A stretch of DNA of 64,000 nt from a virus. Taxonomy: Duplodnaviria; Caudoviricetes. Positions 1 through 64,000 of the stretch are shown piece after piece. Each line of letters starts with the position of its first letter. Positions within the stretch are counted from its first letter, which is position 1. The stretch spans positions 149,707 to 213,706 of the IMG/VR virus record IMGVR_UViG_3300043434_000734; one strand, given 5' to 3'. The notes below the pieces were generated by a model. It did not search any database and was not told the origin of the DNA. It was given only the letters and a program-made list of their open reading frames with translations. The translations under genes were made by a program, and so were the position numbers.

Positions 1-35
1 TCAGTAGGTCCCTGGTTCGAGCCCAGGCTGGTCCA
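1..35 (+). tRNA. 3' half of a tRNA, isotype not determinable
   Basis: Variable loop AGGTC, T-arm CCTGG-TTCGAGC-CCAGG, acceptor 3' strand CTGGTCC plus A73; anticodon lies outside the window. Confidence 0.85.
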
Positions 36-96
36 CAAAGAGATTAGGATATTCCTTACCCGTCGCCTCGGGATGACATCGTCAGTCTCTTTACAT

Positions 97-171
97 AGAA
101 GATTAGTTCAGTCGGTTCAGAGCATCTGTTTTACACACAGAAAGTCGGGGGTTCGAATCCCTCATCTTCTA
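97..171 (+). tRNA. tRNA-Val(TAC)
   Basis: Acceptor AGAAGAT/ATCTTCT, anticodon arm TCTGT-TTTACAC-ACAGA, T-loop TTCGAAT. Confidence 0.95.
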
Positions 172-240
172 CAAAAAAATTGGGATTGGGTTAATACTGA
201 TATGGAGGCAATTCCTGGTATTATCGCCGCCCAATTAAAT

Positions 241-316
241 GCGAAAGTAGCTCAGTCGGTAGAGCACAACCTTGCCAAGGTTGGGGTCGCGAGTTCGAAT
301 CTCGTCTTTCGCTCCA
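241..316 (+). tRNA. tRNA-Gly(GCC)
   Basis: GCGAAAG/CTTTCGC acceptor, CAACC-TTGCCAA-GGTTG, encoded CCA. Confidence 0.97.
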
Positions 317-319
317 TAT

Positions 320-392
320 GCGAATATAGCTCAATTGGTAGAGCACTAGTTTTCCAAACTGGGGGTTGCAGGATCGTTCCCTGTTATTCGCT
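320..392 (+). tRNA. tRNA-Gly(TCC), atypical T-loop
   Basis: GCGAATA/TATTCGC acceptor, CTAGT-TTTCCAA-ACTGG; T-loop reads ATCGTTC. Confidence 0.88.
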
Positions 393-486
393 CAACTCAA
401 GTACCCATACCGCTAACGATGGGCTAAGTAAGATACAAATTCGTACCACATTATTGTGGAGGCGGGAAGTAGAATGCTTGAGACAC

Positions 487-557
487 TGTCCTTTGGTGTA
501 ACGGTAACACAATCGTTTTTGGTGCGATTATTTTAGGTTCGAATCCTAAAGGGACAA
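487..557 (+). tRNA. tRNA-Gln(TTG)
   Basis: TGTCCTT/AGGGACA acceptor, ATCGT-TTTTGGT-GCGAT, T-loop TTCGAAT. Confidence 0.93.
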
Positions 558-572
558 CTTAAATTTTTAAGT

Positions 573-803
573 ATGAGTATTTTTGCAATTTACTACGTAA
601 TATGTATTGCGTATTGTTTCTATCAATTAAATAAAAAATATAGAAACAGAGGTGTTGATTATGGAACATCACCAGAGTTAGATTCCATAATGGTTTTGGT
701 TATGGCTTGGATTTTAGTGCCAATTGATGTGTCGATAACTTGGATACGAATGGTGAAAGAAGCAGAGGAGTCTAAAAGAAGACAAGAGAAACAAGTACTT
801 TAA
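573..803 (+). CDS. small membrane protein, hypothetical
   Basis: 76-aa ORF with two hydrophobic segments inside the tRNA cluster. Confidence 0.7.
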   Translation: MSIFAIYYVICIAYCFYQLNKKYRNRGVDYGTSPELDSIMVLVMAWILVPIDVSITWIRMVKEAEESKRRQEKQVL

Positions 804-864
804 CTAGTGGGCCACGGTGGTAGGCCAAAAGAAAAATAGATGTTTTTCATCCACCAAATTTTAT

Positions 865-950
865 AGAGAGTTACCCAAGTTGGTGAAGGGGCCTGTTTGC
901 TAAACAGGTAGGATGTTAAAGTCGCAAGGGTTCGAGCCCCTTACTCTCTA
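865..950 (+). tRNA. tRNA-Ser(GCT)
   Basis: AGAGAGT/ACTCTCT acceptor, CCTGT-TTGCTAA-ACAGG, long variable arm, TTCGAGC T-loop. Confidence 0.93.
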
Positions 951-955
951 CACAT

Positions 956-1105
956 TGTAGTGTGACGAAACTTGGCAGACGTGCCCTCCTGTCTCGGGGG
1001 TGTGGAACAAGAAATAGGTTAATAATATGGGGTAGACCACCAGCCGGCCGGCGAAGTGTTATTAACTGAATCTCCATTTAAGTGGTTCGAATCCCTTCAC
1101 TACAG
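956..1105 (+). tRNA. tRNA-like RNA with GTC anticodon and 80-nt variable region
   Basis: TGTAGTG/CACTACA acceptor, class-II-like 3-bp D-stem, CCCTC-CTGTCTC-GGGGG, extra region 1001-1080, T-loop TTCGAAT, G discriminator. Confidence 0.75.
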
Positions 1106-1142
1106 CACTAATAAACCAATAATTATAATAAATGAAAAAGTA

Positions 1143-1604
1143 ATGAAAAAATTCAGAACTCTCCACGGAACCCCAATTCCAGATGTAATCAATTACATTA
1201 GAGAGTATATTTCAACAAGAGAGGATGTGGAAATTCTCATAGGATCAGATTCACAATCATATTCAAACAGGAAAACTGTTTATGGTGTTGTTATTGCCCT
1301 TTATACAAAAGGTAAGGGTGCACACGTATTATGTACACGTGAGACATTACCTATGGAATATAATGTGGCATCGAGATTACTTGGTGAAGTTTGGAAATCA
1401 ATTGAGATTGCTGAATTTTTAAAAGAGAATGGTTTACCAAAACCTACTTGGATTGATATTGACTTAAATCCCGACCCAAAATACAAATCAAATAATGTTC
1501 TTAGACAAGCAGTTGGTATGGTTGAGGGTATGGGTTATAAAGTAAGGTACAAACACGTAGGTGCGTTAATGACATATGCCGCAAATCATTTAGTTAGGTT
1601 ATAA
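1143..1604 (+). CDS. RNase H-like YkuK/DUF458-family protein
   Basis: IGSDSQ, E(VWKS) and IDID motifs; start moved to ATG 1143 because the upstream frame overlaps the tRNA-like gene. Confidence 0.8.
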   Translation: MKKFRTLHGTPIPDVINYIREYISTREDVEILIGSDSQSYSNRKTVYGVVIALYTKGKGAHVLCTRETLPMEYNVASRLLGEVWKSIEIAEFLKENGLPKPTWIDIDLNPDPKYKSNNVLRQAVGMVEGMGYKVRYKHVGALMTYAANHLVRL

Positions 1605-1641
1605 TTTTGTTTTTTAAAATAATTCAATTACTTTTTATTAT

Positions 1642-1995
1642 ATGGTAAAACAACAAATTATAAATTTAACATATTCTTTAATGTTATTTTTACTCGGTTC
1701 GATAGGACATTGGTACATTATGTATTGGCAATTTAAAATGCCGAATTGGGTTAAGACCCCGTGGCCGTATTTGATATCAGTGGGTTGTACTTTTTTATGG
1801 ATTACAGCATCCCATTATGGTGTTAAAGCATTCAACGGTGAAATGTGGAGTAATAGGTTTTTGTTCTTTGTAACAGGTATCATTATTGCGGCAATGTTAT
1901 ATCCGTACCATTTCGGTCAACCATTTACAGTTAAAACGATGGTACAATTAATATTGGCATTTACCATAATATTAATTTCACTTTTTTGGAAATAG
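1642..1995 (+). CDS. 4-TM small membrane protein (SMR/DMT-like), paralog of 41275-41613
   Basis: Four hydrophobic helices; VKAFNGEMWSNR vs VKSFNGEIWPSR. Confidence 0.6.
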   Translation: MVKQQIINLTYSLMLFLLGSIGHWYIMYWQFKMPNWVKTPWPYLISVGCTFLWITASHYGVKAFNGEMWSNRFLFFVTGIIIAAMLYPYHFGQPFTVKTMVQLILAFTIILISLFWK

Positions 1996-2046
1996 ATTTT
2001 TTTATTTGATTTTTATTTCTTATATTTTAATTATAAAGACAACAAT

Positions 2047-2274
2047 ATGAAATGTATTAAGGCAATTAAAGAAACTAAATCCTATTCATTAGGTGAAATT
2101 CGTAGAACTGATGACGTTGATGCTGACCAAAAAGTGGCTAGTGGTGTATGGACGTTTATTCCTAAATCAGAATGGAAAGTAAGTAAGAAAGGTAAAAAAG
2201 AAGAAGTGGAAATTACTCACGATATGGGTGGTTCTATTGAAGTAAAAAAAGAAAAGAAAAAAAATAAAAAATAA
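2047..2274 (+). CDS. small basic hypothetical protein
   Basis: 75-aa Lys-rich ORF. Confidence 0.7.
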   Translation: MKCIKAIKETKSYSLGEIRRTDDVDADQKVASGVWTFIPKSEWKVSKKGKKEEVEITHDMGGSIEVKKEKKKNKK

Positions 2275-2286
2275 TTTAATTAATAT

Positions 2287-2345
2287 TTTGTTTTTATAAA
2301 AAGTATTCGTACATTTGTAAAACAATAAGAGAAAAAGTTCTTTGA
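2287..2345 (+). promoter_or_regulatory. Bacteroidota-type promoter plus boxA-like element
   Basis: TTTG 2287-2290, 19-nt spacer, TACATTTG 2310-2317, AGTTCTTTGA 2336-2345. Confidence 0.7.
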
Positions 2346-3160
2346 TTTAAAAATATTGGCCGCCTATGGTCGATTAAAATAAACCACGAAAGTGGGATAA
2401 AGTGACGAGTCCTTGGTTGGGACAAGTTGCGGTTTCAGTAATGGAACTTGAGTAGGCAAGTGGAGTATCGTTGAACCTTAAGTACTGAGGGTAACACTTT
2501 AGGGAAAGTGGTTTGATGACTGAGCAATCCGAGTTGTTTGGTTGAGGTGGGAACACCAATAAGAATAATCCATAGAGTTATTGTGAGAAATATGGTTATC
2601 CGACTATATGATTACGTGATTCAATATGATGGGAATCTTAAAACCGAAAGGTATGGTGAAGTACGAGTGGTGTCGTTATCATCCTTTATTAAACTCTACC
2701 AAGGGTTTAGTTTTGAAGGGGTCCAAAAATATGGTAGCAGGGATGTTACAGAGAGTAGTTTAGTATCGAGTCGCTCAAAAGGTGGCTTGGCTAGGTGACG
2801 AACCACTACTTTCCAAATTCGGATAACTAAATTTTGTTAATTTTGGTTTAACAACTTAAAATCATACAAGAAAAAGTGTTCGTCAGTCGTTGTAGACAGG
2901 TGGCTACATAGTCGTGAGGGGTTCACGGCCACAAAGGGTCTCAAGCCCAATGTGATTTTTAAAAAAGTTCTCTAAACCCGCAAGGTTGAATCAGGGAGGC
3001 ATCTTTGATGAGTAATGAGTATTAAAAGAGTATATAACGACTCAAGGATTGGTTAATCTAATTGACCGCCGCTGATTGGTACTACTCAAAAGGTAGTGGA
3101 TATGGGAAGAATCAAATAATGTCCCTAAGTCAATCAAAAAATGGTGTAATCTCAGCCCTT
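2346..3160 (+). ncRNA. large structured ncRNA, GOLLD-like (ends approximate)
   Basis: ~800 nt without a credible ORF, G-richer than the flanks, many hairpins (ACCAC-GAAA-GTGG, ACC-GAAA-GGT, two CTCAAAAG-loop hairpins), own promoter, near tRNAs; size and context fit GOLLD, family not verified. Confidence 0.65.
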
Positions 3161-3238
3161 TCTTTTTTCAATTTTGTGTAAAATTGAATGGTGGAATTAA
3201 GTACGATATTAAAAAACCGTGCGGCCCTCAACAAAATT

Positions 3239-3264
3239 AGTCAGGAGAAATTCTGACTTTTTTT
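3239..3264 (+). terminator. intrinsic terminator
   Basis: AGTCAG-GAGAAATT-CTGACT followed by a T-run. Confidence 0.75.
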
Positions 3265-3282
3265 ATGCTCTATTTATTATAT

Positions 3283-3918
3283 ATGTTTGAAGTTAAAAAA
3301 GTAAAATCCTTAGACAATCAGTGTGTTAGTAACATAACAAATTTTTTAGATTCTTATGAATGGGATTCTAATGTTTTTAGTGTTGCAAACAACGATACTG
3401 TTTATGTGAACAATAACAGAAAATCAGATGGTATAAACACCTTACGTGATTTATCAGAAACTGAAATAAATAAATTCGGTAATTCCGAATTATTAAACTG
3501 TTTAAGTGAAACGATTGAAATCATAAAAAATAATTTTAATCCTTCAATTATATGGTTAATGACATACCCACCTCACACTCGATTAAATTTTCACGTAGAT
3601 GATTCAAAAGAAAGACATATATTAACATTTAACGAAAATAATCGTTTTTTTAATTATGAATATGTACGTAAAATAATTAAAATAAATTCTTTAATTTATG
3701 TAAATGAAAGCTATCACGATAAAGAACAAGAATTTAATGATTTATTAAAAACTGAGAATTTAAATCTTGATTCTTTTAATGATTACTTTTCCAAATTGGA
3801 TAATACCCAAATAATCAATTTAGAAAAAAATTCAGTCTATTCGTTTGGTGATTCTTTACATAATTTCATAAATGGATCTAACAAATTAAGGATGATTTTA
3901 GTTTTTGAAAATCTATAG
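3283..3918 (+). CDS. 2OG-Fe(II) oxygenase-like protein (Asp/Asn beta-hydroxylase-like)
   Basis: LNFHVD (HxD) and distal LHNFINGSNKLRMILVF (H...R). Confidence 0.55.
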   Translation: MFEVKKVKSLDNQCVSNITNFLDSYEWDSNVFSVANNDTVYVNNNRKSDGINTLRDLSETEINKFGNSELLNCLSETIEIIKNNFNPSIIWLMTYPPHTRLNFHVDDSKERHILTFNENNRFFNYEYVRKIIKINSLIYVNESYHDKEQEFNDLLKTENLNLDSFNDYFSKLDNTQIINLEKNSVYSFGDSLHNFINGSNKLRMILVFENL

Positions 3919-3959
3919 TTTTATTTTGAATATTAAATTATAATTCGTATATTAGGGGT

Positions 3960-4712
3960 ATGAGAATAATTTGCATTTCCGACACACACAGTCTTCAAGA
4001 TTTAATGACTCACCCGATACCCAAAGGTGATGTGTTAATCCATTCTGGTGACATTTCAAATAAAGGTGGTGAAAAAGATGTTACCAATTTTGTACATTGG
4101 TTTCAAAATATTGAGGGTTTTAACTCTAAGATATTCATCGCTGGTAATCACGATTTTTGTTTTGAGAGAATTAATCAACCTTACCATAAAGGTGATTACG
4201 ATTGGTTAAATAATTTAATGTCACCAGAAAATTTATCACAATCAAACGTAACGTATTTGGAGGATAATGAATTAGTTATTGAATCACCCGAGTTTTCTAA
4301 ACCAATCAAGTTTTATGGTAGTCCTTGGCAACCTAATTTCTGGGATTGGGCGTTTAACTTACCAAGAATGGGTGATGAAATAAAAAGTAAATGGGATATG
4401 ATTCCTGACGATACTGACGTATTGATCACACACGGACCACCAAACGAAATTAGAGATTTTGTAAGTAATTGGAGACAAGGTGATACGAACGTTGGTTGTG
4501 AATTATTAAGACACCAATTAGAGAATAGACTAAAACCATCTTTACACGTATTTGGACATATTCACGGAGCGTATGGTGCCGCGTTAATTAAAGATACACT
4601 TTATGTTAATGCATCAATTTGTACTGAAAGATATGAACCATCAAATAAACCAATCATTGTTGACTTAGAAGAAGTCGAAGGTAAAATAATTGCAAGTTAT
4701 GTCGAAGAATAA
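3960..4712 (+). CDS. calcineurin-like metallophosphoesterase
   Basis: ISDTH, HSGDI, AGNHD, THGPP and FGHIH motifs. Confidence 0.9.
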   Translation: MRIICISDTHSLQDLMTHPIPKGDVLIHSGDISNKGGEKDVTNFVHWFQNIEGFNSKIFIAGNHDFCFERINQPYHKGDYDWLNNLMSPENLSQSNVTYLEDNELVIESPEFSKPIKFYGSPWQPNFWDWAFNLPRMGDEIKSKWDMIPDDTDVLITHGPPNEIRDFVSNWRQGDTNVGCELLRHQLENRLKPSLHVFGHIHGAYGAALIKDTLYVNASICTERYEPSNKPIIVDLEEVEGKIIASYVEE

Positions 4713-5379
4713 TGAAGTGGTTAGTGTTGTAATATCAACACGTAAAATAGACGAGACTTATGTTAGTCACGTTAAAAAAATGTTTTCACACCCAAAGACC
4801 CAAATTCTCATTTATGAGAACGACGGAGAGAAATCATTAACCCAAATGTATAATATTGGATTAAAAGAATCGGTAAATAATATTGTGGTGTTTATGCACG
4901 ATGATCTTATTTTGGAAACGACCAATATAACTCCAAAGATTACTAAGATGTTCGAAAAACATCCCGAATATGGTATTATCGGTATTGCTGGCACCGATAA
5001 ATTAACCAGCGGGATGTGGTGGCAAAATAGGGATAATATGTTTGGTGTTGTTGGTCATCTACATCAAGGTAAACGTCACATTAATCGGTATTCTAAGGGG
5101 GTTTTTAACGACGTTCTTAAAGATGTGGTAGTTGTGGACGGTTTATTCTTTATTGTTCATAAGAATCGAATTAAGAAGGAATTTAACGAAGAGTTTGAAG
5201 GATTTCATTTCTATGATATCTCATTCTGTGTTGAAAACCATTTAGAAGGGGTTAAAGTGGGTTTAACCACTAAATTTGAAGTAACTCACAAGTCAATTGG
5301 AGAAATCAATAAGAAGTGGGAAAAGAATAAATTATTCTTTGAGGCATTATATAGTAAATCCTTACCGTTAACCACTTGA
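4699..5379 (+). CDS. GT-A glycosyltransferase-like (StrF / Glyco_tranf_2_5-like)
   Basis: FMHDDL, VVDGLF and FHFYDISFC motifs. Confidence 0.75.
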   Translation: MSKNNEVVSVVISTRKIDETYVSHVKKMFSHPKTQILIYENDGEKSLTQMYNIGLKESVNNIVVFMHDDLILETTNITPKITKMFEKHPEYGIIGIAGTDKLTSGMWWQNRDNMFGVVGHLHQGKRHINRYSKGVFNDVLKDVVVVDGLFFIVHKNRIKKEFNEEFEGFHFYDISFCVENHLEGVKVGLTTKFEVTHKSIGEINKKWEKNKLFFEALYSKSLPLTT

Positions 5380-5428
5380 TAATTTACCAAATTTTGTATA
5401 TATTTATATTATATAAAAAAACTAATTT

Positions 5429-5641
5429 ATGAAAAAAATTATCGAACTTATTAAGAAACTTTTGGGTAAAGGTACTATGGCGGAAAAGTCAGTAGTATTG
5501 AATGAACTTCAGGTTGAGGTAAAACAAGACATTGAATTGATTCAAGAAGTTGTTAAGGAAGTTAAAGCTAAAAAGGCTAAAGCACCGAAAACATCGGCAG
5601 AACCAAAAGCACCAAAAGCTAAGAAAACAGTTAAGAAATAA
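5429..5641 (+). CDS. small protein with Lys/Ala/Pro-rich tail
   Basis: C-terminus KAKKAKAPKTSAEPKAPKAKKTVKK; TATTTATA at 5401. Confidence 0.7.
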   Translation: MKKIIELIKKLLGKGTMAEKSVVLNELQVEVKQDIELIQEVVKEVKAKKAKAPKTSAEPKAPKAKKTVKK

Positions 5642-5700
5642 TTTTTTTCTTTTGGTAACATAATTGAGGGTTAAAATTAGTTTTTTAACCCTTTTTTGTT

Positions 5701-5726
5701 TACCTTTGTTTTATAGTTCTTTAACA
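5701..5726 (+). promoter_or_regulatory. -7 element plus boxA before tmRNA
   Basis: TACCTTTG 5701-5708; AGTTCTTTAACA 5715-5726. Confidence 0.7.
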
Positions 5727-5729
5727 TAT

Positions 5730-6130
5730 GGGGATGTCTGGTATTGATTTCAGGTATCAGGGATAAATGGCACGTAGTCAGAATTCATCTATGACTTAAA
5801 TCCACGGTGAAACATTTTAGACGGCAACGTTTACAACAATATGGAAATTGCAGGTTTACTTGCAACTTCTAAAGTAGCGGCCTAACCAAGTTAGCACTAC
5901 ACTCGGGTCGATGTACATATAACCTAGGAACAGAAGTACTTAAGGTGTGATACCACCTAAGAGTGTCAAAGGTCTCGTTCAGAGGGCTACCTTAAAGTGA
6001 ACTCGACACAGTTATAGGGAACGATGTTAAAATAGGAACCTTTTATTTGTCTGTTGTGAACTAACAGAATAAACGTGTAGTCATTTATTGTTGAACAGGA
6101 AAGACACGGGTTCGACTCCCGTCATCTCCA
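5730..6130 (+). ncRNA. ssrA: tmRNA
   Basis: 5' GGGGATG pairs with 3' CATCTCC-A with a G3.U pair, T-arm ACGGG-TTCGACT-CCCGT, tag ORF 5823-5885 GNVYNNMEIAGLLATSKVAA*. Confidence 0.93.
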
Positions 6131-6133
6131 CAT

Positions 6134-6166
6134 AAAAAAACCCACCTAAATGGTGGGTTTTTTATT
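6134..6166. terminator. bidirectional terminator
   Basis: AAAAAAACCCACC-TAAAT-GGTGGGTTTTTT. Confidence 0.85.
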
Positions 6167-7897
6167 TTCTATTAAACTCATTAGGTGTTCGGCTAATTCC
6201 ATATGTCCCACTCTTCCAGTGTGACCGTCCATAACTCCACCATTGGTTTCATCTTTAATTAAACTATATTTCTTATAAGGTATCATATTGTCAAAACATT
6301 TCTTCTTGTGATTGACGGAACCAAAATGTTTAATATTAAATTCGTTGTGTGCGAACCTTTGTCTCTCAGGTGTTCCGTATTCAATGTTGACAATTGCAAT
6401 TTTTTTACCATTATCCGCCAATTTTTTCATCTCAACTAAATCAACGTCGGTTTTTAAATCAACAACATAATCACAATTATTGTTAATCACTTCTTTTAAT
6501 TTATCATCGGTATCTCTCCAATTTGGTACCATTAAAGAATGTTTTAAATCAATACTTTCTTGTGACCATATGTTATTTGATACCACAATTTCAGGATCAA
6601 CCCAAGTCCAATGGTATATTTTATTTTTGGGTAATAAATTTTTAATCACATCCATAAATTGACTTATTTCTGTCCACCAAATTGAATGAGTGTCTCTATT
6701 AATCGACAATTGTTGGGTACTCGATAAATCTACATCGTCGTTTTGTTTTGGATGTGGTGTGTTTGGTAAGATATCAACAAAGGAATTTACATTATTCGCT
6801 AATTTAAATCTATTGATTGCTGTCCAACCAAATACCAAAATATCATTTGGTTTTATGGATTTGTAATTGTCCATAAATTTATCAAATATAGTGTAGTTAG
6901 AACATCCACCTATACCGTAGTTATGTAATTCAATGTCATATTTTTTAGAAATTATTTCACTGTAAGTTTCAGGTATGTCACCTAAAAAATCAAAATAGTT
7001 TTTTGCCCAAACCGTACCAGCATCAAAGTGCGATTTAAATGTTTTTGTATGTGAATCACCAAACGCAAATAATCTCGGTTTTAATCTATCCTCAATCATT
7101 TTAATTATTTTTTCACCATACATCTTATTACCAAAATAACCGGGATGTTTATCATCGGTAATACCGGGTACCTCATCTTTAATTGTTTGACCGTTGAATG
7201 TGCAGAACTGATTAACACAATTATATTCACCAAATTTTAAATTTTTTTTTGGGTCCAACAAAGAATAAAACTCATCGTATGGATTTTTCATACTCTCATC
7301 GTCAAACCAATAAAAGAATTCAATATTATTTTTTTCTAAAAAACTAAACAACCCAACAAGTTCACCTCTGTATCTATCAACATAGGCAACCGGATTGTGA
7401 TATTTTGATAAATATTCTTTAGTTTCGTCGGTAATTCTACCCTCAAAAAATTCACGTGAATACTTTATTTTATCTTTAGTGATAACTTCTTGTATCTGTA
7501 TTCCTGATAAATTACCAATATTTCTGTCATCGTCATATCTCACATTTGTAATTGCATAATCACCAATTTCATTATAATATTGGTCGACCCTATGTACTGG
7601 ACTTGTAATCTCCAATAAGAATAAAGTTTTTCTTGCTTTCTCAATACCAATCTCTTCAATATGTTCATACGTTCTTCTAACTAGTCTTGGTGCTCCCGAA
7701 CCCGAAAAAGCATCGTGTATTAATGAAACACCAAAATGGTTGGCGATGTATTTTGGATATGTGACATCTTTTTCATTATCCCATTCTATATTATATAATC
7801 TCTTATACTCATTTTTAATCATCCCTTGGTCTAAACCACCACCCGCAGTTAGTGAAGAACCATTAACATATATTCTTGTAAAGTTGTAATATTTCAT
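6146..7897 (-). CDS. tandem SGNH/GDSL-like domain protein
   Basis: VNGSSLT...KHPGYFGN and AFGDSHT...DGHTGRVGH; paralog of 30711-32204. Confidence 0.6.
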   Translation of the reverse strand: MKYYNFTRIYVNGSSLTAGGGLDQGMIKNEYKRLYNIEWDNEKDVTYPKYIANHFGVSLIHDAFSGSGAPRLVRRTYEHIEEIGIEKARKTLFLLEITSPVHRVDQYYNEIGDYAITNVRYDDDRNIGNLSGIQIQEVITKDKIKYSREFFEGRITDETKEYLSKYHNPVAYVDRYRGELVGLFSFLEKNNIEFFYWFDDESMKNPYDEFYSLLDPKKNLKFGEYNCVNQFCTFNGQTIKDEVPGITDDKHPGYFGNKMYGEKIIKMIEDRLKPRLFAFGDSHTKTFKSHFDAGTVWAKNYFDFLGDIPETYSEIISKKYDIELHNYGIGGCSNYTIFDKFMDNYKSIKPNDILVFGWTAINRFKLANNVNSFVDILPNTPHPKQNDDVDLSSTQQLSINRDTHSIWWTEISQFMDVIKNLLPKNKIYHWTWVDPEIVVSNNIWSQESIDLKHSLMVPNWRDTDDKLKEVINNNCDYVVDLKTDVDLVEMKKLADNGKKIAIVNIEYGTPERQRFAHNEFNIKHFGSVNHKKKCFDNMIPYKKYSLIKDETNGGVMDGHTGRVGHMELAEHLMSLIENKKPTI

Positions 7898-7941
7898 AAT
7901 AGAAATATAAATAAATAAAATTAAAAAGGGAATGTATTTAA

Positions 7942-8044
7942 ACGAACAAAGAGGTCTTTAGGACCCCCTTGTCGAGATTAAGAACACCTCCTTTTCGTTT
8001 ATATAAGTTATCGTTTAATGGCGACCAAACCAATTAAACTCTCT
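7942..8044 (-). ncRNA. candidate small RNA or 3' UTR element carrying an extended SD sequence
   Basis: TATTTATA motif upstream, 5' hairpin, AAAAGGAGGTGTTC with no start codon after it, terminator hairpin GGGGTC-CTAAA-GACCTC-TTTG. Confidence 0.55.
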
Positions 8045-8056
8045 TATAAATATCGT

Positions 8057-8665
8057 TTATTTTTTAATTAATCGTTCTTTTAATATATTTTTTACAGTTT
8101 CTTTTACTATAGATTCTTGTAATTTAACGTAACCTTGTTCTTTACCCAATTTTAAAACTTCATTGTAAATATCCTCAGTTATTTTAGTGTCATTCGGAGC
8201 CAAATACCTTATGTTTCTTAATTTACTTAATAATTCTGGTCCATAAATTTTACCATATTCGTCACCAAACAAAATAGTGTTCATTAAACCTATTTTGTTG
8301 TTTTTACAACCATAATCCCAATCATAGACTTTTTCATCACAATCTTTATAATTAAACGGTTTTGTTGGATTTTGTGCGGCTGGGTATCTTACTTTATAGT
8401 CAATAGTTGTTACAGATTTTTGTGGTTCGGTACTATTCGCTGATTGTTGAGTTGTTGACGATAATGTATCAGTTGTTAGATTCTTTTCATATGTTACATA
8501 ATCACCCAAATCGATTTTATTATGAAACATATTCCAAAATTTCTTTCTACCCTCCGGACTTTGCATATTTGTTTTGAAATAATCATATGTAAACTGTTTT
8601 CTTTGGTCAGAAAATTTTTCACCTAACTTATCCCATATTTTTTTTAATTCTAATTCGTTTACCAT
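8057..8665 (-). CDS. hypothetical protein
   Basis: 202-aa ORF. Confidence 0.75.
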   Translation of the reverse strand: MVNELELKKIWDKLGEKFSDQRKQFTYDYFKTNMQSPEGRKKFWNMFHNKIDLGDYVTYEKNLTTDTLSSTTQQSANSTEPQKSVTTIDYKVRYPAAQNPTKPFNYKDCDEKVYDWDYGCKNNKIGLMNTILFGDEYGKIYGPELLSKLRNIRYLAPNDTKITEDIYNEVLKLGKEQGYVKLQESIVKETVKNILKERLIKK

Positions 8666-8673
8666 AATTTCAT

Positions 8674-9900
8674 TTATTGTTTAAATGGGTCGATAATTTG
8701 TTCTTTACCTGCACTATCTAATTGATTAGGTTTATTTGGTGATATTTTATTTTTTAATGTTTGAGTCAAACTATCAACTTTAGGTTGATATTCTTGGTTT
8801 AAAGAATCTAATTTAGGTGAGATTTTTTTTATTAAAGTGTCTGCTTTATTTTTGATATATTCTTTAGTCTTCTGTACATTAGTTTTATCATTTTTCTTAT
8901 TTTTAATAAAAATCGCATATCGAACAATACTGTCTAATGTTAATCCTATGTAAATAAAAAGAGCATATGGGTTAAGTGACACTATCACCTTTCCAATATA
9001 TTGTGCGGCCGCCTTAACCCCAAAAGTTGTGTAACCATCTGCACCCAATGGTCCCTTAAAAGGACCATCTTCACCAGATGCCCTTACAAGGTCCAACGCA
9101 CCACTAATAGTCGTTGACCCAATAATAACCATACTGGTGTATTTTGAATCTTTTATATTACGAAGAAAATCAACAATTCCATCATTTAATCTGTTAATTA
9201 TTTTTTGTGATAAATTTTTTTCTTCTCCTAATTTTTTCATATTATCCCTTACCTTGACTAACATTTCTTTCTGTTCTGTTGGTGATAGTCTGTCATATGA
9301 TTTTTTTAGATTATTTAGGTGAATTTCAAATTTAGGTGATATTTTTGCAATTTCTTTCTGTACTGCTGAACGTACTTCAAGAATAAATAATTTACGGTCA
9401 GTTGGTCGAAACTTTTTTAAAAGTCCAAAATTTTTCATTTCATCACCAAAAAACGACCATAATTCATCAATATTCTGTGTAAGTGGAGTGACTCTTGGAG
9501 TTTTCGGTATTTTTAAATTTACCACGTCGTTAGCAAATGCGTTTTTAATACCTAATCTATTTGCAATGTTGGCTTTAGCTTGTTTTATTCCCTGTGTGGT
9601 TGTTAAATCTGATACTCTTAATATTAACTCAATTTCCCTTTCTTTATTTGCAATTATTGATTTAGCAATAATCTGTCTATATTCCTTAAACTCGACCCTT
9701 AGTAACGCTTTTGATATTTCCTCGTCGGTGGCTCTAGTGAGTTGTCTAACTGACGGATTAATTTTTTGAACCGCACTTAAAAGTGCCCCGTTTGCCTCAC
9801 CAACACCCTTTCCCGCAGCTCTTAATGCAAATTCAAAGGCGGCTAAGGGACCTTTTATTGCTTCGTTTAACACCTCACTGTGAATTTCCTCTAATTTCAT
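8674..9900 (-). CDS. hypothetical protein, probable virion protein
   Basis: 408 aa, N-terminal VLNEA, two hydrophobic segments, TATTTATT upstream. Confidence 0.7.
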   Translation of the reverse strand: MKLEEIHSEVLNEAIKGPLAAFEFALRAAGKGVGEANGALLSAVQKINPSVRQLTRATDEEISKALLRVEFKEYRQIIAKSIIANKEREIELILRVSDLTTTQGIKQAKANIANRLGIKNAFANDVVNLKIPKTPRVTPLTQNIDELWSFFGDEMKNFGLLKKFRPTDRKLFILEVRSAVQKEIAKISPKFEIHLNNLKKSYDRLSPTEQKEMLVKVRDNMKKLGEEKNLSQKIINRLNDGIVDFLRNIKDSKYTSMVIIGSTTISGALDLVRASGEDGPFKGPLGADGYTTFGVKAAAQYIGKVIVSLNPYALFIYIGLTLDSIVRYAIFIKNKKNDKTNVQKTKEYIKNKADTLIKKISPKLDSLNQEYQPKVDSLTQTLKNKISPNKPNQLDSAGKEQIIDPFKQ

Positions 9901-9923
9901 AATAATAAATATTGTTTTAGTGA

Positions 9924-10922
9924 TTAATCTTCAAAATCCTCAGGTTTCGCAATTTTTTCGTTTGACCCTCTATTAATCATTTTATCTTCTTCTTTTTTTT
10001 CTTTATATTTAAGACCACCATACATCACAAAACCACTAGCCAGTATATCAAACCCAAATCTTTGTAAATTTAAATTTTTATAAAACGCGGCGGCAGATGC
10101 CTTAGGTAATTTACCACTTTTAAGTAAATTATTAATTTGAGTGGCAACTCTTAACGCTTCTTGTTTAGTTGCTACCTTACTCATTACAATCCCCTTAATT
10201 ATATTATTTAATGTATTGGGGTCTTGTTTTAATACTTGCTGTACAATATATTGTTCTTGTTTAGTTAATTTTGATATTGCAGATAAAACCTGTTCTTCAG
10301 TTTTTAATGGTGCCAAATACTTAGCCAACTTTTGCGCCGTTTCAACGGACACCGTTCCTATTTTTAATGACTTACCAATTAAAGGTATAAACGCTAAAAT
10401 TCCTGCAATACCCGCCCCGTAACTATCTTTTTTATTGAAGTACAAATCTGCTGAGGCTATAACGTCCAATCCGATTGAGATCCACAATCCTTGAGCACCG
10501 GGAATAAAACAAGCGGCCAAAATAGATCCTCCCATCAACGCCCATTGTCCCCAAGCGTCCCAATTTGTTTCTTTAGCAATCCAACTTACCAATTCTCTAT
10601 TTTCTCTATTAGATTTTTCCGCAGCTGCAGCGGTACCATATCTTCTATCAAATGCCAAATCATTTTGTTCTTTTAATGGATTACCTTTACCTCTTGTCAA
10701 TTTACTACCAACAACGTCGGACCATTTTGTGACACCGATTTGATTGCTGGATCCTCTAGTTACACCACTTTCCCATTTACCAACTTGTGGATAACCTTTA
10801 CCACCGGCCTGTGCACTTGACGTTCCCGTCTCAGGTTGTGATGAAACGGGTTCCGACTCAGATTGTTCTAATAATTTGAATATGATACCCTTGTATTGTT
10901 TTTCGGTTAAGATTAACTTCAT
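9924..10922 (-). CDS. hypothetical protein with TExQ leader and pre-toxin-TG-like hydrophobic region
   Basis: MKLILTEKQYK; YGAGIAGILAFIPLIGK. Confidence 0.7.
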   Translation of the reverse strand: MKLILTEKQYKGIIFKLLEQSESEPVSSQPETGTSSAQAGGKGYPQVGKWESGVTRGSSNQIGVTKWSDVVGSKLTRGKGNPLKEQNDLAFDRRYGTAAAAEKSNRENRELVSWIAKETNWDAWGQWALMGGSILAACFIPGAQGLWISIGLDVIASADLYFNKKDSYGAGIAGILAFIPLIGKSLKIGTVSVETAQKLAKYLAPLKTEEQVLSAISKLTKQEQYIVQQVLKQDPNTLNNIIKGIVMSKVATKQEALRVATQINNLLKSGKLPKASAAAFYKNLNLQRFGFDILASGFVMYGGLKYKEKKEEDKMINRGSNEKIAKPEDFED

Positions 10923-11007
10923 AACTTATAAATATCCAATAAAAACTTTGAAAACGATACGGATATAATGAAAAATACCCTTTTTTCGGTAAAATATAAA
11001 GTTTAAA

Positions 11008-11379
11008 CTATTCCCCGTAAATTGTCGGGTCTATTTTTGCGTACATTTTAATATATTGACCCGCCTTTGCGTTGGCCTCATCTTCTATTTCACCACCAAT
11101 GTCGGGTGGTTGCGGCCCATCTAAACGACCATCTTCAAACTGTTTGTGATGAACCATTTCGTGAGCGATACTTCTCATAACATCAACTAATGCACGTCCC
11201 TTAGAACATACCTTAATTATCTTATTTTCCTTAGTATAGTCGTAATTTGCGGTAGTCTTCAATCCATCCCTATTATTTTGGATTTTGATTGTAGGTACAG
11301 TCTTAATCTCTAACTGTTCTTTTACAAATTTTACGAAACTATCAAGTTTCTCCTTATTATCGTCATTTAAAAAACTCAT
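11008..11379 (-). CDS. zincin-like metallopeptidase
   Basis: AHEMVHHKQ with downstream EDEANA. Confidence 0.7.
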   Translation of the reverse strand: MSFLNDDNKEKLDSFVKFVKEQLEIKTVPTIKIQNNRDGLKTTANYDYTKENKIIKVCSKGRALVDVMRSIAHEMVHHKQFEDGRLDGPQPPDIGGEIEDEANAKAGQYIKMYAKIDPTIYGE

Positions 11380-11392
11380 ACTACTATAAATA

Positions 11393-11644
11393 CTACAAAG
11401 TTAACTCTTCGGGTAAATCGTTATTTAAAAGATATTGATTTATTAGATTAAGAACAAATTCTTCATCAATATTATCTAAATCATCTTCATAAATTATATC
11501 AGGAGAGTAGTACACGATATCTTCAAAATCAAGTTTTAAAACTCGATAGTAACTATCACCATCCCCTTCAGTAGAAAACTCGACGTACAACATCCCGTTG
11601 TCATCGTTGTAATAGAATTCAAGTATATTCATTGTAAACATCAA
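11393..11644 (-). CDS. acidic hypothetical protein
   Basis: 83-aa ORF; start may be 11632. Confidence 0.7.
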   Translation of the reverse strand: MMFTMNILEFYYNDDNGMLYVEFSTEGDGDSYYRVLKLDFEDIVYYSPDIIYEDDLDNIDEEFVLNLINQYLLNNDLPEELTL

Positions 11645-11728
11645 TAATTATTTGAATTTTTATCAAAATCAAAAATATTATCACTATACGATACAAAAAC
11701 GATATTTTTTTGTTATTATTATTAATAT

Positions 11729-12052
11729 ATGGATTGGTATGTTATTGAATATCTTTATCCGGAATCTTTTAAAAGATTTACGAATACGATGTTTCCAAAT
11801 GTGGGGGTAATAAGTCTTTCAACCTTAGGGTTGTATGATTCTAAAAAACTTTATCATTTTTTTGATAAAGAAGGGATATATTTAACAATTGAAATGTACA
11901 ACCCAAAACAATGGGTGTTTACAATATCGTTAAAAAATGGTATTGTATTTGGACCAACACAAGATTCGAGACCAACAAGGGAAGAGACCGAAACAGATGG
12001 TTTTTTAGAGTGTTTTAGGTTATTAGATAAAAAATTAAAAGAGAATGTTTAA
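11729..12052 (+). CDS. hypothetical protein
   Basis: 107-aa ORF. Confidence 0.75.
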   Translation: MDWYVIEYLYPESFKRFTNTMFPNVGVISLSTLGLYDSKKLYHFFDKEGIYLTIEMYNPKQWVFTISLKNGIVFGPTQDSRPTREETETDGFLECFRLLDKKLKENV

Positions 12053-12063
12053 TACTATTTATT

Positions 12064-12360
12064 ATGGATATGTCAGTTAGTTTTCTTTTACAGGCCACAC
12101 GGGTATTACACGTAGACAACTACGATGATGATGAACTAACTATGATTTATAATTTTATGATAAATCTTGACAATGAGATTTTAAATGATTATAATAATAC
12201 TTGTACCATCTTATCTTATGATAATGATTTAGAGTTATACATAGAAATCGTTGACTCACTTATTACAATTTTTGAGGATAAAGAGGAATACGAAAAATGT
12301 GAACTTTTATTATTTAAAAGAAAAGAATCGGTAGAAATAATAAACAGTAAAACAATTTAA
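12064..12360 (+). CDS. hypothetical protein with UVR-like C-terminal motif
   Basis: FEDKEEYEKCELL. Confidence 0.65.
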   Translation: MDMSVSFLLQATRVLHVDNYDDDELTMIYNFMINLDNEILNDYNNTCTILSYDNDLELYIEIVDSLITIFEDKEEYEKCELLLFKRKESVEIINSKTI

Positions 12361-12364
12361 TATT

Positions 12365-12502
12365 ATGGCGGTTTTTGGAATGTCAGATGCGGAAAGAAAA
12401 AAAATATCCGAACAACATAAAGAACTTGAAAAAAAGGTAAAAGAACAAAAAGATTTAATTAAGAAGGGTTTACAGAAACCTGAAAATAAAAAGACCTCAT
12501 AA
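12365..12502 (+). CDS. 45-aa charged protein not in the ORF track
   Basis: MAVFGMSDAERKKISEQHKELEKK...; stop codon inside a bidirectional hairpin. Confidence 0.6.
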   Translation: MAVFGMSDAERKKISEQHKELEKKVKEQKDLIKKGLQKPENKKTS

Positions 12503-13588
12503 TTAGAGGTCTTTTTTTATGTAATCCAATGCTGAAGATATCACTTGATGCATATCATAATATTTATATTCTGCCAACCTTCCACCAAAATGAATATTTT
12601 CTAACTTATCAACTTCCGATTTGTATTTTAAATATATATTATTATTAGTCTTATCGTTAACTGGATAATAAGGTTCCGTTTCGTTTACTTTATAATCTGT
12701 CGGGTATTCAAATGTTATCCAAGTATTTTCGGTAATCACATCTTTTTCGAAATGTTTATGTTCTATTATACGAGTGTACTGAGTTTCTGAATCGGTATAA
12801 TTCATAACTGCACAACCTTGATAGTTATCCGTGTCCTTTTTAAAGTGTTCAAATCGAGTTGTCTTATATTCCAATTCACCATATTTGTAGTTAAAAAACT
12901 TATCAATCGGACCAGTATATATTACTTTACTGTGTTTAGGTAATTCATCTTTAAAGTAATCCACACCTAACTTCACATCAATACCATTCAATAATTTTTC
13001 AAATATTTGTGTATAACCACCAATTGGTATCCCTTGGTATTTGTCATTAAAATAGTTATTATCATATGTTAACCTAAAAGGTAAACGAGTAATAATTTCT
13101 TTCGGTAGTTCTTTGGGGTCTTTCTTCCATTGTTTAGAGGTATAATGTTTAATTAATTTCTCATACACATCTTTACCCACTAATTTAATTGCCTGTTCTT
13201 CTAAATTGGTTATTTCAGTAATTTCTGAACTTTGTTCCTCAATTATTTTTTTAGCTTCATTAGGGTGAGTAACTCCCCACAATTTATTGAACGTCCACAT
13301 ATTAAATGGTAAAGCATAAATTTCACCTTTGTAATTGGCGACAATCCTTAAACTAAAATTATTAAATGTAACAAATTGATTTATCCATTCCCAAACTTCA
13401 TCGTTTGATGTATGAAATATATGTGGACCGTATGTGTGTATATTAATACCGTCTTTATTTTCGGTATGACAATTGCCACCAATGTGATTTCTATTTTCAA
13501 TTACACAAACCTTATAACCTTTCTTGGTCAACTCGTGTGCACATATTGAACCGTAAAGTCCCGCACCAACAATTAAATAATCGTACAT
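12503..13588 (-). CDS. glf: UDP-galactopyranose mutase
   Basis: LIVGAGLYG FAD motif, HIGGNC, YGPHIFHT, FGGRLAEYKYYDMHQVI. Confidence 0.96.
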   Translation of the reverse strand: MYDYLIVGAGLYGSICAHELTKKGYKVCVIENRNHIGGNCHTENKDGINIHTYGPHIFHTSNDEVWEWINQFVTFNNFSLRIVANYKGEIYALPFNMWTFNKLWGVTHPNEAKKIIEEQSSEITEITNLEEQAIKLVGKDVYEKLIKHYTSKQWKKDPKELPKEIITRLPFRLTYDNNYFNDKYQGIPIGGYTQIFEKLLNGIDVKLGVDYFKDELPKHSKVIYTGPIDKFFNYKYGELEYKTTRFEHFKKDTDNYQGCAVMNYTDSETQYTRIIEHKHFEKDVITENTWITFEYPTDYKVNETEPYYPVNDKTNNNIYLKYKSEVDKLENIHFGGRLAEYKYYDMHQVISSALDYIKKDL

Positions 13589-13589
13589 A

Positions 13590-14429
13590 TTAATTTTTTA
13601 AATGAATAAACCCATCTTTCCATATTGTAGGTATTTTAATCCAATCGTCACACCAAATATCTTTTGGGTCATCATTAACATCAGGACCAAACCAAGTTTC
13701 AGGTGAAACAACAACTTTTTTATCTGATCTTGATAGGTATGCTCCCCACCAAGAAAATGAAGAATTGGAAATAATAAAATGATCACATAACGACAATAAC
13801 CATAATGCGTCACAATCAACATAGTTTTCCACAAACACCAAGTTAGGAAACACTAAATTTTCTTTACACCAATTAATATCGTCACTTAGTACCATAATTT
13901 TATCACAATTTGGTAAATGATTATACGCTTCATTAATATAATCTACAGTTACGACAGGATGTCTTCTTGGTTGTGTTAAATAATCACCTCTACGCACATT
14001 TATTGCCCCAACAGTCGATTTATTTAAAAATGGAAAATCAATCAATGCCCTTTTAACAAATTCTTTAGTTGGTGAAAATAAATCTCTTATCACTTCACTA
14101 TAATTTTTAAAAAATTTATCACTTTGAAACCAGCCAGCATAGGCCGTTGGACAATCGTCATATGGCTTTACATTTTCATATGTGAAAGGGACCCAAACTG
14201 TTTTAGTATCTTCAGTTTGATTGGATAAGTTAATGTTAAAATCTAATTTTCTAAATAAGGTTTTTTCTAAATGACCACTAGATGATTCCGTTTTTGGTAC
14301 AACAAACTGCCGATTAAATTCAATGGATTTGGCATACGCGTGTGCAATTTGAAACATCATATTACCAGTTCTTCCTTGTAATCTACTTGTTATATAATTT
14401 GACTGTAACGTTGTACTATTTTTTATCAT
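13590..14429 (-). CDS. alpha-1,2-fucosyltransferase-like (GT11)
   Basis: GRTGNMMFQ, GWFQS, NVRRGDYL, ISNSSFSWWGAYL. Confidence 0.9.
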   Translation of the reverse strand: MIKNSTTLQSNYITSRLQGRTGNMMFQIAHAYAKSIEFNRQFVVPKTESSSGHLEKTLFRKLDFNINLSNQTEDTKTVWVPFTYENVKPYDDCPTAYAGWFQSDKFFKNYSEVIRDLFSPTKEFVKRALIDFPFLNKSTVGAINVRRGDYLTQPRRHPVVTVDYINEAYNHLPNCDKIMVLSDDINWCKENLVFPNLVFVENYVDCDALWLLSLCDHFIISNSSFSWWGAYLSRSDKKVVVSPETWFGPDVNDDPKDIWCDDWIKIPTIWKDGFIHLKN

Positions 14430-15093
14430 TAATTAAATTATTTTTTTTTACAACTTCATAACTACTTTTAAAAATTTGAACATCGACACTATTACCAGAT
14501 GCGTCTAAATCACTTTTTCCGGCTCGTTGTGGGACTGCAATAGGATAAATTAAATATTTTTTAATATCGTGACGTTGACCCAACCATCCATCGATGGCCG
14601 AATCTTGAAAAGGAACGTATTCGTCTAAAATTCGTTTTATCGCAGTTCTTCGATATCCGACTGCGTGAGTTGTTAAAACAGTTGGTGCTAACATCAGTGT
14701 GTTAGATACGATATCAACTTCTCTAATCGGATGTCCACCAAAATATATCATATCCCAATCGGGAAATTGACTCATTTCGTTTAACCCATTTTCACATAAT
14801 GTTATACCGGGTAATTGATTAGTGTCATTATAAAAATATGCGTCATCCTCAAATATAACAACATTATCTAAACCATCATCATATATTTTTTTAAATAATT
14901 TAAAATATGTTAAACCACAATAACCGTGTTTTTTTATTGGGTCTGGTTCGTTAATCGAATCTTCTGCGGAGACCCGCTCAAAAAATTCTTTTAAACCATA
15001 TTTTGACATTTCATTTTCAAACTCCTCACGTCTATCTGGTCGTCTATCTAAATTAATATAGTACCCCTTGGAAAAATATTTATCAATTCTCAT
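14416..15093 (-). CDS. GT25-family glycosyltransferase
   Basis: YINLDRRPDRR, VVIFEDDA. Confidence 0.85.
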   Translation of the reverse strand: MRIDKYFSKGYYINLDRRPDRREEFENEMSKYGLKEFFERVSAEDSINEPDPIKKHGYCGLTYFKLFKKIYDDGLDNVVIFEDDAYFYNDTNQLPGITLCENGLNEMSQFPDWDMIYFGGHPIREVDIVSNTLMLAPTVLTTHAVGYRRTAIKRILDEYVPFQDSAIDGWLGQRHDIKKYLIYPIAVPQRAGKSDLDASGNSVDVQIFKSSYEVVKKNNLINDKK

Positions 15094-15766
15094 TTAATAT
15101 TTTTTTACAATAATCAATAAAAACTTGTTGTTTATCCCAAACCCTTATTTGGAAATTATGAAATGTCCCACTTTCAAATTCGGTCCCATTACCGTAACCA
15201 AATGGTTTATAACCAAAGTCACCACCATATTGCCAAGTAATGTTGGTTAATGTTTTTGTGGGATATGATAATACAATTTTCCTACCTTGTTTTTCATTCT
15301 CTCTTATAAATTGTTCCGCAACATCAACCTCTGTCATATAACCATCGGGATTTGGGTAATGTGTAAATTTAAAATTTTTACAATTAGACTCCTCCCATAG
15401 TTTTCTGGTAAAACTTAGAAAACTTGGAGCTATAAATGGTGGTGTTTTATGTGGATTCACATCAAAAACGTTAGATGCTTGTGCATTACCATATAACGTA
15501 TTATTATCGGAAATGATTTGAATTGCCCTTGTAACACAATCGTGACTAATAGGTATACTATCGACATCAAAAAAAGTAATTGAATCCCAATCTTTTCTGT
15601 TTACTAAATATTCTTCAATTGCCTCAGCGTGCCTATCACTTCTCAGATTATCTTTAAATTGAATCTGTTCCAATTCAATTCCAAAAAAATCAAATACTTT
15701 TTTTTGTAAGTTGACAATTTCAAATGGTAAATCATTACCGTAAAAACTAACTACATTGTGTTTCAT
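15083..15766 (-). CDS. putative GT-A glycosyltransferase
   Basis: FFDVDSIP DxD motif; inside the glycosyltransferase operon. Confidence 0.5.
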   Translation of the reverse strand: MKHNVVSFYGNDLPFEIVNLQKKVFDFFGIELEQIQFKDNLRSDRHAEAIEEYLVNRKDWDSITFFDVDSIPISHDCVTRAIQIISDNNTLYGNAQASNVFDVNPHKTPPFIAPSFLSFTRKLWEESNCKNFKFTHYPNPDGYMTEVDVAEQFIRENEKQGRKIVLSYPTKTLTNITWQYGGDFGYKPFGYGNGTEFESGTFHNFQIRVWDKQQVFIDYCKKILNEN

Positions 15767-16948
15767 CTATAATTTACTTATTAAATCAACCCACATTTGG
15801 CCAATTTTATTAACATTAAAATTAGATATGATGTGATTCTTACCTCTATTTCTAATATCCTCTTTTATTTGTGGATTTGATTCCAAGAATTTTATCTTTT
15901 CAACTATATTGTCGGTTATAGTGAATTTCCCTTCTAAATCTTTTGTTAAAGGTTCATTTTGCATTTTTTCCACATCAACCCCTTCAGGGAAATCTAACCA
16001 CACACAATAGTTTTCAAAATTTTCAGGTAACGCACCTAACGGATAAGTTACAACAATTGCACCTAAAGCTATGGCTTCCGCAACAACACAAGAGAATGTG
16101 TCTTTATGTACATCTTGATATGGCGTATATAACGGGTAAATAAAATATTCACTTTCGGCGATATTTGTAAAAAGTGTCTTCTTATCTACACCATTGTGTA
16201 AATTAAAAAAACTATCTTGGTGATGATGAGTTGCCATTAAATAATCAAAAGCGTGAAACTCACTATCCTCAAAATTTAACTTCCTAACTGCTTCTATTGA
16301 AACATTACCACCTCTAGCCCAAGCTGCGTGAAAAACAAATTTGTGTGGTTTTCTTTTTGGTTTAGAATATAAAACTTCTTGAATCATTTCATCCATAACA
16401 GGATTAGGAATTAAAGAAATTTGTACATTTTTAATTGATGTTTCATTATTTTTTATTGAACTTGTTAAAGGACCGGTCATATTTTTTTCCCATTCGGAAA
16501 TATGCACAAACCCTAACGATAAATTGTTTTGTTTTACGTAATCCTTAATATGGTCAATGCCGTATATCCATTGCATATGTGACCAATATATTAAACCTTT
16601 AGTAACTTTGATTGGTAATTTATCATAATCCTGAAACCATAACATACTAATGAGGATATCAAACTCTTTATTTTCAATTCCGTCAAAGTTAATATTTGTG
16701 TACTTAACACCATAAAATTCTTCTCCGGGTGTGTAAACTCTACCCTTTTCTTTATATTCAATTTCAAGTTTTTCTTCCAATTTATCGGCAACAAATACAA
16801 CATCGTGCCCTTGCTTGGATAAGTATTCAGCGACTAATACTGAACTAGTGTCAGTCCCTGAACCGCCCCCATTTCCATATCTTAAATTGTACCCATTCAG
16901 GTAATTACTTCTTCTACTGTTACCAATTACTATTAATGCTATTCTCAT
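15767..16948 (-). CDS. GT-B (GT4-like) glycosyltransferase
   Basis: DTFSCVVAEAIALGAIVVTYPLGALPE. Confidence 0.8.
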   Translation of the reverse strand: MRIALIVIGNSRRSNYLNGYNLRYGNGGGSGTDTSSVLVAEYLSKQGHDVVFVADKLEEKLEIEYKEKGRVYTPGEEFYGVKYTNINFDGIENKEFDILISMLWFQDYDKLPIKVTKGLIYWSHMQWIYGIDHIKDYVKQNNLSLGFVHISEWEKNMTGPLTSSIKNNETSIKNVQISLIPNPVMDEMIQEVLYSKPKRKPHKFVFHAAWARGGNVSIEAVRKLNFEDSEFHAFDYLMATHHHQDSFFNLHNGVDKKTLFTNIAESEYFIYPLYTPYQDVHKDTFSCVVAEAIALGAIVVTYPLGALPENFENYCVWLDFPEGVDVEKMQNEPLTKDLEGKFTITDNIVEKIKFLESNPQIKEDIRNRGKNHIISNFNVNKIGQMWVDLISKL

Positions 16949-18201
16949 TAGATTGTTTTTTCGTATCTGTCACTCCATTGTTTATCCTCATCAAATAAAT
17001 ACATCACAATTTTATTCGGTTTTTCGATTGTTTCTAAAGTTAAAGTGGTTTTATTCATTTCTAAGTTAACATATTGTGGTTCCGATTCAATTGTAAAATC
17101 TTTACGATACAATTCAAGACCTGATAACGTATGAACAGCAAAAGTCATAAACTTAGGTTTTTTAAAGTCAAATCGTTTAAAAAATTCAACATCCCATTCT
17201 AATGATAATTCATATTTATTTTTAATAAATTGGTTTTCCCAATCCGAAGGGTTAGGTGGTTCGTTAACCTTTAATGTATAATCTTGGATTACACATTTTT
17301 TAAAATCAAAACCTCCATAAACTTCATAATCGTGTAATGTCCTAACCGTACCTAAACCATATTCACCCATATCAATTCCATATTCTTGGGTTCCGAATAG
17401 TTGTCTAGTTTTATTACGTGCAAAAACGTCACGTTCCCCACTCGTTTTTTTAGTTTCACTATTCACCCCGTGATCATCCCAATGTTTTACACGATAATTT
17501 CTAGTGTATTCGTGCCACATAATCATACGGTATGGACTATAAAAATCATAACCATTAGTGAATGCTCTAACACTTAATGTCGTTTCTTCGGTATACCCAC
17601 CAAAATAAATGTCAGGGTCGTACGGTACTTCTTTAATGAATTCACCTGAAGTAAAATAGAAGTGACCACTAATTGTTCTTGCCTTTATTACCCTATTTCT
17701 CGACTTGTAATCTTGTATATACCAAGGCATACTCATCAATAATCTATCACCACTAAATTCATATTGTGACATTAAACAAGGTGTAGGTATCCAAGTACTT
17801 TCTTCTGATTTGGGGTCAAATGGTGTACAATATGTTGAAATAACCGGTTTTTCCGATGTCCCCAATGCTTGGTTATAATCTTCTAAAACCATAACATCCC
17901 AATCTTGGACAAATCTATGGTGAGAGTCAATTTGTAACGTATACTCCTCATCATCGTACAATGTATTAGTGATATGACGTGCCCAACCAAGACCCTCACT
18001 TTCACTATAATGATGTTTACTTACCCTAAATTGTGGATTACCATCAAACATATCAATTGGTTCACTACTATCGTATTGCCAACAAATACCAAACACTAAA
18101 TTTTTAGGGTTTTTAGCTTTTTTTATCATATCCTCGATTGTGGGAACCAATTCAGGATCACGATATGAGGCTATTTGTACGAAAATTTTTTCTTTCTTCA
18201 T
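16948..18201 (-). CDS. GT60-like GlcNAc transferase (Skp1 Gnt1-like)
   Basis: IFVQIASYRDPEL, GLGWARH, YTLQIDSHHRF. Confidence 0.85.
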   Translation of the reverse strand: MKKEKIFVQIASYRDPELVPTIEDMIKKAKNPKNLVFGICWQYDSSEPIDMFDGNPQFRVSKHHYSESEGLGWARHITNTLYDDEEYTLQIDSHHRFVQDWDVMVLEDYNQALGTSEKPVISTYCTPFDPKSEESTWIPTPCLMSQYEFSGDRLLMSMPWYIQDYKSRNRVIKARTISGHFYFTSGEFIKEVPYDPDIYFGGYTEETTLSVRAFTNGYDFYSPYRMIMWHEYTRNYRVKHWDDHGVNSETKKTSGERDVFARNKTRQLFGTQEYGIDMGEYGLGTVRTLHDYEVYGGFDFKKCVIQDYTLKVNEPPNPSDWENQFIKNKYELSLEWDVEFFKRFDFKKPKFMTFAVHTLSGLELYRKDFTIESEPQYVNLEMNKTTLTLETIEKPNKIVMYLFDEDKQWSDRYEKTI

Positions 18202-18311
18202 TTTATAGTTATTTTTTAATAATATAGTTAAAAATGACCAAATAAAAAAGACTCGATTTCGTTTTATGGATTTTTTTTGGTATATTTTATAGTAGATAAT
18301 TGAGATACTTA

Positions 18312-18668
18312 ATGAGAAAAATTTACCAACCTATTGTCATCGAAAAGGCTAACGAAATTCTTTACGTGTTAGAAGAGACCAACTTCTTTAAAGATTATGA
18401 GATTGAAAATTTTGATTTTGCAATAACTTATATAAATGACAAATTAACTGAAAAGTTTATTGACGGAAAATTAGATGAAGATTCTGAAAATTTATTTACC
18501 GAAGATGAATTTGATGTGATATTACGTGAAATTGTTGCGGGGAGTATATTATATGAATTAAAAGAAAAAGGATATGTTAATTCTTATGAAGACGATCAAA
18601 CCGAAGAGACCTTTTTCTTAACTGAAATAGGTCGTAAAATGATAGACGAAAAAGGGACTCTTAGATAG
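18312..18668 (+). CDS. hypothetical protein
   Basis: ATG at 18312; C-terminal FFLTEIGR resembles a winged-helix wing. Confidence 0.7.
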   Translation: MRKIYQPIVIEKANEILYVLEETNFFKDYEIENFDFAITYINDKLTEKFIDGKLDEDSENLFTEDEFDVILREIVAGSILYELKEKGYVNSYEDDQTEETFFLTEIGRKMIDEKGTLR

Positions 18669-18672
18669 TCCC

Positions 18673-19005
18673 TTATTTTTTCTTTTCGTCAATTGGTTGT
18701 TGTGAATATAATGTACGTTTGTGTTGTTTGATTTTTTCTTTAAGTTGGGAAATCAACTTTTGTGAATTTGATAAATCGGAGAATATTGTTGAAATTCTAC
18801 CTCCCATCATTGTTTTTAATCCTGACGGCGTAGAATCTTGCAACTTTCTTAATTCCTTAATAGTCTCATTTAAGGAATTTTGTAATTCTTCAATTTTAAA
18901 TTGTACTCTACTGAATTCATATCTGGAAACCTTAGATGATTCCTCTATTAAAATCTTACCTATAACTTCCTTTATGTGATTTTCGTTTATTAATGGTTTT
19001 TCCAT
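18673..19005 (-). CDS. coiled-coil hypothetical protein with leader-like N-terminus
   Basis: MEKPLINENHIKEVIGKILIEE. Confidence 0.7.
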   Translation of the reverse strand: MEKPLINENHIKEVIGKILIEESSKVSRYEFSRVQFKIEELQNSLNETIKELRKLQDSTPSGLKTMMGGRISTIFSDLSNSQKLISQLKEKIKQHKRTLYSQQPIDEKKK

Positions 19006-19006
19006 A

Positions 19007-19252
19007 TTAGATACCAAATTCTTTTTCTTCTCTATCTGTTAATTCACCGTCTTTTTTCATACCTTCTTTAATATACGTTCTGATTAATTTAGAAACGGTC
19101 ATATCCTTATGATTTGCCACCTTTTCAATTTCTTTAAGGTATGCCGGAACAACTCTAAATGTTAACATTTTAATAAGTTGTTTATGTTTTGGTTGGTCAG
19201 AATGTGGCTTTTCACCAGATGCCTGCAATTCTTTATAAGCCTTTGATGCCAT
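19007..19252 (-). CDS. ribbon-helix-helix-like DNA-binding protein
   Basis: MLTFRV...IEKVANHKDMTVSKLIRTYI. Confidence 0.65.
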   Translation of the reverse strand: MASKAYKELQASGEKPHSDQPKHKQLIKMLTFRVVPAYLKEIEKVANHKDMTVSKLIRTYIKEGMKKDGELTDREEKEFGI

Positions 19253-19326
19253 TTTAAAATATATTTTTATATAAATATTTGGTTTATGGGTTATTTTTAT
19301 CTATATTTTAATAAATAGAATAAAAT

Positions 19327-19686
19327 ATGTCAGAAGATAGAGAACAAACAATCGACCCAATTAAAATGTGTGAGGAAAAGTATCCTGAGACAACTAAAGA
19401 ATTTAAAAAAATCCTTAAAGAACAGTATGAGGTTTTTTGTAGAAAACAAATGAATTACGGTCCCGATAATATATCTGTAGGAACACGTTTGGAGACCCCT
19501 GAAGAGGTTAAATTATCACAAACAGGGTTGTGGTTCAGAATGAATGATAAGATACAGAGATTGAAGCAATTAGTTTTATTGGGTAAACCCGATACGGTTG
19601 GAGAGGCAATCGAGGATACATATCAAGATTTATCCGTATATAACATCATCGCTCAAATTGTAATTCGAGGAAAGTGGGCTAAATAA
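19327..19686 (+). CDS. DUF1599 / nucleotide-modification-associated domain 1-like
   Basis: KQMNYG, RMNDKIQRL, EDTYQDLSVY. Confidence 0.75.
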   Translation: MSEDREQTIDPIKMCEEKYPETTKEFKKILKEQYEVFCRKQMNYGPDNISVGTRLETPEEVKLSQTGLWFRMNDKIQRLKQLVLLGKPDTVGEAIEDTYQDLSVYNIIAQIVIRGKWAK

Positions 19687-19788
19687 GTTGAAATTTAGTA
19701 ATAATATTAAGGGATGAAACTAATTATTTTATCCCTTTTTACATTTTATAATGATATTGACGACTATTTATTTTAAAGAAAAAAAACG

Positions 19789-20148
19789 ATGAAAGTAAAC
19801 ATAAACCACCCAACATTTGTGTCATTTTTAGATAATGTGACGACAAACATATTATCAAATGTCACGGTAGATAATTATTTCTCACTATCACAGGATAAGA
19901 AATTAGGTACCCAATATATGGTATATAAATTAATGAAAAATTCTGTAAAAGTTAGAGCAAAATTAACCGACGATGAATTAAGGAGTTTTGTTGACGTTTT
20001 ATGGAAAAAAAATGAAGAATTGGAAAACTACGAATTTGCAGCAGTCCTAAACGATATTTCTAATAATTTTGATGTGGTTAATGAGGTCACTAAACCCGTT
20101 AAAAGAACCACAAGAAGAATAAAAACAGATACTACCGAAAATGGCTAG
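19789..20148 (+). CDS. hypothetical protein with UVR-like motif
   Basis: EELENYEFAAVLND. Confidence 0.65.
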   Translation: MKVNINHPTFVSFLDNVTTNILSNVTVDNYFSLSQDKKLGTQYMVYKLMKNSVKVRAKLTDDELRSFVDVLWKKNEELENYEFAAVLNDISNNFDVVNEVTKPVKRTTRRIKTDTTENG

Positions 20149-20533
20149 AACTATAGACATAGAATCCAAAAAACGGTATGCCTTATTGACATTAAAGTGG
20201 TGTGAAGGGTATTTTGGACTATGTTATAGGAAAAAAAGAAAGTTACTTTTTAGATTTAGTGAAAGGAGTAGAAAAATGGACAAATTTAAAGTTTTCGGTA
20301 ACTATTGTTTTTATCGAAACGAAATTGTTATTTATTTACCAAATTGCGAGACAATTCACGATATTGTCTCAACAGTAATTCACGAATATACTCACTATTT
20401 ACAAGTTCGTAGAAAGTATAGGGAATATGAGTTATCTAGATACTATTCACAAAATCCAATGGAGCGACAGGCGAAAAGAAATGAAGATAAATACACCAAA
20501 TTATGTTTAAAAGAAATTAGGAAACTATTTTAG
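20141..20533 (+). CDS. zincin-like HExxH protein
   Basis: IHEYTHYLQ...MERQA. Confidence 0.7.
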   Translation: MARTIDIESKKRYALLTLKWCEGYFGLCYRKKRKLLFRFSERSRKMDKFKVFGNYCFYRNEIVIYLPNCETIHDIVSTVIHEYTHYLQVRRKYREYELSRYYSQNPMERQAKRNEDKYTKLCLKEIRKLF

Positions 20534-20717
20534 CTTCCCCAATTTCCCTCAAAAACAATAAAGTGCTATCATTTTGATTTCTACTTTTAATTACAATATC
20601 ACACATCCAAAAATCTTTTAAATTACTTACCGAATCTTCTTTTACTTGTGTTTGATTAACTTTACGATAAACCCAATAGAGTTTATCTTGATAATTTATA
20701 TACTCTCTGGGTAACAT
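20517..20717 (-). CDS. hypothetical protein
   Basis: 66-aa ORF coupled to the upstream gene. Confidence 0.65.
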   Translation of the reverse strand: MLPREYINYQDKLYWVYRKVNQTQVKEDSVSNLKDFWMCDIVIKSRNQNDSTLLFLREIGEAKIVS

Positions 20718-21352
20718 TATTTAAATTTAATTCCTGTTAATTTTTCAATATCGACCAAATCGACCTTATTGTTATTTATCCCATCAGGATTTGATAAATC
20801 GTTCTCAAATAAAAACGCCATCCACTCTTTAGTTTTTACTGTATAAACAACTTTCCAACATTGTTTTGGAACTGCGACCTTACCAATTCTTTTTAATTCT
20901 CCAAGATTACCGGCCCAAATATGAACAGAATCTTCTCTCGTTGATATTTCTCTAGTTAAAGTTTCCAAAGATTTCCAATCACCCGCATTTAATCTATGGT
21001 ATTGTGCCGCCATATTACTAAAATAAAAACATTCGTTTTGCACTTCAGGTGTTTGGCATTGATTCGATTTTGCGGGCATTAAATGTCCTCTATCGAACCC
21101 ACTTTTTACATAATCTTGATCTAAATCAGTTTCTTTTGGTAATAACGGATCAGGTTTAAAACGGTCAACTCTAGGTAGTGGTTTTTCACAAGCAACTTTC
21201 GCTTTAGTCTCCCACCACTCAACCATTATCGGGTATTTTTTTGATTTACTATAATGTGATGTGTAATTGGTGTGTTTTAAAATTACCACGTCTTGTGCAA
21301 TTGTTACAAAACTAATAATAAGTATTGTAATCAATAATAACCCTTTTTTCAT
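20717..21352 (-). CDS. DNA/RNA non-specific endonuclease with signal peptide
   Basis: FDRGHLMPA, FYFSNMAAQ; hydrophobic N-terminus ending IAQ. Confidence 0.92.
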   Translation of the reverse strand: MKKGLLLITILIISFVTIAQDVVILKHTNYTSHYSKSKKYPIMVEWWETKAKVACEKPLPRVDRFKPDPLLPKETDLDQDYVKSGFDRGHLMPAKSNQCQTPEVQNECFYFSNMAAQYHRLNAGDWKSLETLTREISTREDSVHIWAGNLGELKRIGKVAVPKQCWKVVYTVKTKEWMAFLFENDLSNPDGINNNKVDLVDIEKLTGIKFK

Positions 21353-21903
21353 ATTTGTTTTTCTTTTATATAGTTAAATATATCCAAAGGGGTGTTTTGA
21401 TTAACTTTAAACTCAATAAAATCTATGTTGTTATTTATCAATTTTTCTTTAATCTCCAAGTCAATTTGCTTCGATTCACTAAGGTTTTGAAATCTACCAT
21501 TCTGATCATAAGTTTCATCGTTACGGTTTAAAAAAATGTTCAGACTATTATACTTCTTAAATAAATCCAAAATAAACTTATCGTATGATTCACCATAAAA
21601 TGTTGCAGGATACTCAGGTTGGTCGTTGTACCGTTCTTTGTACACCAAACCCAATATAATTGGGGAATCGACTATAATATATTTCACCTTACCGTACAAA
21701 CGACTTATATTACGATGTTGATTCGCGGTGATATAAAATTGATCCTTTATGGCTGAAAAATTCTCCTCCCAAGCAACCACCTTAGGAAATTCATAAGTTA
21801 ACTCAACATCCATATGTTGTTTTTTCATTTCAGTAAATAAACCTGCCGATTGTGTTGATTTACCGATACCGGGCCCACCAAAAAAATTTATAATTAAAGT
21901 CAT
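21349..21903 (-). CDS. P-loop kinase/ATPase (NadR/Ttd14 AAA_28-like)
   Basis: GGPGIGKST, IIVDSP. Confidence 0.8.
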   Translation of the reverse strand: MTLIINFFGGPGIGKSTQSAGLFTEMKKQHMDVELTYEFPKVVAWEENFSAIKDQFYITANQHRNISRLYGKVKYIIVDSPIILGLVYKERYNDQPEYPATFYGESYDKFILDLFKKYNSLNIFLNRNDETYDQNGRFQNLSESKQIDLEIKEKLINNNIDFIEFKVNQNTPLDIFNYIKEKQI

Positions 21904-21904
21904 T

Positions 21905-22603
21905 TTATTGTATTTTTAAATTATTAACACTTATTTTTTGATTTATATATTCAGCAATGAACCGATTACCGTCTTCGTTCGGGTGCCCGTATTGGTCACA
22001 ACTAAACCCATTTTCAACCATAAAATTTAACAACCCATTAAATATAAAATTTTCACCTAAATTAAAATCTAAAAAAAAGTTAAAGTCAATTTTTTTATAT
22101 ATGTTTAAATCTTTGATTGAATAATCTAAACCAAAGTAATTAAAAAAATAATATTTTATGTTGTTATTTTTAAAGAATTCTTGTAACGAAAACATATAAT
22201 GTATTGTATGTTCACTCGCCATAGGTTCAAACTTAACCCCTAAGTCAACATTATCAAATAAATTAACGTAAACAACATTACCGTCAGGAGTACAATGTTG
22301 CCTTCTATTAGGACCCGACCATTGAATAAAAACATAATCAGGTTTTTTGTTTTCATTTATTAATAGGTTAACGTTTTCTAACGTTTTATGGAAAATATAA
22401 TCATTACCGGCACCACAAACCGAATCATTTATGAATATATCACTAACACCCACTAATAAATCTGATTTTAAACCGACGAACTCAGTCCCAAATTTTTTAT
22501 AATCACAACTTAGGTTATCCATTATAATATTTGACCAAACTAATTTCTTATCAGTTAAACAATGACCGTATGTGTGTGAACATCCTATTGAATAAATTAC
22601 CAT
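21905..22603 (-). CDS. SGNH-like domain protein
   Basis: IGCSHTYG, GAGND, GHPNEDGN. Confidence 0.6.
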   Translation of the reverse strand: MVIYSIGCSHTYGHCLTDKKLVWSNIIMDNLSCDYKKFGTEFVGLKSDLLVGVSDIFINDSVCGAGNDYIFHKTLENVNLLINENKKPDYVFIQWSGPNRRQHCTPDGNVVYVNLFDNVDLGVKFEPMASEHTIHYMFSLQEFFKNNNIKYYFFNYFGLDYSIKDLNIYKKIDFNFFLDFNLGENFIFNGLLNFMVENGFSCDQYGHPNEDGNRFIAEYINQKISVNNLKIQ

Positions 22604-22822
22604 AACTACGTTTAATATAGATAAAAAAAGGGAGAATATAAAATTCTTCCCTCGTTTTTAATAATGCCCCCAACATTAAAAATAAATAACAATTATGTTC
22701 GTAAAAACCCATATAATGTGACGACTATTTGTTTGTTTAAAATTAATTTCAGTTTATTATGTGGTAAACGTCATAAATTTTGATATTTTATTTTATATAT
22801 TAATATTTATAGAATTATTACT

Positions 22823-23455
22823 ATGGAACAACAGACAATTGAATTAATTGGCACGGTTTTGGTCGCAATGATCACAGCTTTACTCGGACCCGCAGCGGTG
22901 GAATACATTAAAATAAAAACATCTAAAAATGTTAAAGATGAATCGGATCCTGTTAAAAAAGAATTGGAACAATCTTGTGTAATAGTTGAGGAAATTGAAG
23001 ATATTAGACAACATTTAAATGCCGACCGAGTTTGGATAACGGTAATACATAATGGTGGACATTATTTACATTCCAATAAATCAATACAAAAATTTTCAGT
23101 GATGCACGAGGTTTCTAAACCTGGCGTTTCAAATATTGGGATGGTTTTTAAGAATATACCCATTTCGTTATTTAGTAAATCAGTACAAGAACAAATTGAA
23201 GGTAAAACAATCTACATACCTGATGTTGATAACCCTAAAGTTTGTACTTTTGGGTTAAAATCGGCTTTTGAGTCTGTTGGGACCAAGGCCGCAGTTTCAA
23301 AAGGTTTAGTTGACATTGTAACAGACTCTTTAATTGGAACGATTGGTGCCGATTTTTTACAACCACATAAATTAACTAACGAAGAGTTAGAATACTTTAA
23401 ACTAAAGGCAGATAGAATGTCTGGTTACATATCAACGTTCATAAAAGATTTTTAA
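22823..23455 (+). CDS. single-TM protein with GAF-like domain (possible holin)
   Basis: N-terminal TM; ADRVWITVIHNGG...KFSVMHE...IGTIGADF. Confidence 0.5.
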   Translation: MEQQTIELIGTVLVAMITALLGPAAVEYIKIKTSKNVKDESDPVKKELEQSCVIVEEIEDIRQHLNADRVWITVIHNGGHYLHSNKSIQKFSVMHEVSKPGVSNIGMVFKNIPISLFSKSVQEQIEGKTIYIPDVDNPKVCTFGLKSAFESVGTKAAVSKGLVDIVTDSLIGTIGADFLQPHKLTNEELEYFKLKADRMSGYISTFIKDF

Positions 23456-23469
23456 ACTATTTATACAAT

Positions 23470-23892
23470 ATGAAATATATATTTACGGAAAATCAGATTA
23501 AGAAAATCATTGATTCACAATTAAACGAACAAATCTCACCAAAAACGAAAGTTTCTGGAGCTATTAAAGACGCTGTAACAATACAAGGTAACATCGATAT
23601 AATAAAACGTTTAAAAACACAAAAAGTTAAATTAGTCGTTTTAGGTTTTCGTTCAGACGTTAACGATAGAAATTCTAAAACACCTACAGTCGTTGGTTCA
23701 ATTGCCGGTACTCCGATTGATAAAAATGCTAAGGGTAAGCAATTTGACAATAACACTGTCATTACATTAAATAGTGGTTCGACATTAGTATTTGGTGTTG
23801 TTGGAGCTGAACCTCATCTTGCAATGGCAAATGGTGGTTTAACCGTAAAAAATGACAATGGTAAATTGACATTAGACTTTGCTTGGGACTAA
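23470..23892 (+). CDS. hypothetical protein with TExQ leader
   Basis: MKYIFTENQIKKIIDSQLNEQ. Confidence 0.75.
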   Translation: MKYIFTENQIKKIIDSQLNEQISPKTKVSGAIKDAVTIQGNIDIIKRLKTQKVKLVVLGFRSDVNDRNSKTPTVVGSIAGTPIDKNAKGKQFDNNTVITLNSGSTLVFGVVGAEPHLAMANGGLTVKNDNGKLTLDFAWD

Positions 23893-24458
23893 CAATTTTT
23901 AGTTAAGTCATCAAAAATATTTAATATCTCATCCAAACACAAATAATCAAAACATTCGGAATAACCGGAAAAAGATTCTAAAATTGGTCTGTATTTTTTT
24001 ACAGACCTTTTTTTATTAAGTTTTTCTTTAATATCACTTTCTAATTTTTCGGCATTTGGAGTATCAATCCTTCTTAATATGGTTTCCACAATATAACCTT
24101 CATAACCGTATGCTTTACTAAAACGCCTCATTATAAATCGTTTAGAAGTTATACCCACTTTCACAAATGTTTTATTTGTTATTTCCTCTTTAATGAGTAC
24201 CAAATAGAGAGATTTAGGTAGTTCATCAATTTTTTTCTTTTTATCTTGTGATTTCTTAACTAATTTTAACCCAACATAATCCTTCGCCTTCTCTAAAGAC
24301 GGAAACTCTTTTAAATCTCTATAAGGGTTCATTATTGTTTTCTTAAACCTCCCAATGAAAATTGTTTTACCACTGTCTACAACATATTTCACCCCTCGAC
24401 TTGTTCTTTTTAAATAAATTGAGTAGTACCCAATTTTCATAAGTAATTCATCTGACAT
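23889..24458 (-). CDS. GIY-YIG-like (T5orf172-like) protein
   Basis: LYLV...FVKVGITS...R...EKLE...GYSECF. Confidence 0.7.
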   Translation of the reverse strand: MSDELLMKIGYYSIYLKRTSRGVKYVVDSGKTIFIGRFKKTIMNPYRDLKEFPSLEKAKDYVGLKLVKKSQDKKKKIDELPKSLYLVLIKEEITNKTFVKVGITSKRFIMRRFSKAYGYEGYIVETILRRIDTPNAEKLESDIKEKLNKKRSVKKYRPILESFSGYSECFDYLCLDEILNIFDDLTKNC

Positions 24459-24551
24459 ATAATATTAATTAAGTTATACACAAATATTTTTCACGATATT
24501 TGGAATATATTCATAATATACATACTTTTGTTCCATAAATAAATCGAAATT

Positions 24552-24902
24552 ATGATTGAAGAAAAAAACGAAAAGAAGTGTTCAGGGTGTAAGACACTCA
24601 AACCGATGAGTCAATTTTACAAAAATAAGTTAGTTCTTGACGGTCATAGTAACTATTGTACCTCTTGTACGAAAGAAAATTCTAAGAGATATTTCCAACG
24701 AAAAAAAGAAAAAATCGCCAAGATTGAGAGTGATAATTTAATTAAAATGACCTTTTTGTCTAGTGACACGATTAAAGACGGGTCCACAAATGCCGACAAT
24801 TTAATGAAAATCTTGATGATAGAAAGGATGATTAAATCTATTTCAGACGAATTAAATGACTTGAAAACGAACTTCATAAAGACCGAAAATATGATATCTT
24901 AA
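24552..24902 (+). CDS. Zn-binding hypothetical protein
   Basis: CSGC...F...DG...YCTSC motif typical of N-termini of phage HNH/endoVII-like proteins; no nuclease domain seen. Confidence 0.65.
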   Translation: MIEEKNEKKCSGCKTLKPMSQFYKNKLVLDGHSNYCTSCTKENSKRYFQRKKEKIAKIESDNLIKMTFLSSDTIKDGSTNADNLMKILMIERMIKSISDELNDLKTNFIKTENMIS

Positions 24903-24956
24903 GAAAATCCCACATTTTGGTATTTTCAAAAGGTATTTATTATATATTTATGTAGT

Positions 24957-26531
24957 ATGAGAATACAAGATTTGGTTTTTGACGTATTAGTTGAAGAAGT
25001 TAAGAATAAGAAACTTTTTAACTATCTATTAGAAAAATGGTATGGTAATAAACCAACCGACGAACAAATAAAACAGTGTGAAGAAATCATCGAGGATTTT
25101 AATAGATTAAAAGATGGTTTTTCAACTAAGAAGTCCCAAATACTCACATTTTTAACAATGTTTGATGGACTTCACGGGTCTGAAAAATTTGATGAGAATA
25201 ATTTAAAAGATATTACCAAATACTCGTTCACACAAATTTTAGCTCTATTAGACGAATATGATGAAGATGGGGCAAACGAAGAATCCGAAGATAGTATTTT
25301 TGCAGGGTCAGATAAAAAAGCAACACCTGAAAGAATTCAAGCGTCAAAGGACCTTTGGAATGGTGATGAATATAAAATAATTGACGAAGGAGATTTAAGA
25401 GTGTATGCCATACCTGACCAAAGAGTTTCAATGAATTTTGGTTATTATGAACAATATATTGCAAGAAAACAAGGTGGTGAACAGTGGTGTGTAACTGGTA
25501 GAAATTCAAGTGATTCACGCTCAAATTTGTGGGGGTCATATAGAAATAGAAGAACTTTCTATTTTGTTATTGATGACACCAAAGATGAAAATAACAAACA
25601 CCACGTAAGTGCACTTCAAAAAACCGAAGGAGACAGCCCAACTGGTTTTAGATTAACCAATGCTAGAAATGATGGTGACCACCCACTTACTTGGGAAGAT
25701 ATTGTTACCATTTATCCAAAATTATCCGAACACCGAGATTTAATCGTCACCGTTAAATACGATGAAGAATCTGAATTGGAAAATAAAGATCTTGTTAACC
25801 GAATCAACGAAAGAGAGGGGGATAAACTTGAATTTAGAAGAATGTCAAGGCCCTATAAAAAGGCATACATTGAAAGAGGTTCGGTCATTAGTAAAGCGCG
25901 TTCTTGGGAATCTATAGACAGAACGTTGAGAAATTTATATATATTAACCACAACTGATAGAAACGCATTAGATAGATTTCAAACTTTTGAATTGATGTCG
26001 GAAATCAAAAAAGTCGGTAGTGAATTTAATTTATTAAATAATAGATTAAAGCAAGTTGGTTTGAACGGAGTCTCGATAATTTATGACAATTTGATGAAAA
26101 CCGAATTTGATGTTGCTAGAACTAGTATCGACAACAGGGCAATCAAAATGTATAAAAGTAGAAGAACCCATAAAATGGGTTTATATAATGGTCAACAAGC
26201 CTCTTGGGTAAATTCAAACGGTGTAACATTTGAACCACATTATTCTGAAAGTGACACGTCACTTTATGTTGATGACGCTGGAAATATGTACGTTGTTGAG
26301 ACATTTACAACGGGAGGACAACCAGATAACACAAGTTTCTATTGTGTATACCCAATTGTTGAAACTAATGAATTAGCTAGCGGTCATTTCATAGATGCTC
26401 AAATGTTCGAACAGTTAAAAACCAAATTACACCCAAAAGATGAAGGTCAAGAAGATGATGACGTTGTAAGAATATCGGATTTTAATCCCGAAACGGATGT
26501 TAATATTAAAGAAATGAAAAAGGGACTATAA
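24957..26531 (+). CDS. large hypothetical protein, probable virion protein
   Basis: 524 aa; VLVEE leader; QWCVT...YFVID motif. Confidence 0.75.
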   Translation: MRIQDLVFDVLVEEVKNKKLFNYLLEKWYGNKPTDEQIKQCEEIIEDFNRLKDGFSTKKSQILTFLTMFDGLHGSEKFDENNLKDITKYSFTQILALLDEYDEDGANEESEDSIFAGSDKKATPERIQASKDLWNGDEYKIIDEGDLRVYAIPDQRVSMNFGYYEQYIARKQGGEQWCVTGRNSSDSRSNLWGSYRNRRTFYFVIDDTKDENNKHHVSALQKTEGDSPTGFRLTNARNDGDHPLTWEDIVTIYPKLSEHRDLIVTVKYDEESELENKDLVNRINEREGDKLEFRRMSRPYKKAYIERGSVISKARSWESIDRTLRNLYILTTTDRNALDRFQTFELMSEIKKVGSEFNLLNNRLKQVGLNGVSIIYDNLMKTEFDVARTSIDNRAIKMYKSRRTHKMGLYNGQQASWVNSNGVTFEPHYSESDTSLYVDDAGNMYVVETFTTGGQPDNTSFYCVYPIVETNELASGHFIDAQMFEQLKTKLHPKDEGQEDDDVVRISDFNPETDVNIKEMKKGL

Positions 26532-26541
26532 GTCCCTTTTT

Positions 26542-27381
26542 TTATGATAGTAATGAATAATATTCTTTAAAGTGTTTAATTCGGTCCGCTAACCCTATCG
26601 TCCCACCATTAACTCTTTTTGTAATTTTGGTAACTACTGTGTCGGTAGCACCCTCATCCGCCATTTTATGTAATCCATTTTTACTAAAAAACCAAGCTGC
26701 GGATAATAATGCGTAATCTGAAGCAACTTTATCAGGATTTGATAAAATATCTTCGTTTATTGACTTTCCGAATGCCGTGTAATTTTCTTTACCAGTTAAT
26801 TGAATATAACCACGTCCACAGAATTTAGCACCTTCCCCTGACGATTCAGGACCATTACCCATTCTATTTCCGTAAACTCTGTTTGCAATTTTTATTGGTT
26901 GTCTTTCATATGGTTTTGCGGCAGCCTCAGTTGGAAAGTACTTCTTAAATGTACCGGTTAATCCTTTAGCCGAATAATTGAGATTTTCCTTTGTTAGTCT
27001 AAAACCACCCGATTCGTGACCACATTGTGCTAAAAAATGTGCTAACCTTAACGGTGTATTAATTTGAAATTTTGCAGCAGTATCGGGAATTTGTCTTATA
27101 ACAGCATCGGGAATGTGACCTTTTAATTTTTCCAATTTTAACCCACCGAGTGATGACACAGGTGCCGGTTCAGTGATTAATGACGATGATTCAGTTACAA
27201 CTGAAAACATTTTATTCCACGTCCCATCACCAACGATTCCGTCAGGTGTTAACCCATTTGCGGATTGCCAAGATTTAACTGCGACATCCGTTTTAGGGCC
27301 AAATTTACCAATTGGGTCCACACCTAATTTAACTTGAAGTTTTTTAACATCTTCACCTTCTGATCCTAATTTAAGTAACAT
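26542..27381 (-). CDS. endolysin: PG-binding domain plus GH19
   Basis: LKLGSEGEDVKKLQ...DGIVGDGTW; HFLAQCGHESG, GRGYIQLTG, RVNGG. Confidence 0.92.
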   Translation of the reverse strand: MLLKLGSEGEDVKKLQVKLGVDPIGKFGPKTDVAVKSWQSANGLTPDGIVGDGTWNKMFSVVTESSSLITEPAPVSSLGGLKLEKLKGHIPDAVIRQIPDTAAKFQINTPLRLAHFLAQCGHESGGFRLTKENLNYSAKGLTGTFKKYFPTEAAAKPYERQPIKIANRVYGNRMGNGPESSGEGAKFCGRGYIQLTGKENYTAFGKSINEDILSNPDKVASDYALLSAAWFFSKNGLHKMADEGATDTVVTKITKRVNGGTIGLADRIKHFKEYYSLLS

Positions 27382-27451
27382 ACTTTCTTTCTGTTTAATA
27401 GTTTATATATTAATAAATACAACTTATCTTTTTAAAGTATTTATATTAGAT

Positions 27452-28504
27452 ATGAAGAAATTAATATTAACGGAAGAACAACTTAAAAGAGTTATTGATA
27501 ATATTGTTACAGAACAAACGTTATCAAAAAACGGTGAAGAAACGACTCAAAATAAATGGAATTTATGTGGTTATAAGGTAATCGAAGAAGAAGGTCGTTA
27601 TTTTGTTGAGGACAGGTCTGGAAGAGTAGAGATTCCGTTTTTAGACCAATTACAAGGCGTAATTAGAGGTAGAGGAAATAACGCAACGTTGGAGTTAGAT
27701 GAATTAACCGAGAATGCCGTTAATGTTGGTAAACGTATGAAAGAAGGGGGTATGTGTGATAATAACCGTCCGATGCAATATAGAAATGCTGACGGTTGGA
27801 TTTGTTGTGTTAATCGAAATAATAAATCATTAAGGAAAAACCCTCAAACCGGAAAAGACGAATTAATTGACGTTGGTCCATACCCTATTTATACATCATA
27901 TTCATATAGGGGTCGATTGGGTATTGAAAGGTATCCCGATGAAAGTGTGTCACCCGCAAAAACGGTAAAACAAAAAGAGGGTTCTATCGTTCAATATAGA
28001 AAAACAAGAACTGAAAATTTTGTTTTTGAGGTGTCTCCCGAAATAATACCGAATGCGGTGTTTATTGAAACACAACCAACGCCCTTACCACCGACTAAAA
28101 ACCCAACCGTTTTTCAATTAAATATTGAAAAACCTTTTGAATTCGATAAACTAACGTTAACTTCAGAAGCTGAAGAACAATTTAGTGAATTTATTCAAAA
28201 AATGAAAAATGAATATCAGGGGGTAACGGGAAATGTTGAGGTAATATGTTCAGCATCTATCGATGCTGACCCCTCGAAAAAGGCCGATTACAACAAAAAA
28301 TTATCTGAAAATCGTGCATTAACGATAGTTAACAGATTAAAAAACGAAACGGGTATCACCACAATGAATTATATACCTAAAGGTATTGGGCAAACGGACC
28401 AATTTGCTCCCGGATTAAAATGGCCCGAAGTCACCGATGAAAATAAAACGGCCCCCAATAGACGACTTATTATTAATTTACCGAAAATAATAAAAAAACA
28501 ATAA
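27452..28504 (+). CDS. TExQ-leader protein with C-terminal OmpA-like domain
   Basis: FEFDK..., YNKKLSENRA, KGIGQT, NRR. Confidence 0.8.
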   Translation: MKKLILTEEQLKRVIDNIVTEQTLSKNGEETTQNKWNLCGYKVIEEEGRYFVEDRSGRVEIPFLDQLQGVIRGRGNNATLELDELTENAVNVGKRMKEGGMCDNNRPMQYRNADGWICCVNRNNKSLRKNPQTGKDELIDVGPYPIYTSYSYRGRLGIERYPDESVSPAKTVKQKEGSIVQYRKTRTENFVFEVSPEIIPNAVFIETQPTPLPPTKNPTVFQLNIEKPFEFDKLTLTSEAEEQFSEFIQKMKNEYQGVTGNVEVICSASIDADPSKKADYNKKLSENRALTIVNRLKNETGITTMNYIPKGIGQTDQFAPGLKWPEVTDENKTAPNRRLIINLPKIIKKQ

Positions 28505-28523
28505 CATACTATTAATTGGGTTT

Positions 28524-28934
28524 TTAATATATAACAAATAGTGTTATATCGTCGACATTTTTACCTGATGAGTGATATAACACTACTTTACGTTTATCCC
28601 CAACGATTGGACCGCTGAAATTTTGATAAACCTCTTTATTTAATTTACCTCCCGAATTGGAATAATAAACATACTGATATTTTTGTGTCGATAGGTATTT
28701 TGAATCCATATACCGAATTATATCTTTTTTCTCAACTCTATCACATTTTGATAAGTCAATTTTTGAAACTGACAATACAGAATCTAATAAGATTTTACCA
28801 TTAGTTGTTAACACATTATTAAAGTTTTGTTCTGAATTGTTCCAATAATAAAGTTTCATTTTTATTGCTTCATTTTGGGAAAAACCCCAAAAACTAATGA
28901 GTGATAGTAATATAGTGACAATTATTCTTTTCAT
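28524..28934 (-). CDS. secreted hypothetical protein
   Basis: Signal-like MKRIIVTILLSLISFWGFSQ. Confidence 0.7.
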   Translation of the reverse strand: MKRIIVTILLSLISFWGFSQNEAIKMKLYYWNNSEQNFNNVLTTNGKILLDSVLSVSKIDLSKCDRVEKKDIIRYMDSKYLSTQKYQYVYYSNSGGKLNKEVYQNFSGPIVGDKRKVVLYHSSGKNVDDITLFVIY

Positions 28935-29119
28935 AATGTTTTTTATTGTGATACAAATATCACAACTATTTTTATAATATCCAAATTAATCTTTACATTT
29001 TTTTAAATTTTTAATATACTTATAAAAGACCTTGTGGTTGAAGTCGAAGTGTCCTTGAGACATTTGAGTTGGAATTGATACCAACGAATTCGGGTTCAAA
29101 TACAAAAAAATATAAGGAA

Positions 29120-29920
29120 ATGAACAGAAGAATTTCAGTTACCACTGGTTCAGCCGTACCACAATCTTTCGTTACCAAAGGTAAACAAAGATTAAAACAG
29201 CACATTGACGCCGTATATCTTAATAACGGTGATGAGTTCGAAATCGAACTTTTTAATCCAACACACAATAAAGTTTTAGCCAAAATCGAGATGAATGGTA
29301 ATTCCATCGGTACGGGTATTATACTTCGTCCTGGTGAACGTGTATTCCTTGAAAGGTACCTTGATGAGGCAAAGAAGTTTTTGTTTGAAACGTACACCGT
29401 AAATGGAAATAACGAGGAAGTTCAACAAGCCATCGCAAACAATGGAGATGTGACCGTTAAATTCTACGATGAAGTTATTTTACCCACACGTACAATTTAT
29501 AATGGAAATAATACCACATTAACCGTCAATAACCCATTTACATACACAACACATAATACTGGTACATATGTCCCAACAAGTTTTACTACAACAGGAACAA
29601 ATGCGACTTATTTTTCCAATTCATCATTAACAAGTGGTACGTTTAGTACTTCAAATACTATCTTAAAAACTAGTTCGACAAGTCCAAAAAGACAGGTTGA
29701 GACGGGTAGAGTTGAAAGGGGTTCCAATTCTGACCAATCTTTTACATATGATAATTCATCATTCAGAAGTTATCCATCAGTAACAAATTGGTGGAAGATT
29801 AAACCTCAATCAACAAAACCTTTGGTAAGAGAAGATTTAGTGACTTACTGTACAGAGTGTGGTTCTAAAAAGAAAAAAGACACACATAAGTTCTGTCCAC
29901 ATTGTGGAACAAAATTTTAA
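29120..29920 (+). CDS. hypothetical protein with Thr/Ser-rich linker and C-terminal zinc ribbon
   Basis: CTECG...FCPHCG; start moved to ATG 29120. Confidence 0.75.
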   Translation: MNRRISVTTGSAVPQSFVTKGKQRLKQHIDAVYLNNGDEFEIELFNPTHNKVLAKIEMNGNSIGTGIILRPGERVFLERYLDEAKKFLFETYTVNGNNEEVQQAIANNGDVTVKFYDEVILPTRTIYNGNNTTLTVNNPFTYTTHNTGTYVPTSFTTTGTNATYFSNSSLTSGTFSTSNTILKTSSTSPKRQVETGRVERGSNSDQSFTYDNSSFRSYPSVTNWWKIKPQSTKPLVREDLVTYCTECGSKKKKDTHKFCPHCGTKF

Positions 29921-29970
29921 TAATAAACTAATCACAAGGTCATAAAAGGGAAACAATTAGTTTCCCTTTT

Positions 29971-30183
29971 TTAATAATATCTTTTTTTTATTGATTTACT
30001 GAAAAATACCGAAAAATCCCCCACCATTTTTTCTTTAACCTCGTGTATATGTTCGTAACATTTATCACATAATAAAACTTTAAATGAATATAAGTTAAAG
30101 TCGTTATCTAAAACCTTATAGATTTCTTTCTTTTCAAATGGGTTATTACATCCCCGAGAGTCACATATCTTTGTCATAAGCAT
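29971..30183 (-). CDS. small Cys-containing hypothetical protein
   Basis: CDSRGC...CDKC. Confidence 0.6.
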   Translation of the reverse strand: MLMTKICDSRGCNNPFEKKEIYKVLDNDFNLYSFKVLLCDKCYEHIHEVKEKMVGDFSVFFSKSIKKRYY

Positions 30184-30218
30184 AAAAAAACCTCGATAGT
30201 ACGAGGTTTAAAAAATTA

Positions 30219-30665
30219 TTAATTATGTTTCCCACACCAAGGACAAATTGGTAAAGACTTCTTTTTCTTGTGCGTTGTCTGAGTGTATAATTTTTTACAA
30301 GCTTTACACTTCAAGAATTTGGCGTCTTTATTTAAGTCATCGATGCTTTTAACTTGTTTATCTGTAAGTGAACCTAATCTAATTTCATCATTTTCTTCTA
30401 ATCTATCCGTTACTTTAAATCTAAGTGGATTTGACAATCTTTCAGGTTTACTAAATAATCTTTTTTTTCGTGTAAATGCAAAACTCCGACTTCTTTCATC
30501 TATTTCTTCCTCTTTATTGACGTGTCCACATTTGTGACAAGTAAAAGAGTCGTCACCCCCGTCCGACAAGTCCCACCCCCAACCGCATTTTTCACATTGA
30601 ATCTTTTCAGATTTAATTGATTTTTTTAGAATGCCCAATTGACTCTCTGTCAAGATTATTTTCAT
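30219..30665 (-). CDS. TExQ-leader protein with two zinc ribbons
   Basis: MKIILTESQL; CEKC/CHKC and CKAC/CPWC. Confidence 0.75.
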   Translation of the reverse strand: MKIILTESQLGILKKSIKSEKIQCEKCGWGWDLSDGGDDSFTCHKCGHVNKEEEIDERSRSFAFTRKKRLFSKPERLSNPLRFKVTDRLEENDEIRLGSLTDKQVKSIDDLNKDAKFLKCKACKKLYTQTTHKKKKSLPICPWCGKHN

Positions 30666-30710
30666 ACGGATTTCTTGTTTATTATAAATATTTCAGTTAT
30701 ATTTAAAATT

Positions 30711-32204
30711 ATGAGTTGGAGAAAATTCGATACTATATACGTAAATGGTTGTTCCCATACCGCGGGTGGTGGTCTATATGACGTCGGCACCAAAGATTTA
30801 TATAAAGAACTTTATAATTTGGAATGGGAGACTGAAAGAGAGATCAATTATCCACGATTATTATCTAACCACTTCAACTGTAGTTTAGTTGATGATTCAA
30901 GATGTGGTTCGGGAGCGCCGAGATTGGTGAGGAAAACATTCGAATATATCTTTAAAGTTGGGTTAGAAAGGGCAAAAAAAACTTTATTTATTTTTCAAAT
31001 CAACACACCAGTACATAGGTTGGAGTATTATTGTTCGGAAATTAATGACTATCTGATTGTTAACGTACAATATGAAAATGACGGATCATTCAAATATGTT
31101 ACCGCAGTTGACAGCCACTCACCAAATGAACAAATTAATAATCCTAAATTTTATGAGGGTAAAATAACTGAGAATATTAAAGAACAATTAAAGAATTATC
31201 ACAATCCATTTACGTACTTAGATAAAATACATAACGAAGTTGTTGGTCTTTTTTCTTATCTTGAATTACACGGAATTGAATATTTTTTTGGGTTCGACAC
31301 TGGAAACATTATGAAGCCGGTTAATGAGGATAGAAGGATTAACATCGAGGGGGACCAAAGTATCATTGAATATTGTACTAGAAAAAAATTAAGAATTTGT
31401 GAAGAAACGAACAATCGAAATATAGACGGTCATCCAGGGTATTTTGGTAATAAAGAATATTCTGAAAAATTAATTACGTTTTTGGAACAAAAACTTAAAC
31501 CAACCATTTGGGTATTTGGGGATTCATATTCATCACCGTCTAAACCACCTTACGATGAAACACATCATCTTTATTCAAATGATTTTAGGGTTAAGTATTC
31601 GAAAATTAAAGGTTATTACCCAAAACATTATCCTGAAATTTTATCTGAAAATTTAAATTGTGATTTAATTAATTTAGCTGTACCATCCACCTCTAATGAT
31701 CAAATATTTCACAGTTACGTTGAAAACATCGACAAAATTAAACCTAACGATATTTTGATTTTTGGATGGACGTATGTGTCTAGGTATAATTTAGCAAATA
31801 GGGACAACGAATTAGAGAATATTAATATTAATAGAGAAGGTTTAAACACGATTGACGATTTCACAAGTAATCAATCTATTAATGAAATTTTATTAAATAG
31901 GGGGTCACATACCATATTTTATAAATGGGTCATTAACTACATAAAAAGTGTTAATAAAACATTTGAAAAAAATATAGTTTTACATTTTGATTTTTTTCCT
32001 CACGGTAACATAGATAATTACGTCCAAGAATATTTGAGTTTGCTAACTCCTCGTAAAAAAACATATCAAACAATATCGGATGATATTGGTAGAGGAACTG
32101 ATATTCATTATTCAGAAGCTGGTCATCTTAATTTTGCTGACGACATTACTAAAGTCATTTTGGGTAAGTTAGAGACCGGTAAGAAAAGTCAAAACATTAT
32201 TTAA
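30711..32204 (+). CDS. tandem SGNH/GDSL-like domain protein
   Basis: VNGCSHT...GHPGYFGN and VFGDSYS...HYSEAGH; start moved to ATG 30711. Confidence 0.6.
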   Translation: MSWRKFDTIYVNGCSHTAGGGLYDVGTKDLYKELYNLEWETEREINYPRLLSNHFNCSLVDDSRCGSGAPRLVRKTFEYIFKVGLERAKKTLFIFQINTPVHRLEYYCSEINDYLIVNVQYENDGSFKYVTAVDSHSPNEQINNPKFYEGKITENIKEQLKNYHNPFTYLDKIHNEVVGLFSYLELHGIEYFFGFDTGNIMKPVNEDRRINIEGDQSIIEYCTRKKLRICEETNNRNIDGHPGYFGNKEYSEKLITFLEQKLKPTIWVFGDSYSSPSKPPYDETHHLYSNDFRVKYSKIKGYYPKHYPEILSENLNCDLINLAVPSTSNDQIFHSYVENIDKIKPNDILIFGWTYVSRYNLANRDNELENININREGLNTIDDFTSNQSINEILLNRGSHTIFYKWVINYIKSVNKTFEKNIVLHFDFFPHGNIDNYVQEYLSLLTPRKKTYQTISDDIGRGTDIHYSEAGHLNFADDITKVILGKLETGKKSQNII

Positions 32205-33503
32205 ATTTTTTGTGTGGTTGGTTTCATCGTATTTTAAAAATAAATCTTGATTATGTAGACATATGTCTTTAACATTTTCTAAAAATAAGATTTTTTCGCT
32301 TTTTGTTTTTTTACTGAATTTTTCTATTTCAGTTTCTATCATTTTAATTCGTTTAATGTCATTTAACTCATTGTCGTACGATTCATCAATATACGGGTGA
32401 AACGTTTTAAAACCATAACTTTCTTTGATGTGTTTTAATGATTGTGACGGACCTGCCAATATAAACGGTTGACAATGGCCAACAGGTTTCCAAATTTTTT
32501 CTGATAAAAATCCCGTATGAAAATCACTATCCTCTTGAAAAAAAATGGATTCAGTTACTAAACTCATATATGTGTTCAAATACATCTCCTTATCCTCAAA
32601 CCCAATCCCCGATACATTAACTAAATCTTCAACATCGATATATTTTGATGTGTTAATAAGTAAATCGATAAACTCCTCATTATTATCGTGTTCTTTTAAG
32701 TCCTCAATAAATGTGTGATTGTAATAACTTTTTTCCCAAGAGACCATATTATTATCTAACCCCAATCTGTGTAATTTATTCAATAAAAAAATACGATGTT
32801 TTTTCCAATGTCTAGTCAATAACAAAAAATCTTTTTTTTCTGACCCGAGTCTATTGATGAATTCATCTTTTGTTACAATTGTGGAATTATTGTCATTTTT
32901 TAAGATTGTTTTGTTAAATTCGTGTGATTTATAACGTAGGTAAAAATTATAGTCCATAACATTATAATTGACACCCATTTTTTTTAAATTATCTTTTAAT
33001 TTAAAATCAGAAAAAATTAAATAAACTTTCTCATCAGGTATATCATTTTGACGAGTAAAGTTGATTAAGGTATTAAAATTTTCGGTGTTTATACCCAACC
33101 CTCCATCTATTACGTAATTAATTAATAATTTACCGTTAAAATTTACAATTTCATTTATAGCACTTTCGGATATAAAATTCATAATAAATTTATTGTGAAT
33201 CGGGTGTTTACCAAAAAATAAGTCAAAACCTGAATGTGGTTCAATAATATAAAACCAATCGTAATTTATGTTTTTTTCCCTATCTTTTATTATCTCATAT
33301 ATTGATTTATTAATTGATATGTTTCCATATTCACGACTATTAAACACCGCATAATCAACCCCCCATTCTTTTGTGAAGTCTTGACCACATTTTGAATAGT
33401 TAAATTTTGACGATTCGTACAATGAAGGTAAAAATTTTGGGTCTAAACAATTCGGTATGACCCCGTTTGCAGTGACAATATCGTAACCAAAAATTATTTT
33501 CAT
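32169..33503 (-). CDS. putative GT-B glycosyltransferase-like protein
   Basis: SLVTES...LSEKIWKP...PFILAG...GFKTF, loosely GT10-like. Confidence 0.45.
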   Translation of the reverse strand: MKIIFGYDIVTANGVIPNCLDPKFLPSLYESSKFNYSKCGQDFTKEWGVDYAVFNSREYGNISINKSIYEIIKDREKNINYDWFYIIEPHSGFDLFFGKHPIHNKFIMNFISESAINEIVNFNGKLLINYVIDGGLGINTENFNTLINFTRQNDIPDEKVYLIFSDFKLKDNLKKMGVNYNVMDYNFYLRYKSHEFNKTILKNDNNSTIVTKDEFINRLGSEKKDFLLLTRHWKKHRIFLLNKLHRLGLDNNMVSWEKSYYNHTFIEDLKEHDNNEEFIDLLINTSKYIDVEDLVNVSGIGFEDKEMYLNTYMSLVTESIFFQEDSDFHTGFLSEKIWKPVGHCQPFILAGPSQSLKHIKESYGFKTFHPYIDESYDNELNDIKRIKMIETEIEKFSKKTKSEKILFLENVKDICLHNQDLFLKYDETNHTKNLNNVLTFLTGL

Positions 33504-33563
33504 ATCTAAGTAAAAGTAAGTATAAACTATTTCTTTTTAAAGATTTAAATTCTATATTTTAAT

Positions 33564-34355
33564 ATGAAAATAACTGTAATTGGAGAATTATGTACTGACA
33601 TTTTCGTTTATGGTGAAACTAAACGATTAAGTCCTGAGGCACCCGTACCCGTGTTCAATCCATTATTTACCGAAGAAAATCCAGGTATGGCAGGTAATGT
33701 GGTTGAAAATCTAAAACCGATGGGTTTGGATGTTCAAATCAATTTCATTCACCAAACTAAAAACATAACTAAAACTCGTTATGTTGACTATAAGTCAAAT
33801 CATATGTTTATCAGGGTTGATGATGGGGAAGATTCTATTGATGAATTAATTTTAACAGACGAAATCATTCGACAGATAAAAGATTCTGATGCCGTAATTG
33901 TGAGTGATTATAATAAAGGGTTTTTAACTGAGAAAACACTAAGATTGATTACGGACAATTCTAAGTTTTCCATAATGGACACTAAGAAGAAAATAACCAC
34001 CGATATATTAGAGTATTTTGATTTTGTCAAATTAAACGAATCGGAATTTAATAAACACGATTTTAACCGACATTGGTTAAATCGTATAATTGTAACATTA
34101 GGTTCTAAAGGGGCAAAATATATTGATGAGATTTTCCCTTCGCCCGACCCTAAAGAAACAATTGATGTTAGTGGTGCCGGTGATACATTTACAGCATCAT
34201 TCACATTAAAATACTTAGAAACTAAAGACATAAAACAATCAATAATTTATGCTAATAAAATGGCATCTATTGTTGTATCAAAAAGAGGAGTAACAACACC
34301 GTGGAAAAAGCAATTATCACTGGAACAAAGGGATTTGTTGCCAAAAATTTATTAA
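33564..34355 (+). CDS. hldE: heptose-7-phosphate kinase (HldE/RfaE kinase domain, PfkB family)
   Basis: RLSPEAPVPV, AGNV, SDYNKG, DVSGAGDT. Confidence 0.88.
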   Translation: MKITVIGELCTDIFVYGETKRLSPEAPVPVFNPLFTEENPGMAGNVVENLKPMGLDVQINFIHQTKNITKTRYVDYKSNHMFIRVDDGEDSIDELILTDEIIRQIKDSDAVIVSDYNKGFLTEKTLRLITDNSKFSIMDTKKKITTDILEYFDFVKLNESEFNKHDFNRHWLNRIIVTLGSKGAKYIDEIFPSPDPKETIDVSGAGDTFTASFTLKYLETKDIKQSIIYANKMASIVVSKRGVTTPWKKQLSLEQRDLLPKIY

Positions 34356-35116
34356 ACGAAATAAAAGATAAATTCGAAGTTTTAGAAATTAACGAAGATA
34401 TTTTTGATAATCCGAAATGGTACGATGAAATTTTATTCATACTAAATGAGTTTCTACCGGATGTGATATTTCACGTCGGGGCTTGTTCTGATACGTTAGA
34501 AACCGACGTTAACTATATGATGACGAGGAATTACGAATTTACTCGTTGTTTGTCCGAGTGGTCGAATTCACTTAATAAAAAATTAATTTACTCATCATCA
34601 GCCGCCAACTACGGTATCAACGGTGTTTATCCATCTAATCTTTATGGATGGAGTAAATATGTTGCGGAACAATTGGTTATTAAAAATGGCGGAATCGGAT
34701 TAAGATACTTCAATGTGTACGGTCCATTAGAGGACCATAAAGGTAGAATGGCCTCGGTTGCGTATCAAATGTTAGAAAAACAAAAAAAAGGTCAGGAAAT
34801 CAAACTATACCCCCTTAAACCACACCGCGATTTTGTTTACGTGAAAGATGTTGTCGATGCTAATCTTTTTGCTTATGAATTCTACAACCAACATTCAGGT
34901 GATTGGTATGAAGTGGGTAGTGGGGAATCAAGAACATTTGAGGATGTTTTGGATATTTTAAAAATTGATTACACCTACTTTGATGAAAAAGACATCCCTA
35001 AAGGTTATCAGTTTAACACTAAAAGCAAGTCAATGCATTGGATGTTGGAGTGGGAGCCGAAATGGAATTTAGAAAATGGGTTGAGGGATTATATGGATTT
35101 TCTACGAACCAAATAA
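34301..35116 (+). CDS. hldD: ADP-L-glycero-D-manno-heptose 6-epimerase
   Basis: GACSDT, YSSSAANYG, LYGWSK, LRYFNVYGP, HKGRMAS, RDFVYVKD; GTG start. Confidence 0.88.
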   Translation: MEKAIITGTKGFVAKNLLNEIKDKFEVLEINEDIFDNPKWYDEILFILNEFLPDVIFHVGACSDTLETDVNYMMTRNYEFTRCLSEWSNSLNKKLIYSSSAANYGINGVYPSNLYGWSKYVAEQLVIKNGGIGLRYFNVYGPLEDHKGRMASVAYQMLEKQKKGQEIKLYPLKPHRDFVYVKDVVDANLFAYEFYNQHSGDWYEVGSGESRTFEDVLDILKIDYTYFDEKDIPKGYQFNTKSKSMHWMLEWEPKWNLENGLRDYMDFLRTK

Positions 35117-35719
35117 ATTAAGTTCGTCGGATCTTCTTTTAACTAACCCTTGTGAAATACCACTACCGTCCATTCTAAATTCAGACCAATTTCTTCTTAA
35201 TGATTTAAGATTACCCGAATTTATATCTTCTAAAAGTTTTGAATTAATAAATCGTTTTCTACCAATGTTGTATATTAACGACACTAATGCATCAAATTCA
35301 TTTTGAGTTAGTGGTACTTTGACATATTCGTTTATTGCACTTACGGCAATTTTATTTATATCGTTTTTTAATATTTGTAAAGCGGTTGGTTCACTCACTC
35401 GTTTGTTCTCTAATTCGGGGTGAAAATCAATTCTAGTGCCATAACCAATTGTTTTCTTACCACTTGGACATATATATGTGGTTGGGCTAAACTTCTCAAA
35501 TTTCTTAATCATATCAACGGCTCTTTGACTAAACGTCTTAGCACTTCTAATTGGGTTTTTATCCAACTGTAAACCTTGTCTTGCACGTTGATTTCTTTCG
35601 AATTCACCACCTTTACCTAAATAATCACTTTTGGGTACATTATCCACTGGTGGGACATACTTAAACTGCTGCTCCTTTATTATTTTTTTTAATTGATTTT
35701 CCGTGATTATGATATTCAT
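35102..35719 (-). CDS. GH24 lysozyme with TExQ leader
   Basis: KKFE...Y...TIGYG, LTQNEFDALVSLIYNIG, GLVKRR. Confidence 0.9.
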   Translation of the reverse strand: MNIIITENQLKKIIKEQQFKYVPPVDNVPKSDYLGKGGEFERNQRARQGLQLDKNPIRSAKTFSQRAVDMIKKFEKFSPTTYICPSGKKTIGYGTRIDFHPELENKRVSEPTALQILKNDINKIAVSAINEYVKVPLTQNEFDALVSLIYNIGRKRFINSKLLEDINSGNLKSLRRNWSEFRMDGSGISQGLVKRRSDELNLFGS

Positions 35720-35738
35720 ACCTTAATAAATACCAATA

Positions 35739-35987
35739 TTATTCAAATGGGACGTAAAGGTTTTTGATTTTTTGGAAAAAGACCAATTCATAACCATCAG
35801 GATTATCCGATTTCATTTTAAATTGCAATTGTCCGTTTTCGTTTTTGTACATTCCGATAAACCCTAAACCATCGCAAGCAATGTCTGATGTGTCACCAGG
35901 TCTCATATTATGTGAAACCTCTTTAATTTCAAACGACGGTTCAACGTCGGAACCTGTCCACTCTTTGTATTCTAATGAAAATGCCAT
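35739..35987 (-). CDS. hypothetical protein, tandem paralog B
   Basis: SLEYKEWTG...CDGLGF...GQL.FKMKS. Confidence 0.8.
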   Translation of the reverse strand: MAFSLEYKEWTGSDVEPSFEIKEVSHNMRPGDTSDIACDGLGFIGMYKNENGQLQFKMKSDNPDGYELVFFQKIKNLYVPFE

Positions 35988-36058
35988 AATGTGTTTTTTT
36001 AAAACATAAACAAAAAACCCCTCATTGTGGAGGGGTTTTTAAAATTAGTATGTTTTTT

Positions 36059-36325
36059 TTATTCAGTAGGAGGTGTAACGCTGTGTACGTTGTACTTCGA
36101 TAAAATATCAAAATAGGATACAATTTCACTTGGCTCACCGTTAATAGATTTCATTTTAGCTTTTAATTGACCATCTGAGTCCTTCAACAATGCAACGAAA
36201 CCGATTCCGTCACAAGTAAATTCTTTTTCCATATCAGGTCCTAAATTTGAAGAAACTTCAGTAATTGAAAATTCAACATCGACATTCTCTCCTGTCCATT
36301 CTTTGTATTCTAATGAGTATCCCAT
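36059..36325 (-). CDS. hypothetical protein, tandem paralog A
   Basis: SLEYKEWTG...CDGIGF...GQLKAKMKS. Confidence 0.8.
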   Translation of the reverse strand: MGYSLEYKEWTGENVDVEFSITEVSSNLGPDMEKEFTCDGIGFVALLKDSDGQLKAKMKSINGEPSEIVSYFDILSKYNVHSVTPPTE

Positions 36326-36366
36326 AGTATTTTGTTTTTATATAAATATCAAGATAATGTGGAAAA

Positions 36367-37590
36367 TTAATATTTTAAACTTTTCTTTTGGGTGACAGCA
36401 TCATCAAAATTATAAAACAAGTCCCACCAATTGTTAATTTTAGTTGACCCATCAACAATATCATTATTAAAACCTGGTACCGACTGCCACCAAAAAATAA
36501 ACCATTTAGTTTGTGAATCTGTTGAATAATCCACATTACCGGTTAATCCGGCACTTGGGGATATCATACTAATTTTAGTCTCAAATTGGTATTTTTTATT
36601 TAACCACGTATCTACATTTACGTCGACATAGGTCCCACCCGAAGGTTTCCAAGTCATAATATCCGACTTCGCGGGTATTTTATTTGAATAGTCGTAATCT
36701 TTTGTTGAATTAGGACACCAATGTGTATTGCCACCCCTACCTACTTTTGCAAATTGATTACTCCAAGTTGAGTTATCGAAAAACATCATTTGTCTCTCCA
36801 ATTGATGACCTCTATTATGTAAATCGGTATCGACCCCTCTCCAACCATTATCACCATACACCACATACGTTTTATTGTATCTTGGTAAATCGGTCATTTC
36901 ACCACCACCGTTTGACACGTCGTAATAACTTGCCCCTTTTTTTGGTGACATATTGGATTCAGGTACATTGTAACTAAGGTACCCGTGTTCTCTTGGAAAT
37001 GATGTGAACCACACTTCTTTTACCCCTAAAGAGTCAACGTATTTTTCTAAACCGACTCTCCCCATCAATTCATTAAAATCGATATTCCACCAATCTCTTT
37101 TATAATTCGGACTAATTCCAATATAGTTATATTTGACGTCATATACGTTAATGTACGCTACCACATCAATTGTTACATATTGTTTTACGGTGTTCGTGGC
37201 ATAATCTCTAAATTTAGTCCCCTCCTCGATTGCGTTTTTCTCAATTATTTTATCTTTGAGTATTTTTTCTTTTGCTCTTTCTAATGTGTAATAAGGACCC
37301 GTCATATTTTGACCAACAGAGTCTTGTGTCCTATTTCTATCTAATTCGATACCGTCTTTAGTTGGTAAATAATTTATAATAACAATCGGTACCACTATTT
37401 TACCAACATCTAATGATGCCTTTAATCTTGAATCAATCGGAACAATTTCAACACCGGTCGGTATCTTAGGCACTATCGGATTTGAACTTACCGTATCAAT
37501 TTTCCCAACAACCACAGGTTGTGGTTCAATAACCTCCTTAGTACAACCGAATAATAGTATAGATAATACGAGACACTTAAAATTTGTCAT
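36367..37590 (-). CDS. lipoprotein, possible metallopeptidase-like
   Basis: Lipobox LFG-C; HNRGHQLE. Confidence 0.65.
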   Translation of the reverse strand: MTNFKCLVLSILLFGCTKEVIEPQPVVVGKIDTVSSNPIVPKIPTGVEIVPIDSRLKASLDVGKIVVPIVIINYLPTKDGIELDRNRTQDSVGQNMTGPYYTLERAKEKILKDKIIEKNAIEEGTKFRDYATNTVKQYVTIDVVAYINVYDVKYNYIGISPNYKRDWWNIDFNELMGRVGLEKYVDSLGVKEVWFTSFPREHGYLSYNVPESNMSPKKGASYYDVSNGGGEMTDLPRYNKTYVVYGDNGWRGVDTDLHNRGHQLERQMMFFDNSTWSNQFAKVGRGGNTHWCPNSTKDYDYSNKIPAKSDIMTWKPSGGTYVDVNVDTWLNKKYQFETKISMISPSAGLTGNVDYSTDSQTKWFIFWWQSVPGFNNDIVDGSTKINNWWDLFYNFDDAVTQKKSLKY

Positions 37591-37692
37591 AATTTTTTAT
37601 TTATAGGACAAAGATATATGTATATTTAGAATATACCAAAAATATTTTAGTATTTTTTTTATAAATTTTAAAATATATTGAAAATCAGTAAG

Positions 37693-39249
37693 TTACATTC
37701 TAATGTCCCCTAAATAATCATTAAGGATTTCATTAAAATAATCTTCGTTTACGTCAGGTGTCCACCTATCATCAACTCGGAAATTGGGCTTACCGTAATA
37801 ATCACCCATTAATTCATCAAATACACATTCGTAACTATCGTCGCACCTCTCGAAGTAATCATCTAAATCATCTAAATCATCCTCACTAACTCCGTGACCA
37901 TCAATTATTGTCTGTAAATTAATTTTAATGGTTACACCTTCGTCATTTAATTGAGTTACTTCACCATATTCTTCAAGTGCATTTCTTAGTGAATTTTTAT
38001 AGTATACATAATATGAATCATTTTCAGCTGAGGATAATGCATTACCTAAGGCGCTTCTTATTTCATAATTATTATCAAATTCCTGAATTAGTTCATTTAA
38101 AGATTTACCCTCAATCTCATCTGGATTTGTAAACCCCTTTATTAAATCCCAAATAATTTGAATATTCTCATCGTCGGCGTAATATTCTAAAGCCAAACTC
38201 CATTCACCATTACCCTCAAACAAATCAAAATAATCACCACTTAATAACGTTTCAAACATTCCTGTAGATCGTTGATTACCACGACTATCTTTCCATTTTC
38301 TTACCGTCCAATCACCATCAACATAACGTGAAATATATGACGGCTCAATATGTAAATCAAAATACATTTCTTCTTTAGATCTATTGGCAACTAAACCAAT
38401 CTTTTGTAGTGCACGTCTACCTTTTCTACCTTCAAATAAATCAGGTTTCTCTTCGTATATTTCTTTAATCTTTTCCTCGGGTAAATCAGTTAATTGAAAA
38501 TCTTCTTCGGACGCATATTCTGAACCAAACTTCTCAACAATATCACTCATTATAAATGGAATGATATAAGGGTGAGTTTCCGATGTTGGTTTCTTATTAC
38601 GTGGACCCTTCATTTGTAAAAGTACACCGTCATCATTAACTGATGCAGTAACAAAACTTCTATTCTTAGTGAATTTGGTATTTTCTATAGGTGAGGTAAA
38701 CCTCAATGAATAAAGATTACCCGAACTTCTACCACAATGACCCATTCTTTTGGATTCTTCATCACAATCTCTAGTTTCAAGATCCACCCAATAATAACCA
38801 AATCCTTTATCGTTTCTAAAATCAACAACAACAGGATGTTCTTCTTTGTAATCTATTGTAGAATCCCCCACACCTAATTCATCGTGCCATTTTTTAGATT
38901 CGGCAACTAGTTGGTCAAATGTTAAATTTTGATATGGTTTAACATTACCATTTAATCCTACACGAATCCAATCCATAACAGATGTAATGTGTTGTCTTGA
39001 TGTTTGTAATGTATAACCTTGATTTAAATAATTGATTGTATCTTGTCTACTTGTTTCCAACCCTTCTCTTTGTTTTGAGAATTGTATGTGTACAATGTCA
39101 ATTAATTTATTTGCCATAAAAACGGAAAGAGGTCCACATAACGATGTTAAAAAGTCGGCATTCTTCTCACTTAATCCCAACTTTTCAATTAGAACATCTT
39201 TTTTACTGGCTTCAACAATTAAATTATATAGTATGTTGTTAAATTTCAT
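37693..39249 (-). CDS. large protein with PcfJ-like domain
   Basis: ESKRMGHC...YSLR...QMKGPRNKKP; LIVEA leader. Confidence 0.6.
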   Translation of the reverse strand: MKFNNILYNLIVEASKKDVLIEKLGLSEKNADFLTSLCGPLSVFMANKLIDIVHIQFSKQREGLETSRQDTINYLNQGYTLQTSRQHITSVMDWIRVGLNGNVKPYQNLTFDQLVAESKKWHDELGVGDSTIDYKEEHPVVVDFRNDKGFGYYWVDLETRDCDEESKRMGHCGRSSGNLYSLRFTSPIENTKFTKNRSFVTASVNDDGVLLQMKGPRNKKPTSETHPYIIPFIMSDIVEKFGSEYASEEDFQLTDLPEEKIKEIYEEKPDLFEGRKGRRALQKIGLVANRSKEEMYFDLHIEPSYISRYVDGDWTVRKWKDSRGNQRSTGMFETLLSGDYFDLFEGNGEWSLALEYYADDENIQIIWDLIKGFTNPDEIEGKSLNELIQEFDNNYEIRSALGNALSSAENDSYYVYYKNSLRNALEEYGEVTQLNDEGVTIKINLQTIIDGHGVSEDDLDDLDDYFERCDDSYECVFDELMGDYYGKPNFRVDDRWTPDVNEDYFNEILNDYLGDIRM

Positions 39250-39354
39250 ATTCTATAAATATCAAAAAAAAGGATATGAGTAGCGAATTCATATCCTCAA
39301 ACGGGAAAAGTAACTAGTCCCGGTCCTAAGCAGGGTCTTCAAACCCTGGGTATC

Positions 39355-39687
39355 TTATAAAAATCTATTAAATTCAGATTTTATTTTATTAACTGATTCA
39401 TTGATTTCGTATTCAACACTTTCATCAAATTCAACATCAACGGACTCATTGTCGTTTGAAACTTCCTCACCGTTGGTTGATAATTTATTTGAAAGGTCAA
39501 CCATTAACTTATCGATTAACTCTTGATTGTCACCAACCAATTCTTTGAATTGACTAACGAAACTATCTGTCATTCTTTCGGCCTCACTAGCAACATCCAT
39601 TGGTTCAACACCGTCGGCTTGTTCATTAAGATTTTTAGTCATAATTCTTTTTAATTGTTCTTCGGTGATTTTAAGTTTCTTTGACAT
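39355..39687 (-). CDS. acidic TExQ-leader protein
   Basis: MSKKLKITEEQLKRIMTKNLNEQ. Confidence 0.75.
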   Translation of the reverse strand: MSKKLKITEEQLKRIMTKNLNEQADGVEPMDVASEAERMTDSFVSQFKELVGDNQELIDKLMVDLSNKLSTNGEEVSNDNESVDVEFDESVEYEINESVNKIKSEFNRFL

Positions 39688-39761
39688 TTTTGTGTATTTG
39701 TATATAAATATCGGTTATTTATTTAAAACGTTTTATTTACCGTTAATTAGTTATATTCTCA

Positions 39762-39875
39762 TTACTTCTTCAATAACTTTTTTAAGATTGCAAGATTACT
39801 TTTATATAATTCCATTTTCTTTCTTCCTGAACGTACACTTCTCATTGCACGTGGTTTTTTTAATTTTGTCCCCAT
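39762..39875 (-). CDS. 37-aa basic peptide not in the ORF track
   Basis: MGTKLKKPRAMRSVRSGRKKMELYKSNLAILKKLLKK; TATTTATA at 39891-39898. Confidence 0.6.
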   Translation of the reverse strand: MGTKLKKPRAMRSVRSGRKKMELYKSNLAILKKLLKK

Positions 39876-39975
39876 AATAAATGTCTTTTATATAAATACA
39901 TAAAATCCCACAAATTTCAACGGGGGTTCCGGCGTGCGAAAACAAAACCGTGAAAGGGGCTTCCGGTCATCAAAA

Positions 39976-40209
39976 TTATACGGGAAGAACACATAAACGT
40001 TCAAACTCATCATTTCTTAACGCAAATGTTTGTTCGTGATTACCACCATCCGATTTAAGATGAACCAAATATAGACCCAAGTTTGTTTTCTCCACGTCGA
40101 TTTTTTGTCCGGGTATAAATCCCATATCCATCAACCTTAATCTTAGACAAGGTTTACAGTTATAACAGGGATTATTCTCAATGACGTCCGATATTTCGTA
40201 GTGTTTCAT
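39976..40209 (-). CDS. FeoA-like SH3 domain protein
   Basis: LRLMDMGFIPGQKI...ALRNDE. Confidence 0.75.
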   Translation of the reverse strand: MKHYEISDVIENNPCYNCKPCLRLRLMDMGFIPGQKIDVEKTNLGLYLVHLKSDGGNHEQTFALRNDEFERLCVLPV

Positions 40210-40210
40210 A

Positions 40211-40942
40211 CTAAGGTTGTTTATCGTACCACTTCTTTAACGACTCAATATAACTGGCGGTCATATGGTCCTTAATTGTCTTTCCCGTCACCACAGATTT
40301 AATATAATTCCAGACACGTTCCCAATCAATCATATACTTCTTAATATTACCCTCGTAGTCGATTCGTAACATATGGTTAACGTGATAGTATCCAATGTTC
40401 GGAGAACGTGTCACCAGGTCGTTATTATGGACGATTCTGAGGGTTTTAATGTTCATCTTATCATAGTTATCCTTAAAGGTCTTATTACCAACTCTGGGAC
40501 TCCCTATGGTACAACATTCAATAGGTGTATTTGTAAACACGTGTGAAAGATTATATGCACACAAGGTAGCAACCGCAGCACCAAGACTATGACCACACAC
40601 AACAATCTTATCATACCCACTCATCTTAGTGATATCTTTAAGAACGATGTTCTTAACGGCATCCCAAGAAGATAGGAAACCAATATGTACTTTATCACCA
40701 GGATTTATGAATGGAACCTTATCGATTGATGCATCGTTCTGAGCATCCTTCTTGGATGACGTTCCTCTGAAGACCACATAGAGTGACTTCCCTTTCATTG
40801 CAACAAATCCCTGTGTATCGGTTTTCTTATCATCAACCCATTTAACAGACGTTAGTCCGTATTCACCGAAGTCAATGTCTTTTTGGTCTTTGTATACAAC
40901 GTCACATAAGTGGACATTGTAGAGTATGTCGTCTTTTGTCAT
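40211..40942 (-). CDS. class 3 lipase
   Basis: VVFRGT, VHIGF, GHSLG, TIGSPRVGN, DLV; start moved to ATG 40942. Confidence 0.92.
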   Translation of the reverse strand: MTKDDILYNVHLCDVVYKDQKDIDFGEYGLTSVKWVDDKKTDTQGFVAMKGKSLYVVFRGTSSKKDAQNDASIDKVPFINPGDKVHIGFLSSWDAVKNIVLKDITKMSGYDKIVVCGHSLGAAVATLCAYNLSHVFTNTPIECCTIGSPRVGNKTFKDNYDKMNIKTLRIVHNNDLVTRSPNIGYYHVNHMLRIDYEGNIKKYMIDWERVWNYIKSVVTGKTIKDHMTASYIESLKKWYDKQP

Positions 40943-40946
40943 ATGT

Positions 40947-41258
40947 TTAAATCGGTCTATTACCACGGAACGCACGTTCCACGTCGTGTTTGGTGCAACC
41001 AAACCATTTGGCAATGTCCCTCATCATTGGGTACAATGCCTTATCGGATAGATGTGTTGGTCTACATTGGTCCTTAACATAGTCAGGAGGACACAGTTTA
41101 ATCCCATCAGTTGATTCCGTATAGTAACAACCCATATGTTTCATTGACCACGCAATAAGTTTCTTAACCTCCTTACTTGAGTGTTTGTCTTCGTTGAGGG
41201 TTTCAGTAGTGTTAGATATTAAAGTCCTTAATTGTTCTTCTGTTATAAGAATGTTCAT
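40947..41258 (-). CDS. TExQ-leader protein with possible HicA-like domain
   Basis: MNILITEEQL; SKEVKKLI...GC...KL.PP...H. Confidence 0.45.
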   Translation of the reverse strand: MNILITEEQLRTLISNTTETLNEDKHSSKEVKKLIAWSMKHMGCYYTESTDGIKLCPPDYVKDQCRPTHLSDKALYPMMRDIAKWFGCTKHDVERAFRGNRPI

Positions 41259-41274
41259 AACATATAAATATATT

Positions 41275-41613
41275 CTAACGCCAAAGAATTTGAATTCCGA
41301 GAATCACCATACCGAGTATAAGACACACAACGGTTTTTAATGTTAACGGTTCTTTGAAGATATAATAACTCATTAGACCAAAGACAATAATACCTATGGA
41401 GAACCCTATTAGACGACTTGGCCATATCTCACCGTTAAAGGATTTAACAAGATATTCTACCGATTTGAGAAACATATAACTAAGTGGTATTGATGACAAT
41501 AATGTTAGTATTGGGTATTTTTGTAAAAATCCCCATTTAACATTCCCCTGTAGTTGAAGAAAGGTTAATATTTGTGCTGCAATTCCATATAGTATTCCGA
41601 TTATTAAGTCCAT
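41275..41613 (-). CDS. 4-TM small membrane protein, paralog of 1642-1995
   Basis: FNGEIWPSR, PLTLKTVVCLIL. Confidence 0.65.
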   Translation of the reverse strand: MDLIIGILYGIAAQILTFLQLQGNVKWGFLQKYPILTLLSSIPLSYMFLKSVEYLVKSFNGEIWPSRLIGFSIGIIVFGLMSYYIFKEPLTLKTVVCLILGMVILGIQILWR

Positions 41614-41677
41614 AGAATAGAATATACGAAATATAGTTGAAATAAAAAACCCTCCATTAGGAGGGTTTTTGTATTAT

Positions 41678-42631
41678 TTAGTTTAATCTCTCGTTGTAAA
41701 ATTGGAAGAATTCCTGAAGATGTTTCTCTGACATTATACTTTTACCTTTTGGGATATTTTCACCTCTCATAAACGCATCAAAACAATATAGAGCTGTAGT
41801 ACATATAACATTCTTTGCTATATTATAACAATCCGCTTTTGACCATATCTCTGAATATCTACCATATAATGTGGTATACACATAACTAACCCCATCAATT
41901 ACCTTATCGTTATTTATTTGAGTTATACCATTTTTAAAATTTTGGTACATTAAATCAAAACGTTTGTGGTTTACCCCATATTTTTTACCCACCATTAATA
42001 AACAACCAAACATAACGGGACTATATCTCGTATCGGGATTTTGTTTTTTTGTGTTTTGGATACCCATTTTATCAATATGTGTGATAACATCCCAATAGTA
42101 TGGTAATTGTATATCCTCAAAACTTGAAGTCTGTAGGTAATTTCCTTTGTCGTCGTTACCATATCTACACGCAATTTCAACTGCTCTCTTGTATTTTCCA
42201 TCCTTTATAACCGGACTTTGTGGAACGTAGTCTTTATATCTGTGAATTCCTGTAATCTTTTCATTTGACTTTTCAACTGAATTATGACTATCAATACTGT
42301 AGTATATCGACTTCATATCCTCTAAACTATCCACATCATAAATTATAACTAAGAAGGGTGTATCAGGAATAAGTTCGGGTTTAGATTCGTAAACATAAAA
42401 ACGAGTATTACCGTCGAATCGGAAATAATCCCCTACTTTATATTTACCAAATGCTTTAACAACTTTACCCACAATAATCAATGAGTGTGTCGGTAGATAT
42501 TTTTTAGCAAGTAACTTAGAGACCTTTTTTAAACGAGGTTCGGTGTCTCGATTAATCTTTACCGGTTTAAGTTTTGAAAGTTTTGAATAGGACCACATTT
42601 CAGCTCGGGCGTTGTAATTTTTAGTTTTCAT
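41678..42631 (-). CDS. ParB-N-like domain protein
   Basis: FRFDGNTR motif. Confidence 0.5.
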   Translation of the reverse strand: MKTKNYNARAEMWSYSKLSKLKPVKINRDTEPRLKKVSKLLAKKYLPTHSLIIVGKVVKAFGKYKVGDYFRFDGNTRFYVYESKPELIPDTPFLVIIYDVDSLEDMKSIYYSIDSHNSVEKSNEKITGIHRYKDYVPQSPVIKDGKYKRAVEIACRYGNDDKGNYLQTSSFEDIQLPYYWDVITHIDKMGIQNTKKQNPDTRYSPVMFGCLLMVGKKYGVNHKRFDLMYQNFKNGITQINNDKVIDGVSYVYTTLYGRYSEIWSKADCYNIAKNVICTTALYCFDAFMRGENIPKGKSIMSEKHLQEFFQFYNERLN

Positions 42632-42632
42632 T

Positions 42633-43217
42633 TTATTTTTTGTTTTTTAATGTTTTTAAAAATGTTAAAAGATGTGTGTAAGAAGTTCCCTTAAGAAGGT
42701 TATGTTTTTTAAAGAAATAATTAACGTCATATGAAATAATACTTATTCGTTTAGCCACGTAAGTGTTATGTAAATTAATTTCTTTAGAATCGTTCATCGC
42801 ACTTAATTTCAGTTGCGGGTTATTGGTGACAGCCTCTTTTGGTACACAAAAGAAAGAGGCTATGAAATTAATGTCTATAAAACATAGTATAAAATAATCA
42901 AAGTCCTGCCAATCTCTAATGTTTGTGATTGAGTTTTTTCCGTATTTATCGACAATAGATGTTTTTACTTCAAAAAATGTTTCTCTATTGATGTGTAAAT
43001 CACCTCTATCAGATAATAAATCTCTATCTGTACTTCTCAAAAACGGTCTTAAATCGTATATAATTTTTTTCGGTAATAATTTTCCGTAAGTACACGGAGC
43101 ACAGACATTATGAATTTTAAGAATAAAATCCGACATCTTTAATTGGTAGTCCGAATCGGTAATATTATTACGTTTATTTTGTTTACTTCTTGCCTCAATC
43201 AATAGGTCTTTGTCCAT
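42633..43217 (-). CDS. PD-(D/E)xK restriction-endonuclease-like protein
   Basis: RGDL...FEVKTS, DFDYFILCF. Confidence 0.6.
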   Translation of the reverse strand: MDKDLLIEARSKQNKRNNITDSDYQLKMSDFILKIHNVCAPCTYGKLLPKKIIYDLRPFLRSTDRDLLSDRGDLHINRETFFEVKTSIVDKYGKNSITNIRDWQDFDYFILCFIDINFIASFFCVPKEAVTNNPQLKLSAMNDSKEINLHNTYVAKRISIISYDVNYFFKKHNLLKGTSYTHLLTFLKTLKNKK

Positions 43218-43254
43218 TTTGTTTAGATTAGTTATGCAATATTAATAAGGATAT

Positions 43255-43450
43255 TCTAATTTTCCAAAAAATTTTCTGGAATTTTTTTTTCGATTTCCAC
43301 ATAAAAAGTCAATTTTTGGGATTTTTTCTGGAAAAATTTCTGTCGAGGCATTGACCCCCCTTTTAGACCCCCCCAAAATACCCTATATAAGGGGGGATAC
43401 GGGAGGGGGGTCCCCCCACAGGGGTACGGGGGGAGGTGGATACCCCTATA
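43255..43450. other. A-tract region followed by G/C homopolymer runs
   Basis: Repeated TTTTCTGGA and A/T tracts, C-runs 43344-43369, G-runs of 6,3,6,4,6 at 43391-43433. Confidence 0.8.
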
Positions 43451-43614
43451 CCTGCCACACAAATAATCCAATGGTCCACCTGATCACACATCTTGTTATT
43501 TAGACTGATAATAAATTAAAAAAAAGTATCATATAAATTTGTTATATAATAAAACATATGTTATATTTGTATACACAATCAGAACGGGGACAGGTCTACT
43601 GAACACCACACACT

Positions 43615-43878
43615 ATGAGTACTTTATTTGTAACAATGTCAAATTTGAGAAACGAGTTAATGAAGAAGTATGGTAACAATCGTATCTTCTTAAAAGAAAT
43701 TATGAACTCGGATGAGGTAATGGTCATTTGTTTTAATGTCGGAGGTAACTACGATTCAATTGTTGGGGAGGTTGTATTAACTGATGAGGGTTGGACACTT
43801 GGGGAGTTTAACCACGAAGTCTTTGAGATGTTATTAGACCACCAAAAATCGTTTACTGAAATTGGAGTTTTGAATTAG
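43615..43878 (+). CDS. hypothetical early protein
   Basis: Own promoter and terminator. Confidence 0.8.
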   Translation: MSTLFVTMSNLRNELMKKYGNNRIFLKEIMNSDEVMVICFNVGGNYDSIVGEVVLTDEGWTLGEFNHEVFEMLLDHQKSFTEIGVLN

Positions 43879-44245
43879 ATTTGTTGTTCATCCAAAGTCA
43901 TCCCTCACTGAGAAATCGGTGGGGGATTTTTGGTTTATGGGGTAAATAGTTGACGGTAGTCAGGAAGGGGTGAAATGTTGTGTGGCAGTCTCACCTGTAA
44001 CGTCCCCTGATCTTATTGTGTGGCAAGTGATGTAAAATGTGGATAACTTTATTTGGTATAATCAAAATAGTTGTATATCTTTGTGGTTTGGTTTGTGTGC
44101 CACACAAGTTATGGGTACGTCCTCCGTCCCACCCCAAAAGTTAAGGGTATGTTAAATAAAAAATAATTTAATTTTTTTTATATAATAATTTGGATGGTAA
44201 ATTAGAATTGACTACCTTTACATAACACAAAAAAACACACACATT

Positions 44246-44812
44246 ATGACAACCCAAGTAAAAACCCAAATCGTAGTTAATGACCAAGAAATGGAATTGG
44301 TATTTCGTGAAGTTGAAAACCAAGTTCCCGTTCCATTTATTTCAGTTACTTTAAAAACCGAGTTTAAGGGTATGTTAAAGAAATGTAAGGAAGATGGAGA
44401 AATCAATCCTTACTACAAATCTTTACAAAAGGTTTCGACCAAAACTTTTCTTTTAGTAACTGACTATGTAAAAAGAGTCAAGGGAAATCGTACGAAAGAA
44501 GGTAAAGACCCCGAATCTTTTGTAGTTGAATCCCCAAGTGGTAAAGTTCATATTTCTAAATGTCTTTTAACTGACACCGAAACACACACCAAACGTTATG
44601 TAATGTTAGAGTGGTTTCCCGAAACAAAAGGTTCTACTGAATATTTTCAAGGTAACGACCGAATCGGTAAAGAGTTATTCTCAAAGTGGATGACCAATTA
44701 TGACACCTCAAATGAGAAACAAGGTTTGGAGAGAGAGGTTAAACCAATTACCCCACTATTCGAAAGTATCGTTTCCTTTCGAGTGAATGGAATGGAATAC
44801 ATTAGAGGTTAG
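44246..44812 (+). CDS. hypothetical early protein
   Basis: 188 aa; own promoter and terminator. Confidence 0.85.
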   Translation: MTTQVKTQIVVNDQEMELVFREVENQVPVPFISVTLKTEFKGMLKKCKEDGEINPYYKSLQKVSTKTFLLVTDYVKRVKGNRTKEGKDPESFVVESPSGKVHISKCLLTDTETHTKRYVMLEWFPETKGSTEYFQGNDRIGKELFSKWMTNYDTSNEKQGLEREVKPITPLFESIVSFRVNGMEYIRG

Positions 44813-45082
44813 TTCCCCTACTAACCGAAAAGACCACCCCGAAAGGAGTGGTTTTTTTTTGTCCAAAAAAAATTCTGAGGTTCGGAAAAAATTGTGTGGC
44901 AATTGTCATACATTAACACCATTTTAACAATTTAAATTTGGTGGGACGAAGACAAGAAAAAATTATTGTGTGGCAAATGCCAAATAAAAATTCGGTCGAG
45001 AAAAACCTTAACAAAGTGTTAACAAATAAAATCGTTGGATAATGATTATTGTTGTATATTTGTCATACAAACAAACCACGTT

Positions 45083-45277
45083 ATGACATCAACATTTTTA
45101 CCCATTGAGGAAATCCCAATGAAGTGTTTTAGAATCAAATTTCCCAACAACACCTACGATGTGTTCATCCCCGATACTACTGACAAGAGTAGTTGTGTGA
45201 ACATTACCGATGAAAATGGTGACCAAATCCCATTCAAGGATTGGGATAACGTTCTACAATTTTTACCAAACATTTAA
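45083..45277 (+). CDS. hypothetical early protein
   Basis: ATG 45083 after promoter at 45055. Confidence 0.7.
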   Translation: MTSTFLPIEEIPMKCFRIKFPNNTYDVFIPDTTDKSSCVNITDENGDQIPFKDWDNVLQFLPNI

Positions 45278-45529
45278 CAAATTAACCCCTTACGAAAGTG
45301 AGGGGTTTTTTTATGTGTAACCTTACACGTCCCTGAGAAATTTGTGTGGCGCCGATGTGGATAACTTTATTTTGTATAATAAAAATAGTTGTATACCTTT
45401 GTGGTCGGTTTTAATTTTGCCATACAAAATCCTCCACGGGTTCAGGACGTCCTAAAAAAATTAATAAAATGTTTGGTCTATAATAAATTATCTTGTATAT
45501 TTGTATCAACAAACAAACACAAATACATT

Positions 45530-45871
45530 ATGGAAACATTAGTAACTACCATTGTTAGAGATGAAAAAATTGAAAGTCTAAGAAAAGAATTGAATCAATT
45601 AGCACTTGAAAAATTCATAGATGAATTGTCATTCGAGGATATTAGAATAACAAGTTGTATCCATACAATTACGGGTATCAATTATTTGAAAATGTATGTT
45701 CATCTTCCCGAGTATCGTTCAAACACAAAGGACAAAGTGATTAATAAAAAACAAACAGCACATTTAGGTAAGTCGTCCAAAGTTTTCCCTTTAATGGTTA
45801 ATGAGAATTTTCGTAACTATATGGTAATAAAAATGAAAGATACACTTACACGAAAATTTTTAAACAAATAG
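45530..45871 (+). CDS. hypothetical early protein
   Basis: ATG 45530 after promoter at 45496. Confidence 0.8.
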   Translation: METLVTTIVRDEKIESLRKELNQLALEKFIDELSFEDIRITSCIHTITGINYLKMYVHLPEYRSNTKDKVINKKQTAHLGKSSKVFPLMVNENFRNYMVIKMKDTLTRKFLNK

Positions 45872-45875
45872 AGAT

Positions 45876-46082
45876 ATGAAAAAGACAACATTTTGGTTTT
45901 CAACTATTACGTTAATGTTTATGGGTACGTTATTATTCTTTGTAGGTTTAGAGAACTACCAAGATGAAATGTTACCAAAAGGAGTTAGAGAAAGTTTTTT
46001 GGTTGTGAGTGGTTTTGGTTTATTGGTTAGTATGTTTGGTTGTGTGTGTGGGGTGTTTAGTGATAAACGCCATTTGATTTAG
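45876..46082 (+). CDS. 2-TM small membrane protein
   Basis: Two hydrophobic helices. Confidence 0.75.
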   Translation: MKKTTFWFSTITLMFMGTLLFFVGLENYQDEMLPKGVRESFLVVSGFGLLVSMFGCVCGVFSDKRHLI

Positions 46083-46373
46083 TTCGTTTTTTTTGTTGTT
46101 CACATTAGAATCCCTCGGAGTTTTACTTCGGGGGATTTTTGTTTACCACAGATTTTCCGTCCTGATCCGCATCTTATATTGTGTGGCAACCATCTCACCG
46201 TGATTGTGATCAGACGGGATTTATTTGTGTGGCATTTGCCAGATGAATTGATCACCCGGATCAAACGGTCCCCTTATTTAGAATGAAAATAAATTAAAAA
46301 AAAGTATATAATTTATTTGGTGTATAATAAATTATGTATTATATTTGTGTATACAAAAAAACACAAACACACG

Positions 46374-47186
46374 ATGAAAATTACAAACGACTCAATCTGT
46401 TCGATGATAGTTTCAAAGGACTTCAAAGACCACCAAAGTAAATTCACATTAAACGTTCTTGAAACTAAAGGTTTAAACGATAACCAAAGTAGAATGTTAG
46501 GTGAGAAATTGAATTTCTACGAACAATCAGGTTTCCGTATGTTAGTATTCTCTAAAAAGTCAAAAGAGAACTTGGAAAACTATCTTATCCCTAAAGATAT
46601 CCGTTTAGATGTGTTGAGAAATTTACCTAATAGAAAAGATGTTATTCAAATTGATGAGAACAATTGTATCAAATATATGAAGGATGATGATACATTATGT
46701 TTTGCTACCCATTATAGAAAGTCGTCTGACTTCGGTACTAAACCTACTTGGGATAATATGATTCACACACATTTCTTTTATGTGGATTTAAAGACTGGTC
46801 ATATGGGATTTGATGAGTCAAACACATACACTAAAGAAGATGTTAAAGATGTCAAGACATTCATTGAGAAATTCTATTCACGTTTCTTAGTTGTAGTTAC
46901 TTACTTGGAATTAACCGATGTGACTTTGGATATTGTTGAGGGTGTGTTAGGTAAGAATAAAAATAAGAAGTCTAATTTGACTATTAGTAATAGTTCACGT
47001 TTCAATGTCATACACGTTAATACGAATTGGAACACAATGGTTATCAACGTTAGTACGTTTGGAGTACGTGGACATTGGAGATTACAACAATGTGGTGTGG
47101 GTAGAAGTCATTACAAGTATGTGTGGGTTAAACCTTATGAGAAAGGTCTCACTCGTAGACTACCTCAAAAAGAATTAGTTGGTTAA
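46374..47186 (+). CDS. phage hypothetical protein with VRGHWR motif
   Basis: C-terminal VRGHWRLQQCGVGRSHYKYVWVKPYEKG. Confidence 0.8.
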   Translation: MKITNDSICSMIVSKDFKDHQSKFTLNVLETKGLNDNQSRMLGEKLNFYEQSGFRMLVFSKKSKENLENYLIPKDIRLDVLRNLPNRKDVIQIDENNCIKYMKDDDTLCFATHYRKSSDFGTKPTWDNMIHTHFFYVDLKTGHMGFDESNTYTKEDVKDVKTFIEKFYSRFLVVVTYLELTDVTLDIVEGVLGKNKNKKSNLTISNSSRFNVIHVNTNWNTMVINVSTFGVRGHWRLQQCGVGRSHYKYVWVKPYEKGLTRRLPQKELVG

Positions 47187-47447
47187 TTGATTGTGTGTGT
47201 GGAACCCCCGATGAGAGTCGGGGGTTTTTTTGTGTCTGAAGGGTTCCGTCTCCTGAGCCATATCATATTTTGTGTGGCAGGTTCACCGTCAGGGCCGGCT
47301 GTGATCATCTTGTGTGGCAATTGTCATACATAGTATCCTTGCCAATCAATGTTGTGATTGACTTCAGGGTAGACCAAAAAAATAAATTAAATAATATTTG
47401 GTGTATAATAAATTATGTATTATATTTGTGTATTAAATGATAATAAA

Positions 47448-48059
47448 ATGAGAAAGAAAAAAATCGATTTAAGTTTAGTCACAATCCATACGAGTTCACT
47501 TGTTAGTGTTGACCCAAGAAATGATTTAGACGGCACTAATATCTATAACACAGAATTCATTCAGTTTATTACTGGTGAAATAAAAATGTACAATTTGGAT
47601 TCAGATAATGATGACGTTATCATTTTGGGTAATTTTAAATTGATGTTATTGTGGGGTACGGAAGAAATGATTTATGAATCGTTAGATAGTCACAGCAGAA
47701 ATACTGTAACATATGGTGACGAATTGTTCGATGAGGATATGAATGTGAAGGATGAATATTATGATTTGATGTGTGAAATATATGAGAATCGATTTTTAAT
47801 TGTTGAGGAGATTAATATAAATGAAGAATACCGAGGTCAGGGAGTGGTAAAAAAACTAATCGACACTATTAATTTAACATATCGTTGTCCAATGGTTTTA
47901 ATACCTTTTCCACTACAATATCAACCAACTCACGATAATGAAGAAGAATTAAAACTACTTCCCCCAATTAATGGTCCGATGAGAAAGGTTGTTAATTCCT
48001 ATAAGAGATGTGGGTTTAAGAAACCTAAACCGAGTTCACTCCTAATGGTTAAATGGTAA
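47448..48059 (+). CDS. GNAT-like acetyltransferase
   Basis: ININEEYRGQGVVKKLI and SYKRCGF. Confidence 0.65.
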   Translation: MRKKKIDLSLVTIHTSSLVSVDPRNDLDGTNIYNTEFIQFITGEIKMYNLDSDNDDVIILGNFKLMLLWGTEEMIYESLDSHSRNTVTYGDELFDEDMNVKDEYYDLMCEIYENRFLIVEEININEEYRGQGVVKKLIDTINLTYRCPMVLIPFPLQYQPTHDNEEELKLLPPINGPMRKVVNSYKRCGFKKPKPSSLLMVKW

Positions 48060-48359
48060 TCATAGTCCCACTCCAATCGAGTGGGATTTTTGTTTACCAC
48101 AGATTTTCCGTCCTGATCCGCATCTTATATTGTGTGGCAAAGAAACCTCCACCGTGATCTGTGCCGATCAGGTGCAATATGTTGTTTGGCAATTGCCACT
48201 CAATGTTCGGTGCTGTCACCGTCGCCTAATTCGTGTGGATAATGTGTGGAAAAAAAATAAAAAAAAAGTTTAAATATTTTTGGATATAATAAAAAAGGTT
48301 GTATCTTTGACATATCAAACAACCAAAGCGGTGGACAGCGTTACTGAACAAAATTTACT

Positions 48360-49094
48360 ATGTCATATTCAGGCAAAAAAATTAATGAAATTTACTCTAC
48401 TAAGGAGTACGCGAAATTCAAGTTAATCAAAGGTAATCGCGTTATCAAAAATCCTAAGATTAAAAAACTTGTTAAGTCGATGACTGAAAACGGGTGGTTA
48501 CCTGGCTCTTATGTAATCGTTAATAGCAAATGGGAAATCATCGATGGCCAACATAGAATCTTGGCAGGTATGCAATGTAATCTACCTATTGTTTATACAA
48601 TGGAGAAGAAAGCTGATGAGAAAGTAATGCGTGGTTTGAATACCGCAGGAGATAATTGGCAATTGAACGACCACTTACACGGATTTGTGGAAGATGGAAA
48701 TGAGCACTACATTAAGTTAGATAACTTGATGAAGGCTTTTCCCGAGTTAAAAATTACGGAGGCGATGATGTTATGTAAAAACGCTTATGTTGGTATTCCT
48801 CGTGGAACATTCGAGAGTGGTGAATTCACAACTAAGAATATGACCATAGCACATCAGTGGGGTGAGTACATTATGCGATTGAAACCTTTCGCTAAATTCT
48901 TTAACACGGGTATCTTTGTTAGAGCGTTAGTATGTTGTCTTACAAAGGAAGGTTTTAACTTCGAGGACTTTATGAGAAAGATTGAACTTCGACCAACTTC
49001 GTTAGTTAAGTGTGGAACGAGAGAACAATACATCGAATTATTTGAGAGTATCTACAACTATCGTAGAAGCGATAAATTGAACTTACGATACTAA
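48360..49094 (+). CDS. ParB-N-like domain protein
   Basis: GNR...LVKSM...VIVN...IIDGQHRI. Confidence 0.8.
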   Translation: MSYSGKKINEIYSTKEYAKFKLIKGNRVIKNPKIKKLVKSMTENGWLPGSYVIVNSKWEIIDGQHRILAGMQCNLPIVYTMEKKADEKVMRGLNTAGDNWQLNDHLHGFVEDGNEHYIKLDNLMKAFPELKITEAMMLCKNAYVGIPRGTFESGEFTTKNMTIAHQWGEYIMRLKPFAKFFNTGIFVRALVCCLTKEGFNFEDFMRKIELRPTSLVKCGTREQYIELFESIYNYRRSDKLNLRY

Positions 49095-49337
49095 GAGTTT
49101 GGTTGTGGTTAGAAAATTGGGGTGTTCGAAAGGACATCCCTTTTTTTATGCGTATGACACAACGCAGCTTGAGTCGCCGGCGTCAGGGAATGTTGTTTGG
49201 CAATTATACGTATTACATATGTTGCCACAAGAATTTGTGGCCAGGTCCCTGACGTAAAACTTTTAACAAAACATTCACAATAAAACTTGTAATATAATCG
49301 TTTAGTATGTATATTTGTATCACTAAACCCACTAACA

Positions 49338-49550
49338 ATGATTAACCACTCTTTCACAAAAGAACAACTAATTGGTCGTCGTATCGTATTACATAAGATG
49401 AACGATGACCCAAAGACAAACCCAATTCAACCCAATACAATGGGAACGATAATATCCGTAGATGATATGGACTATTATCAAGTGAAGTGGGACAATGGTA
49501 GAACTTTAAATCTACTACCCGATGAAGATGAATTTGAATTTATTAACTAA
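49338..49550 (+). CDS. DUF4314-like protein
   Basis: GRRIVLHKMNDDP...GTIISVDD...VKWDNGRTLNL. Confidence 0.8.
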   Translation: MINHSFTKEQLIGRRIVLHKMNDDPKTNPIQPNTMGTIISVDDMDYYQVKWDNGRTLNLLPDEDEFEFIN

Positions 49551-49561
49551 CACACAATACA

Positions 49562-49705
49562 ATGAAAGAAATGTTTACCACTCTTAGAGATGTCTACAAG
49601 GAAGACCCTAAGGATTTTATCATCACATTATTATTTGGAATCTTTATCTTTACGATGACTTGGTTCCTATTATGGTTTCACGGAACATTTATGTACGATA
49701 TGTGA
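49562..49705 (+). CDS. 47-aa single-TM protein not in the ORF track
   Basis: MKEMFTTLRDVYKEDPKDFIITLLFGIFIFTMTWFLLWF... Confidence 0.65.
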   Translation: MKEMFTTLRDVYKEDPKDFIITLLFGIFIFTMTWFLLWFHGTFMYDM

Positions 49706-49915
49706 ATGTTTCCCGTTTAAACTTTCTAACCCTCGACTTGTTCGGGGGTTTTTTGTTTCTGTGAACCTCATCAAAAATCTGAGTCTGTAAAAAATTGTGT
49801 GGCAACTGCCAATCAAAAAGTTATCAGAACCTTCTGATAAAAAAATAATTAATGAATTGTTTGGTATATAATATATTTTGTTGTATATTTGAGTACACAT
49901 TTAAACACAAATATT

Positions 49916-50116
49916 ATGGAAGGAATTCAATTTGACCGAAACCGACACGGAGGACTCTATGACAGAGGTAGTGCTGACAAATACTATGGTAGATGTAAAT
50001 CACCACATTGGTACCCCAAGGGTACGGGTCGTGGTAAACCTATTACTGACCTTACCGAAGAGGAAATCAAGGAGTACAATTTAGGTTACGATGAAGAAAC
50101 CGAAACCAAATTTTAA
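49916..50116 (+). CDS. hypothetical early protein
   Basis: HGGLYDRGSADKYYGR; own promoter and terminator. Confidence 0.8.
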   Translation: MEGIQFDRNRHGGLYDRGSADKYYGRCKSPHWYPKGTGRGKPITDLTEEEIKEYNLGYDEETETKF

Positions 50117-50362
50117 TGAAAGGGGAACGAAAGTTCCCTTTTTTTATTTCACCTGAAGTTACTGTGCGACGGGGGAAAGTTGTTTGGCAAGTTCACCTTC
50201 ACTGATCAGCACTGATCTATTTGTTTGGCAATTGCCACAAGATATTGTACAGTGGATCACAGGTGAATTTTCTTTCACAAAATTTTAACAAAAAAAGATT
50301 AAATAAATTTGGATGTATAAATAAAATAGTTGTATATTTGTGTACACAAAACAAACAACGTT

Positions 50363-51133
50363 ATGACTATTAAACTAAACACAAACTTATTCCCTATCAT
50401 TTCAGTGGCTATGTATGGAACTTACTTAGACCCTGATTCTATGTTTGATTCGTATATGATTGAATCCGATAAAGAGGAAGGTTATATACATTTTGATTTA
50501 GATTATTTTTGGAGTAATTTTCAATACGATAAATATCGATTGGCAATTCAGGATAGAGCACATTCATTCATCAACGGAAAACATTCCGAAAATAATGTGT
50601 GGGTATTAATTAAGGCTGGTGAAATCTATTCCCCTAAGTATTATAACTTTAGTAACGATGAAATTGATTTGGATGTAACCTTTAGTAAGTCCAAAGTTTT
50701 GAATGAGGTTAATAAAAACATTACTAAGTTTAATGAGTTCCTTAAAGAACGTTATAGTAGTTGTGATGGATTCAATTCATTCACCGCTAATAACTACATT
50801 GAGTGGTTGGAAGATTATAATGAGGATAAGGACACCGCAGTTGGTGCTGTTCTAACTTACTTATTCCAAGAAACGATTGAGGAAAATCGTGAGGGTTTTA
50901 TTCAACACGTTTGTGATGACTATATGGATTATCGTGAGTTCGTGGACTTCGAGGAACACGATGAGGAGGTGGTTGTATTACGTAACTACGTGTATGAAAA
51001 TTATAACACTATTGATGTGGATTCAATTGATGAGGAAACATTTAAATTTAAAGTATTTGGATTAGAGGATATAAAAAAATTATTAAAGGAGTTCGTATTA
51101 CAGATAGATAATAAGACCCTTTCACTTTTTTAG
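50363..51133 (+). CDS. hypothetical early protein
   Basis: YSPKYYNFSND motif; own promoter and terminator. Confidence 0.85.
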   Translation: MTIKLNTNLFPIISVAMYGTYLDPDSMFDSYMIESDKEEGYIHFDLDYFWSNFQYDKYRLAIQDRAHSFINGKHSENNVWVLIKAGEIYSPKYYNFSNDEIDLDVTFSKSKVLNEVNKNITKFNEFLKERYSSCDGFNSFTANNYIEWLEDYNEDKDTAVGAVLTYLFQETIEENREGFIQHVCDDYMDYREFVDFEEHDEEVVVLRNYVYENYNTIDVDSIDEETFKFKVFGLEDIKKLLKEFVLQIDNKTLSLF

Positions 51134-51336
51134 TTTGTTTGTATGTGTGTGTGAAACCCCTGATGAGAGTCGGGGGTTTTTTTGTTGTCATACAACTCCA
51201 CTTGAGTCTGAAGACAAAATATATTGTGTGGCAAGTATTACATCTTAACAAAAATTTAACAAAAAAAATAATTAATATATTTTGTTTCTAATAAAAATGT
51301 ATTATCTTTATATCACTAAACAAACACATCTACACA

Positions 51337-51537
51337 ATGGAACAAACAAACATTATCCGCAAAAAGGTTACCTTCGGTAACGACAACGAAATTAAAGGTT
51401 GGATTAAAACAACTGATGGTACAAAAACTAACTTCCTTATTAATGAGGGTGAAATCAAACAATGGGGAAATGCAACATCAACTGACACTAATCCATTCTT
51501 ATTAGGTTTACTTGAAATGTTGTATAGTCAAGAATAG
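51337..51537 (+). CDS. hypothetical early protein
   Basis: Own promoter and terminator. Confidence 0.75.
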   Translation: MEQTNIIRKKVTFGNDNEIKGWIKTTDGTKTNFLINEGEIKQWGNATSTDTNPFLLGLLEMLYSQE

Positions 51538-51779
51538 GTTGAATAAATTTTAGAACTCGAATTGGGAAACCCTACGACTTTTAGTTGTGGGGTTTTTTGT
51601 TGCTGTGCACTGTACCCGCACAGATCAGGGATAGATGTTGTTTGGCAATTGCCACACAATATGGATCCTGTAGATCACGCCGGCAAATTCTTTAACAAAA
51701 AATTATGAAAAATAAATTAAATAATTTTTTTTATAATAAAAATAGTTGTATATTTGTATGAACAAAAACAAACAAACAA

Positions 51780-52127
51780 ATGAAAAAAGAAATGAATTGC
51801 GACAAAAAAAGTTTCCCAAAGGGTTACTGGTCAAAGAAAGGTCAACCAACACAAAATGCATTGAATATGTTTTTCGTGTACTTAACAAATTGTCCAAGTG
51901 ATTGGAATGAAAAGAAAGGTAGACACAAAGAAGCTCTACAAAAGACCAGAGAGTATTTTGATGTTGACTATGGTATTGAATGTATGTTAACTTGGGGTAT
52001 CAACTTCGGCTGTAAAGATTCAGAAACTTCAAGTGAGAGACACCACGCAATGTCTTTATCTTATCACGACGCAAAAGGAATGATTGGTAAAGGTTATAGA
52101 TTTTGTGAATTAAAGATAGCAGCTTAG
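51780..52127 (+). CDS. hypothetical early protein
   Basis: Own promoter and terminator. Confidence 0.8.
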   Translation: MKKEMNCDKKSFPKGYWSKKGQPTQNALNMFFVYLTNCPSDWNEKKGRHKEALQKTREYFDVDYGIECMLTWGINFGCKDSETSSERHHAMSLSYHDAKGMIGKGYRFCELKIAA

Positions 52128-52233
52128 ATTTATTCCCTCACAGAAATGTGGGGGATTTTTTAAAAAAATTAAATAATAAATTTGGTGAATGATATAATTT
52201 TTGTATCTTTACATCATCAAACAAATAACACAT

Positions 52234-53151
52234 ATGGAAACACAAGAAAAAAATCCAATCATTACAGACTTATTAGATAAGTGTAACTTGAATTGGTCGG
52301 TGAGACAAGAAGGTATTGTAACTACAAGTGGTTTAGAAATACCTGATAGAATGGCTGTGGTTCGTGAAGACATCAACTACGCTTTCCCTGAGATTCGTTC
52401 AGGTGGTTATCATCCGTTTCAGAATTATGACTTTATGGATTTACTCTATAAGGTATCGGGAATGAAACCTGAAATCCAAGTTCATACTGGTGGTTCGTTT
52501 AAGAAAGGTGCACGTGTGTATATCCAATTAAAATCTGATGACCTAATGATTCAGAATGCGAATGGTGTTCACGATAAGATTGAGGGTTACTTGACGGGAG
52601 TTAATTCCTTCGATGGCTCAACTTCTCTGGCATTCGGGCCGAGTAATATCACTATTAGCTGTCAGAACACTTTCTTTGCAGCCTTCCGTGAGTTGGACAC
52701 AAAGATTAGACACACAAGTAATATGGTTGTTCGTGTAGACCAAATTTGTAGAGACTTAGAAAAGACAATTCAATTAGAGAAAGAGTTGTTCGATGATATT
52801 AAGTTGTTATCCAATACAAGCTTCGATGAAGCAATGAAGATTAAAGTAACGAAAGCTTTATTTAAGTTATCACCCGAAGTGGACATCTACGATTTAGATT
52901 CTATCCCTGGTAAGACACGTAACAATATGAGCCGTTTCTTTATTGACTTGAATGGTGAGTTACAACAAAAAGGAGATTCAATGTGGGGATTGTTTAGTGG
53001 AGTAACGAAGTACACCACACACAGCCACGGAAAAGATAACGCCGATAACACCGAAGTTAAAATGTTCGATGAGATTGGTAAACGTGAGAAGAACATCTTT
53101 AAGTCTTTGGTCGAAGAAGGTAATAGAAAGAAGTTATATGCTTTTGCGTAA
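52234..53151 (+). CDS. DUF932-family protein
   Basis: LNWSV, YHPFQN, GARVYIQ, NSFDGSTS, ISCQNT, IRHT. Confidence 0.88.
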   Translation: METQEKNPIITDLLDKCNLNWSVRQEGIVTTSGLEIPDRMAVVREDINYAFPEIRSGGYHPFQNYDFMDLLYKVSGMKPEIQVHTGGSFKKGARVYIQLKSDDLMIQNANGVHDKIEGYLTGVNSFDGSTSLAFGPSNITISCQNTFFAAFRELDTKIRHTSNMVVRVDQICRDLEKTIQLEKELFDDIKLLSNTSFDEAMKIKVTKALFKLSPEVDIYDLDSIPGKTRNNMSRFFIDLNGELQQKGDSMWGLFSGVTKYTTHSHGKDNADNTEVKMFDEIGKREKNIFKSLVEEGNRKKLYAFA

Positions 53152-53417
53152 TACATTATAGGGTTAATCGTTAAATAGAAATCCTCTCGGTTCTGCTGAG
53201 GGGATTTTTTGTGCGCACGTATTACAGCGCAAACTAAATAGCAACCGTGCGCTGCAACAGCTGATCATATTGTCTGGCAAGTTAAACGTATTAGATCTGC
53301 CACACAACATCCCGAATGGAGATCACAGGTGAATCATCTTAACAAAAAATTAACTAAATAATTTGTTTGGTAATAAAAATACTTGTATATTTGTGTACAC
53401 AACAAAACAAATACATT

Positions 53418-53756
53418 ATGACTAACAAAAGAATTACCGAAGTTTGTTTCCCTCTTTTAGAAAGAGAGTTCGACTTAAAAGAAACGATGAAAGTATTAAG
53501 TTACAATCCCACAATATTTTGGAGTTGGGGAGTAAGTACAAGATTAAACATCAACGACAAAGGTCTACTATTAGAAGTTAATGGACATCATCACAAGGGT
53601 AGTGTGTTAATCACATTAGGTTGGAACGACACTTATTGTGTGTACATCATCAACAATAGAGGTAGAATCTTAAATGAATATAAAGAAGTTTATTTCGACG
53701 TGTTAACTGAATTGATTGACAATCGAATTGAAAGAATTAAAGAATATAGTTTGTAG
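53418..53756 (+). CDS. hypothetical early protein
   Basis: WSWG...VNGHHHKGSVLITLGWNDTY. Confidence 0.8.
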   Translation: MTNKRITEVCFPLLEREFDLKETMKVLSYNPTIFWSWGVSTRLNINDKGLLLEVNGHHHKGSVLITLGWNDTYCVYIINNRGRILNEYKEVYFDVLTELIDNRIERIKEYSL

Positions 53757-54011
53757 TTTTTTTTGTTTTAAATACACTTTGAAATCCCTCGGTCTTTTAG
53801 GTCGGGGGATTTTTGTTTCCACCTGAAGTTACAGTTGGGTCTGGTGGAATTTGTTTGGCAAGTGCCACACAATAATTTACAGACTCAGAACCCAAAAAAA
53901 AATTGTCACAGATAAAAAAAATAAATTAAATAATTTATTGTATAATCAGAATTAATAACTATCTTTGATAACACAATCAAAACGGGGACAGGTTTCTGAA
54001 CAACAAAGAAT

Positions 54012-54302
54012 ATGTTAGAATTCGAATTTCAAATGGACGACATTAGTAATGACATTTATGTTGAGGGTGAGTTTACCGACAACATCACGGAAGAACACGT
54101 GTTAAACATTCTTCACTTTGTTAGAAACCAAGAGTGGTTTAGTGAGGGGAATAAAACGGAAGGTATCATCACCTTAACCGAAGAGAGTACCGAAGTAATG
54201 TGGAATAAAGTCTTTATGGTCATCACAGATGATGGGGATGTCTTGGATGAAGTTGATGGACCGATAACCCACGTAATTAATAAACAATTTTACAAATTGT
54301 AA
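54012..54302 (+). CDS. acidic hypothetical early protein
   Basis: Own promoter and terminator. Confidence 0.8.
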   Translation: MLEFEFQMDDISNDIYVEGEFTDNITEEHVLNILHFVRNQEWFSEGNKTEGIITLTEESTEVMWNKVFMVITDDGDVLDEVDGPITHVINKQFYKL

Positions 54303-54505
54303 AATGAACCCCCACCGAAAGGTGGGGGTTTTTTATTGTCCACAGATTTCCCGTCCTGATCAGCTCGGAATGTTGTTTGGCAATTGCCACACAATATCCA
54401 TTGATCAACCGGTCGACGAAAAATTCCTTTAACAAAAAATTAACTAAATAAATTTGTGAATAATAAAAATTGTTGTATATTTGTATTGTACTAAACAAAC
54501 AACCA

Positions 54506-54703
54506 ATGACAAATTACCAAGTATTATCCCCTGATGGTTTTACGATTGAATTCGATAGACCATACTACACTTCAAGAGAAAAAGCTTTAGAAGCATTTCA
54601 CGATTGGAAAGAACGTTATAGAAAACAAGGTTACTATTCCTCGAACAACGGAAGAATCCCTTTGGATGAATTAGAAAATCATTGTACAATTCAATTAGTA
54701 TAA
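54506..54703 (+). CDS. hypothetical early protein
   Basis: ATG 54506 after promoter at 54476. Confidence 0.75.
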   Translation: MTNYQVLSPDGFTIEFDRPYYTSREKALEAFHDWKERYRKQGYYSSNNGRIPLDELENHCTIQLV

Positions 54704-54705
54704 CT

Positions 54706-54924
54706 ATGATAAAGTCAGTAGAAGAAATGGACACCAAGATTGAAATTAATCTACTTGGACCGGACGGAAATGTATTCAACCTTATATCGGTGGGTGGGAG
54801 ATTGTGTAAACAACTCGGTAAGAATTCGGAGATGTTTACTCGCCGTATGATGAGTGGAGACTACGAAAATGCTGTTAACACATTCGAAGAATACTTCGGA
54901 GATTTTGTAACCCTTTATAGATAA
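54706..54924 (+). CDS. phage hypothetical protein
   Basis: INLLGPDGNVF...MMSGDYE...FG. Confidence 0.8.
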   Translation: MIKSVEEMDTKIEINLLGPDGNVFNLISVGGRLCKQLGKNSEMFTRRMMSGDYENAVNTFEEYFGDFVTLYR

Positions 54925-54925
54925 T

Positions 54926-55123
54926 ATGGATAATTTTTTAAAACCTTATATGTTGGGGGAAACTCCACAAGTAACCGAAACTAAAATTAATAATCTGTCT
55001 ATGATAGATGTTAAGTGGCATTATGATTTTATCGGAGGTAAATCCGAAAGATTAAAAGTAATTAACCATTTGAAAAAGGTTGGTTATGTGTATCAAAATA
55101 GTTTTTACATTAAAATTTTGTAA
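54926..55123 (+). CDS. hypothetical protein
   Basis: Closely spaced ORF in operon. Confidence 0.65.
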   Translation: MDNFLKPYMLGETPQVTETKINNLSMIDVKWHYDFIGGKSERLKVINHLKKVGYVYQNSFYIKIL

Positions 55124-55141
55124 CCCTTTATAGATAATGAA

Positions 55142-55333
55142 ATGATAATCCCAATTAATTCAGTGGCAAGTGTATTAGACACCGACACCAAAATCGTTTA
55201 TGCTAAATTTCAAAAAGGTGGGTATGACATCACGAGTGGTGTACACATAGACAACCTTTCTAAAAAGTTCGTGGATGATATTAGTGAAGAAGATATAATT
55301 TTAATTAATCAATTTGTTGGTATAATAAAATAA
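55142..55333 (+). CDS. hypothetical protein
   Basis: 63-aa ORF in operon. Confidence 0.65.
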   Translation: MIIPINSVASVLDTDTKIVYAKFQKGGYDITSGVHIDNLSKKFVDDISEEDIILINQFVGIIK

Positions 55334-55369
55334 ATTGTATATCTTTACATCACACAAAAAAAACAAGTT

Positions 55370-55573
55370 ATGGAAAAGTACAAAGTAGTTAGTGGTGGTT
55401 CCCCAAACGAACTATCAAACAAGGTAAACGAATTACTCGAAACGGGTGAATGGTTTATCAATGGTGGACATCAGGTTGTAATACTTCGACAACAAAATCG
55501 TTATCGTGGAGACCAACATATTGATACCTTAAACGAACTTGAATATACTCAAACCCTTATAAAGAAAAACTAA
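55370..55573 (+). CDS. DUF1737-like small protein
   Basis: YKVVSG...LSNKVNELL..GEW.I.GG. Confidence 0.55.
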   Translation: MEKYKVVSGGSPNELSNKVNELLETGEWFINGGHQVVILRQQNRYRGDQHIDTLNELEYTQTLIKKN

Positions 55574-55574
55574 T

Positions 55575-55841
55575 ATGGAAACATTTGATTTTTATTTAGA
55601 CCAAAAACATACCATTTGGTATCGTAATACATTCACTATCGAAGCTGAGACTTTGGAAGAGGCTAAGGCTAAGGTTATTGAAATTTGTAATAACCCTACG
55701 GAAGATTTACCGAGTGATGAATGGGAAACCTTATTCGACACGGTGGAAGGATTAACAGTGGGAGATAACGGAGGTCAGGCGACTGAGGAAGTCTATACAC
55801 ATTCGGGAGAAATGATTTGGGATAACATTAAAACTAATTAA
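55575..55841 (+). CDS. acidic hypothetical protein
   Basis: FTIEAETLEEAKAK motif. Confidence 0.75.
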   Translation: METFDFYLDQKHTIWYRNTFTIEAETLEEAKAKVIEICNNPTEDLPSDEWETLFDTVEGLTVGDNGGQATEEVYTHSGEMIWDNIKTN

Positions 55842-55842
55842 G

Positions 55843-56190
55843 ATGTCAGAGTTCACAAGAAAATACATAGAATTAAAAATAGAAAGTTTAGAGTATATTA
55901 GAGAATTCTTTAAGAAGAATAATATAACTCGTTATGAATTCGTATCACTTGAAGAAATTGAGTCGGACGACTTCTCGGATAATCACTGGCAATATCCACA
56001 AGCAACAGTTGTTGGTAGACACGACCATACATACTATTATACTATTACAAGTATTACATTAGAAGATGGTAACCTATGGTTCAATGGTGTAAGTGTTGGA
56101 GAAGATAGTGATGACTACAACTTCGGAGAGCTTGAGGTAGATGTGGCTTGTTTATGTGATTCAGCAGATTTATTAACTTTAAATAACTAA
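55843..56190 (+). CDS. acidic hypothetical protein
   Basis: 115-aa ORF in operon. Confidence 0.75.
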   Translation: MSEFTRKYIELKIESLEYIREFFKKNNITRYEFVSLEEIESDDFSDNHWQYPQATVVGRHDHTYYYTITSITLEDGNLWFNGVSVGEDSDDYNFGELEVDVACLCDSADLLTLNN

Positions 56191-56194
56191 TAAA

Positions 56195-56515
56195 ATGAAC
56201 AGAGAAATAGTAGATACGAAAAACATTCTTGACCTATCGAACATAGATTCGTGGGACTTAATTAAGGAATTAAAATCTCGTGGGTATTACACTCAATTGA
56301 ATTATAGTCCGAGTGATGTTGATATGATGTTAGAAAGTATTAATAGTGATAGAGATGAGAAAGAAGGGAACATCATTATGTTATGTCAAGAAGATAAGGA
56401 AGCAATTCTCGAAGATTGTTTTAACACCGACTGGTATTGTGAGAGAATGAATGATGATTTGGTGGAACATATCTTGGACAACTACGATGACGAAACGTAT
56501 TACAATAAAAGTTAA
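56195..56515 (+). CDS. acidic hypothetical protein
   Basis: 106-aa ORF in operon. Confidence 0.75.
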   Translation: MNREIVDTKNILDLSNIDSWDLIKELKSRGYYTQLNYSPSDVDMMLESINSDRDEKEGNIIMLCQEDKEAILEDCFNTDWYCERMNDDLVEHILDNYDDETYYNKS

Positions 56516-56591
56516 ACATATTAAAAAAAAGTTTGGCTGTTAAAAAAAAGTGTATTACATTTGCACTATCAATTAATAAAATCCGTATATA

Positions 56592-56771
56592 ATGACAACG
56601 AAAATTATTTTATCAAACGACAAGAAATGCTACGATTTGTGGTATAGTGTTGATGGTCTTAATTACAAGTTACATAAGAGTGGTTTTAAAAGTATAGACT
56701 CGGCAATAAAAGAATCAACAATAATATCTGGCACACAAAAATTATTAAGAGACATCTTATTAAGAAAATAA
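56592..56771 (+). CDS. 59-aa protein not in the ORF track
   Basis: [22 protein letters not shown]...; promoter at 56556, terminator near 56804. Confidence 0.65.
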
Positions 56772-57076
56772 AGGTTAGGTTAGTAAGTTTAGTAGTTAGT
56801 AGTCCCTCATCAGAAATGGTGGGGGATTTTTTTATGTCTGAAGTCTCACCTGCGGATCTTCCAGGAAGATATTGTGCGGCAAATATTTCACACTAGTTTA
56901 CCCAGTAATCTGTACTGGTCCTTCCAGGAAAAGTTGTGTGGCAGTTGCCAAACAATATTCCCCTGTGGCCCGTGATCAGATCAGTAACTTCACAAAACTT
57001 TAACAAAAAAAGATTAAAATAAATTTGGTGTATACAAGTATATGACTTATCTTTGTGTACACAAGAACAAAATACT

Positions 57077-57697
57077 ATGGCTAACTATTGTCAAAACACG
57101 ATTACTATTAAGGGAGACAAACTCACCCTTAAGAATATCATCAACATACTCGATAAAGAATCTGAAGAAGGATTATTCGAGAGATTGATTGGTACCAAAG
57201 CTGGAGTTAGTAAACAAGAGTACGAATCTAACTCATATAACTTCAACCTTGAGTATTGGGGATGTAGAAGTGATGTGGATATTGATGGTGAATTCAGATA
57301 CGAGGTGATGAGTGATACTGAGTTGGTCCTATATCCTGACACACCATATTCTCCACCAATCCCATTCTGTCAAACTCTATGTATAAACTATGGTGTAGAT
57401 ATCCATATGTTTTATTATGGGATGGAGGACAACTTCTGTGGTGTGACCACTCTTACTAAAGAAGGTTTCATTAATGAGGAGGATTATCTTTATCTTGATG
57501 GTTTATACATATTCAACGAAATGGATTTATTTTGGTCTGAAGTTGAGTCACGTATGGAAAGTCATATTGAATATTGTGAGAACTATGACGTGGAAGAATT
57601 CATAGAGAACAATGTTGAAGGGGTACCAACCGAAGTCAAAGACGAAATCAGAGAGATGTTTTCACAAATATTACAAGATTATCAAATTATAAATTAA
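57077..57697 (+). CDS. YubB / DUF1281-like ferredoxin-fold protein
   Basis: MANYCQNTITI, NLEYWG, DTPYSPP, NFCG. Confidence 0.75.
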   Translation: MANYCQNTITIKGDKLTLKNIINILDKESEEGLFERLIGTKAGVSKQEYESNSYNFNLEYWGCRSDVDIDGEFRYEVMSDTELVLYPDTPYSPPIPFCQTLCINYGVDIHMFYYGMEDNFCGVTTLTKEGFINEEDYLYLDGLYIFNEMDLFWSEVESRMESHIEYCENYDVEEFIENNVEGVPTEVKDEIREMFSQILQDYQIIN

Positions 57698-57702
57698 ATC
57701 AT

Positions 57703-57957
57703 ATGTTAATGGCAAGTAAAATTAAACCTGAAAAGTATTCTATCGAAGAATTCAACGAGTGGACCAAGTATATTGGTTTCGGAACAAGATTCGATTATAC
57801 CAACTTTGAGAACCGAGAGTTGGTAAGAAGAATCGAGGAAGCTAAATTTGCTCAGGACAATCCAGTGGTAAAGGTTCCGAGTGATAAACTTGAGAGTCTG
57901 AAGACGGACCAGGGAAATATATTCTCTGGCATCAAATCAATTTTAAATTTCTTTTAA
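57703..57957 (+). CDS. hypothetical protein
   Basis: 84-aa ORF. Confidence 0.7.
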   Translation: MLMASKIKPEKYSIEEFNEWTKYIGFGTRFDYTNFENRELVRRIEEAKFAQDNPVVKVPSDKLESLKTDQGNIFSGIKSILNFF

Positions 57958-57971
57958 AACAAATAAATAAA

Positions 57972-58487
57972 ATGGGTAGAGTAAACAAAAGCACCGAGGG
58001 TGTGTTCGTCAACATTGTAGGGTCGAACTCGGAGATTAGTAAGTACAAACAGTTCCTTCACAGATCAGCGTCGACGATGTCGTCTGGCAAGTTCAGTTCT
58101 AAGTACGACGGTCTGTCAACAGCATATAACAATAAGTGTACTGTCATTAAGATGGACCTTGAACAATTGGCACAGTTGGAAGTAATAATGATGCAAATCC
58201 GTTCAGTGGATGAGATTGAAGGTAACATCGTATGGTTCCAAATGAGAAACAAGTACGTGTATGCAAGATGTCCTTTCTATAGAACAGACCAATCCATTAA
58301 TGAGATGAGATGTCTTATCGATAATCTTGAGTTTTATTTCACAGACGTTCAGGATACAGATCTGTCAATATTGTCTGGCAATCCTGAATTCGTGGAGAAG
58401 ACCAAGGAGAAACTTATTGCCAAGATGGAAGATGAAATTGGTGAGAACGTTCGTAACTACGAGAAAGTATACGGAAAAATATCCTAA
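57972..58487 (+). CDS. hypothetical protein
   Basis: 171-aa ORF. Confidence 0.75.
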   Translation: MGRVNKSTEGVFVNIVGSNSEISKYKQFLHRSASTMSSGKFSSKYDGLSTAYNNKCTVIKMDLEQLAQLEVIMMQIRSVDEIEGNIVWFQMRNKYVYARCPFYRTDQSINEMRCLIDNLEFYFTDVQDTDLSILSGNPEFVEKTKEKLIAKMEDEIGENVRNYEKVYGKIS

Positions 58488-58528
58488 AAAAAATTTGTAT
58501 ATTCTAACTTAATCATTATCTTTACTGT

Positions 58529-58861
58529 ATGACAAACCAACAACTACTACAACGTCGTGACAACCTCCACCGTGAGATTGTGGTGTCTACTATGAAGTTA
58601 AATCAGCTCAACGATGAGTTTGATTTAATCTTGAAGGAACCGTTCGAATTCGAACACGCGTATTACAGACCATATAGTAGTGAGGGTGGTCGAGAACTAC
58701 TGAAGGTTACGGGTGTTGACGGAACCACGGGTGAACTCCTGTGTGAGAATGAGGACCGTCAATTAAGATTCGTCTACTATCACGAGCTAACACTCGAAGA
58801 ACTGACTCGTCTACACCGTAGTGTATTACAGGGAGAATATGTATTACAAATCCTAATATAA
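58529..58861 (+). CDS. hypothetical protein
   Basis: Promoter at 58517. Confidence 0.75.
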   Translation: MTNQQLLQRRDNLHREIVVSTMKLNQLNDEFDLILKEPFEFEHAYYRPYSSEGGRELLKVTGVDGTTGELLCENEDRQLRFVYYHELTLEELTRLHRSVLQGEYVLQILI

Positions 58862-58868
58862 CAACCAA

Positions 58869-59504
58869 ATGAAAACAATCACACTTTCTAATGAAGTAAT
58901 GGTATCGGACCCTTGTTACACTGTCGGTACCTGGTGTCAACACAAGTTGACCAATGTATTACCTGGTGAGTATCAAACCAAGGTAATGAAGTTTCAGGAC
59001 CCTATGTGGGGTAACCGATGTTCATTCATCATTGCTGTCCACAAGGATTATAACACAGATGAGAAGCTCAATTGGAGAAAGGTGGTGGCGGATATTGGTG
59101 TGGACTCAGGTCAGGCTGGTTTCTTCAGTATGGATAGTTACCGAAAGGATGAGGTGTTCGTAACAGGTATATCTGAACATTCCAAGAGATATGGTCAATA
59201 CTCCAAGAAAGAACAAGAAGGTGAGGAATGGTATGGTCACATATGTGATTTAACTGATAACTCCGAACGTTGGGGTACCTATTCAAATGGTATTGTTTCT
59301 TCTTCAGGTATCGGGGACGGATCATACGAACTTCGTGTGGCAAAACACAAGGGTAAGATTGTGGGTATACTACTTGACTTCTTTATGGAGAAGTTGACAG
59401 GACCTGTGATTGAGTCTATGAGAACCTCTGAGATGTTGGGGGACGTATGTGGAATCTGTGGGGAAGATAATGTAGATGGTGTATCTTGTAACTGTAAAAA
59501 CTAA
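58869..59504 (+). CDS. DUF4241-like protein
   Basis: VSDPCY, GVDSGQAGFF, SSGIGDGSY. Confidence 0.7.
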   Translation: MKTITLSNEVMVSDPCYTVGTWCQHKLTNVLPGEYQTKVMKFQDPMWGNRCSFIIAVHKDYNTDEKLNWRKVVADIGVDSGQAGFFSMDSYRKDEVFVTGISEHSKRYGQYSKKEQEGEEWYGHICDLTDNSERWGTYSNGIVSSSGIGDGSYELRVAKHKGKIVGILLDFFMEKLTGPVIESMRTSEMLGDVCGICGEDNVDGVSCNCKN

Positions 59505-59509
59505 CTATA

Positions 59510-59644
59510 ATGAAAAAAATTCTAACGGACCTTGAGTGGTTCATCGACTTCTACCTGATGATCCTGTTGTATAATCCAAACAAGGTACATCGGTACGATG
59601 CTTGGATGACCAAGAAGTGGGGGACAAGATACACAGGAAAATAA
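59510..59644 (+). CDS. 44-aa protein not in the ORF track
   Basis: MKKILTDLEWFIDFYLMILLYNPNK... Confidence 0.55.
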   Translation: MKKILTDLEWFIDFYLMILLYNPNKVHRYDAWMTKKWGTRYTGK

Positions 59645-59768
59645 CTACGATCCACAGAGGATCAGCTCTTTGATATCGTCTGGCAACGACACGTAAAAAA
59701 TATTGGGTATAATTTTTTATTACGAATATTGTTTGTTATATTTTAAATGTAACTTAAATAAATTCATT

Positions 59769-59948
59769 ATGAAAAAAACTACCAACACAGGAACAAGATC
59801 AACTTATACTCCTGTATCCAACAATGTTTACCACGATGGTTATTCTTATCGTGTACGTGTATCAATCAATGGTGAGAAGATCAGCAAGAACTTTTCTAAC
59901 AAGAGAAAGGCAATTGTATATCGTAACTCTTTATTGAAGTCAGCATAG
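59769..59948 (+). CDS. small AP2/Arm-like DNA-binding protein
   Basis: YRVRVSINGEKISKNF...KAIVYRN. Confidence 0.55.
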   Translation: MKKTTNTGTRSTYTPVSNNVYHDGYSYRVRVSINGEKISKNFSNKRKAIVYRNSLLKSA

Positions 59949-60119
59949 GACAATATTCTATTTGGACACTTGAGACCCTCACAGTGTGAGGGTTTTTTGT
60001 TTCCCACCTGAAGTACTCAGATGATCTGATCAGGATCAGGACTCCAATATTGTCTGGCAAGATATCACCACCCGACGGGATCACACTGTAACATATTGTG
60101 TAGCATAATATTTATTACT

Positions 60120-61019
60120 ATGAAGATATTGAAAGTACTTAAGGAACAGGAAGAGACTAACCCAAACCTACAGACCATCGACGGTGGAACCTTTGGGTTT
60201 ATGAAGGAGTCATTGGATAAGATTCAAAAGGAGTTAGATGAGACCAAATCGAGGATTTCCTACGAGCTGTTCGACTCACCTGACGGAACCTACAGATGTC
60301 ACACTCAATTCAATGTTACGAGATCATCTGAGACGGAGCTGAAGTTGTCTGGCAAGATATACCTAATCTTAAAAGAACCAACCATTCCGTTGGACTTCCT
60401 ATCAGTATCAGCCAAGTGGTTGTTAAATAAAATAAATGAATTATGTCCTGACGTATTTAATACGGTAAAGGATGGTAGATATCAAGAAGGATCTATTACC
60501 TTTAACTTCCACGACGTCTTCATATCATATAACGATTCCTTCTTAGGTCTATACGATTATATGGAACGTGCGTATTACAATACTAACGTGGTTAACCTAA
60601 TCCCAATAGAAGAGTTAATGAATGACAGATCCATTGATTTCAACTATCAACTCGAACCATCTCAGGTCCCAACCTTCAGTGACGATTATTCTCTGGCAAT
60701 AGAAAGAATAATAAAGAAAGTCAAATCAGTATATAAGGGATTCCGTAAGGGAACATTCAAGGGACACGAATATGAGTATAAAGAAAACCCTCCAAGAATA
60801 TCTATCCATCCTAGAGACGATGACTACAACCCACAAACCAAAGTAATACATCCGAAGTTCAGAGTTCAGATTAATGGTGGTTATGTATGGTTAGACGGTA
60901 AACCCACCAGTGAGTTTGGTGCTTTACCCGAAAATAGATTCACGGACACCCTCGTCATTAAACAGTTCGACGAATATATTAAAGCCCGTTTCGAACAGTT
61001 CGGTATTAAGATTCTATAA
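60120..61019 (+). CDS. hypothetical protein
   Basis: ATG 60120; N-terminal VLKEQEE. Confidence 0.75.
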   Translation: MKILKVLKEQEETNPNLQTIDGGTFGFMKESLDKIQKELDETKSRISYELFDSPDGTYRCHTQFNVTRSSETELKLSGKIYLILKEPTIPLDFLSVSAKWLLNKINELCPDVFNTVKDGRYQEGSITFNFHDVFISYNDSFLGLYDYMERAYYNTNVVNLIPIEELMNDRSIDFNYQLEPSQVPTFSDDYSLAIERIIKKVKSVYKGFRKGTFKGHEYEYKENPPRISIHPRDDDYNPQTKVIHPKFRVQINGGYVWLDGKPTSEFGALPENRFTDTLVIKQFDEYIKARFEQFGIKIL

Positions 61020-61960
61020 TAGATGTTGTAACAACTAAATATTGTCTGGCAAGTGTATTACGGGGGACCTTCGGTCCCCCTTCATCCCGTACTAATTGTA
61101 CTATACTAAGAACCCTTCGGAAAATCCCTAAGGGTTTTTTTAATTTCCGTTGTACTATTCTAAGATGTATGACACCTGAAGGTCCTCCCGACAGGGAGGA
61201 CCGTAAGAATGTATTACGTTCATATGTGGATAACTTGTGAACCTATAACGTACTTTATGTTAAATAGATATGACAGGATGACAATCGGGTTTCTTGCCAG
61301 ACGACTTGTATGACGTTTGTTTAAGGTTTTTAGTAAAAGGTTAAACAGACCCTTGCCAGACAATATTGTATTACACGGGAAACTTTAACGGGTGTAATTA
61401 GTTTCCTGCGGGGGACCTTACTCCCTCCCTTCGGTCGGTCGGTCTCCGACAGGTCCCCCTTCAGGTTCCACGTGGAACAAATGTACCGAAGGTCAGGAGG
61501 AACGACTGTATGACATATAGTATATCGTATAATAGTGGGTCGAGTATACTGAAGGGACGACCGAAGTGAAACGCAGGGAGTCCCGTATAAGGGTATTATA
61601 TGTATACATTTTTCAAATTTTCCAGATAGTGGGTCTTAATTCACGCAAGGGTCAATCCCCCGGTACTTCCAACGTATATAAGAAAATATATAAATGTTCC
61701 GATATTATATATCCAGTGGGAAAAAGTGGGTAAAAATTACCCATTATATAGTGGATTATTGATCACGATAAAAGTTACCGAAAAAATACACGTTTTTAAG
61801 GGTAAAAACAGGAAAAAATACGGTGTTTTTTTAGGGGGAATTTAATGGGGATATTGTACCTTGTAGATAGGTTTTATTCGGGGGTAAGTAGTCGGTGTCG
61901 AAGACCCGATGGAACAAAGTGTAGTCGGTCGGGAGACGATGTCTCCCTCCCTTCAGGGAA
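61020..61960. other. long non-coding region rich in hairpins and repeats
   Basis: GGGGGAC-CTTCG-GTCCCCC, GGTCCTCCC-GACA-GGGAGGACC, GGGAGAC-GAT-GTCTCCC, DnaA box at 61225, box copies, A-tracts. Confidence 0.8.
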
Positions 61961-61977
61961 TGTGCAGGATAATATAC

Positions 61978-62184
61978 CTATGGATATCTCTCCCTTAGTT
62001 CATTCCATTGTGGGTGATCCGTACTAATGGTAATCCTAAACACATCACCATCATCATATCCAAATGTGATATCTCTGTATGGTTCAAAACTTTCGGGACT
62101 AAACATAAGGGGATATACATTTTCTATCTCCATTCCTGCAAAGAGTGGGGGAGTATTATCCCTTAGGAACTTAAAGTCTTTCAT
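61978..62184 (-). CDS. hypothetical protein
   Basis: 68-aa ORF coupled to the upstream gene. Confidence 0.55.
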   Translation of the reverse strand: MKDFKFLRDNTPPLFAGMEIENVYPLMFSPESFEPYRDITFGYDDGDVFRITISTDHPQWNELRERYP

Positions 62185-62185
62185 C

Positions 62186-63292
62186 TTATAATCTATCCAT
62201 TATAAATTTCTCAATCATATTCTCTTTAACTGTATACGGTATTCTTATTAGATGATATCCTTTATCCTTACAGTACTTGTTTTTTATCTTATCATTCCTC
62301 TGTATCCTATCGAATGATTCCCTACCAAAATGTTTAACCATTTCATAATGTTGTATACCATCATATTCTATTAGGGTATTGTGATTTGGTAAATAGAAAT
62401 CGAATTTAAGTTTAAGTCTTGTTCCTCTACAATCATCAAATGACTTTTGTGGTATATATTCAATTTCATTAGATTGTAGTATATTTGATATTAAATCCTC
62501 GTTCTTTGAAAAACTACATATAGGACATCCACTCTTCTTTGATGTATGGTTATTGGGAATAACATTAAAATCTCCGTGTTTTAGACAAGTAATTATCACG
62601 TAGGTTTGATTATTGATATATTCTACTTTATCGTATATATATCTATCTCCGTGGATTTTCCTTGCTTTATCTACGAATATATCTTTATGGGAAAAATGTT
62701 CCCTCATCTTATCATTACTACATTTTATACATCCTTGACCACATAAGTGTTCTCTACTTACTTTTTCATATTCCCCGTGAATTGGACATATGATAGTTAC
62801 CTTGGTGTCTGAATTGATATATACTACTTTACTGTAATCGTATTTGTTATTGAATATAAGGTTGGACCTTCTTATAAACTCATCATTGGTCATTCTGGCC
62901 TTATTACCCCATTCAATATCTGTACACTTCCTACAATTATCTCCATTTAAATGTTGGTATGGTCTTTGTCGATATTCCCCGTGAATTGGACATATGAACG
63001 TAACCTTGGTTGATTGATTGGTGAATACAACCTTATCATAGTTATATCTGTCTTTGTGGACCTCCCTTGCTCGTCGAATAAATTCCTCTTGGGTCATTCC
63101 ATTCTTTATACCTATTTGTATTTTAGAACATTCCTTACATCCGTGACCCTTCTTATGATTAGAATATGATTGATTAAACTCCCCGTGGATTCGACACCTA
63201 ATCCTTAACTTCGTTTTGCTATTGATGTATATCGTATCAGTATAGTCATATCTATCCCCGTGAACTTGTTTTAAATATTCGACCCTATCCAT
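62186..63292 (-). CDS. homing-endonuclease-like protein: four Cys/His repeats plus C-terminal PD-(D/E)xK (Vsr-like) domain
   Basis: 4x Y.Y.KV.Y.N..TKV.I.CP.HG...H..G..C..C; FDFYLP...IEYDGIQH...D..K...LIRIPY. Confidence 0.82.
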   Translation of the reverse strand: MDRVEYLKQVHGDRYDYTDTIYINSKTKLRIRCRIHGEFNQSYSNHKKGHGCKECSKIQIGIKNGMTQEEFIRRAREVHKDRYNYDKVVFTNQSTKVTFICPIHGEYRQRPYQHLNGDNCRKCTDIEWGNKARMTNDEFIRRSNLIFNNKYDYSKVVYINSDTKVTIICPIHGEYEKVSREHLCGQGCIKCSNDKMREHFSHKDIFVDKARKIHGDRYIYDKVEYINNQTYVIITCLKHGDFNVIPNNHTSKKSGCPICSFSKNEDLISNILQSNEIEYIPQKSFDDCRGTRLKLKFDFYLPNHNTLIEYDGIQHYEMVKHFGRESFDRIQRNDKIKNKYCKDKGYHLIRIPYTVKENMIEKFIMDRL

Positions 63293-63413
63293 ATTTTATT
63301 CCTTAATAATAAAATATAAATAATATACCCGATAATAACAAATCACATATTGATTATTCCCCCGAAAATAGACCTCGGGCACCGGTATCGGAATCGTTTT
63401 CCCCGCCGCCCCA

Positions 63414-63752
63414 TTAGGATAGATTCTTTATAATAATGGGTTCATCACAGTGGGGACAATCCTTTAAAACGAGGAGATTATTCATATGGAAACTCCATCT
63501 ACTTACCATAGGGATTTCATTTATATGTAGTTTTCTGTAACCATCCAAACATTCTACTTCACCATATACATCATAGAACTTTCCTTTGTATCTGGTTATG
63601 ATATGGTCATTTGTTCCATTGATATATGGGGTACAACCTTTATACATCTTGGATAATAGGATATGAAACTTATAACATCCTCCTTTGGTATAGATGTGAT
63701 GTATGTACATATCCGTATTCCTTAATTCCTCTATGAACTCTTTGATATTCAT
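63414..63752 (-). CDS. hypothetical protein
   Basis: YTKGGCYKF...HIIT...FYDVYG. Confidence 0.75.
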   Translation of the reverse strand: MNIKEFIEELRNTDMYIHHIYTKGGCYKFHILLSKMYKGCTPYINGTNDHIITRYKGKFYDVYGEVECLDGYRKLHINEIPMVSRWSFHMNNLLVLKDCPHCDEPIIIKNLS

Positions 63753-63759
63753 ATCTTAT

Positions 63760-63999
63760 TCATCGGTTTATATAATCTTCCCTGTTACTCCAACCCGTCA
63801 TCCAATGTTCACGTTCTATTGTTCTAATATCATATGGACATTGACCTGGTGGATGATTATTCATATGTGCTTCCCAACCTTCATATTCTTCATTTGCAAT
63901 AGAAACATAAACCATCTCCACAGGAATATGTTCAATACTTCTTGCAATCATTTGAACCTCTATAGATACCGTCTCTATATTCACTTCAGGTAATGTGCC
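63760..63999 (-). CDS. hypothetical protein, possibly 5'-truncated
   Basis: Frame stays open to the window edge. Confidence 0.6.
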   Translation of the reverse strand, partial: GTLPEVNIETVSIEVQMIARSIEHIPVEMVYVSIANEEYEGWEAHMNNHPPGQCPYDIRTIEREHWMTGWSNREDYINR

Positions 64000-64000
64000 T

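Follow-up and report, generated by a model that had tools for sequence, protein, structure and literature searches.

The window analyzed here, a 64-kb stretch of DNA from an uncultivated freshwater giant (jumbo) phage of Bacteroidota whose relatives have genomes of roughly 0.33 Mb, was found to contain an array of small genes arranged in units, most of which are followed by an oriented ~15-mer box with GATC sites positioned on both sides of it, an anatomy that is newly described here. The boxes are restricted to the array, they are set at a regular distance behind the terminators, they turn over and covary with phage lineage, and the genes between them are shuffled among relatives. We consider the chances about even that the array is an early or accessory block served by the host RNA polymerase, in which the box is the lineage-specific docking site of one putative phage factor and in which genes are shuffled in the manner of the promoter-early stem-loops (PeSLs) of T4-type phages.

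Each unit begins with a Bacteroidota-type promoter (-33 TTTG, -7 TAnnTTTG) and an A/C-rich leader, continues with its genes, and ends in an intrinsic terminator; past it lies a GC-rich spacer that carries TTGTNTGGCA boxes. All elements listed by the first-pass annotation were recovered above chance, and its order of elements between units agrees with our unit-by-unit map. Its small-gene array was likewise recovered, with a lower gene count: about 34 when open reading frames of 44 aa or more are counted, instead of about 37. The features of the array are as follows.

43218..61400, plus strand: whole array, about 34 small genes grouped into about 20 promoter-to-terminator units (ORF calls, unit map).
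43218..43614, plus strand: array head at the divergent junction, also conserved in L015 and L016; G/C-run region 43330-43450, lone reversed box 43453-43462, first promoter with its -7 at 43562-43569, leader hairpin motif 43583-43604.
43879..44245, plus strand: spacer; terminator 43900-43931, L boxes 43978 and 44016, orphan promoter 44052-44083 with a reversed box 44098-44107 after it, second promoter with its -7 at 44213.
44246..44812, plus strand: Family-5 gene (188 aa), gene 1 or 2 in every array.
44813..45082, plus strand: spacer; terminator 44834-44860, L boxes 44892 and 44966, TTAACA-N5-TTAACA 44913 and 45008, -7 at 45055.
45278..45529, plus strand: spacer; terminator 45284-45312, degenerate L box 45342, orphan promoter 45371-45401, reversed box 45418-45427, -7 at 45496.
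46083..46373, plus strand: spacer; terminator end 46140, L boxes 46179 and 46225, four GATC, -7 at 46340.
47187..47447, plus strand: spacer; terminator 47201-47231, L boxes 47270 and 47310, -7 at 47421.
47448..48059, plus strand: weak GNAT-like gene (203 aa), missing from the close relative L015.
48060..48359, plus strand: spacer; terminator 48064-48091, L box 48130, near-palindrome 48182-48203, three GATC, -7 at 48302, leader hairpin motif.
48360..49094, plus strand: ParB-like gene (244 aa; PHROG 12305, E 3e-33).
49095..49337, plus strand: spacer; terminator 49119-49147, L box 49193 and its distant degenerate partner, -7 at 49310.
49338..49550, plus strand: DUF4314 gene (70 aa; PF14192, E 5e-16).
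49706..49915, plus strand: spacer; terminator 49728-49754, L box 49795 and its degenerate partner, -7 at 49884.
50117..50362, plus strand: spacer; terminator 50118-50145, L boxes 50180 and 50221, three GATC, bracketing dyad TTCACCTG...CAGGTGAA, -7 at 50333.
51134..51336, plus strand: spacer; terminator 51153-51183, L box 51224, TTAACA-N5-TTAACA 51245, -7 TATCTTTA at 51303.
51538..51779, plus strand: compact spacer; terminator end 51598, 22-bp palindrome 51638-51659, three GATC, -7 at 51749.
52128..52233, plus strand: minimal box-free spacer; terminator 52134-52161 with the promoter directly after it (-7 at 52204).
52234..53151, plus strand: DUF932 gene (305 aa; PF06067, E 2.7e-23; 1988 homologs found).
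53152..53417, plus strand: spacer; terminator end 53210, L box 53270 and R box 53298 (18-nt gap), three GATC, -7 at 53386.
53757..54011, plus strand: compact spacer; terminator end 53814, palindrome 53851-53872, -7 at 53960, leader hairpin motif 53981.
54303..54505, plus strand: compact spacer; terminator 54306-54334, palindrome 54373-54394, two GATC, -7 at 54476.
56772..57076, plus strand: spacer; terminator 56801-56833, degenerate L box 56872, palindrome 56934-56955, three GATC, -7 at 57048.
59645..60119, plus strand: last two spacers, either side of the gene 59769-59948; degenerate box 59676, terminator 59972-59998, L box 60050, six GATC.
61020..61400, plus strand: array tail, a gene-free region conserved in L015; L box 61042-61051 right after the last gene, hairpins, TGTGGATAA word at 61225, reversed box 61354-61363.

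We assessed the distribution of the box within and beyond the array. The window holds 33 copies of TTGTNTGGCA, where 0.43 would be expected, and every copy falls in the interval 43453-61363; in the complete 335.6-kb relative G001, 34 of the 36 boxes fall inside one 18-kb array. It was noted that the box is an oriented ~15-mer, aATaTTGTtTGGCAA, which often has an inverted partner; the full palindrome accounts for just 36 of 132 pooled copies (27%), with the arms of a pair 2 to 40 nt apart. In ten arrays covering four box types, 89 of the 91 boxes that come first after a terminator were in L orientation, and over the same ten arrays the distance from the T-run to the box start was mostly 34-49 nt (about 39 nt), whereas the distance from box to promoter was loose (50-136 nt). 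The position of the box is thus tied to the terminator upstream of it and not to the promoter. GATC sites peak 11-30 nt ahead of the first box and 20-40 nt past it, with an observed-to-expected ratio of 1.9 near boxes and 0.2 elsewhere, and a Dam-family methyltransferase gene is present in G001. Related phages carry four lineage-specific box variants within one shared architecture. Orthologous spacers retain the box, terminator, and promoter and vary in filler and box copy number; the spacer at 52128-52233 and the operon-internal promoters lack a box. One phage-specific element is repeated across many intergenic regions, in phage only: in 185,579 bacterial and archaeal genomes (596 Gb bacterial) the 22-bp palindrome occurs at chance level, with the exception of one mis-binned relative, so the factor that binds the box is probably phage-encoded.

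The promoter and terminator signals were similarly concentrated. Of 15 plus-strand matches to TTTG-N18-22-TAnnTTTG in the window, 13 fall within the array, as do 12 of the 16 matches to TATAAT-N11-TAnnTTTG (3.2 expected). Terminator-like sites number 31 against 9.7 expected, and the strong ones lie on the plus strand at unit ends. The TTAACA-N5-TTAACA motif, earlier described as frequent, is enriched when up to one mismatch is allowed (12 matches, 2.3 expected; nine in array spacers), but the exact double occurs just three times. Judged from sequence, about 20 array promoters are near-consensus Bacteroidota -33/-7 promoters with an A-tract and TTAACA words, which suggests that the host RNA polymerase uses them. 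An alternative word, TATTTATA, has 21 copies in the window and just one inside the array, and G001 encodes a sigma-70-family factor of its own for other genes.

Under the preferred reading, the host's RNA polymerase, carrying the host primary sigma factor, would start at these approximately 20 promoters, each composed of an A/T-rich TTAACA tract, the -33 TTTG and the -7 TAnnTTTG, and each unit would stop at its own intrinsic terminator. In the composite element some 39 nt past nearly every terminator, the array- and lineage-specific box, with GATC positioned around it, would then be where a single sequence-specific factor encoded by the phage docks to act jointly on every early unit. The likeliest role of this factor would be to insulate early transcription and shut it off at a set time, with a possible sensitivity to GATC methylation, and the repeated promoter, spacer, and terminator modules would supply homology for PeSL-like gene shuffling as a by-product. 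Some features count against this explanation. To our knowledge, classical repressors and activators do not sit where the box lies, locked to a terminator and at least about 100 nt upstream of the promoter; and a dimeric operator would not usually show so strong an orientation bias of lone sites as the lone boxes do.

Precedents that may be cited for the preferred reading are SPBRE with MrpR, SPO1's host-takeover module, as well as PeSLs (PMC10516654, PMC6873191, PMC2839356). The SPbeta repeated element (SPBRE) is bound by the master repressor MrpR, a binder found by ChAP-seq long after the in silico prediction (PMC10516654), and it resembles the box as one phage-specific element of ~15 bp placed in many intergenic regions ahead of small-gene units. 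However, SPbeta is temperate and MrpR maintains lysogeny, whereas the array site is oriented and terminator-locked and the array phage's clade, which has no integrase in the complete relative G001, looks lytic. The SPO1 module comprises about 26 small early genes over ~12 kb in several operons with strong host-type promoters, and its products take over the host (PMC6873191). The array is a similarly compact block of small genes in several units with host-type promoters; SPO1 has no described shared spacer box and infects a host of another phylum.

The orientation and terminator-locked position of the box raise the question of whether the transcription complex itself is the target. It is rather unlikely that the box and its flanking GATC form a new class of cis element acting on that complex at the unit end and not on the promoter. 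A phage NusG paralog or another factor could catch or license read-through polymerase there, or a difference in methylation state between injected and replicated genomes could serve as a clock. The more specific proposal of an ops-like element, whose non-template strand is read by the clade's own NusG paralog on polymerase past the terminator, we regard as unlikely; the box would either pause and catch polymerase that reads through, as an insulator or a back-up to the terminator, or later in infection convert it to processive read-through. The orientation of the box is locked to the direction of transcription and, just past a terminator, it would be seen by read-through polymerase only. G001 encodes a full-length divergent NusG paralog (NGN and KOW), nearest to NusG, LoaP, and UpxY and below the equivalog cut-offs of all three, and its conservation extends to 18 related IMG/VR contigs, among them a second ~334-kb genome in which the box array is likewise present. 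However, the 27% of palindromic pairs and the lone reversed box ahead of the first promoter are unexpected if the box is read in one strand. The known sites of ops type are located in leaders, downstream of promoters, whereas this box, although on the non-template strand, lies past a terminator and upstream of the next promoter. No observation ties the paralog to the array, and it was not found within the 64-kb window.

We also examined the ParB-like protein, whose gene was found in every related array examined. The boxes could be parS- or OB-like loading sites from which this protein spreads or slides to silence nearby early promoters, as KorB does, an account we consider doubtful. Its AF2 model is confident (pLDDT 90.6), has a predicted ParB-family fold (N-domain and helical DNA-binding domain), and gave as best Foldseek matches the CTP-dependent ParB, Noc, and KorB over both domains (220-250 columns), although with TM-scores of just 0.3-0.45. 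The loose distance from box to promoter resembles that of KorB operators, which lie 4 bp to >1 kb upstream of target promoters, and the KorB-OB system of RK2 likewise pairs a ParB-family protein with palindromic operators at variable, often long distances upstream of many promoters on one replicon (PMC11790492). In contrast to KorB, the array protein does not covary with the box, and the array promoters showed no KorA-like partner site. The window protein is 57% identical to that of L021 (C-domain 62%), which has a different box, and just 43-49% identical to those of same-box phages; its similarity does not correspond to box type. Its invariant nucleotide-pocket motif is DGQHR and not the CTP-binding GERRxRA, and more distant homologs occur in L023 and L024, which have no array. 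A Pfam search found no HTH in the array proteins. The earlier proposal that one DNA-binding factor coordinates the cassettes still appears to be the best reading, but the only DNA-binding candidate within the array has no match to the box type.

Array gene order is permuted among relatives. Because it varies and the boxes are confined to the array, neither an invariant order nor a genome-wide scatter of boxes stands against the modular view of the first-pass annotation. Adjacency was lost equally often at tight junctions and at spacer junctions. Of 44 homology-block ends, 25 fell in spacers (28% of the sequence) and 11 at tight gene junctions (3.9% of the sequence), where they were most enriched; inside spacers they lay mostly in the repeated promoter or leader. 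Junction alignments placed the crossover at points that differ from event to event, and in a look for excised mini-circles on assembled contigs, the joints reported had sides under 30 nt within repeat sequence.

These observations bear on the idea that box pairs are attC-like cassette ends at which a putative recombinase excises, inserts, and reorders cassettes, which we judge improbable. Beyond the permuted order, this idea draws on a cassette indel (53873-54369 in the window) flanked by two palindromes, one copy of which the relative retains, and on the inverted boxes at the 3' ends of units, with the array headed by a lone reversed half-site and closed by a lone L box. The spacers also have a mild excess of dyad symmetry (mean z -1.26), and some homology blocks stop at a box; such ends are prone to alignment artefact, because the register from terminator to box is the same in every spacer. 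Like integrons (attC/IntI), the array consists of co-oriented small ORFan cassettes between imperfect palindromes of lineage-specific sequence. Unlike them, it lacks an integrase: no tyrosine or serine recombinase (PF00589, PF00239) was found in the complete relative G001, and the genes that border the array in the window are of other types, with no IntI-type recombinase. Each array unit has its own promoter and terminator, in contrast to promoterless cassettes under one Pc promoter, and its arm spacing is variable. With breakpoints not focused on boxes and crossovers at varied points, the dedicated recombination module proposed earlier was not borne out.

Binding by a host factor (a Bacteroidota transcription factor or nucleoid protein) exploited at time zero is very improbable: a factor for the very first transcription must pre-exist in the cell or be injected, and the promoters are otherwise host-type, but the box sequence varies between related phages and its palindrome is at chance level in the 185,579 genomes searched.

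For the preferred reading, in which shuffling follows from repeated homology, PeSLs offer the closest layout for comparison. They combine a terminator with a strong host-type early promoter and an A/T-rich upstream tract, and they are concentrated in plastic regions of small ORFan genes where related genomes are distinguished by insertions, deletions, and replacements at repeated motifs (PMC2839356, PMC4122927). The array is also a motif-rich, plastic region of small ORFans with predicted strong host-sigma-type promoters and A/T-rich tracts. However, the PeSL stem-loop overlaps or abuts the promoter, whereas 150-250 bp separate an array terminator from the -7 downstream of it, with an intervening GC-rich spacer that holds the oriented box and positioned GATC; only the spacer 52128-52233 has a PeSL-like layout. 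The array promoters are of the Bacteroidota (-33/-7) and not the sigma-70 type. The gene content (DUF932, ParB-like, DUF4314, weak DUF1281_C and DUF4241 matches, and ORFans) fits an accessory early block, and the arrangement in units with their own promoters and terminators supports the earlier suggestion of a host-takeover-type region, from which we infer that the array is expressed early and may serve host takeover or anti-defence.

About 34 plus-strand genes, encoding products of 44-305 aa by ORF calls, were found to lie in about 20 promoter-to-terminator units across 43.2-61.4 kb of the window. A unit-by-unit map upheld the constant order of spacer elements proposed in the first-pass annotation: an intrinsic terminator is followed by a GC-rich stretch carrying boxes (short oriented words), an A/T tract with TTAACA, the promoter, and an A/C-rich leader without a Shine-Dalgarno sequence. 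Terminator-like sites numbered 31, compared to 9.7 in shuffles, and double TTAACA words with at most one mismatch numbered 12, compared to 2.3 expected. The promoters follow the pattern TTTG-N-TATAAT-N11-TAnnTTTG, in which we take the TTTG to be the -33 element. The TATAAT-containing pattern matched 16 times against 3.2 expected, and 13 of the 15 plus-strand promoter matches in the window fall within the array. TAnnTTTG is given as the Bacteroides promoter consensus by Bayley et al. 2000, as cited in PMC3090145. Reading TTAACA and TATAAT together as a sigma-70 promoter was rejected, the two lying 24-26 nt apart in the spacers at 53339 and 54429. No known RNA families were found in the array. 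It was also noted that TATTTATA has 21 copies in the window and just one within the array, a distribution that fits a different promoter class for the non-array genes, perhaps served by a phage sigma factor.

The source of the window is an uncultivated freshwater jumbo phage, and its host is very probably a member of the Bacteroidota, since its relatives include contigs of 316-351 kb and a 335.6-kb IMG/VR record rated complete (G001), the stretch occurs in freshwater and lake metagenome runs, and a 13-kb relative was binned in a lake Bacteroidota MAG. No RNA runs were among the listed runs that contain the stretch. Searches for a DNA match among GenBank phages and single-protein searches for close relatives in IMG/VR returned none; the relatives were located through the DUF932 protein (305 aa; 52234-53151), the ParB-like protein (244 aa; 48360-49094), and the box.

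The first-pass annotation had placed the boxes in the array, and their confinement was borne out. All 33 TTGTNTGGCA boxes in the window (0.43 expected) lie between 43453 and 61363, and 34 of the 36 in G001 lie at 22.3-40.3 kb. The two outside the G001 array were considered as autoregulated candidates and left none, both being chance matches. Across 596 Gb of bacterial genomes, the 22-bp palindrome formed by a box and its inverted partner occurs at chance level. Related arrays were found to possess the same architecture with other box sequences, namely TTCYGTGGCA/TGCCACRGAA in the related locus L016, ATGATTGGCTC/GAGCCAATCAT in L021, and TCAAWCGGCA/TGCCGWTTGA in L022; a GGC core is common to all variants, and the spacing of the inverted halves is variable. 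In a comparison of the window with L015, the relative nearest to it, the terminator, box, and promoter are conserved, while the GC-rich filler has diverged and the box copy number has changed. This combination of turnover and conservation is the pattern that would be expected of binding sites selected for a phage-specific reader. Pooling 132 boxes from eight arrays gave an oriented word of about 15 nt, aATaTTGTtTGGCAA, with an inverted partner at +12 in only 36 of the 132 copies and a pooled orientation of 132 plus to 53 minus. The box was also tried as a sigma-54 or two-element promoter and rejected, as its GG-to-GC spacing does not fit and lone boxes are followed by no conserved sequence.

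We assessed how the boxes are positioned within the spacers. In the window, the first box begins 35-47 nt past the terminator T-run, and the promoter-proximal box begins 103-120 nt ahead of the -7 element (TAnnTTTG), with a single palindrome satisfying both distances in compact spacers. Across ten arrays with four box types, the terminator distance is the tight rule: of 91 first boxes, 89 are L-oriented, and their distance to the T-run is mostly 34-49 nt, while the box-to-promoter distance varies between 50 and at least 136 nt. In the filler that separates the T-run from the box, it is the length that is conserved and not the sequence. GATC has one maximum 11-30 nt ahead of the first box and another 20-40 nt past it; the observed/expected ratios of GATC, GCGC, and CCGG are 0.14-0.33 in coding DNA, which avoids these words, and 1.3-1.9 within 60 nt of boxes. 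Spacer dyad symmetry showed a mild, consistent excess (negative z in 12 of 13, mean -1.26). Separately, the 64-kb window contains no copy of CATG, compared to about 190 copies expected from base composition, so that no start codon is preceded by C, and GCGC has just 8 copies in the window. Such scarcity suggests that NlaIII- and HhaI-type restriction sites are strongly avoided.

The relatives show a strongly permuted gene order; the differences between close relatives consist of whole-unit indels, one swap, and the replacement of genes that follow conserved promoters. The recombination module suggested in the first-pass annotation was not sustained as a dedicated one. Adjacency was lost equally often at tight junctions (gene boundaries without a spacer) and at spacer junctions: compared to L015 it was kept at 12 of 14 tight and 7 of 9 spacer junctions, and compared to the related locus L018 at 1 of 4 and 2 of 5. 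Among 44 homology-block ends from four close relatives, 13 fell in promoters or leaders, 11 at tight junctions, 8 in coding sequence, 4 elsewhere in spacers, 3 in terminators, and 5 at boxes, the last being artefact-prone and in part artefactual because all spacers share a common terminator-box register. The most enriched class was the tight junctions, with 25% of ends compared to 3.9% of sequence. Breakpoint pairs left out were L018 against the G001 array, which are too distant, and those made redundant by L018 equalling L019 and by L017 being identical to part of L016. Assemblies break at spacers, and the joints, which have sides of <30 nt in repeats, were excluded as evidence. Junction alignments placed crossovers variously after box 2, within the promoter, or at the box centre. 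G001 was found to have neither a tyrosine nor a serine recombinase, and no recombinase flanks the array in the window. On the evidence of adjacency, block ends, varied crossovers, and recombinase absence, the shuffling looks like general gene-boundary mosaicism together with homologous exchange between repeated modules, as described for PeSLs (PMC2839356, PMC4122927).

We looked for a protein that might read the box. No HTH was identified by Pfam in the array proteins. Every array examined encodes the ParB-like protein, whose confidently predicted fold (pLDDT 90.6) resembles those of CTP-dependent ParB, Noc, and KorB, the last of which silences promoters from distant operators (PMC11790492). 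The ParB-like protein is a weak candidate because its similarity does not track box type: the window protein is closer to its counterpart in L021, where the box differs (57% identity), than to those of same-box phages (43-49%). The family-5 protein (188 aa; 44246-44812) is encoded first or second in every array, and its low-confidence model (pLDDT 67) gave no fold match, with no usable match in the Atlas. G001 encodes a sigma-70-family factor and, at 222.9-224.4 kb (419-1920 of locus L047), a Dam-family N6-adenine methyltransferase and an adjacent NusG paralog in one operon. The paralog is divergent, full-length, and conserved in 18 related contigs (IMG/VR loci) as a clade core gene. These two genes give rise to two ideas: the positioned GATC sites may form a switch that responds to methylation state, and the oriented box may act on read-through polymerase in an ops-like way. 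It was noted that L016 carries within its array (3332-3619) a free-standing protein homologous to the C-terminal domain of RNA polymerase alpha (PF03118, E 2.8e-16), of interest given the UP-like A/T tracts of array promoters; no such free homolog was found in the window. A C5-cytosine DNA methyltransferase gene (PF00145) occurs in L018 (15183-16142) and the related locus L025 (11384-12295) and is missing from the window's array.

To our knowledge, the way in which large lytic phages control dozens of early host-takeover genes together and later silence them is known for few model phages, none of them phages of Bacteroidota. The array represents a clean, conserved, and testable cis code of host-type promoter, terminator with a lineage-specific box set a fixed distance behind it, and positioned GATC, in a clade that also encodes the Dam-family methyltransferase and the NusG paralog. 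A binder of the box, if found, would be a master early regulator of a widespread freshwater phage clade, and the array offers a natural catalogue of exchangeable anti-host genes. It probably works like the SPO1 host-takeover module (PMC6873191) and shuffles like PeSL regions, and its box recalls SPBRE, the repeated phage-specific element of SPbeta that ChAP-seq identified as the site of the master repressor MrpR (PMC10516654). In contrast to these three systems, the Bacteroidota promoter type, long GC-rich spacer, box strand orientation, terminator lock, and positioned GATC are the array's own.

Several smaller features of the array and its ends were also recorded.

Additional features (window coordinates unless a relative is named)
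44038-44107 and 45356-45427: near-identical pair of orphan promoters with no ORF behind
43583-43604, 48318-48345 and 53981-54001: leader motif ACGGGGAC, comprising a 3-bp stem, a 4-6 nt loop, the stem partner and AACAG
43330-43450; L015 3520-3696; L016 100-230; L021 2990-3100: runs of G alternating with runs of C, at the divergent junction heading the array
61020-62185: gene-free, hairpin-rich array tail, about 75% identical to L015

Both orphan promoters are preceded by the DnaA-box-like TGTGGATAA, followed by a reversed box, and located upstream of the next gene's regular promoter; they may function as tandem promoters or give rise to small RNAs. DnaA boxes as such were considered and set aside, TGTGGATAA occurring four times in the array with weak significance (5 vs 1.3 expected; 2 of 100 shuffles). 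The leader motif sits about 30 nt before the ATG in a subset of early leaders and was also encountered in at least eight leaders of L016. Its stem covaries (CAG..CTG vs CGG..CCG), so the motif may fold into a small RNA hairpin and perhaps serve as a translational operator or RNase target. The G-run and C-run stretch is conserved among relatives that have different box types and may be an origin, terminus, or entry-related element. A box stands at either end of the array tail, which also contains several copies of GTATTAC and one of TGTGGATAA. In the whole window, GTATTAC has 20 plus-strand copies, of which 18 fall in the array (43200-61500), compared to 6 minus-strand copies, and all seven copies of CGTATTAC lie within the array. 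Many GTATTAC copies are intragenic, and the word recurs between or beside the half-sites in all four box types.

Follow-up and report, generated by a model that had tools for sequence, protein, structure and literature searches.

The cluster A mycobacteriophages have many stoperators, asymmetric sites that lie between genes and point with transcription (PMC9283540). Each is a site of ~13 bp read by a monomer, as described for L5 gp71 and the TipsytheTRex repressor (PMC9283540). The system features a gp71-type repressor with an HTH and a stoperator domain and an orientation-dependent block to elongation, and the sites are spread throughout the genome of a temperate phage. The operators OB of RK2 KorB are palindromic sites at varied distances upstream of promoters, and KorB is a CTP-dependent clamp (PMC11790492). 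The PeSLs of T4-type phages are repeated spacers with a terminator and an early promoter; they separate the small, variable genes of a hyperplastic region and are the places where cassettes are exchanged (PMC2839356, PMC4122927).

We analysed 64,000 nucleotides of viral DNA (the window; positions 149,707 to 213,706 of record IMGVR_UViG_3300043434_000734) and found a word that marks an 18-kb early-gene block shared by a family of giant phages from fresh water. Giant phages of Bacteroidota have not been brought into culture. There are 33 exact half-sites, TTGTNTGGCA, in the window, spanning 43453-61363, and we found none in positions 1-43400. The number expected from shuffled sequence was 0.43, and the maximum in any shuffle was 2. 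The window also has 11 perfect or imperfect 22-mer palindromes, with an expectation of 0. A preliminary description had reported the same half-sites along with four perfect and seven imperfect inverted pairs, and all of these were confirmed, the imperfect pairs having 1-2 mismatches. We refer to each copy of the word as a box. The borders of the array and its paired boxes are as follows.

43453..61363, + strand: box-bearing region, an array of small genes
43453..43462, - strand: left-border reversed box, directly past conserved G-run/C-run DNA
44892..44913, + strand: box with an imperfect partner, 2 mismatches
44966..44987, + strand: box with an imperfect partner, 1 mismatch
46225..46246, + strand: second box of its spacer, imperfect partner with 2 mismatches; first box at 46179, 46 nt upstream
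47310..47331, + strand: second box, imperfect partner; first box at 47270, 40 nt upstream
48182..48203, + strand: second box, imperfect partner; first box at 48130, 52 nt upstream
49795..49816, + strand: box with an imperfect partner, 1 mismatch; 40 nt past a terminator T-run
50221..50242, + strand: second box, imperfect partner; first box at 50180, 41 nt upstream
51638..51659, no strand: perfect head-to-head double box, 22 bp, spacer AT
53270..53307, no strand: head-to-head pair with an 18-nt spacer
53851..53872, no strand: perfect double box, spacer AG
54373..54394, no strand: perfect double box, spacer AT; its end is 59 nt before the -33 TTTG at 54453
56934..56955, no strand: perfect double box, spacer GT
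61354..61363, - strand: right-border reversed box

The palindrome is not the basic unit. The recognition word is the asymmetric (A)ATR-TTGTNTGGCA-A, of 10-14 bases. With the arrays of relatives included, 42 of 135 forward boxes had an inverted partner (<=2 mismatches at 2-nt spacing) and 93 of 135 did not (>=3 mismatches at that spacing). That is, about two thirds of the copies are solitary and about one third are doubled into a palindrome. In the distant relatives G013 and G014, palindromes are almost absent. The central dinucleotide of the doubles was AT in 16, TT in 9, AA in 6, AC and AG in 3 each, GT and GA in 2 each, and GG in 1. The 22-bp operator for a dimer that was originally proposed is too narrow, because two thirds of the sites are solitary, oriented half-sites, but a putative sequence-specific DNA-binding protein is still the best explanation.

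Two further traits had been ascribed to the site. YCTGA is present at 44874, 46161, 47252, 48112, 49778 and 51207, and it lies at -18/-17 for 8 of the 24 + strand boxes of the window, but it adjoins 10 of 135 boxes when relatives are included. Because relatives almost lack it, we place it outside the site, as a feature that duplicated spacers carry in this lineage. The reported drift of the variable base from G to T to C can be seen in the window (G first, then a T/G mixture, then C), but five related arrays have mainly T, with C toward the right end, and the C-rich right end is the only shared trait.

Boxes tend to point with transcription. This was true of 135 of 181 half-sites (~75%) in seven arrays, and of 18/20 sites in G013 and 10/11 in G014. 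Inverted pairs were head-to-head in 31 cases and tail-to-tail in 2, with spacers of 2 to about 80 nt, and the spacing of direct pairs peaked at 52-55 nt, or roughly five turns of the helix. Where a cluster had a terminator upstream, its first box was 35-42 nt past the T-run in about half of the cases. The distance from a box to the downstream -33 element was 44-76 nt in the window and 8-20 nt in G013 and G014. Thirteen of the window's 18 predicted consensus host-type promoters fall within the array, and the promoters there match the Bacteroidota consensus. Every gene between 43.5 and 57 kb comes with a promoter and a terminator of its own, and those from 57 to 61 kb are organised as an operon. 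Two promoters are flanked by boxes on both sides, at ~-60 and ~+15.

44016..44107, + strand: geneless promoter preceded by a forward box (44016) and followed by a reversed one (44098), with the DnaA-box word TGTGGATAA at 44038 and the predicted host-type promoter at 44052-44083
45342..45427, + strand: second bracketed geneless promoter, with a forward box (1 mismatch), a DnaA-box word at 45356, the promoter at 45371 and a reversed box at 45418
46179..46188, + strand: solitary first box, 38 nt past a terminator T-run

The box at 46179 is within a 58-nt exact repeat (46132-46189 is identical to 48083-48140). We rejected the GATC hairpins of the spacers as part of the conserved module because the array of G001 has just 6 GATC. 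The array in the window has 39 GATC vs 58 expected, which is near expectation, and GATC is depleted elsewhere.

Some boxes are written into coding sequence. Two had been noted inside ORFs, at 58371 and 60345, and both are indeed there; they are listed with two nearby copies.

58371..58380, + strand: box in ORF 57972-58487, read TTG TCT GGC A
60050..60059, + strand: C-variant box in the short gap ahead of ORF 60096
60345..60354, + strand: box in ORF 60096-61019
61042..61051, + strand: C-variant box directly after the last ORF of the array

The codons of the 58371 box, TTG T(C/T)T GGC, are retained in six orthologues that are 40-48% identical, and the S/F change among these orthologues coincides exactly with the free position of the box. 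GGC accounts for 4% of Gly codons and TTG for 20% of Leu codons. Judged from these sequences, the in-ORF box is kept by selection at the DNA level.

Related giant phages also carry the word in clusters, in at least seven records of ~290-335 kb (records G001, G002, G013 and G014; loci L149, L020 and L021/L013). In G001, 34 of 36 sites are inside 18 kb of the 335 kb. The identical word is also present in unrelated phages of ~33 kb, G003 and G004 among them, and the phage groups that carry it have almost no proteins in common. In the small phages it occurs at converging gene ends, as 16-nt tandem arrays of boxes, and as a pair of boxes inside the large terminase gene. A megablast search of the array against the phage collection gave no match, a literature search on the box words returned primers only, and an Rfam search gave a single sub-threshold match and thus no known RNA family. 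Tandem repeats of the 22-bp GGCAATTGCC by an HU-HIG gene in a Prevotella genome look unrelated to the box.

We tentatively favor the view, to which we give somewhat less than an even chance, that the box is a multi-copy oriented site for a putative DNA-binding protein that silences or insulates host-transcribed early cassettes. The clustering, conservation, orientation, spacing and position of the boxes, the DNA-level selection on the in-ORF box, the character of the early region and the precedent of the stoperators all weigh for it. The box is a ~14-bp asymmetric unit, probably read by one protein module, and head-to-head doubles, whether 2 nt apart or further, would take two copies of the protein. 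The sites are spread over early genes that host RNA polymerase would transcribe from Bacteroidota consensus promoters: after each terminator, upstream of each promoter, flanking the two geneless promoters, and in ORFs where spacers are lacking. Once present, the putative binder would coat the sites and thereby shut off or insulate the early cassettes, in the manner of stoperator/operator networks or KorB operators: polymerases running past terminators would be stopped, and promoters would be harder to use. Gene cassettes may, as a by-product, be exchanged at the conserved spacers. Early-gene repression was among the roles first suggested and is the best-fitting one. The sequences show the site itself, with its orientation, conservation and DNA-level selection; the protein, the sign of its effect and the roadblock mechanism we infer.

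The array resembles cluster A stoperators in its asymmetric unit and in having tens of copies, mostly in short intergenic gaps, that point with transcription and are sometimes at promoters. Unlike the stoperators, the word here is confined to one early block of apparently lytic giants, one third of its copies are head-to-head doubles, and the first site is at a set distance past a terminator. The restriction to one block rather than the whole genome counts against silencing, and we know of no operator model that predicts the tight terminator-box spacing. Also counting against it, there is no integrase or resolvase in G001 and the phages look lytic from their sequences, so the protein would not be a classical immunity repressor. 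An activator would be served equally well by boxes upstream of promoters. The sites in the small phages, at converging gene ends and in the terminase gene, fit early-gene control poorly and could reflect a host factor or a different function.

Three further genes of the window are listed here.

24552..24902, + strand: protein with a zinc finger and a coiled coil, preceded by a host-type promoter of its own at 24499; a lead only
48360..49094, + strand: ParB-like protein with the motif GQHRILA, inside the array; a candidate binder
52201..53151, + strand: DUF932 cargo gene of the array

It is possible, if unlikely, that the boxes are parS-like or KorB-operator-like loading sites for the 48360 protein, which would load at palindromes, spread or slide, and silence early promoters remotely. 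This protein matches the phage ParB-like family phrog_12305 (E 3e-33) and has a GxxRxxA-type motif. The top Foldseek matches of its predicted structure (pLDDT 88) were ParB, Noc and KorB, over the N-terminal and DNA-binding domains; that is, in the model it has a true ParB/Noc/KorB-type fold. Its gene is within the array in the window phage, G001, G013 and G014. RK2 likewise has a ParB-fold protein encoded among the genes it regulates, putatively the case here, and many palindromic operators at varied promoter distances (PMC11790492). Unlike OB, however, the sites are for the most part oriented half-sites, with palindromes essentially lacking in G014. In addition, G003 and G004 have boxes and no ParB-like gene, and distant homologues, usually adjoining DUF932, are on contigs without any box (L143-L148). 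Outside the giant-phage group, the presence of the ParB-like gene does not track the word, and the homologues on box-free contigs suggest that 48360 is a cargo gene of the anti-defence or leading-region type. Of the two other candidates first named, the AP2-like ORF (at 59703) gave no AP2 match and no significant match to any other family, and the RHH protein at 19007 has weak matches only (E about 0.01). Nothing supports the parS-like partition array or the DNA-entry handle that had been suggested.

A docking site for a host protein, either a nucleoid-associated protein or a regulator, that was adopted separately by phages of common hosts seems to us quite unlikely. It would account for an identical word in unrelated phage groups, and DnaA-box words of the host adjoin boxes ahead of promoters in two such groups. 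In five Bacteroidota genomes the half-site outnumbers its reversed control by a factor of 2.5-4, with a control that contains CG and is biased low. Against this, the exact palindrome occurred about as often as chance predicts in 185,579 species genomes, where the sole multi-copy match was a phage contig, and near-palindromes in 300 Bacteroidota genomes equalled the control (31 vs 24). Our genome searches found no host regulon carrying the word.

We also consider, as distinctly unlikely, that the box is a transferable phage insulator word, read by a small homing-endonuclease-derived module, coupled to intrinsic terminators at ~38 nt, and needed strongly enough to be written into coding sequence. 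The module could be, for example, the CxxC...DG...CxxC finger of the 116-aa protein at 24552, which is common to a 163-aa protein of the small box-bearing phages. The 163-aa protein is no more than a lead as binder, and copies with 84-88% identity are present in relatives without arrays. A NUMOD1 protein adjoining the small-phage array was set aside when one phage (L022/L158) proved to have the array and no NUMOD1 protein. So was a protein of 71-78 aa with no annotation found, common to giant and small phages at 57% identity: eight related smaller contigs with 57-60% matches, including L134-L136 and L140-L142, each show no more than one box within 10 kb, and there is no clear co-occurrence. 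If true, the insulator word would be a terminator-coupled control element moving between unrelated phages.

That the box is mainly a recombination signal for cassette swaps, acting by homologous exchange as at T4 PeSLs or through a site-specific enzyme at the 2-nt core, we regard as improbable. Cassettes do appear to move. Of the ORFs in the cassette part, 9/31 are common with G001, vs 41/64 elsewhere, and local gene order differs. Contigs of co-occurring relatives (metagenome contigs aligned at 85% likeness) link spacers that are separate in the window, such as 47179 with 52135 and 46250 with 54419, and exact repeats of 58, 39 and 28 nt occur within the spacers. The locus is like the PeSLs in its repeated terminators and early promoters between small variable genes and, judged by these joints and by gene content and order relative to G001, may also be like them in exchange bounded by the spacers. 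Homologous exchange accounts for this shuffling without any role for the box itself, and PeSLs have no extra oriented box; this box also occurs within ORFs and in phages that are unrelated, and so is more than a patch of homology. At the crossover sites used by serine invertases and resolvases (hix, gix, res site I), two inverted half-sites of ~10-12 bp surround a 2-bp centre, and the doubles resemble such sites. Unlike those sites, the centres here differ between copies, most copies are single half-sites, and no recombinase was found: neither a resolvase nor a tyrosine recombinase is in the complete G001, G003 and G004, and a PF00239 profile search was negative in all three (the control was positive in 12/14 genomes). 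We therefore rejected site-specific recombination as the main role. Exchange needs neither in-ORF boxes nor a fixed terminator distance.

A promoter or start signal for a phage-encoded or phage-modified polymerase, giving a second, later transcription of the same genes, is very improbable. The boxes are oriented with genes and lie ahead of them, sometimes in the preceding ORF, like T7-type promoters, but head-to-head doubles, tandem arrays at converging ends and the pair in the terminase gene are unlike promoters, and distances from box to start codon vary widely. A sigma-54 promoter has GG and GC elements 10 nt apart, TGGCAC-N5-TTGC. By our reading, GG and GC are ~7 nt apart in TGGCA-NN-TGCCA and solitary boxes have no TTGC, so the -24/-12 spacing does not fit. 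Chi-like, pac-like and DNA-entry roles were set aside because the word is too rare in hosts and too long, and because its positions are fixed relative to terminators and promoters.

The array goes beyond known operator systems in its boxes kept in coding sequence against codon preference, its fixed distance from terminators and its sharing with unrelated small phages. As a marker, the word can be used to find the early region in related metagenomic genomes. In the giant phages, it marks a host-transcribed early block rich in anti-defence-like cargo, and if its role is to silence or insulate these cassettes, it would be a handle for finding the regulator that switches the block off.

We found that the box TTGTNTGGCA, a short asymmetric half-site, occurs 33 times in the window, with every copy inside 43453-61363; dinucleotide-preserving shuffles gave 0.43 copies. 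The 22-mer TTGTNTGGCANNTGCCANACAA, allowing up to 3 mismatches, is present in 11 copies (4 perfect and 7 imperfect) compared to 0 expected. This pattern count upholds the confinement of the half-sites reported in a preliminary description, which had also placed all 11 of the 22-mers exactly. The YCTGA words and the box copies inside ORFs that it mentioned are present in the window, and the run of the free base from G to T to C along the array is real.

The window comes from a large phage with Bacteroidota-type signals and is collinear, in reverse orientation, with ~22-90 kb of G001, a complete IMG/VR genome of 335,630 bp. The boxes lie in an array of small plus-strand genes. Between 43.5 and 57 kb, almost all genes are individually equipped with a consensus host-type promoter (TTTG, 18-21 nt, TAnnTTTG) and a terminator, a hairpin plus T-run. 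The array holds 13 of the 18 promoters of this type found in the 64 kb. Between 57 and 61 kb, tightly packed genes form an operon. Products of the array include DUF932 and a ParB-like protein, and most of the other genes match no family. The array varies far more than its surroundings: only 9 of 31 ORFs of the cassette part have a homologue in G001, compared to 41 of 64 elsewhere.

We made several other observations about the window. The DUF932 and ParB-like genes are adjacent in other, box-free phages (L145-L147, the contigs with P0077), which suggests a conserved two-gene module. In both the window and G001, the array is flanked by homing-endonuclease-like genes (window 62186-63292, minus strand; G001 23673-24773 and 44010-48152), in which zinc-ribbon repeats are joined to a PD-(D/E)XK-like, HNH or GIY-YIG domain. 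A cluster of five tRNAs (97-951) lies by a tmRNA at the window start, and the phage-borne tmRNA (5730-6131) has an unusual tag peptide with a terminal AA. CATG is entirely absent from the 64 kb (~185 copies predicted from base composition; G001 has 584), a pattern suggestive of strain-specific escape from a restriction enzyme that cuts at CATG. Strong depletion is seen for GCGC as well. GATC is scarce outside the array (29 versus 127 expected) but close to expectation within it (43482-60628; 39 versus 58), mostly in small spacer hairpins. The G001 array holds just 6 GATC, so conservation of the module does not extend to GATC.

The clustering of boxes is conserved in giant relatives. In G001, 34 of 36 copies are within 22.3-40.3 kb. 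In a second relative, G002, 35 copies fall within 15 kb, and 30 are on L149, a 13-kb contig from a Bacteroidota MAG bin. Two further genomes, L013/L021 and L020 (about 316-334 kb), also carry the word. Two more distant relatives, G013 and G014, have 19 of 20 copies in 41.7-59.7 kb and 11 copies in 25 kb, respectively. The left border is conserved as well (window 43380-43452 and its equivalents in G001 and G002), with G/C runs GGGGGG...CCCCCC followed directly by the first box, which is reversed.

We pooled seven arrays, containing 181 half-sites, to analyze the unit. Of these half-sites, 135 are co-directional with the genes, and alignment of these forward boxes gave the extended unit (A)ATR-TTGTNTGGCA-A. 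The quality of the partner at a 2-nt spacing is bimodal: 42 of the 135 forward boxes have a partner with no more than 2 mismatches, and most others have 5-8. That is, one third of the sites are doubles (two boxes head-to-head) and two thirds are solitary. Among inverted pairs up to 130 nt apart, 31 are head-to-head and 2 are tail-to-tail, with start-to-start distances of 12 (14 times), 22, 28, 43-44 (4 times), 52 (3 times) and up to 95 nt. Spacing between direct neighbors peaks at 52-55 nt. In G013 and G014, nearly every site is solitary and co-oriented. Given the orientation, the pairing and the solitary sites of G013 and G014, the fundamental element is the oriented half-site, and the palindrome is one arrangement of it. 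The palindromes of the proposed 22-bp palindromic operator are therefore there, but not as the basic unit. Outside perfect palindromes, five boxes in the window are reversed:
43453, reversed, left border box
61354, reversed, right border box
reversed partner of the forward box at 44016
reversed partner of the forward box at 45342 (one mismatch)
reversed partner of the forward box at 53270

The boxes have a recurrent position relative to terminators. In about half of the clusters with an upstream terminator T-run, the first box is 35-42 nt past the end of that T-run. This spacing recurs across six phages with variable linker sequence, and we know of no model that predicts it. Examples from the window, terminator to first box, are:
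46140-46188
47232-47279
49755-49804
The -33 element follows the last box at a less strict distance (44-129 nt), and in G013 and G014 a second class of box lies just 8-20 nt ahead of the -33 TTTG. Several phages also have recurrent words in the spacer that separates the last box from the promoter, namely ACAGGTGA, (C)GTATTACA and a TTAACA pair ~11 nt apart. These are found in the window at:
53321-53360
54403-54452
56974-57023

Two promoters, at 44052 and 45371 (window 44016-44107 and 45342-45427), have no gene downstream. Each has the DnaA-box word TGTGGATAA immediately upstream and is bracketed by converging boxes, forward at ~-60 and reversed at ~+15. An unrelated small phage has the identical order of box, DnaA-box words and promoter (L014, 3088-3200). 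These geneless promoters may be transcription-primed origins or promoters for short RNAs.

Boxes are also found in coding sequence. The box at 58371, in ORF 57972-58487, corresponds to codons TTG TCT GGC A, and TTG T(C/T)T GGC is kept at the same codons in orthologues (40-48% identical to the window's protein) from G001, G002, L149, G013 and G014. Two of them have Phe in place of Ser, and the base that differs is exactly the free one of the box. GGC accounts for 4% of Gly codons in this genome and TTG for 20% of Leu codons. Where spacers are absent, the word is maintained within coding sequence. A box in DUF932 is limited to the G001 subgroup, indicating that in-ORF boxes can arise anew as well.

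The exact palindrome pattern also matches unrelated phages of ~33 kb (G003-G005) and other short contigs. In these small phages, the word is in arrays with a 16-nt period (e.g., forward, forward, reversed) where converging genes meet; in G003-type phages the array begins ~39 nt past a terminator T-run. There is also an inverted pair of boxes, 79 nt apart, within the large terminase ORF, flanking not an insertion but a conserved ATPase motif. In G003 (L058/L059) these are:
15646-15683, array
24405-24503, terminase box pair
Relatives that are 72-88% identical over the terminase stretch have neither the pair nor, in the stretches fetched, the array. Giant and small phages have almost nothing else in common beyond a protein of 71-78 aa (57% identity; the 71-aa form is at G001 138311-138526), a CWxGY motif, collagen-like fiber repeats and a CxxC...DG...CxxC finger, and none of these follows the word cleanly. 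The finger is in a 116-aa protein of the window (24552-24902), an HNH endonuclease by the G001 array and a 163-aa protein near the small-phage array. The 116-aa protein and the orthologue of the 71-aa protein are among the candidate readers of the box.

Boxes are placed ahead of promoters, beyond a start site, past terminators and within an operon, always with the same polarity. A protein that silences or insulates accounts for these positions better than an activator, promoter or partition site would. Our tentative reading is that the boxes may constitute an early-region silencer or insulator with a putative reader. The ParB-like protein encoded at 48360-49094 could be that reader. The ParB-N-like assignment proved to be a true ParB fold (phrog_12305, E 3e-33, GQHRILA); the protein model (pLDDT 88) has ParB, Noc and KorB as its best PDB matches across both domains, and all giant relatives checked have the gene within the array. 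Even so, we consider it unlikely that this protein reads the sites, as we did not find the gene in box-bearing small phages, and distant homologues, typically beside DUF932, are on contigs without any box. Two other candidates had been proposed. The AP2 signal is absent from ORF 59703-59948, and the protein at 19007-19252 has matches of the ribbon-helix-helix type, as suggested, but they are weak. Both proteins are conserved across the giant clade and missing from small phages, so co-occurrence cannot discriminate among the three candidates.

It is quite unlikely that a host factor binds the box. The exact palindrome was found in 16 stretches in 185,579 species genomes, roughly the chance expectation, with many copies only in the phage contig. 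Near-palindromes in 300 Bacteroidota genomes were on a par with the reversed control (31 compared to 24). The half-site was few-fold above its control in five genomes, though this control includes CG and is biased low. No host regulon was visible in these searches. As a separate observation, gut Bacteroidales genomes (L032 1013-1122, L034 and L039) have tandem 22-bp repeats centered on GGCAATTGCC; in one Prevotella genome such repeats are directly upstream of a gene for an HU-HIG DNA-binding protein.

Gene order and content vary among relatives, exact repeats (58, 39 and 28 nt) are present in the spacers, and contigs of co-occurring relatives in the metagenome join different window spacers. 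In these respects the spacers act as PeSLs do, the promoter-terminator cassettes of T4-type phages (PMC2839356, PMC4122927), and this explains why the free base is locally homogenized, with G in the left part of the window. Such exchange does not explain the in-ORF boxes. That recombination is the primary role of the box is very unlikely: we found no resolvase or tyrosine recombinase in G001, G003 or G004, and the central dinucleotide of doubles is variable. That the box is itself a promoter, which its positions fit less well than silencing or insulation, is highly improbable.

Two systems are the nearest precedents for a silencer or insulator. In the stoperator/operator network of cluster A mycobacteriophages, numerous stoperators lie between genes, have an asymmetric and oriented sequence, and are each read by a monomer (PMC9283540). 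RK2 has many KorB operators, whose distances from promoters vary and whose reader is a ParB-family protein (PMC11790492). Four traits of the word are unusual: it is limited to the early block of an apparently lytic giant phage, its solitary and head-to-head units are mixed, it is coupled to terminators, and it is both enforced within ORFs and common to unrelated phages.

Follow-up and report, generated by a model that had tools for sequence, protein, structure and literature searches.

Among Dam-gated control sites, GATC is coupled to the regulator Lrp at pap and to OxyR at both agn43 and Mu mom, and pIN of IS10 belongs to the same group. Clusters of GATC are also bound by SeqA at oriC and at the dnaA promoter of E. 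coli. Other genomes dispense with the word altogether: staphylococcal phage K is GATC-free. HF1-group haloviruses are free of both GATC and CTAG (PMC7230728). The packaging site pac of phage P1 contains seven TGATCA/G hexamers, and whether pacase binds and cleaves there is governed by their Dam methylation (PMC10028697).

The window analysed here, a 64-kb stretch of a freshwater jumbo phage, combines both behaviours, with GATC purged from genes and concentrated in the spacers of an early-gene cassette array. Against expectations from a maximal-order Markov model, 40 GATCs occur outside the spacers where 180.6 are expected (observed/expected, O/E, 0.22), and the left arm holds 29 where 120.7 are expected (O/E 0.24). 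The two background regions are as follows.

Left arm, 1..43217, no strand assigned: mainly minus-strand phage genes, the GATC-purged background, with zero CATG.
Early-array cassette ORFs, 43615..56771, plus strand: zero GATC against 30.3 expected in 9476 nt (43.6-56.8 kb, P=7e-14).

Depletion hits every NGATC context, and outside the spacers GATC ranks second among all 4-mers. The sole lower word is CATG, with none observed there against 167 expected, and none in the whole window, spacers included, against about 170. The first-pass annotation had put the GATCs of the first 43 kb at roughly 20; the depletion it saw persists after Markov correction, but the count was too low (29 in 43.2 kb), while the near-absence it described in the cassette ORFs is complete. 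Both words thus show the Markov-corrected under-representation that marks restriction-site avoidance. GATC is counter-selected genome-wide in this phage and generally in its clade, as under restriction-modification pressure, and CATG, judged on the 64-kb window, has been eliminated completely.

The spacers depart sharply from this background. Each of the 28 spacer GATCs originally listed exists, and two more (59649 and 59660) lie in a spacer at 59.6 kb, giving 30 in 19 spacers and a density of 15.8 per kb in spacer-class sites. Up to 57 kb, the 17 spacers already contain 24, compared with 2.9 expected at left-arm density (P=2e-14). Nor has a single ancestral spacer simply been copied, as 27-29 of the 30 sites have independent, unrelated flanks; the sole exact duplicate is a 58-nt segment common to 46132-46189 and the spacer 7 copy that holds GATC 48115. 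A supposed richness in other restriction-type palindromes proved to be chance: GCCGGC, GTGCAC, GTGCGCAC, CAGCTG, ACCGGT, GTCGAC, TGGCCA and CCAGG occur merely one to three times each, and the GC-rich 6-bp class numbers 9 against 8.1±2.6 in shuffled sequence. Spacer modules are clearly exchanged, as seen in repeat families within the window and in contig joints that fall within spacers in lake metagenomes.

The enriched sites are tied to a 10-bp box, TTGTKTGGCA (one mismatch allowed), from whose TTGT end we measured offsets, minus denoting outside. Of the 39 GATCs in the array, 30 sit 4-30 nt beyond a TTGT end and 17 fall at -17..-12. For 11 of the 12 tetramers used as controls, 0-12% of sites take that position; the remaining control, CCGG, numbered just 6 sites. 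Outside the array, none of 31 GATCs is box-linked, and the left arm has no such case. Spacing is loose (-7, -12, -15..-17, -22 and -27). The arrangement reads as GATC, then N8-13, then TTGTKTGGCA, with GATC at a reproducible position beside an operator-like box and outside rather than inside its core. This putative bipartite element sits between neighbouring early cassettes, in the control zone that follows the terminator of the first and precedes the Bacteroidota-type promoter of the second. Its units are listed below.

Spacer 1, 43453..43485, no strand assigned: reverse box 43453-43462; GATC 43482; offset -23.
Spacer 2, 43978..44025, plus strand: boxes 43978 and 44016; GATC 44009; offset -7 (TGATC-N3-box; repeat D18).
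Spacer 5, 46164..46262, plus strand: GATC 46164, 46208, 46250 and 46259 (the last two 9 nt apart); boxes 46179 and 46225; offsets -15, -17.
Spacer 6, 47270..47319, plus strand: boxes 47270 and 47310; GATC 47303; offset -7; the homologous upstream module (repeat D8) has CTGAGC in place of CTGATC.
Spacer 7, 48115..48191, plus strand: GATC 48115, 48156 and 48166; boxes 48130 and 48182; offsets -15, -26, -16.
Spacer 10, 50180..50258, plus strand: GATC 50204, 50214 (10 nt apart) and 50255; boxes 50180 and 50221, with an imperfect inverted box partner; offsets -17, -7; contains CTGATCAG.
Spacer 12, 51623..51676, no strand assigned: palindromic double box 51638-51659; GATC 51623, 51664 and 51673; offsets -15, -8, -17, taken from both TTGT ends.
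Spacer 14, 53263..53324, no strand assigned: boxes 53270 (plus) and 53298 (minus); GATC 53263, 53294 (abutting the GGCA end of the reverse box) and 53321; offsets -7, -17.
Spacer 16, 54358..54406, no strand assigned: palindromic double box 54373-54394; GATC 54358 and 54403; offsets -15, -12; contains CTGATCAG.
Spacer 17, 56855..56982, no strand assigned: one-mismatch box 56872 and palindromic box 56934-56955; GATC 56855, 56974 and 56979; offsets -17, -22, -27.
Intra-ORF units, 58063..58380, plus strand: GATC 58063 with one-mismatch box 58080, offset -17; GATC 58359 with box 58371, offset -12.
Intra-ORF unit, 59320..59342, plus strand: GATC 59320; one-mismatch box 59333; offset -13.
59.6-kb spacer, 59649..59685, plus strand: GATC 59649 and 59660; one-mismatch box 59676; offsets -27, -16.
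Spacer 19, 60023..60105, plus strand: tandem GATC 60023, 60028 and 60034, box 60050; GATC 60079, one-mismatch box 60096; offsets -27, -22, -16, -17; the 19-nt triple-GATC run recurs in relative L003 with different flanks.
Intra-ORF unit, 60322..60354, plus strand: GATC 60322; box 60345; offset -23.

Could the sites simply be tolerated, in zones occupied by protein or shielded from restriction by methylation, and spread by slippage and gene conversion without having any function? Exchange of spacer modules would fit such a history. However, relaxed selection predicts about nine GATCs from composition: with boxes masked, the box zones contain 29 against 9.0±2.7, a number reached by none of 300 dinucleotide-preserving shuffles. 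The same zones have zero CATG against 11.3 in the shuffles, which shows that they too are subject to restriction avoidance.

Comparison with related IMG/VR jumbo-phage contigs bears on this question further. Genome-wide GATC O/E ranges across the clade from 0.00 to 0.90, and the density ratio between box zones and the remaining sequence is 61x in L003 and L031 combined, 9.4x in G002, 2.6x in G005 and 2.5x in L002. It is 4.5x in G004, despite a genome-wide O/E of 0.90 that shows no depletion. Across 239 pooled boxes, 48 of 91 upstream GATCs fall at -17..-12, compared with 14.8 expected (p=1e-15), and 36 of 67 do so when the window is left out (p=2e-12). The preferred offset recurs with unrelated flanks in six sequences. 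Individual sites turn over rapidly, with 9 of 15 shared with L003 and 0 of 8 with G002; further, G001 has no GATC at its boxes, and G003 has no GATC at all (O/E 0.00). Such turnover, and the fact that two lineages manage without box-side GATCs, would suit sites lacking function, but that explanation leaves unaccounted for both the shared offset and the enrichment seen in G004, where the word is not purged. We consider it improbable. The GATC-box coupling, judged on sequence comparison, is probably functional.

Because the coupling recurs in relatives, including the non-depleted G004, the purge and the selection beside the box are separate forces. The contrast between avoided word and local cluster is best read as the product of two independent processes: a genome-wide purge of the restriction type, and positive selection beside the box. 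This conclusion also bears on the decoy proposal of the first-pass annotation, taken here to mean that clustered sites on the first-entering DNA soak up the host's restriction enzymes or draw in its methylases and so protect the remainder of the genome. The purge and the spacer enrichment behind that proposal both hold, and their bare contrast is what speaks for it; the titration itself found no support. CATG, the most avoided word, is missing from the spacers, a sink needs no fixed offset to a box, and G004 shows the coupling without genome-wide avoidance. Restriction enzymes turn over, cleavage within the array would be fatal, and clustering of sites stimulates enzymes of type IIE. Decoys are therefore disfavoured, and we regard them as very improbable. 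The surviving GATCs instead resemble functional components of a regulatory element, which may be sensitive to methylation.

What reads the tetramer is less certain. Its flanks in the window, L003 and G002 are biased: TGATC/GATCA occurs 36 times against 5.2 expected (6.9x), CTGATC/GATCAG is enriched 78x in the zones, and perfect 8-10 bp palindromes, CTGATCAG or CCTGATCAGG, occur three times each in all three sequences. Four GATC pairs lie 9-10 nt, or one helical turn, apart, and short tandem GATCAG runs resemble binding-site arrays growing by slippage. These features would suit a methylation-independent second operator, in which a dimeric protein of phage or host origin recognises (C)CTGATCAG(G) and TGATC half-sites and acts together with the box-binding protein, a variant protein serving the lineages with GCGC. 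GCGC often takes GATC's offset in relatives (19 of 39 at -17..-12 in the pooled set, p=2e-6). Among all 256 tetramers at -19..-10, GCGC (23 against 1.8) and GATC (39 against 8.7) are the most enriched, remain the top two without the window, and are mixed within single clusters in L031 and L075. Two words at one offset, interspersed in this way, are hard to reconcile with one sequence-specific protein. In G004, flanks of box-linked GATCs are of all kinds, including CGATCG, AGATCT and GGATCC, and across lineages the bare 4-bp palindrome is all that box-linked sites have in common. No candidate binding protein emerged; a single gene, 53418-53756, follows the GATC-rich lineages in its presence, perhaps by chance, and it has no recognisable DNA-binding domain. 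Direct recognition of this kind seems to us somewhat unlikely.

GATC and GCGC are classic methyltransferase targets. Since the lineages share only the bare tetramer, and since both words are of this class, we suggest that the box-side GATCs are accessory subsites of a bipartite operator that is most likely methylation-gated (probability roughly 0.4). A methylation-sensing switch is thus the leading mechanism, with direct protein recognition nearly as likely, and methylation as the signal read at these sites is offered tentatively. The methylation-gated operator might work as follows. In spite of the purge, positive selection would maintain GATC as the outer half of a two-part cis-element whose control zone would be non-transcribed. 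N6-methyladenine at a GATC would lie on the same face as the TGGCA core of the box, some two helical turns away, and would alter occupancy of this zone by a putative box-binding protein complex; methylcytosine at GCGC would serve the same role in relatives. Expression of about 18 early cassettes would then depend on the methylation that the DNA had received, either from a phage methyltransferase or in its previous host.

The methyltransferases of relatives speak partly for and partly against this model. A Dam-family (D12-class) methyltransferase is 78% identical between two complete relatives, G005 carries a second D12-class enzyme, and three N6_N4 enzymes occur in G001. With 50.8 bits, the conserved D12 enzyme falls far below a curated Dam cut-off of 114.85; a simple pattern check did not find the Dam-like hairpin motif in it, and G001 retains it although it has no GATC at its boxes. 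Neither G001 nor G002 yielded a C5 cytosine methyltransferase that would explain GCGC. A phage glf gene has its closest bacterial homologues in freshwater Sediminibacterium, Aquirufa and Cytophagaceae, and Dam-family genes are patchy in the candidate host families (28/81 and 34/81 genomes). We further speculate, as an unlikely extension, that the array is an epigenetic reader through which an incoming 330-kb phage genome reports the marks of its previous host or its own enzymes and sets early expression accordingly. Each of some 18 early cassettes, probably for host takeover or anti-defence, would then sit under a bipartite operator whose outer subsite is swapped between GATC and GCGC as methylase specificities change.

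Alternatively, the box might direct a nuclease of the phage or the host to cut the tetramers, yielding T5-like programmed nicks, breaks for cassette shuffling or self-complementary ends for reordering. Cassette order differs and gene content varies among natural relatives, repeat families D18 and D20 start exactly at (T)GATC, an HNH endonuclease gene (62186-63292) adjoins the array, and the major nicks of T5 have a consensus containing GCGC (PMC3517423). Nicking both strands of a palindromic site, however, makes a double-strand break, and most metagenome contig joints coincide with the A-rich promoter stretch of a spacer rather than with GATC. A search of five relatives found neither DpnII-type nucleases nor serine recombinase/resolvase families, and G005 alone among them had a tyrosine recombinase; DpnII-type nucleases were also not found in five candidate host genomes. 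Cleavage appears distinctly improbable, and a site-specific recombination site was rejected on the same recombinase survey.

If the coupling is functional, this array offers a clean, experimentally tractable case of a phage retaining an otherwise purged word for its place in a control element. Should methylation be the signal that is read, Dam-style gating would extend from single enterobacterial loci to an array-wide system in uncultured freshwater Bacteroidota jumbo phages, with GATC and GCGC as interchangeable tetramers. More generally, an avoided word and its cluster can reflect two unrelated selective forces, and their local contrast alone should not be taken as an anti-restriction device.

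Set beside the described systems, the locus resembles phages that avoid restriction sites in its depletion of 4-bp palindromes (GATC 0.22-0.36, CATG 0.00; GATC 0.00 in G003), yet plain avoidance predicts no local enrichment, whereas here the avoided GATC is kept at high density. As in SeqA-bound clusters, GATC pairs stand about one helical turn apart, and DnaA-box-like words (TGTGGATAA) lie near GATCs in four spacer or border regions; the window sites, however, are tied to a phage-specific box and not to an origin. SeqA is not known to operate in Bacteroidota, and a SeqA-type cluster was rejected, no homologue (PF03925) being matched in G001-G005. With P1 pac, a phage precedent for reading such clusters through Dam methylation, the window shares clustered TGATCA/G words (ten TGATCA and three CTGATCAG in the spacers), but pac is one 161-bp packaging site inside pacA, whereas the units here are many, dispersed and intergenic, each by an operator-like box upstream of early promoters. 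A P1-pac-like packaging site was rejected, as the units extend across 17 kb and at least 12 control regions, and no terminase gene contains one. The locus also resembles pap, agn43, mom and IS10: GATC lies beside or within a regulator region (here putative), the tetramer is the only constant, methylation may be read out, and the phage lineage encodes Dam-family methyltransferases. Unlike those sites, GATC here is set off from a 10-bp box by 8-13 bp instead of falling within the regulator's site, and the candidate host is one of the Bacteroidota, with no SeqA or MutH context. Where the Dam-gated examples are single loci, this phage has at least 30 units over about 18 control regions, with GCGC as an alternative subsite.

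The window (G+C 33%) is part of an uncultured freshwater jumbo phage, whose host is probably a member of the Bacteroidota. IMG/VR viral contigs 310-336 kb long are syntenic with it, at protein identities of 40-88%, and near-identical DNA is present in freshwater and lake metagenome runs. Further, the phage-borne UDP-galactopyranose mutase has its nearest bacterial homologues in freshwater Sediminibacterium, Aquirufa and Cytophagaceae, and the cassette promoters carry TAnnTTTG, the Bacteroidota promoter consensus. Together, these features suggest the assignment. The 310-336-kb relatives were retrieved through the box TTGTKTGGCA, an operator-like repeat of the spacers, and two were rated complete: G001 and G005, the latter with terminal repeats (G- and L-numbers denote related jumbo-phage sequences in IMG/VR). 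Searched as DNA, the array matched nothing in the phage collection. For 30 window proteins, PHROG and Pfam gave almost no annotation, and no relevant paper contained the box words.

About 18 small cassettes lie in the same orientation at 43.2-61 kb, with one spacer between each. Spacers run from a terminator hairpin through a G+C-richer control zone with boxes, which often form a 22-bp palindrome, to an A-rich stretch, a promoter and the start codon. In lake-metagenome contigs from other samples, different spacers of this region (43200-61200) are fused directly (45471 with 51219 or 46295 with 53783, for example); thus, cassette order and content vary among natural relatives. The majority of these joints fall within the promoter part of the spacers. 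Comparison of gene presence and absence with GATC-rich lineages gave one weak candidate only (53418-53756). The right end of the array (57077-61019) has a higher G+C content (38%), a much weaker GATC depletion (15 vs 19.7) and boxes within ORFs (58371, 60345), and may differ from the rest in its history or its regulatory layout.

Outside the spacers, GATC is strongly avoided. The left 43.2 kb holds 29 copies against 120.7 expected under a maximal-order Markov model, and there is none in cassette ORFs as far as 56.8 kb, where 30.3 would be expected (P=7e-14). Every NGATC context is under-represented, and among all 4-mers only CATG is rarer relative to expectation (GATC observed/expected ratio, O/E, 0.22), so that the scarcity reported by the first-pass annotation persists after Markov correction. 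Its claim of enrichment in the spacers also holds. The 17 spacers up to 56.8 kb contain 24 GATCs, against 2.9 expected at left-arm density, and the box-masked control zones contain 29 against 9.0±2.7, a count reached in none of 300 dinucleotide-preserving shuffles. All 28 positions it listed are correct, and two additional sites lie in the 59.6-kb spacer.

The same annotation described spacers packed with other restriction-type palindromes; each of these has only 1-3 copies and the class is at chance. Palindromes in the window are close to expectation at 4 bp (119 vs 112), 6 bp (33 vs 31) and at least 8 bp (9 vs 8.6), which rules out enrichment of palindromes as a class. Copying of one ancestral spacer is likewise ruled out, since clustering by 12 nt of flank splits the 30 spacer GATCs into 29 groups (70% identity) or 27 (60% identity). 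The sole exact duplicate (46164 and 48115) lies within a shared 58 nt.

CATG has zero copies in the 64-kb window, spacers included, against some 170 expected. Its absence from the control zones (0 vs 11.3) indicates that these zones are not exempt from restriction avoidance, and that GATC is a specific exception. Among relatives, CATG O/E is 0.48-0.85, and it is 0.00 solely in the window phage; this total and lineage-specific purge suggests that the host of that phage has a CATG-specific restriction system. GTAC is a further lineage-specific avoided word, missing from the box zones of G001 (0 vs 8.7 in shuffles; genome-wide O/E 0.63).

The position of the array GATCs is tied to the box. With boxes oriented as TTGTKTGGCA, one mismatch allowed, and offsets measured from the first T (minus being outside), 30 of the 39 GATCs at 43.2-61.4 kb lie 4-30 nt outward of the TTGT end, and 17 of the 39 fall at -17 to -12. 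The corresponding share is 0-12% for 11 of 12 control tetramers; the twelfth, CCGG, has only six sites. Elsewhere in the window, 0 of 31 GATCs are box-linked. Offsets also show a 5-bp periodicity (-7, -12, -17, -22, -27), to which we give no weight because it is partly a product of tandem GATCAG runs. Box-linked sites include those within ORFs at the right array end, each beside a full or one-mismatch box, and those flanking double boxes:

58063: ORF-internal box-linked GATC
58359: ORF-internal box-linked GATC
59320: ORF-internal box-linked GATC
60322: ORF-internal box-linked GATC
51623-51676: palindromic double box, GATCs on both outer flanks (example)
54358-54406: palindromic double box, GATCs on both outer flanks (example)

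Other words recur in these zones. An (A/C)AGGTGAA module stands immediately 3′ of GATC at 50255-50268 and 53321-53334, and also in L003; it occurs without GATC in G001 zones, so that GATC seems to have been added to a module that predates it. The DnaA-box word TGTGGATAA is found in constant orientation in three spacers and the right border region (44038, 45356, 48234, 61225; also at 10786), and in spacers of L003 and G001. CGTATTACA follows many boxes by 2-3 nt in relatives (G001 zones, loci L006 and L007), and GTATTAC has a few copies at the same place in the window (49210, 51235, 53219, 61055); this is an additional conserved control-zone module.

The association extends to most relatives, as shown by comparing GATC density up to 30 nt from a box with that in the remainder of the same sequence.

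Zone/outside GATC ratio in the window and related sequences
Window: 24x
L003+L031 (316-kb contig): 61x
G002: 9.4x
G004: 4.5x (whole genome not GATC-depleted, O/E 0.90)
G005: 2.6x
L002: 2.5x
G001: 0.4x
G003: no ratio (GATC 0 in 82 kb vs 284 expected)

Across 239 pooled boxes, 48 of the 91 GATCs at -40 to -4 fall at -17 to -12 (14.8 expected, p=1e-15); leaving out the window gives 36 of 67 (p=2e-12). GCGC behaves similarly (19 of 39, p=2e-6), with zone/outside ratios of 18-157x in G001, G002, G004 and L002. When all 256 tetramers were ranked at -19 to -10 over 207 unique box flanks, the top two were GCGC (23 vs 1.8) and GATC (39 vs 8.7), a ranking unchanged without the window and its closest relative. 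The two words are intermixed inside single clusters in L031 and L075. Site-by-site conservation is weak (9 of 15 aligned GATCs retained in L003, 0 of 8 in G002); consequently, it is enrichment at the level of the class and of position that carries the argument, and what is maintained is the site class and its position, not individual copies. In G003 (82434 bp; loci L164-L168), box zones are enriched in CCGG (12 copies, 6.3x), which mostly takes the form of the word TCCGGATA just upstream of the box.

We propose, with a probability of roughly three in four, that the tetramer is functional and serves as an accessory subsite within a bipartite element. In our reading, two separate forces produce the contrast. 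A restriction-type purge differs in strength and target by lineage (GATC O/E spans 0.00-0.90), and positive selection would favour a 4-bp palindrome adjoining the box. Such selection would operate without a purge in G004, yield to an absolute purge in G003, and be met by GCGC instead in G001. Neutral tolerance of GATCs beside boxes is less likely, as it leaves unexplained the three-fold excess over composition, the preferred offset and the enrichment in G004. The proposal that spacer sites are restriction decoys is at odds with the CATG result, with the offset rule and with G004. Sites of cleavage, nicking or recombination are also less likely, given that a cognate enzyme is missing in the relatives searched and that most lake-contig joints lie in the promoter part of the spacer. 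No SeqA, DpnII-type nuclease, C5 methyltransferase or serine recombinase families were found in the relatives searched. Dense GATCs in G001 (230000-245000 and 294000-295200; loci L016, L017, L019), spaced at multiples of 9 nt in giant ORFs (1631 and 1200 aa), probably reflect a repeat-coded (collagen-like) protein unrelated to box-linked sites.

For how such a subsite would be read, two mechanisms compete closely. Tentatively, methylation of the box-side tetramer could gate the element. Only the bare tetramer is common to the clade, G004 flanks being varied (CGATCG, AGATCT, GGATCC). Methylases classically target GATC and GCGC, and elsewhere both words are selected against. Methyltransferase content in the relatives fits this suggestion: the complete genomes share a divergent Dam-family (D12-class, DPPY motif) enzyme at 78% identity, alongside variable ones (a second D12 enzyme in G005, three N6_N4 enzymes in G001), and Dam-family genes are patchy across candidate host families.

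G001 222915-223889: D12-class methyltransferase
G005 121758-122603: D12-class methyltransferase

Direct recognition of the tetramer sites by a protein is a close contender, albeit the more doubtful one. It would accord with the TGATC flank bias, the recurrent palindromes CTGATCAG and CCTGATCAGG and the GATC pairs 9-10 nt apart, all seen in the window, L003 and G002, and with G001, which retains the conserved methyltransferase yet has no GATC at boxes.

Dam-gated regulator sites are familiar from pap, agn43, Mu mom and IS10, and the window sites resemble them in position. SeqA-bound GATC clusters are an analogue, as is the TGATCA/G-hexamer pac site of P1 (PMC10028697), yet the SeqA-like and pac-like readings each lack a feature that defines the type, and so does a recombination-site reading. 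Restriction avoidance is known in phages (e.g. PMC7230728). The earlier interpretation is supported in part: the GATC purge and spacer enrichment stand, the decoy reading does not, and its methylation-sensing switch is tentatively the leading mechanism. The novelty lies in a bipartite unit that recurs across the whole array and whose offset has been measured, in the alternation of two tetramers, GATC and GCGC, and in the setting, a freshwater Bacteroidota-phage clade.
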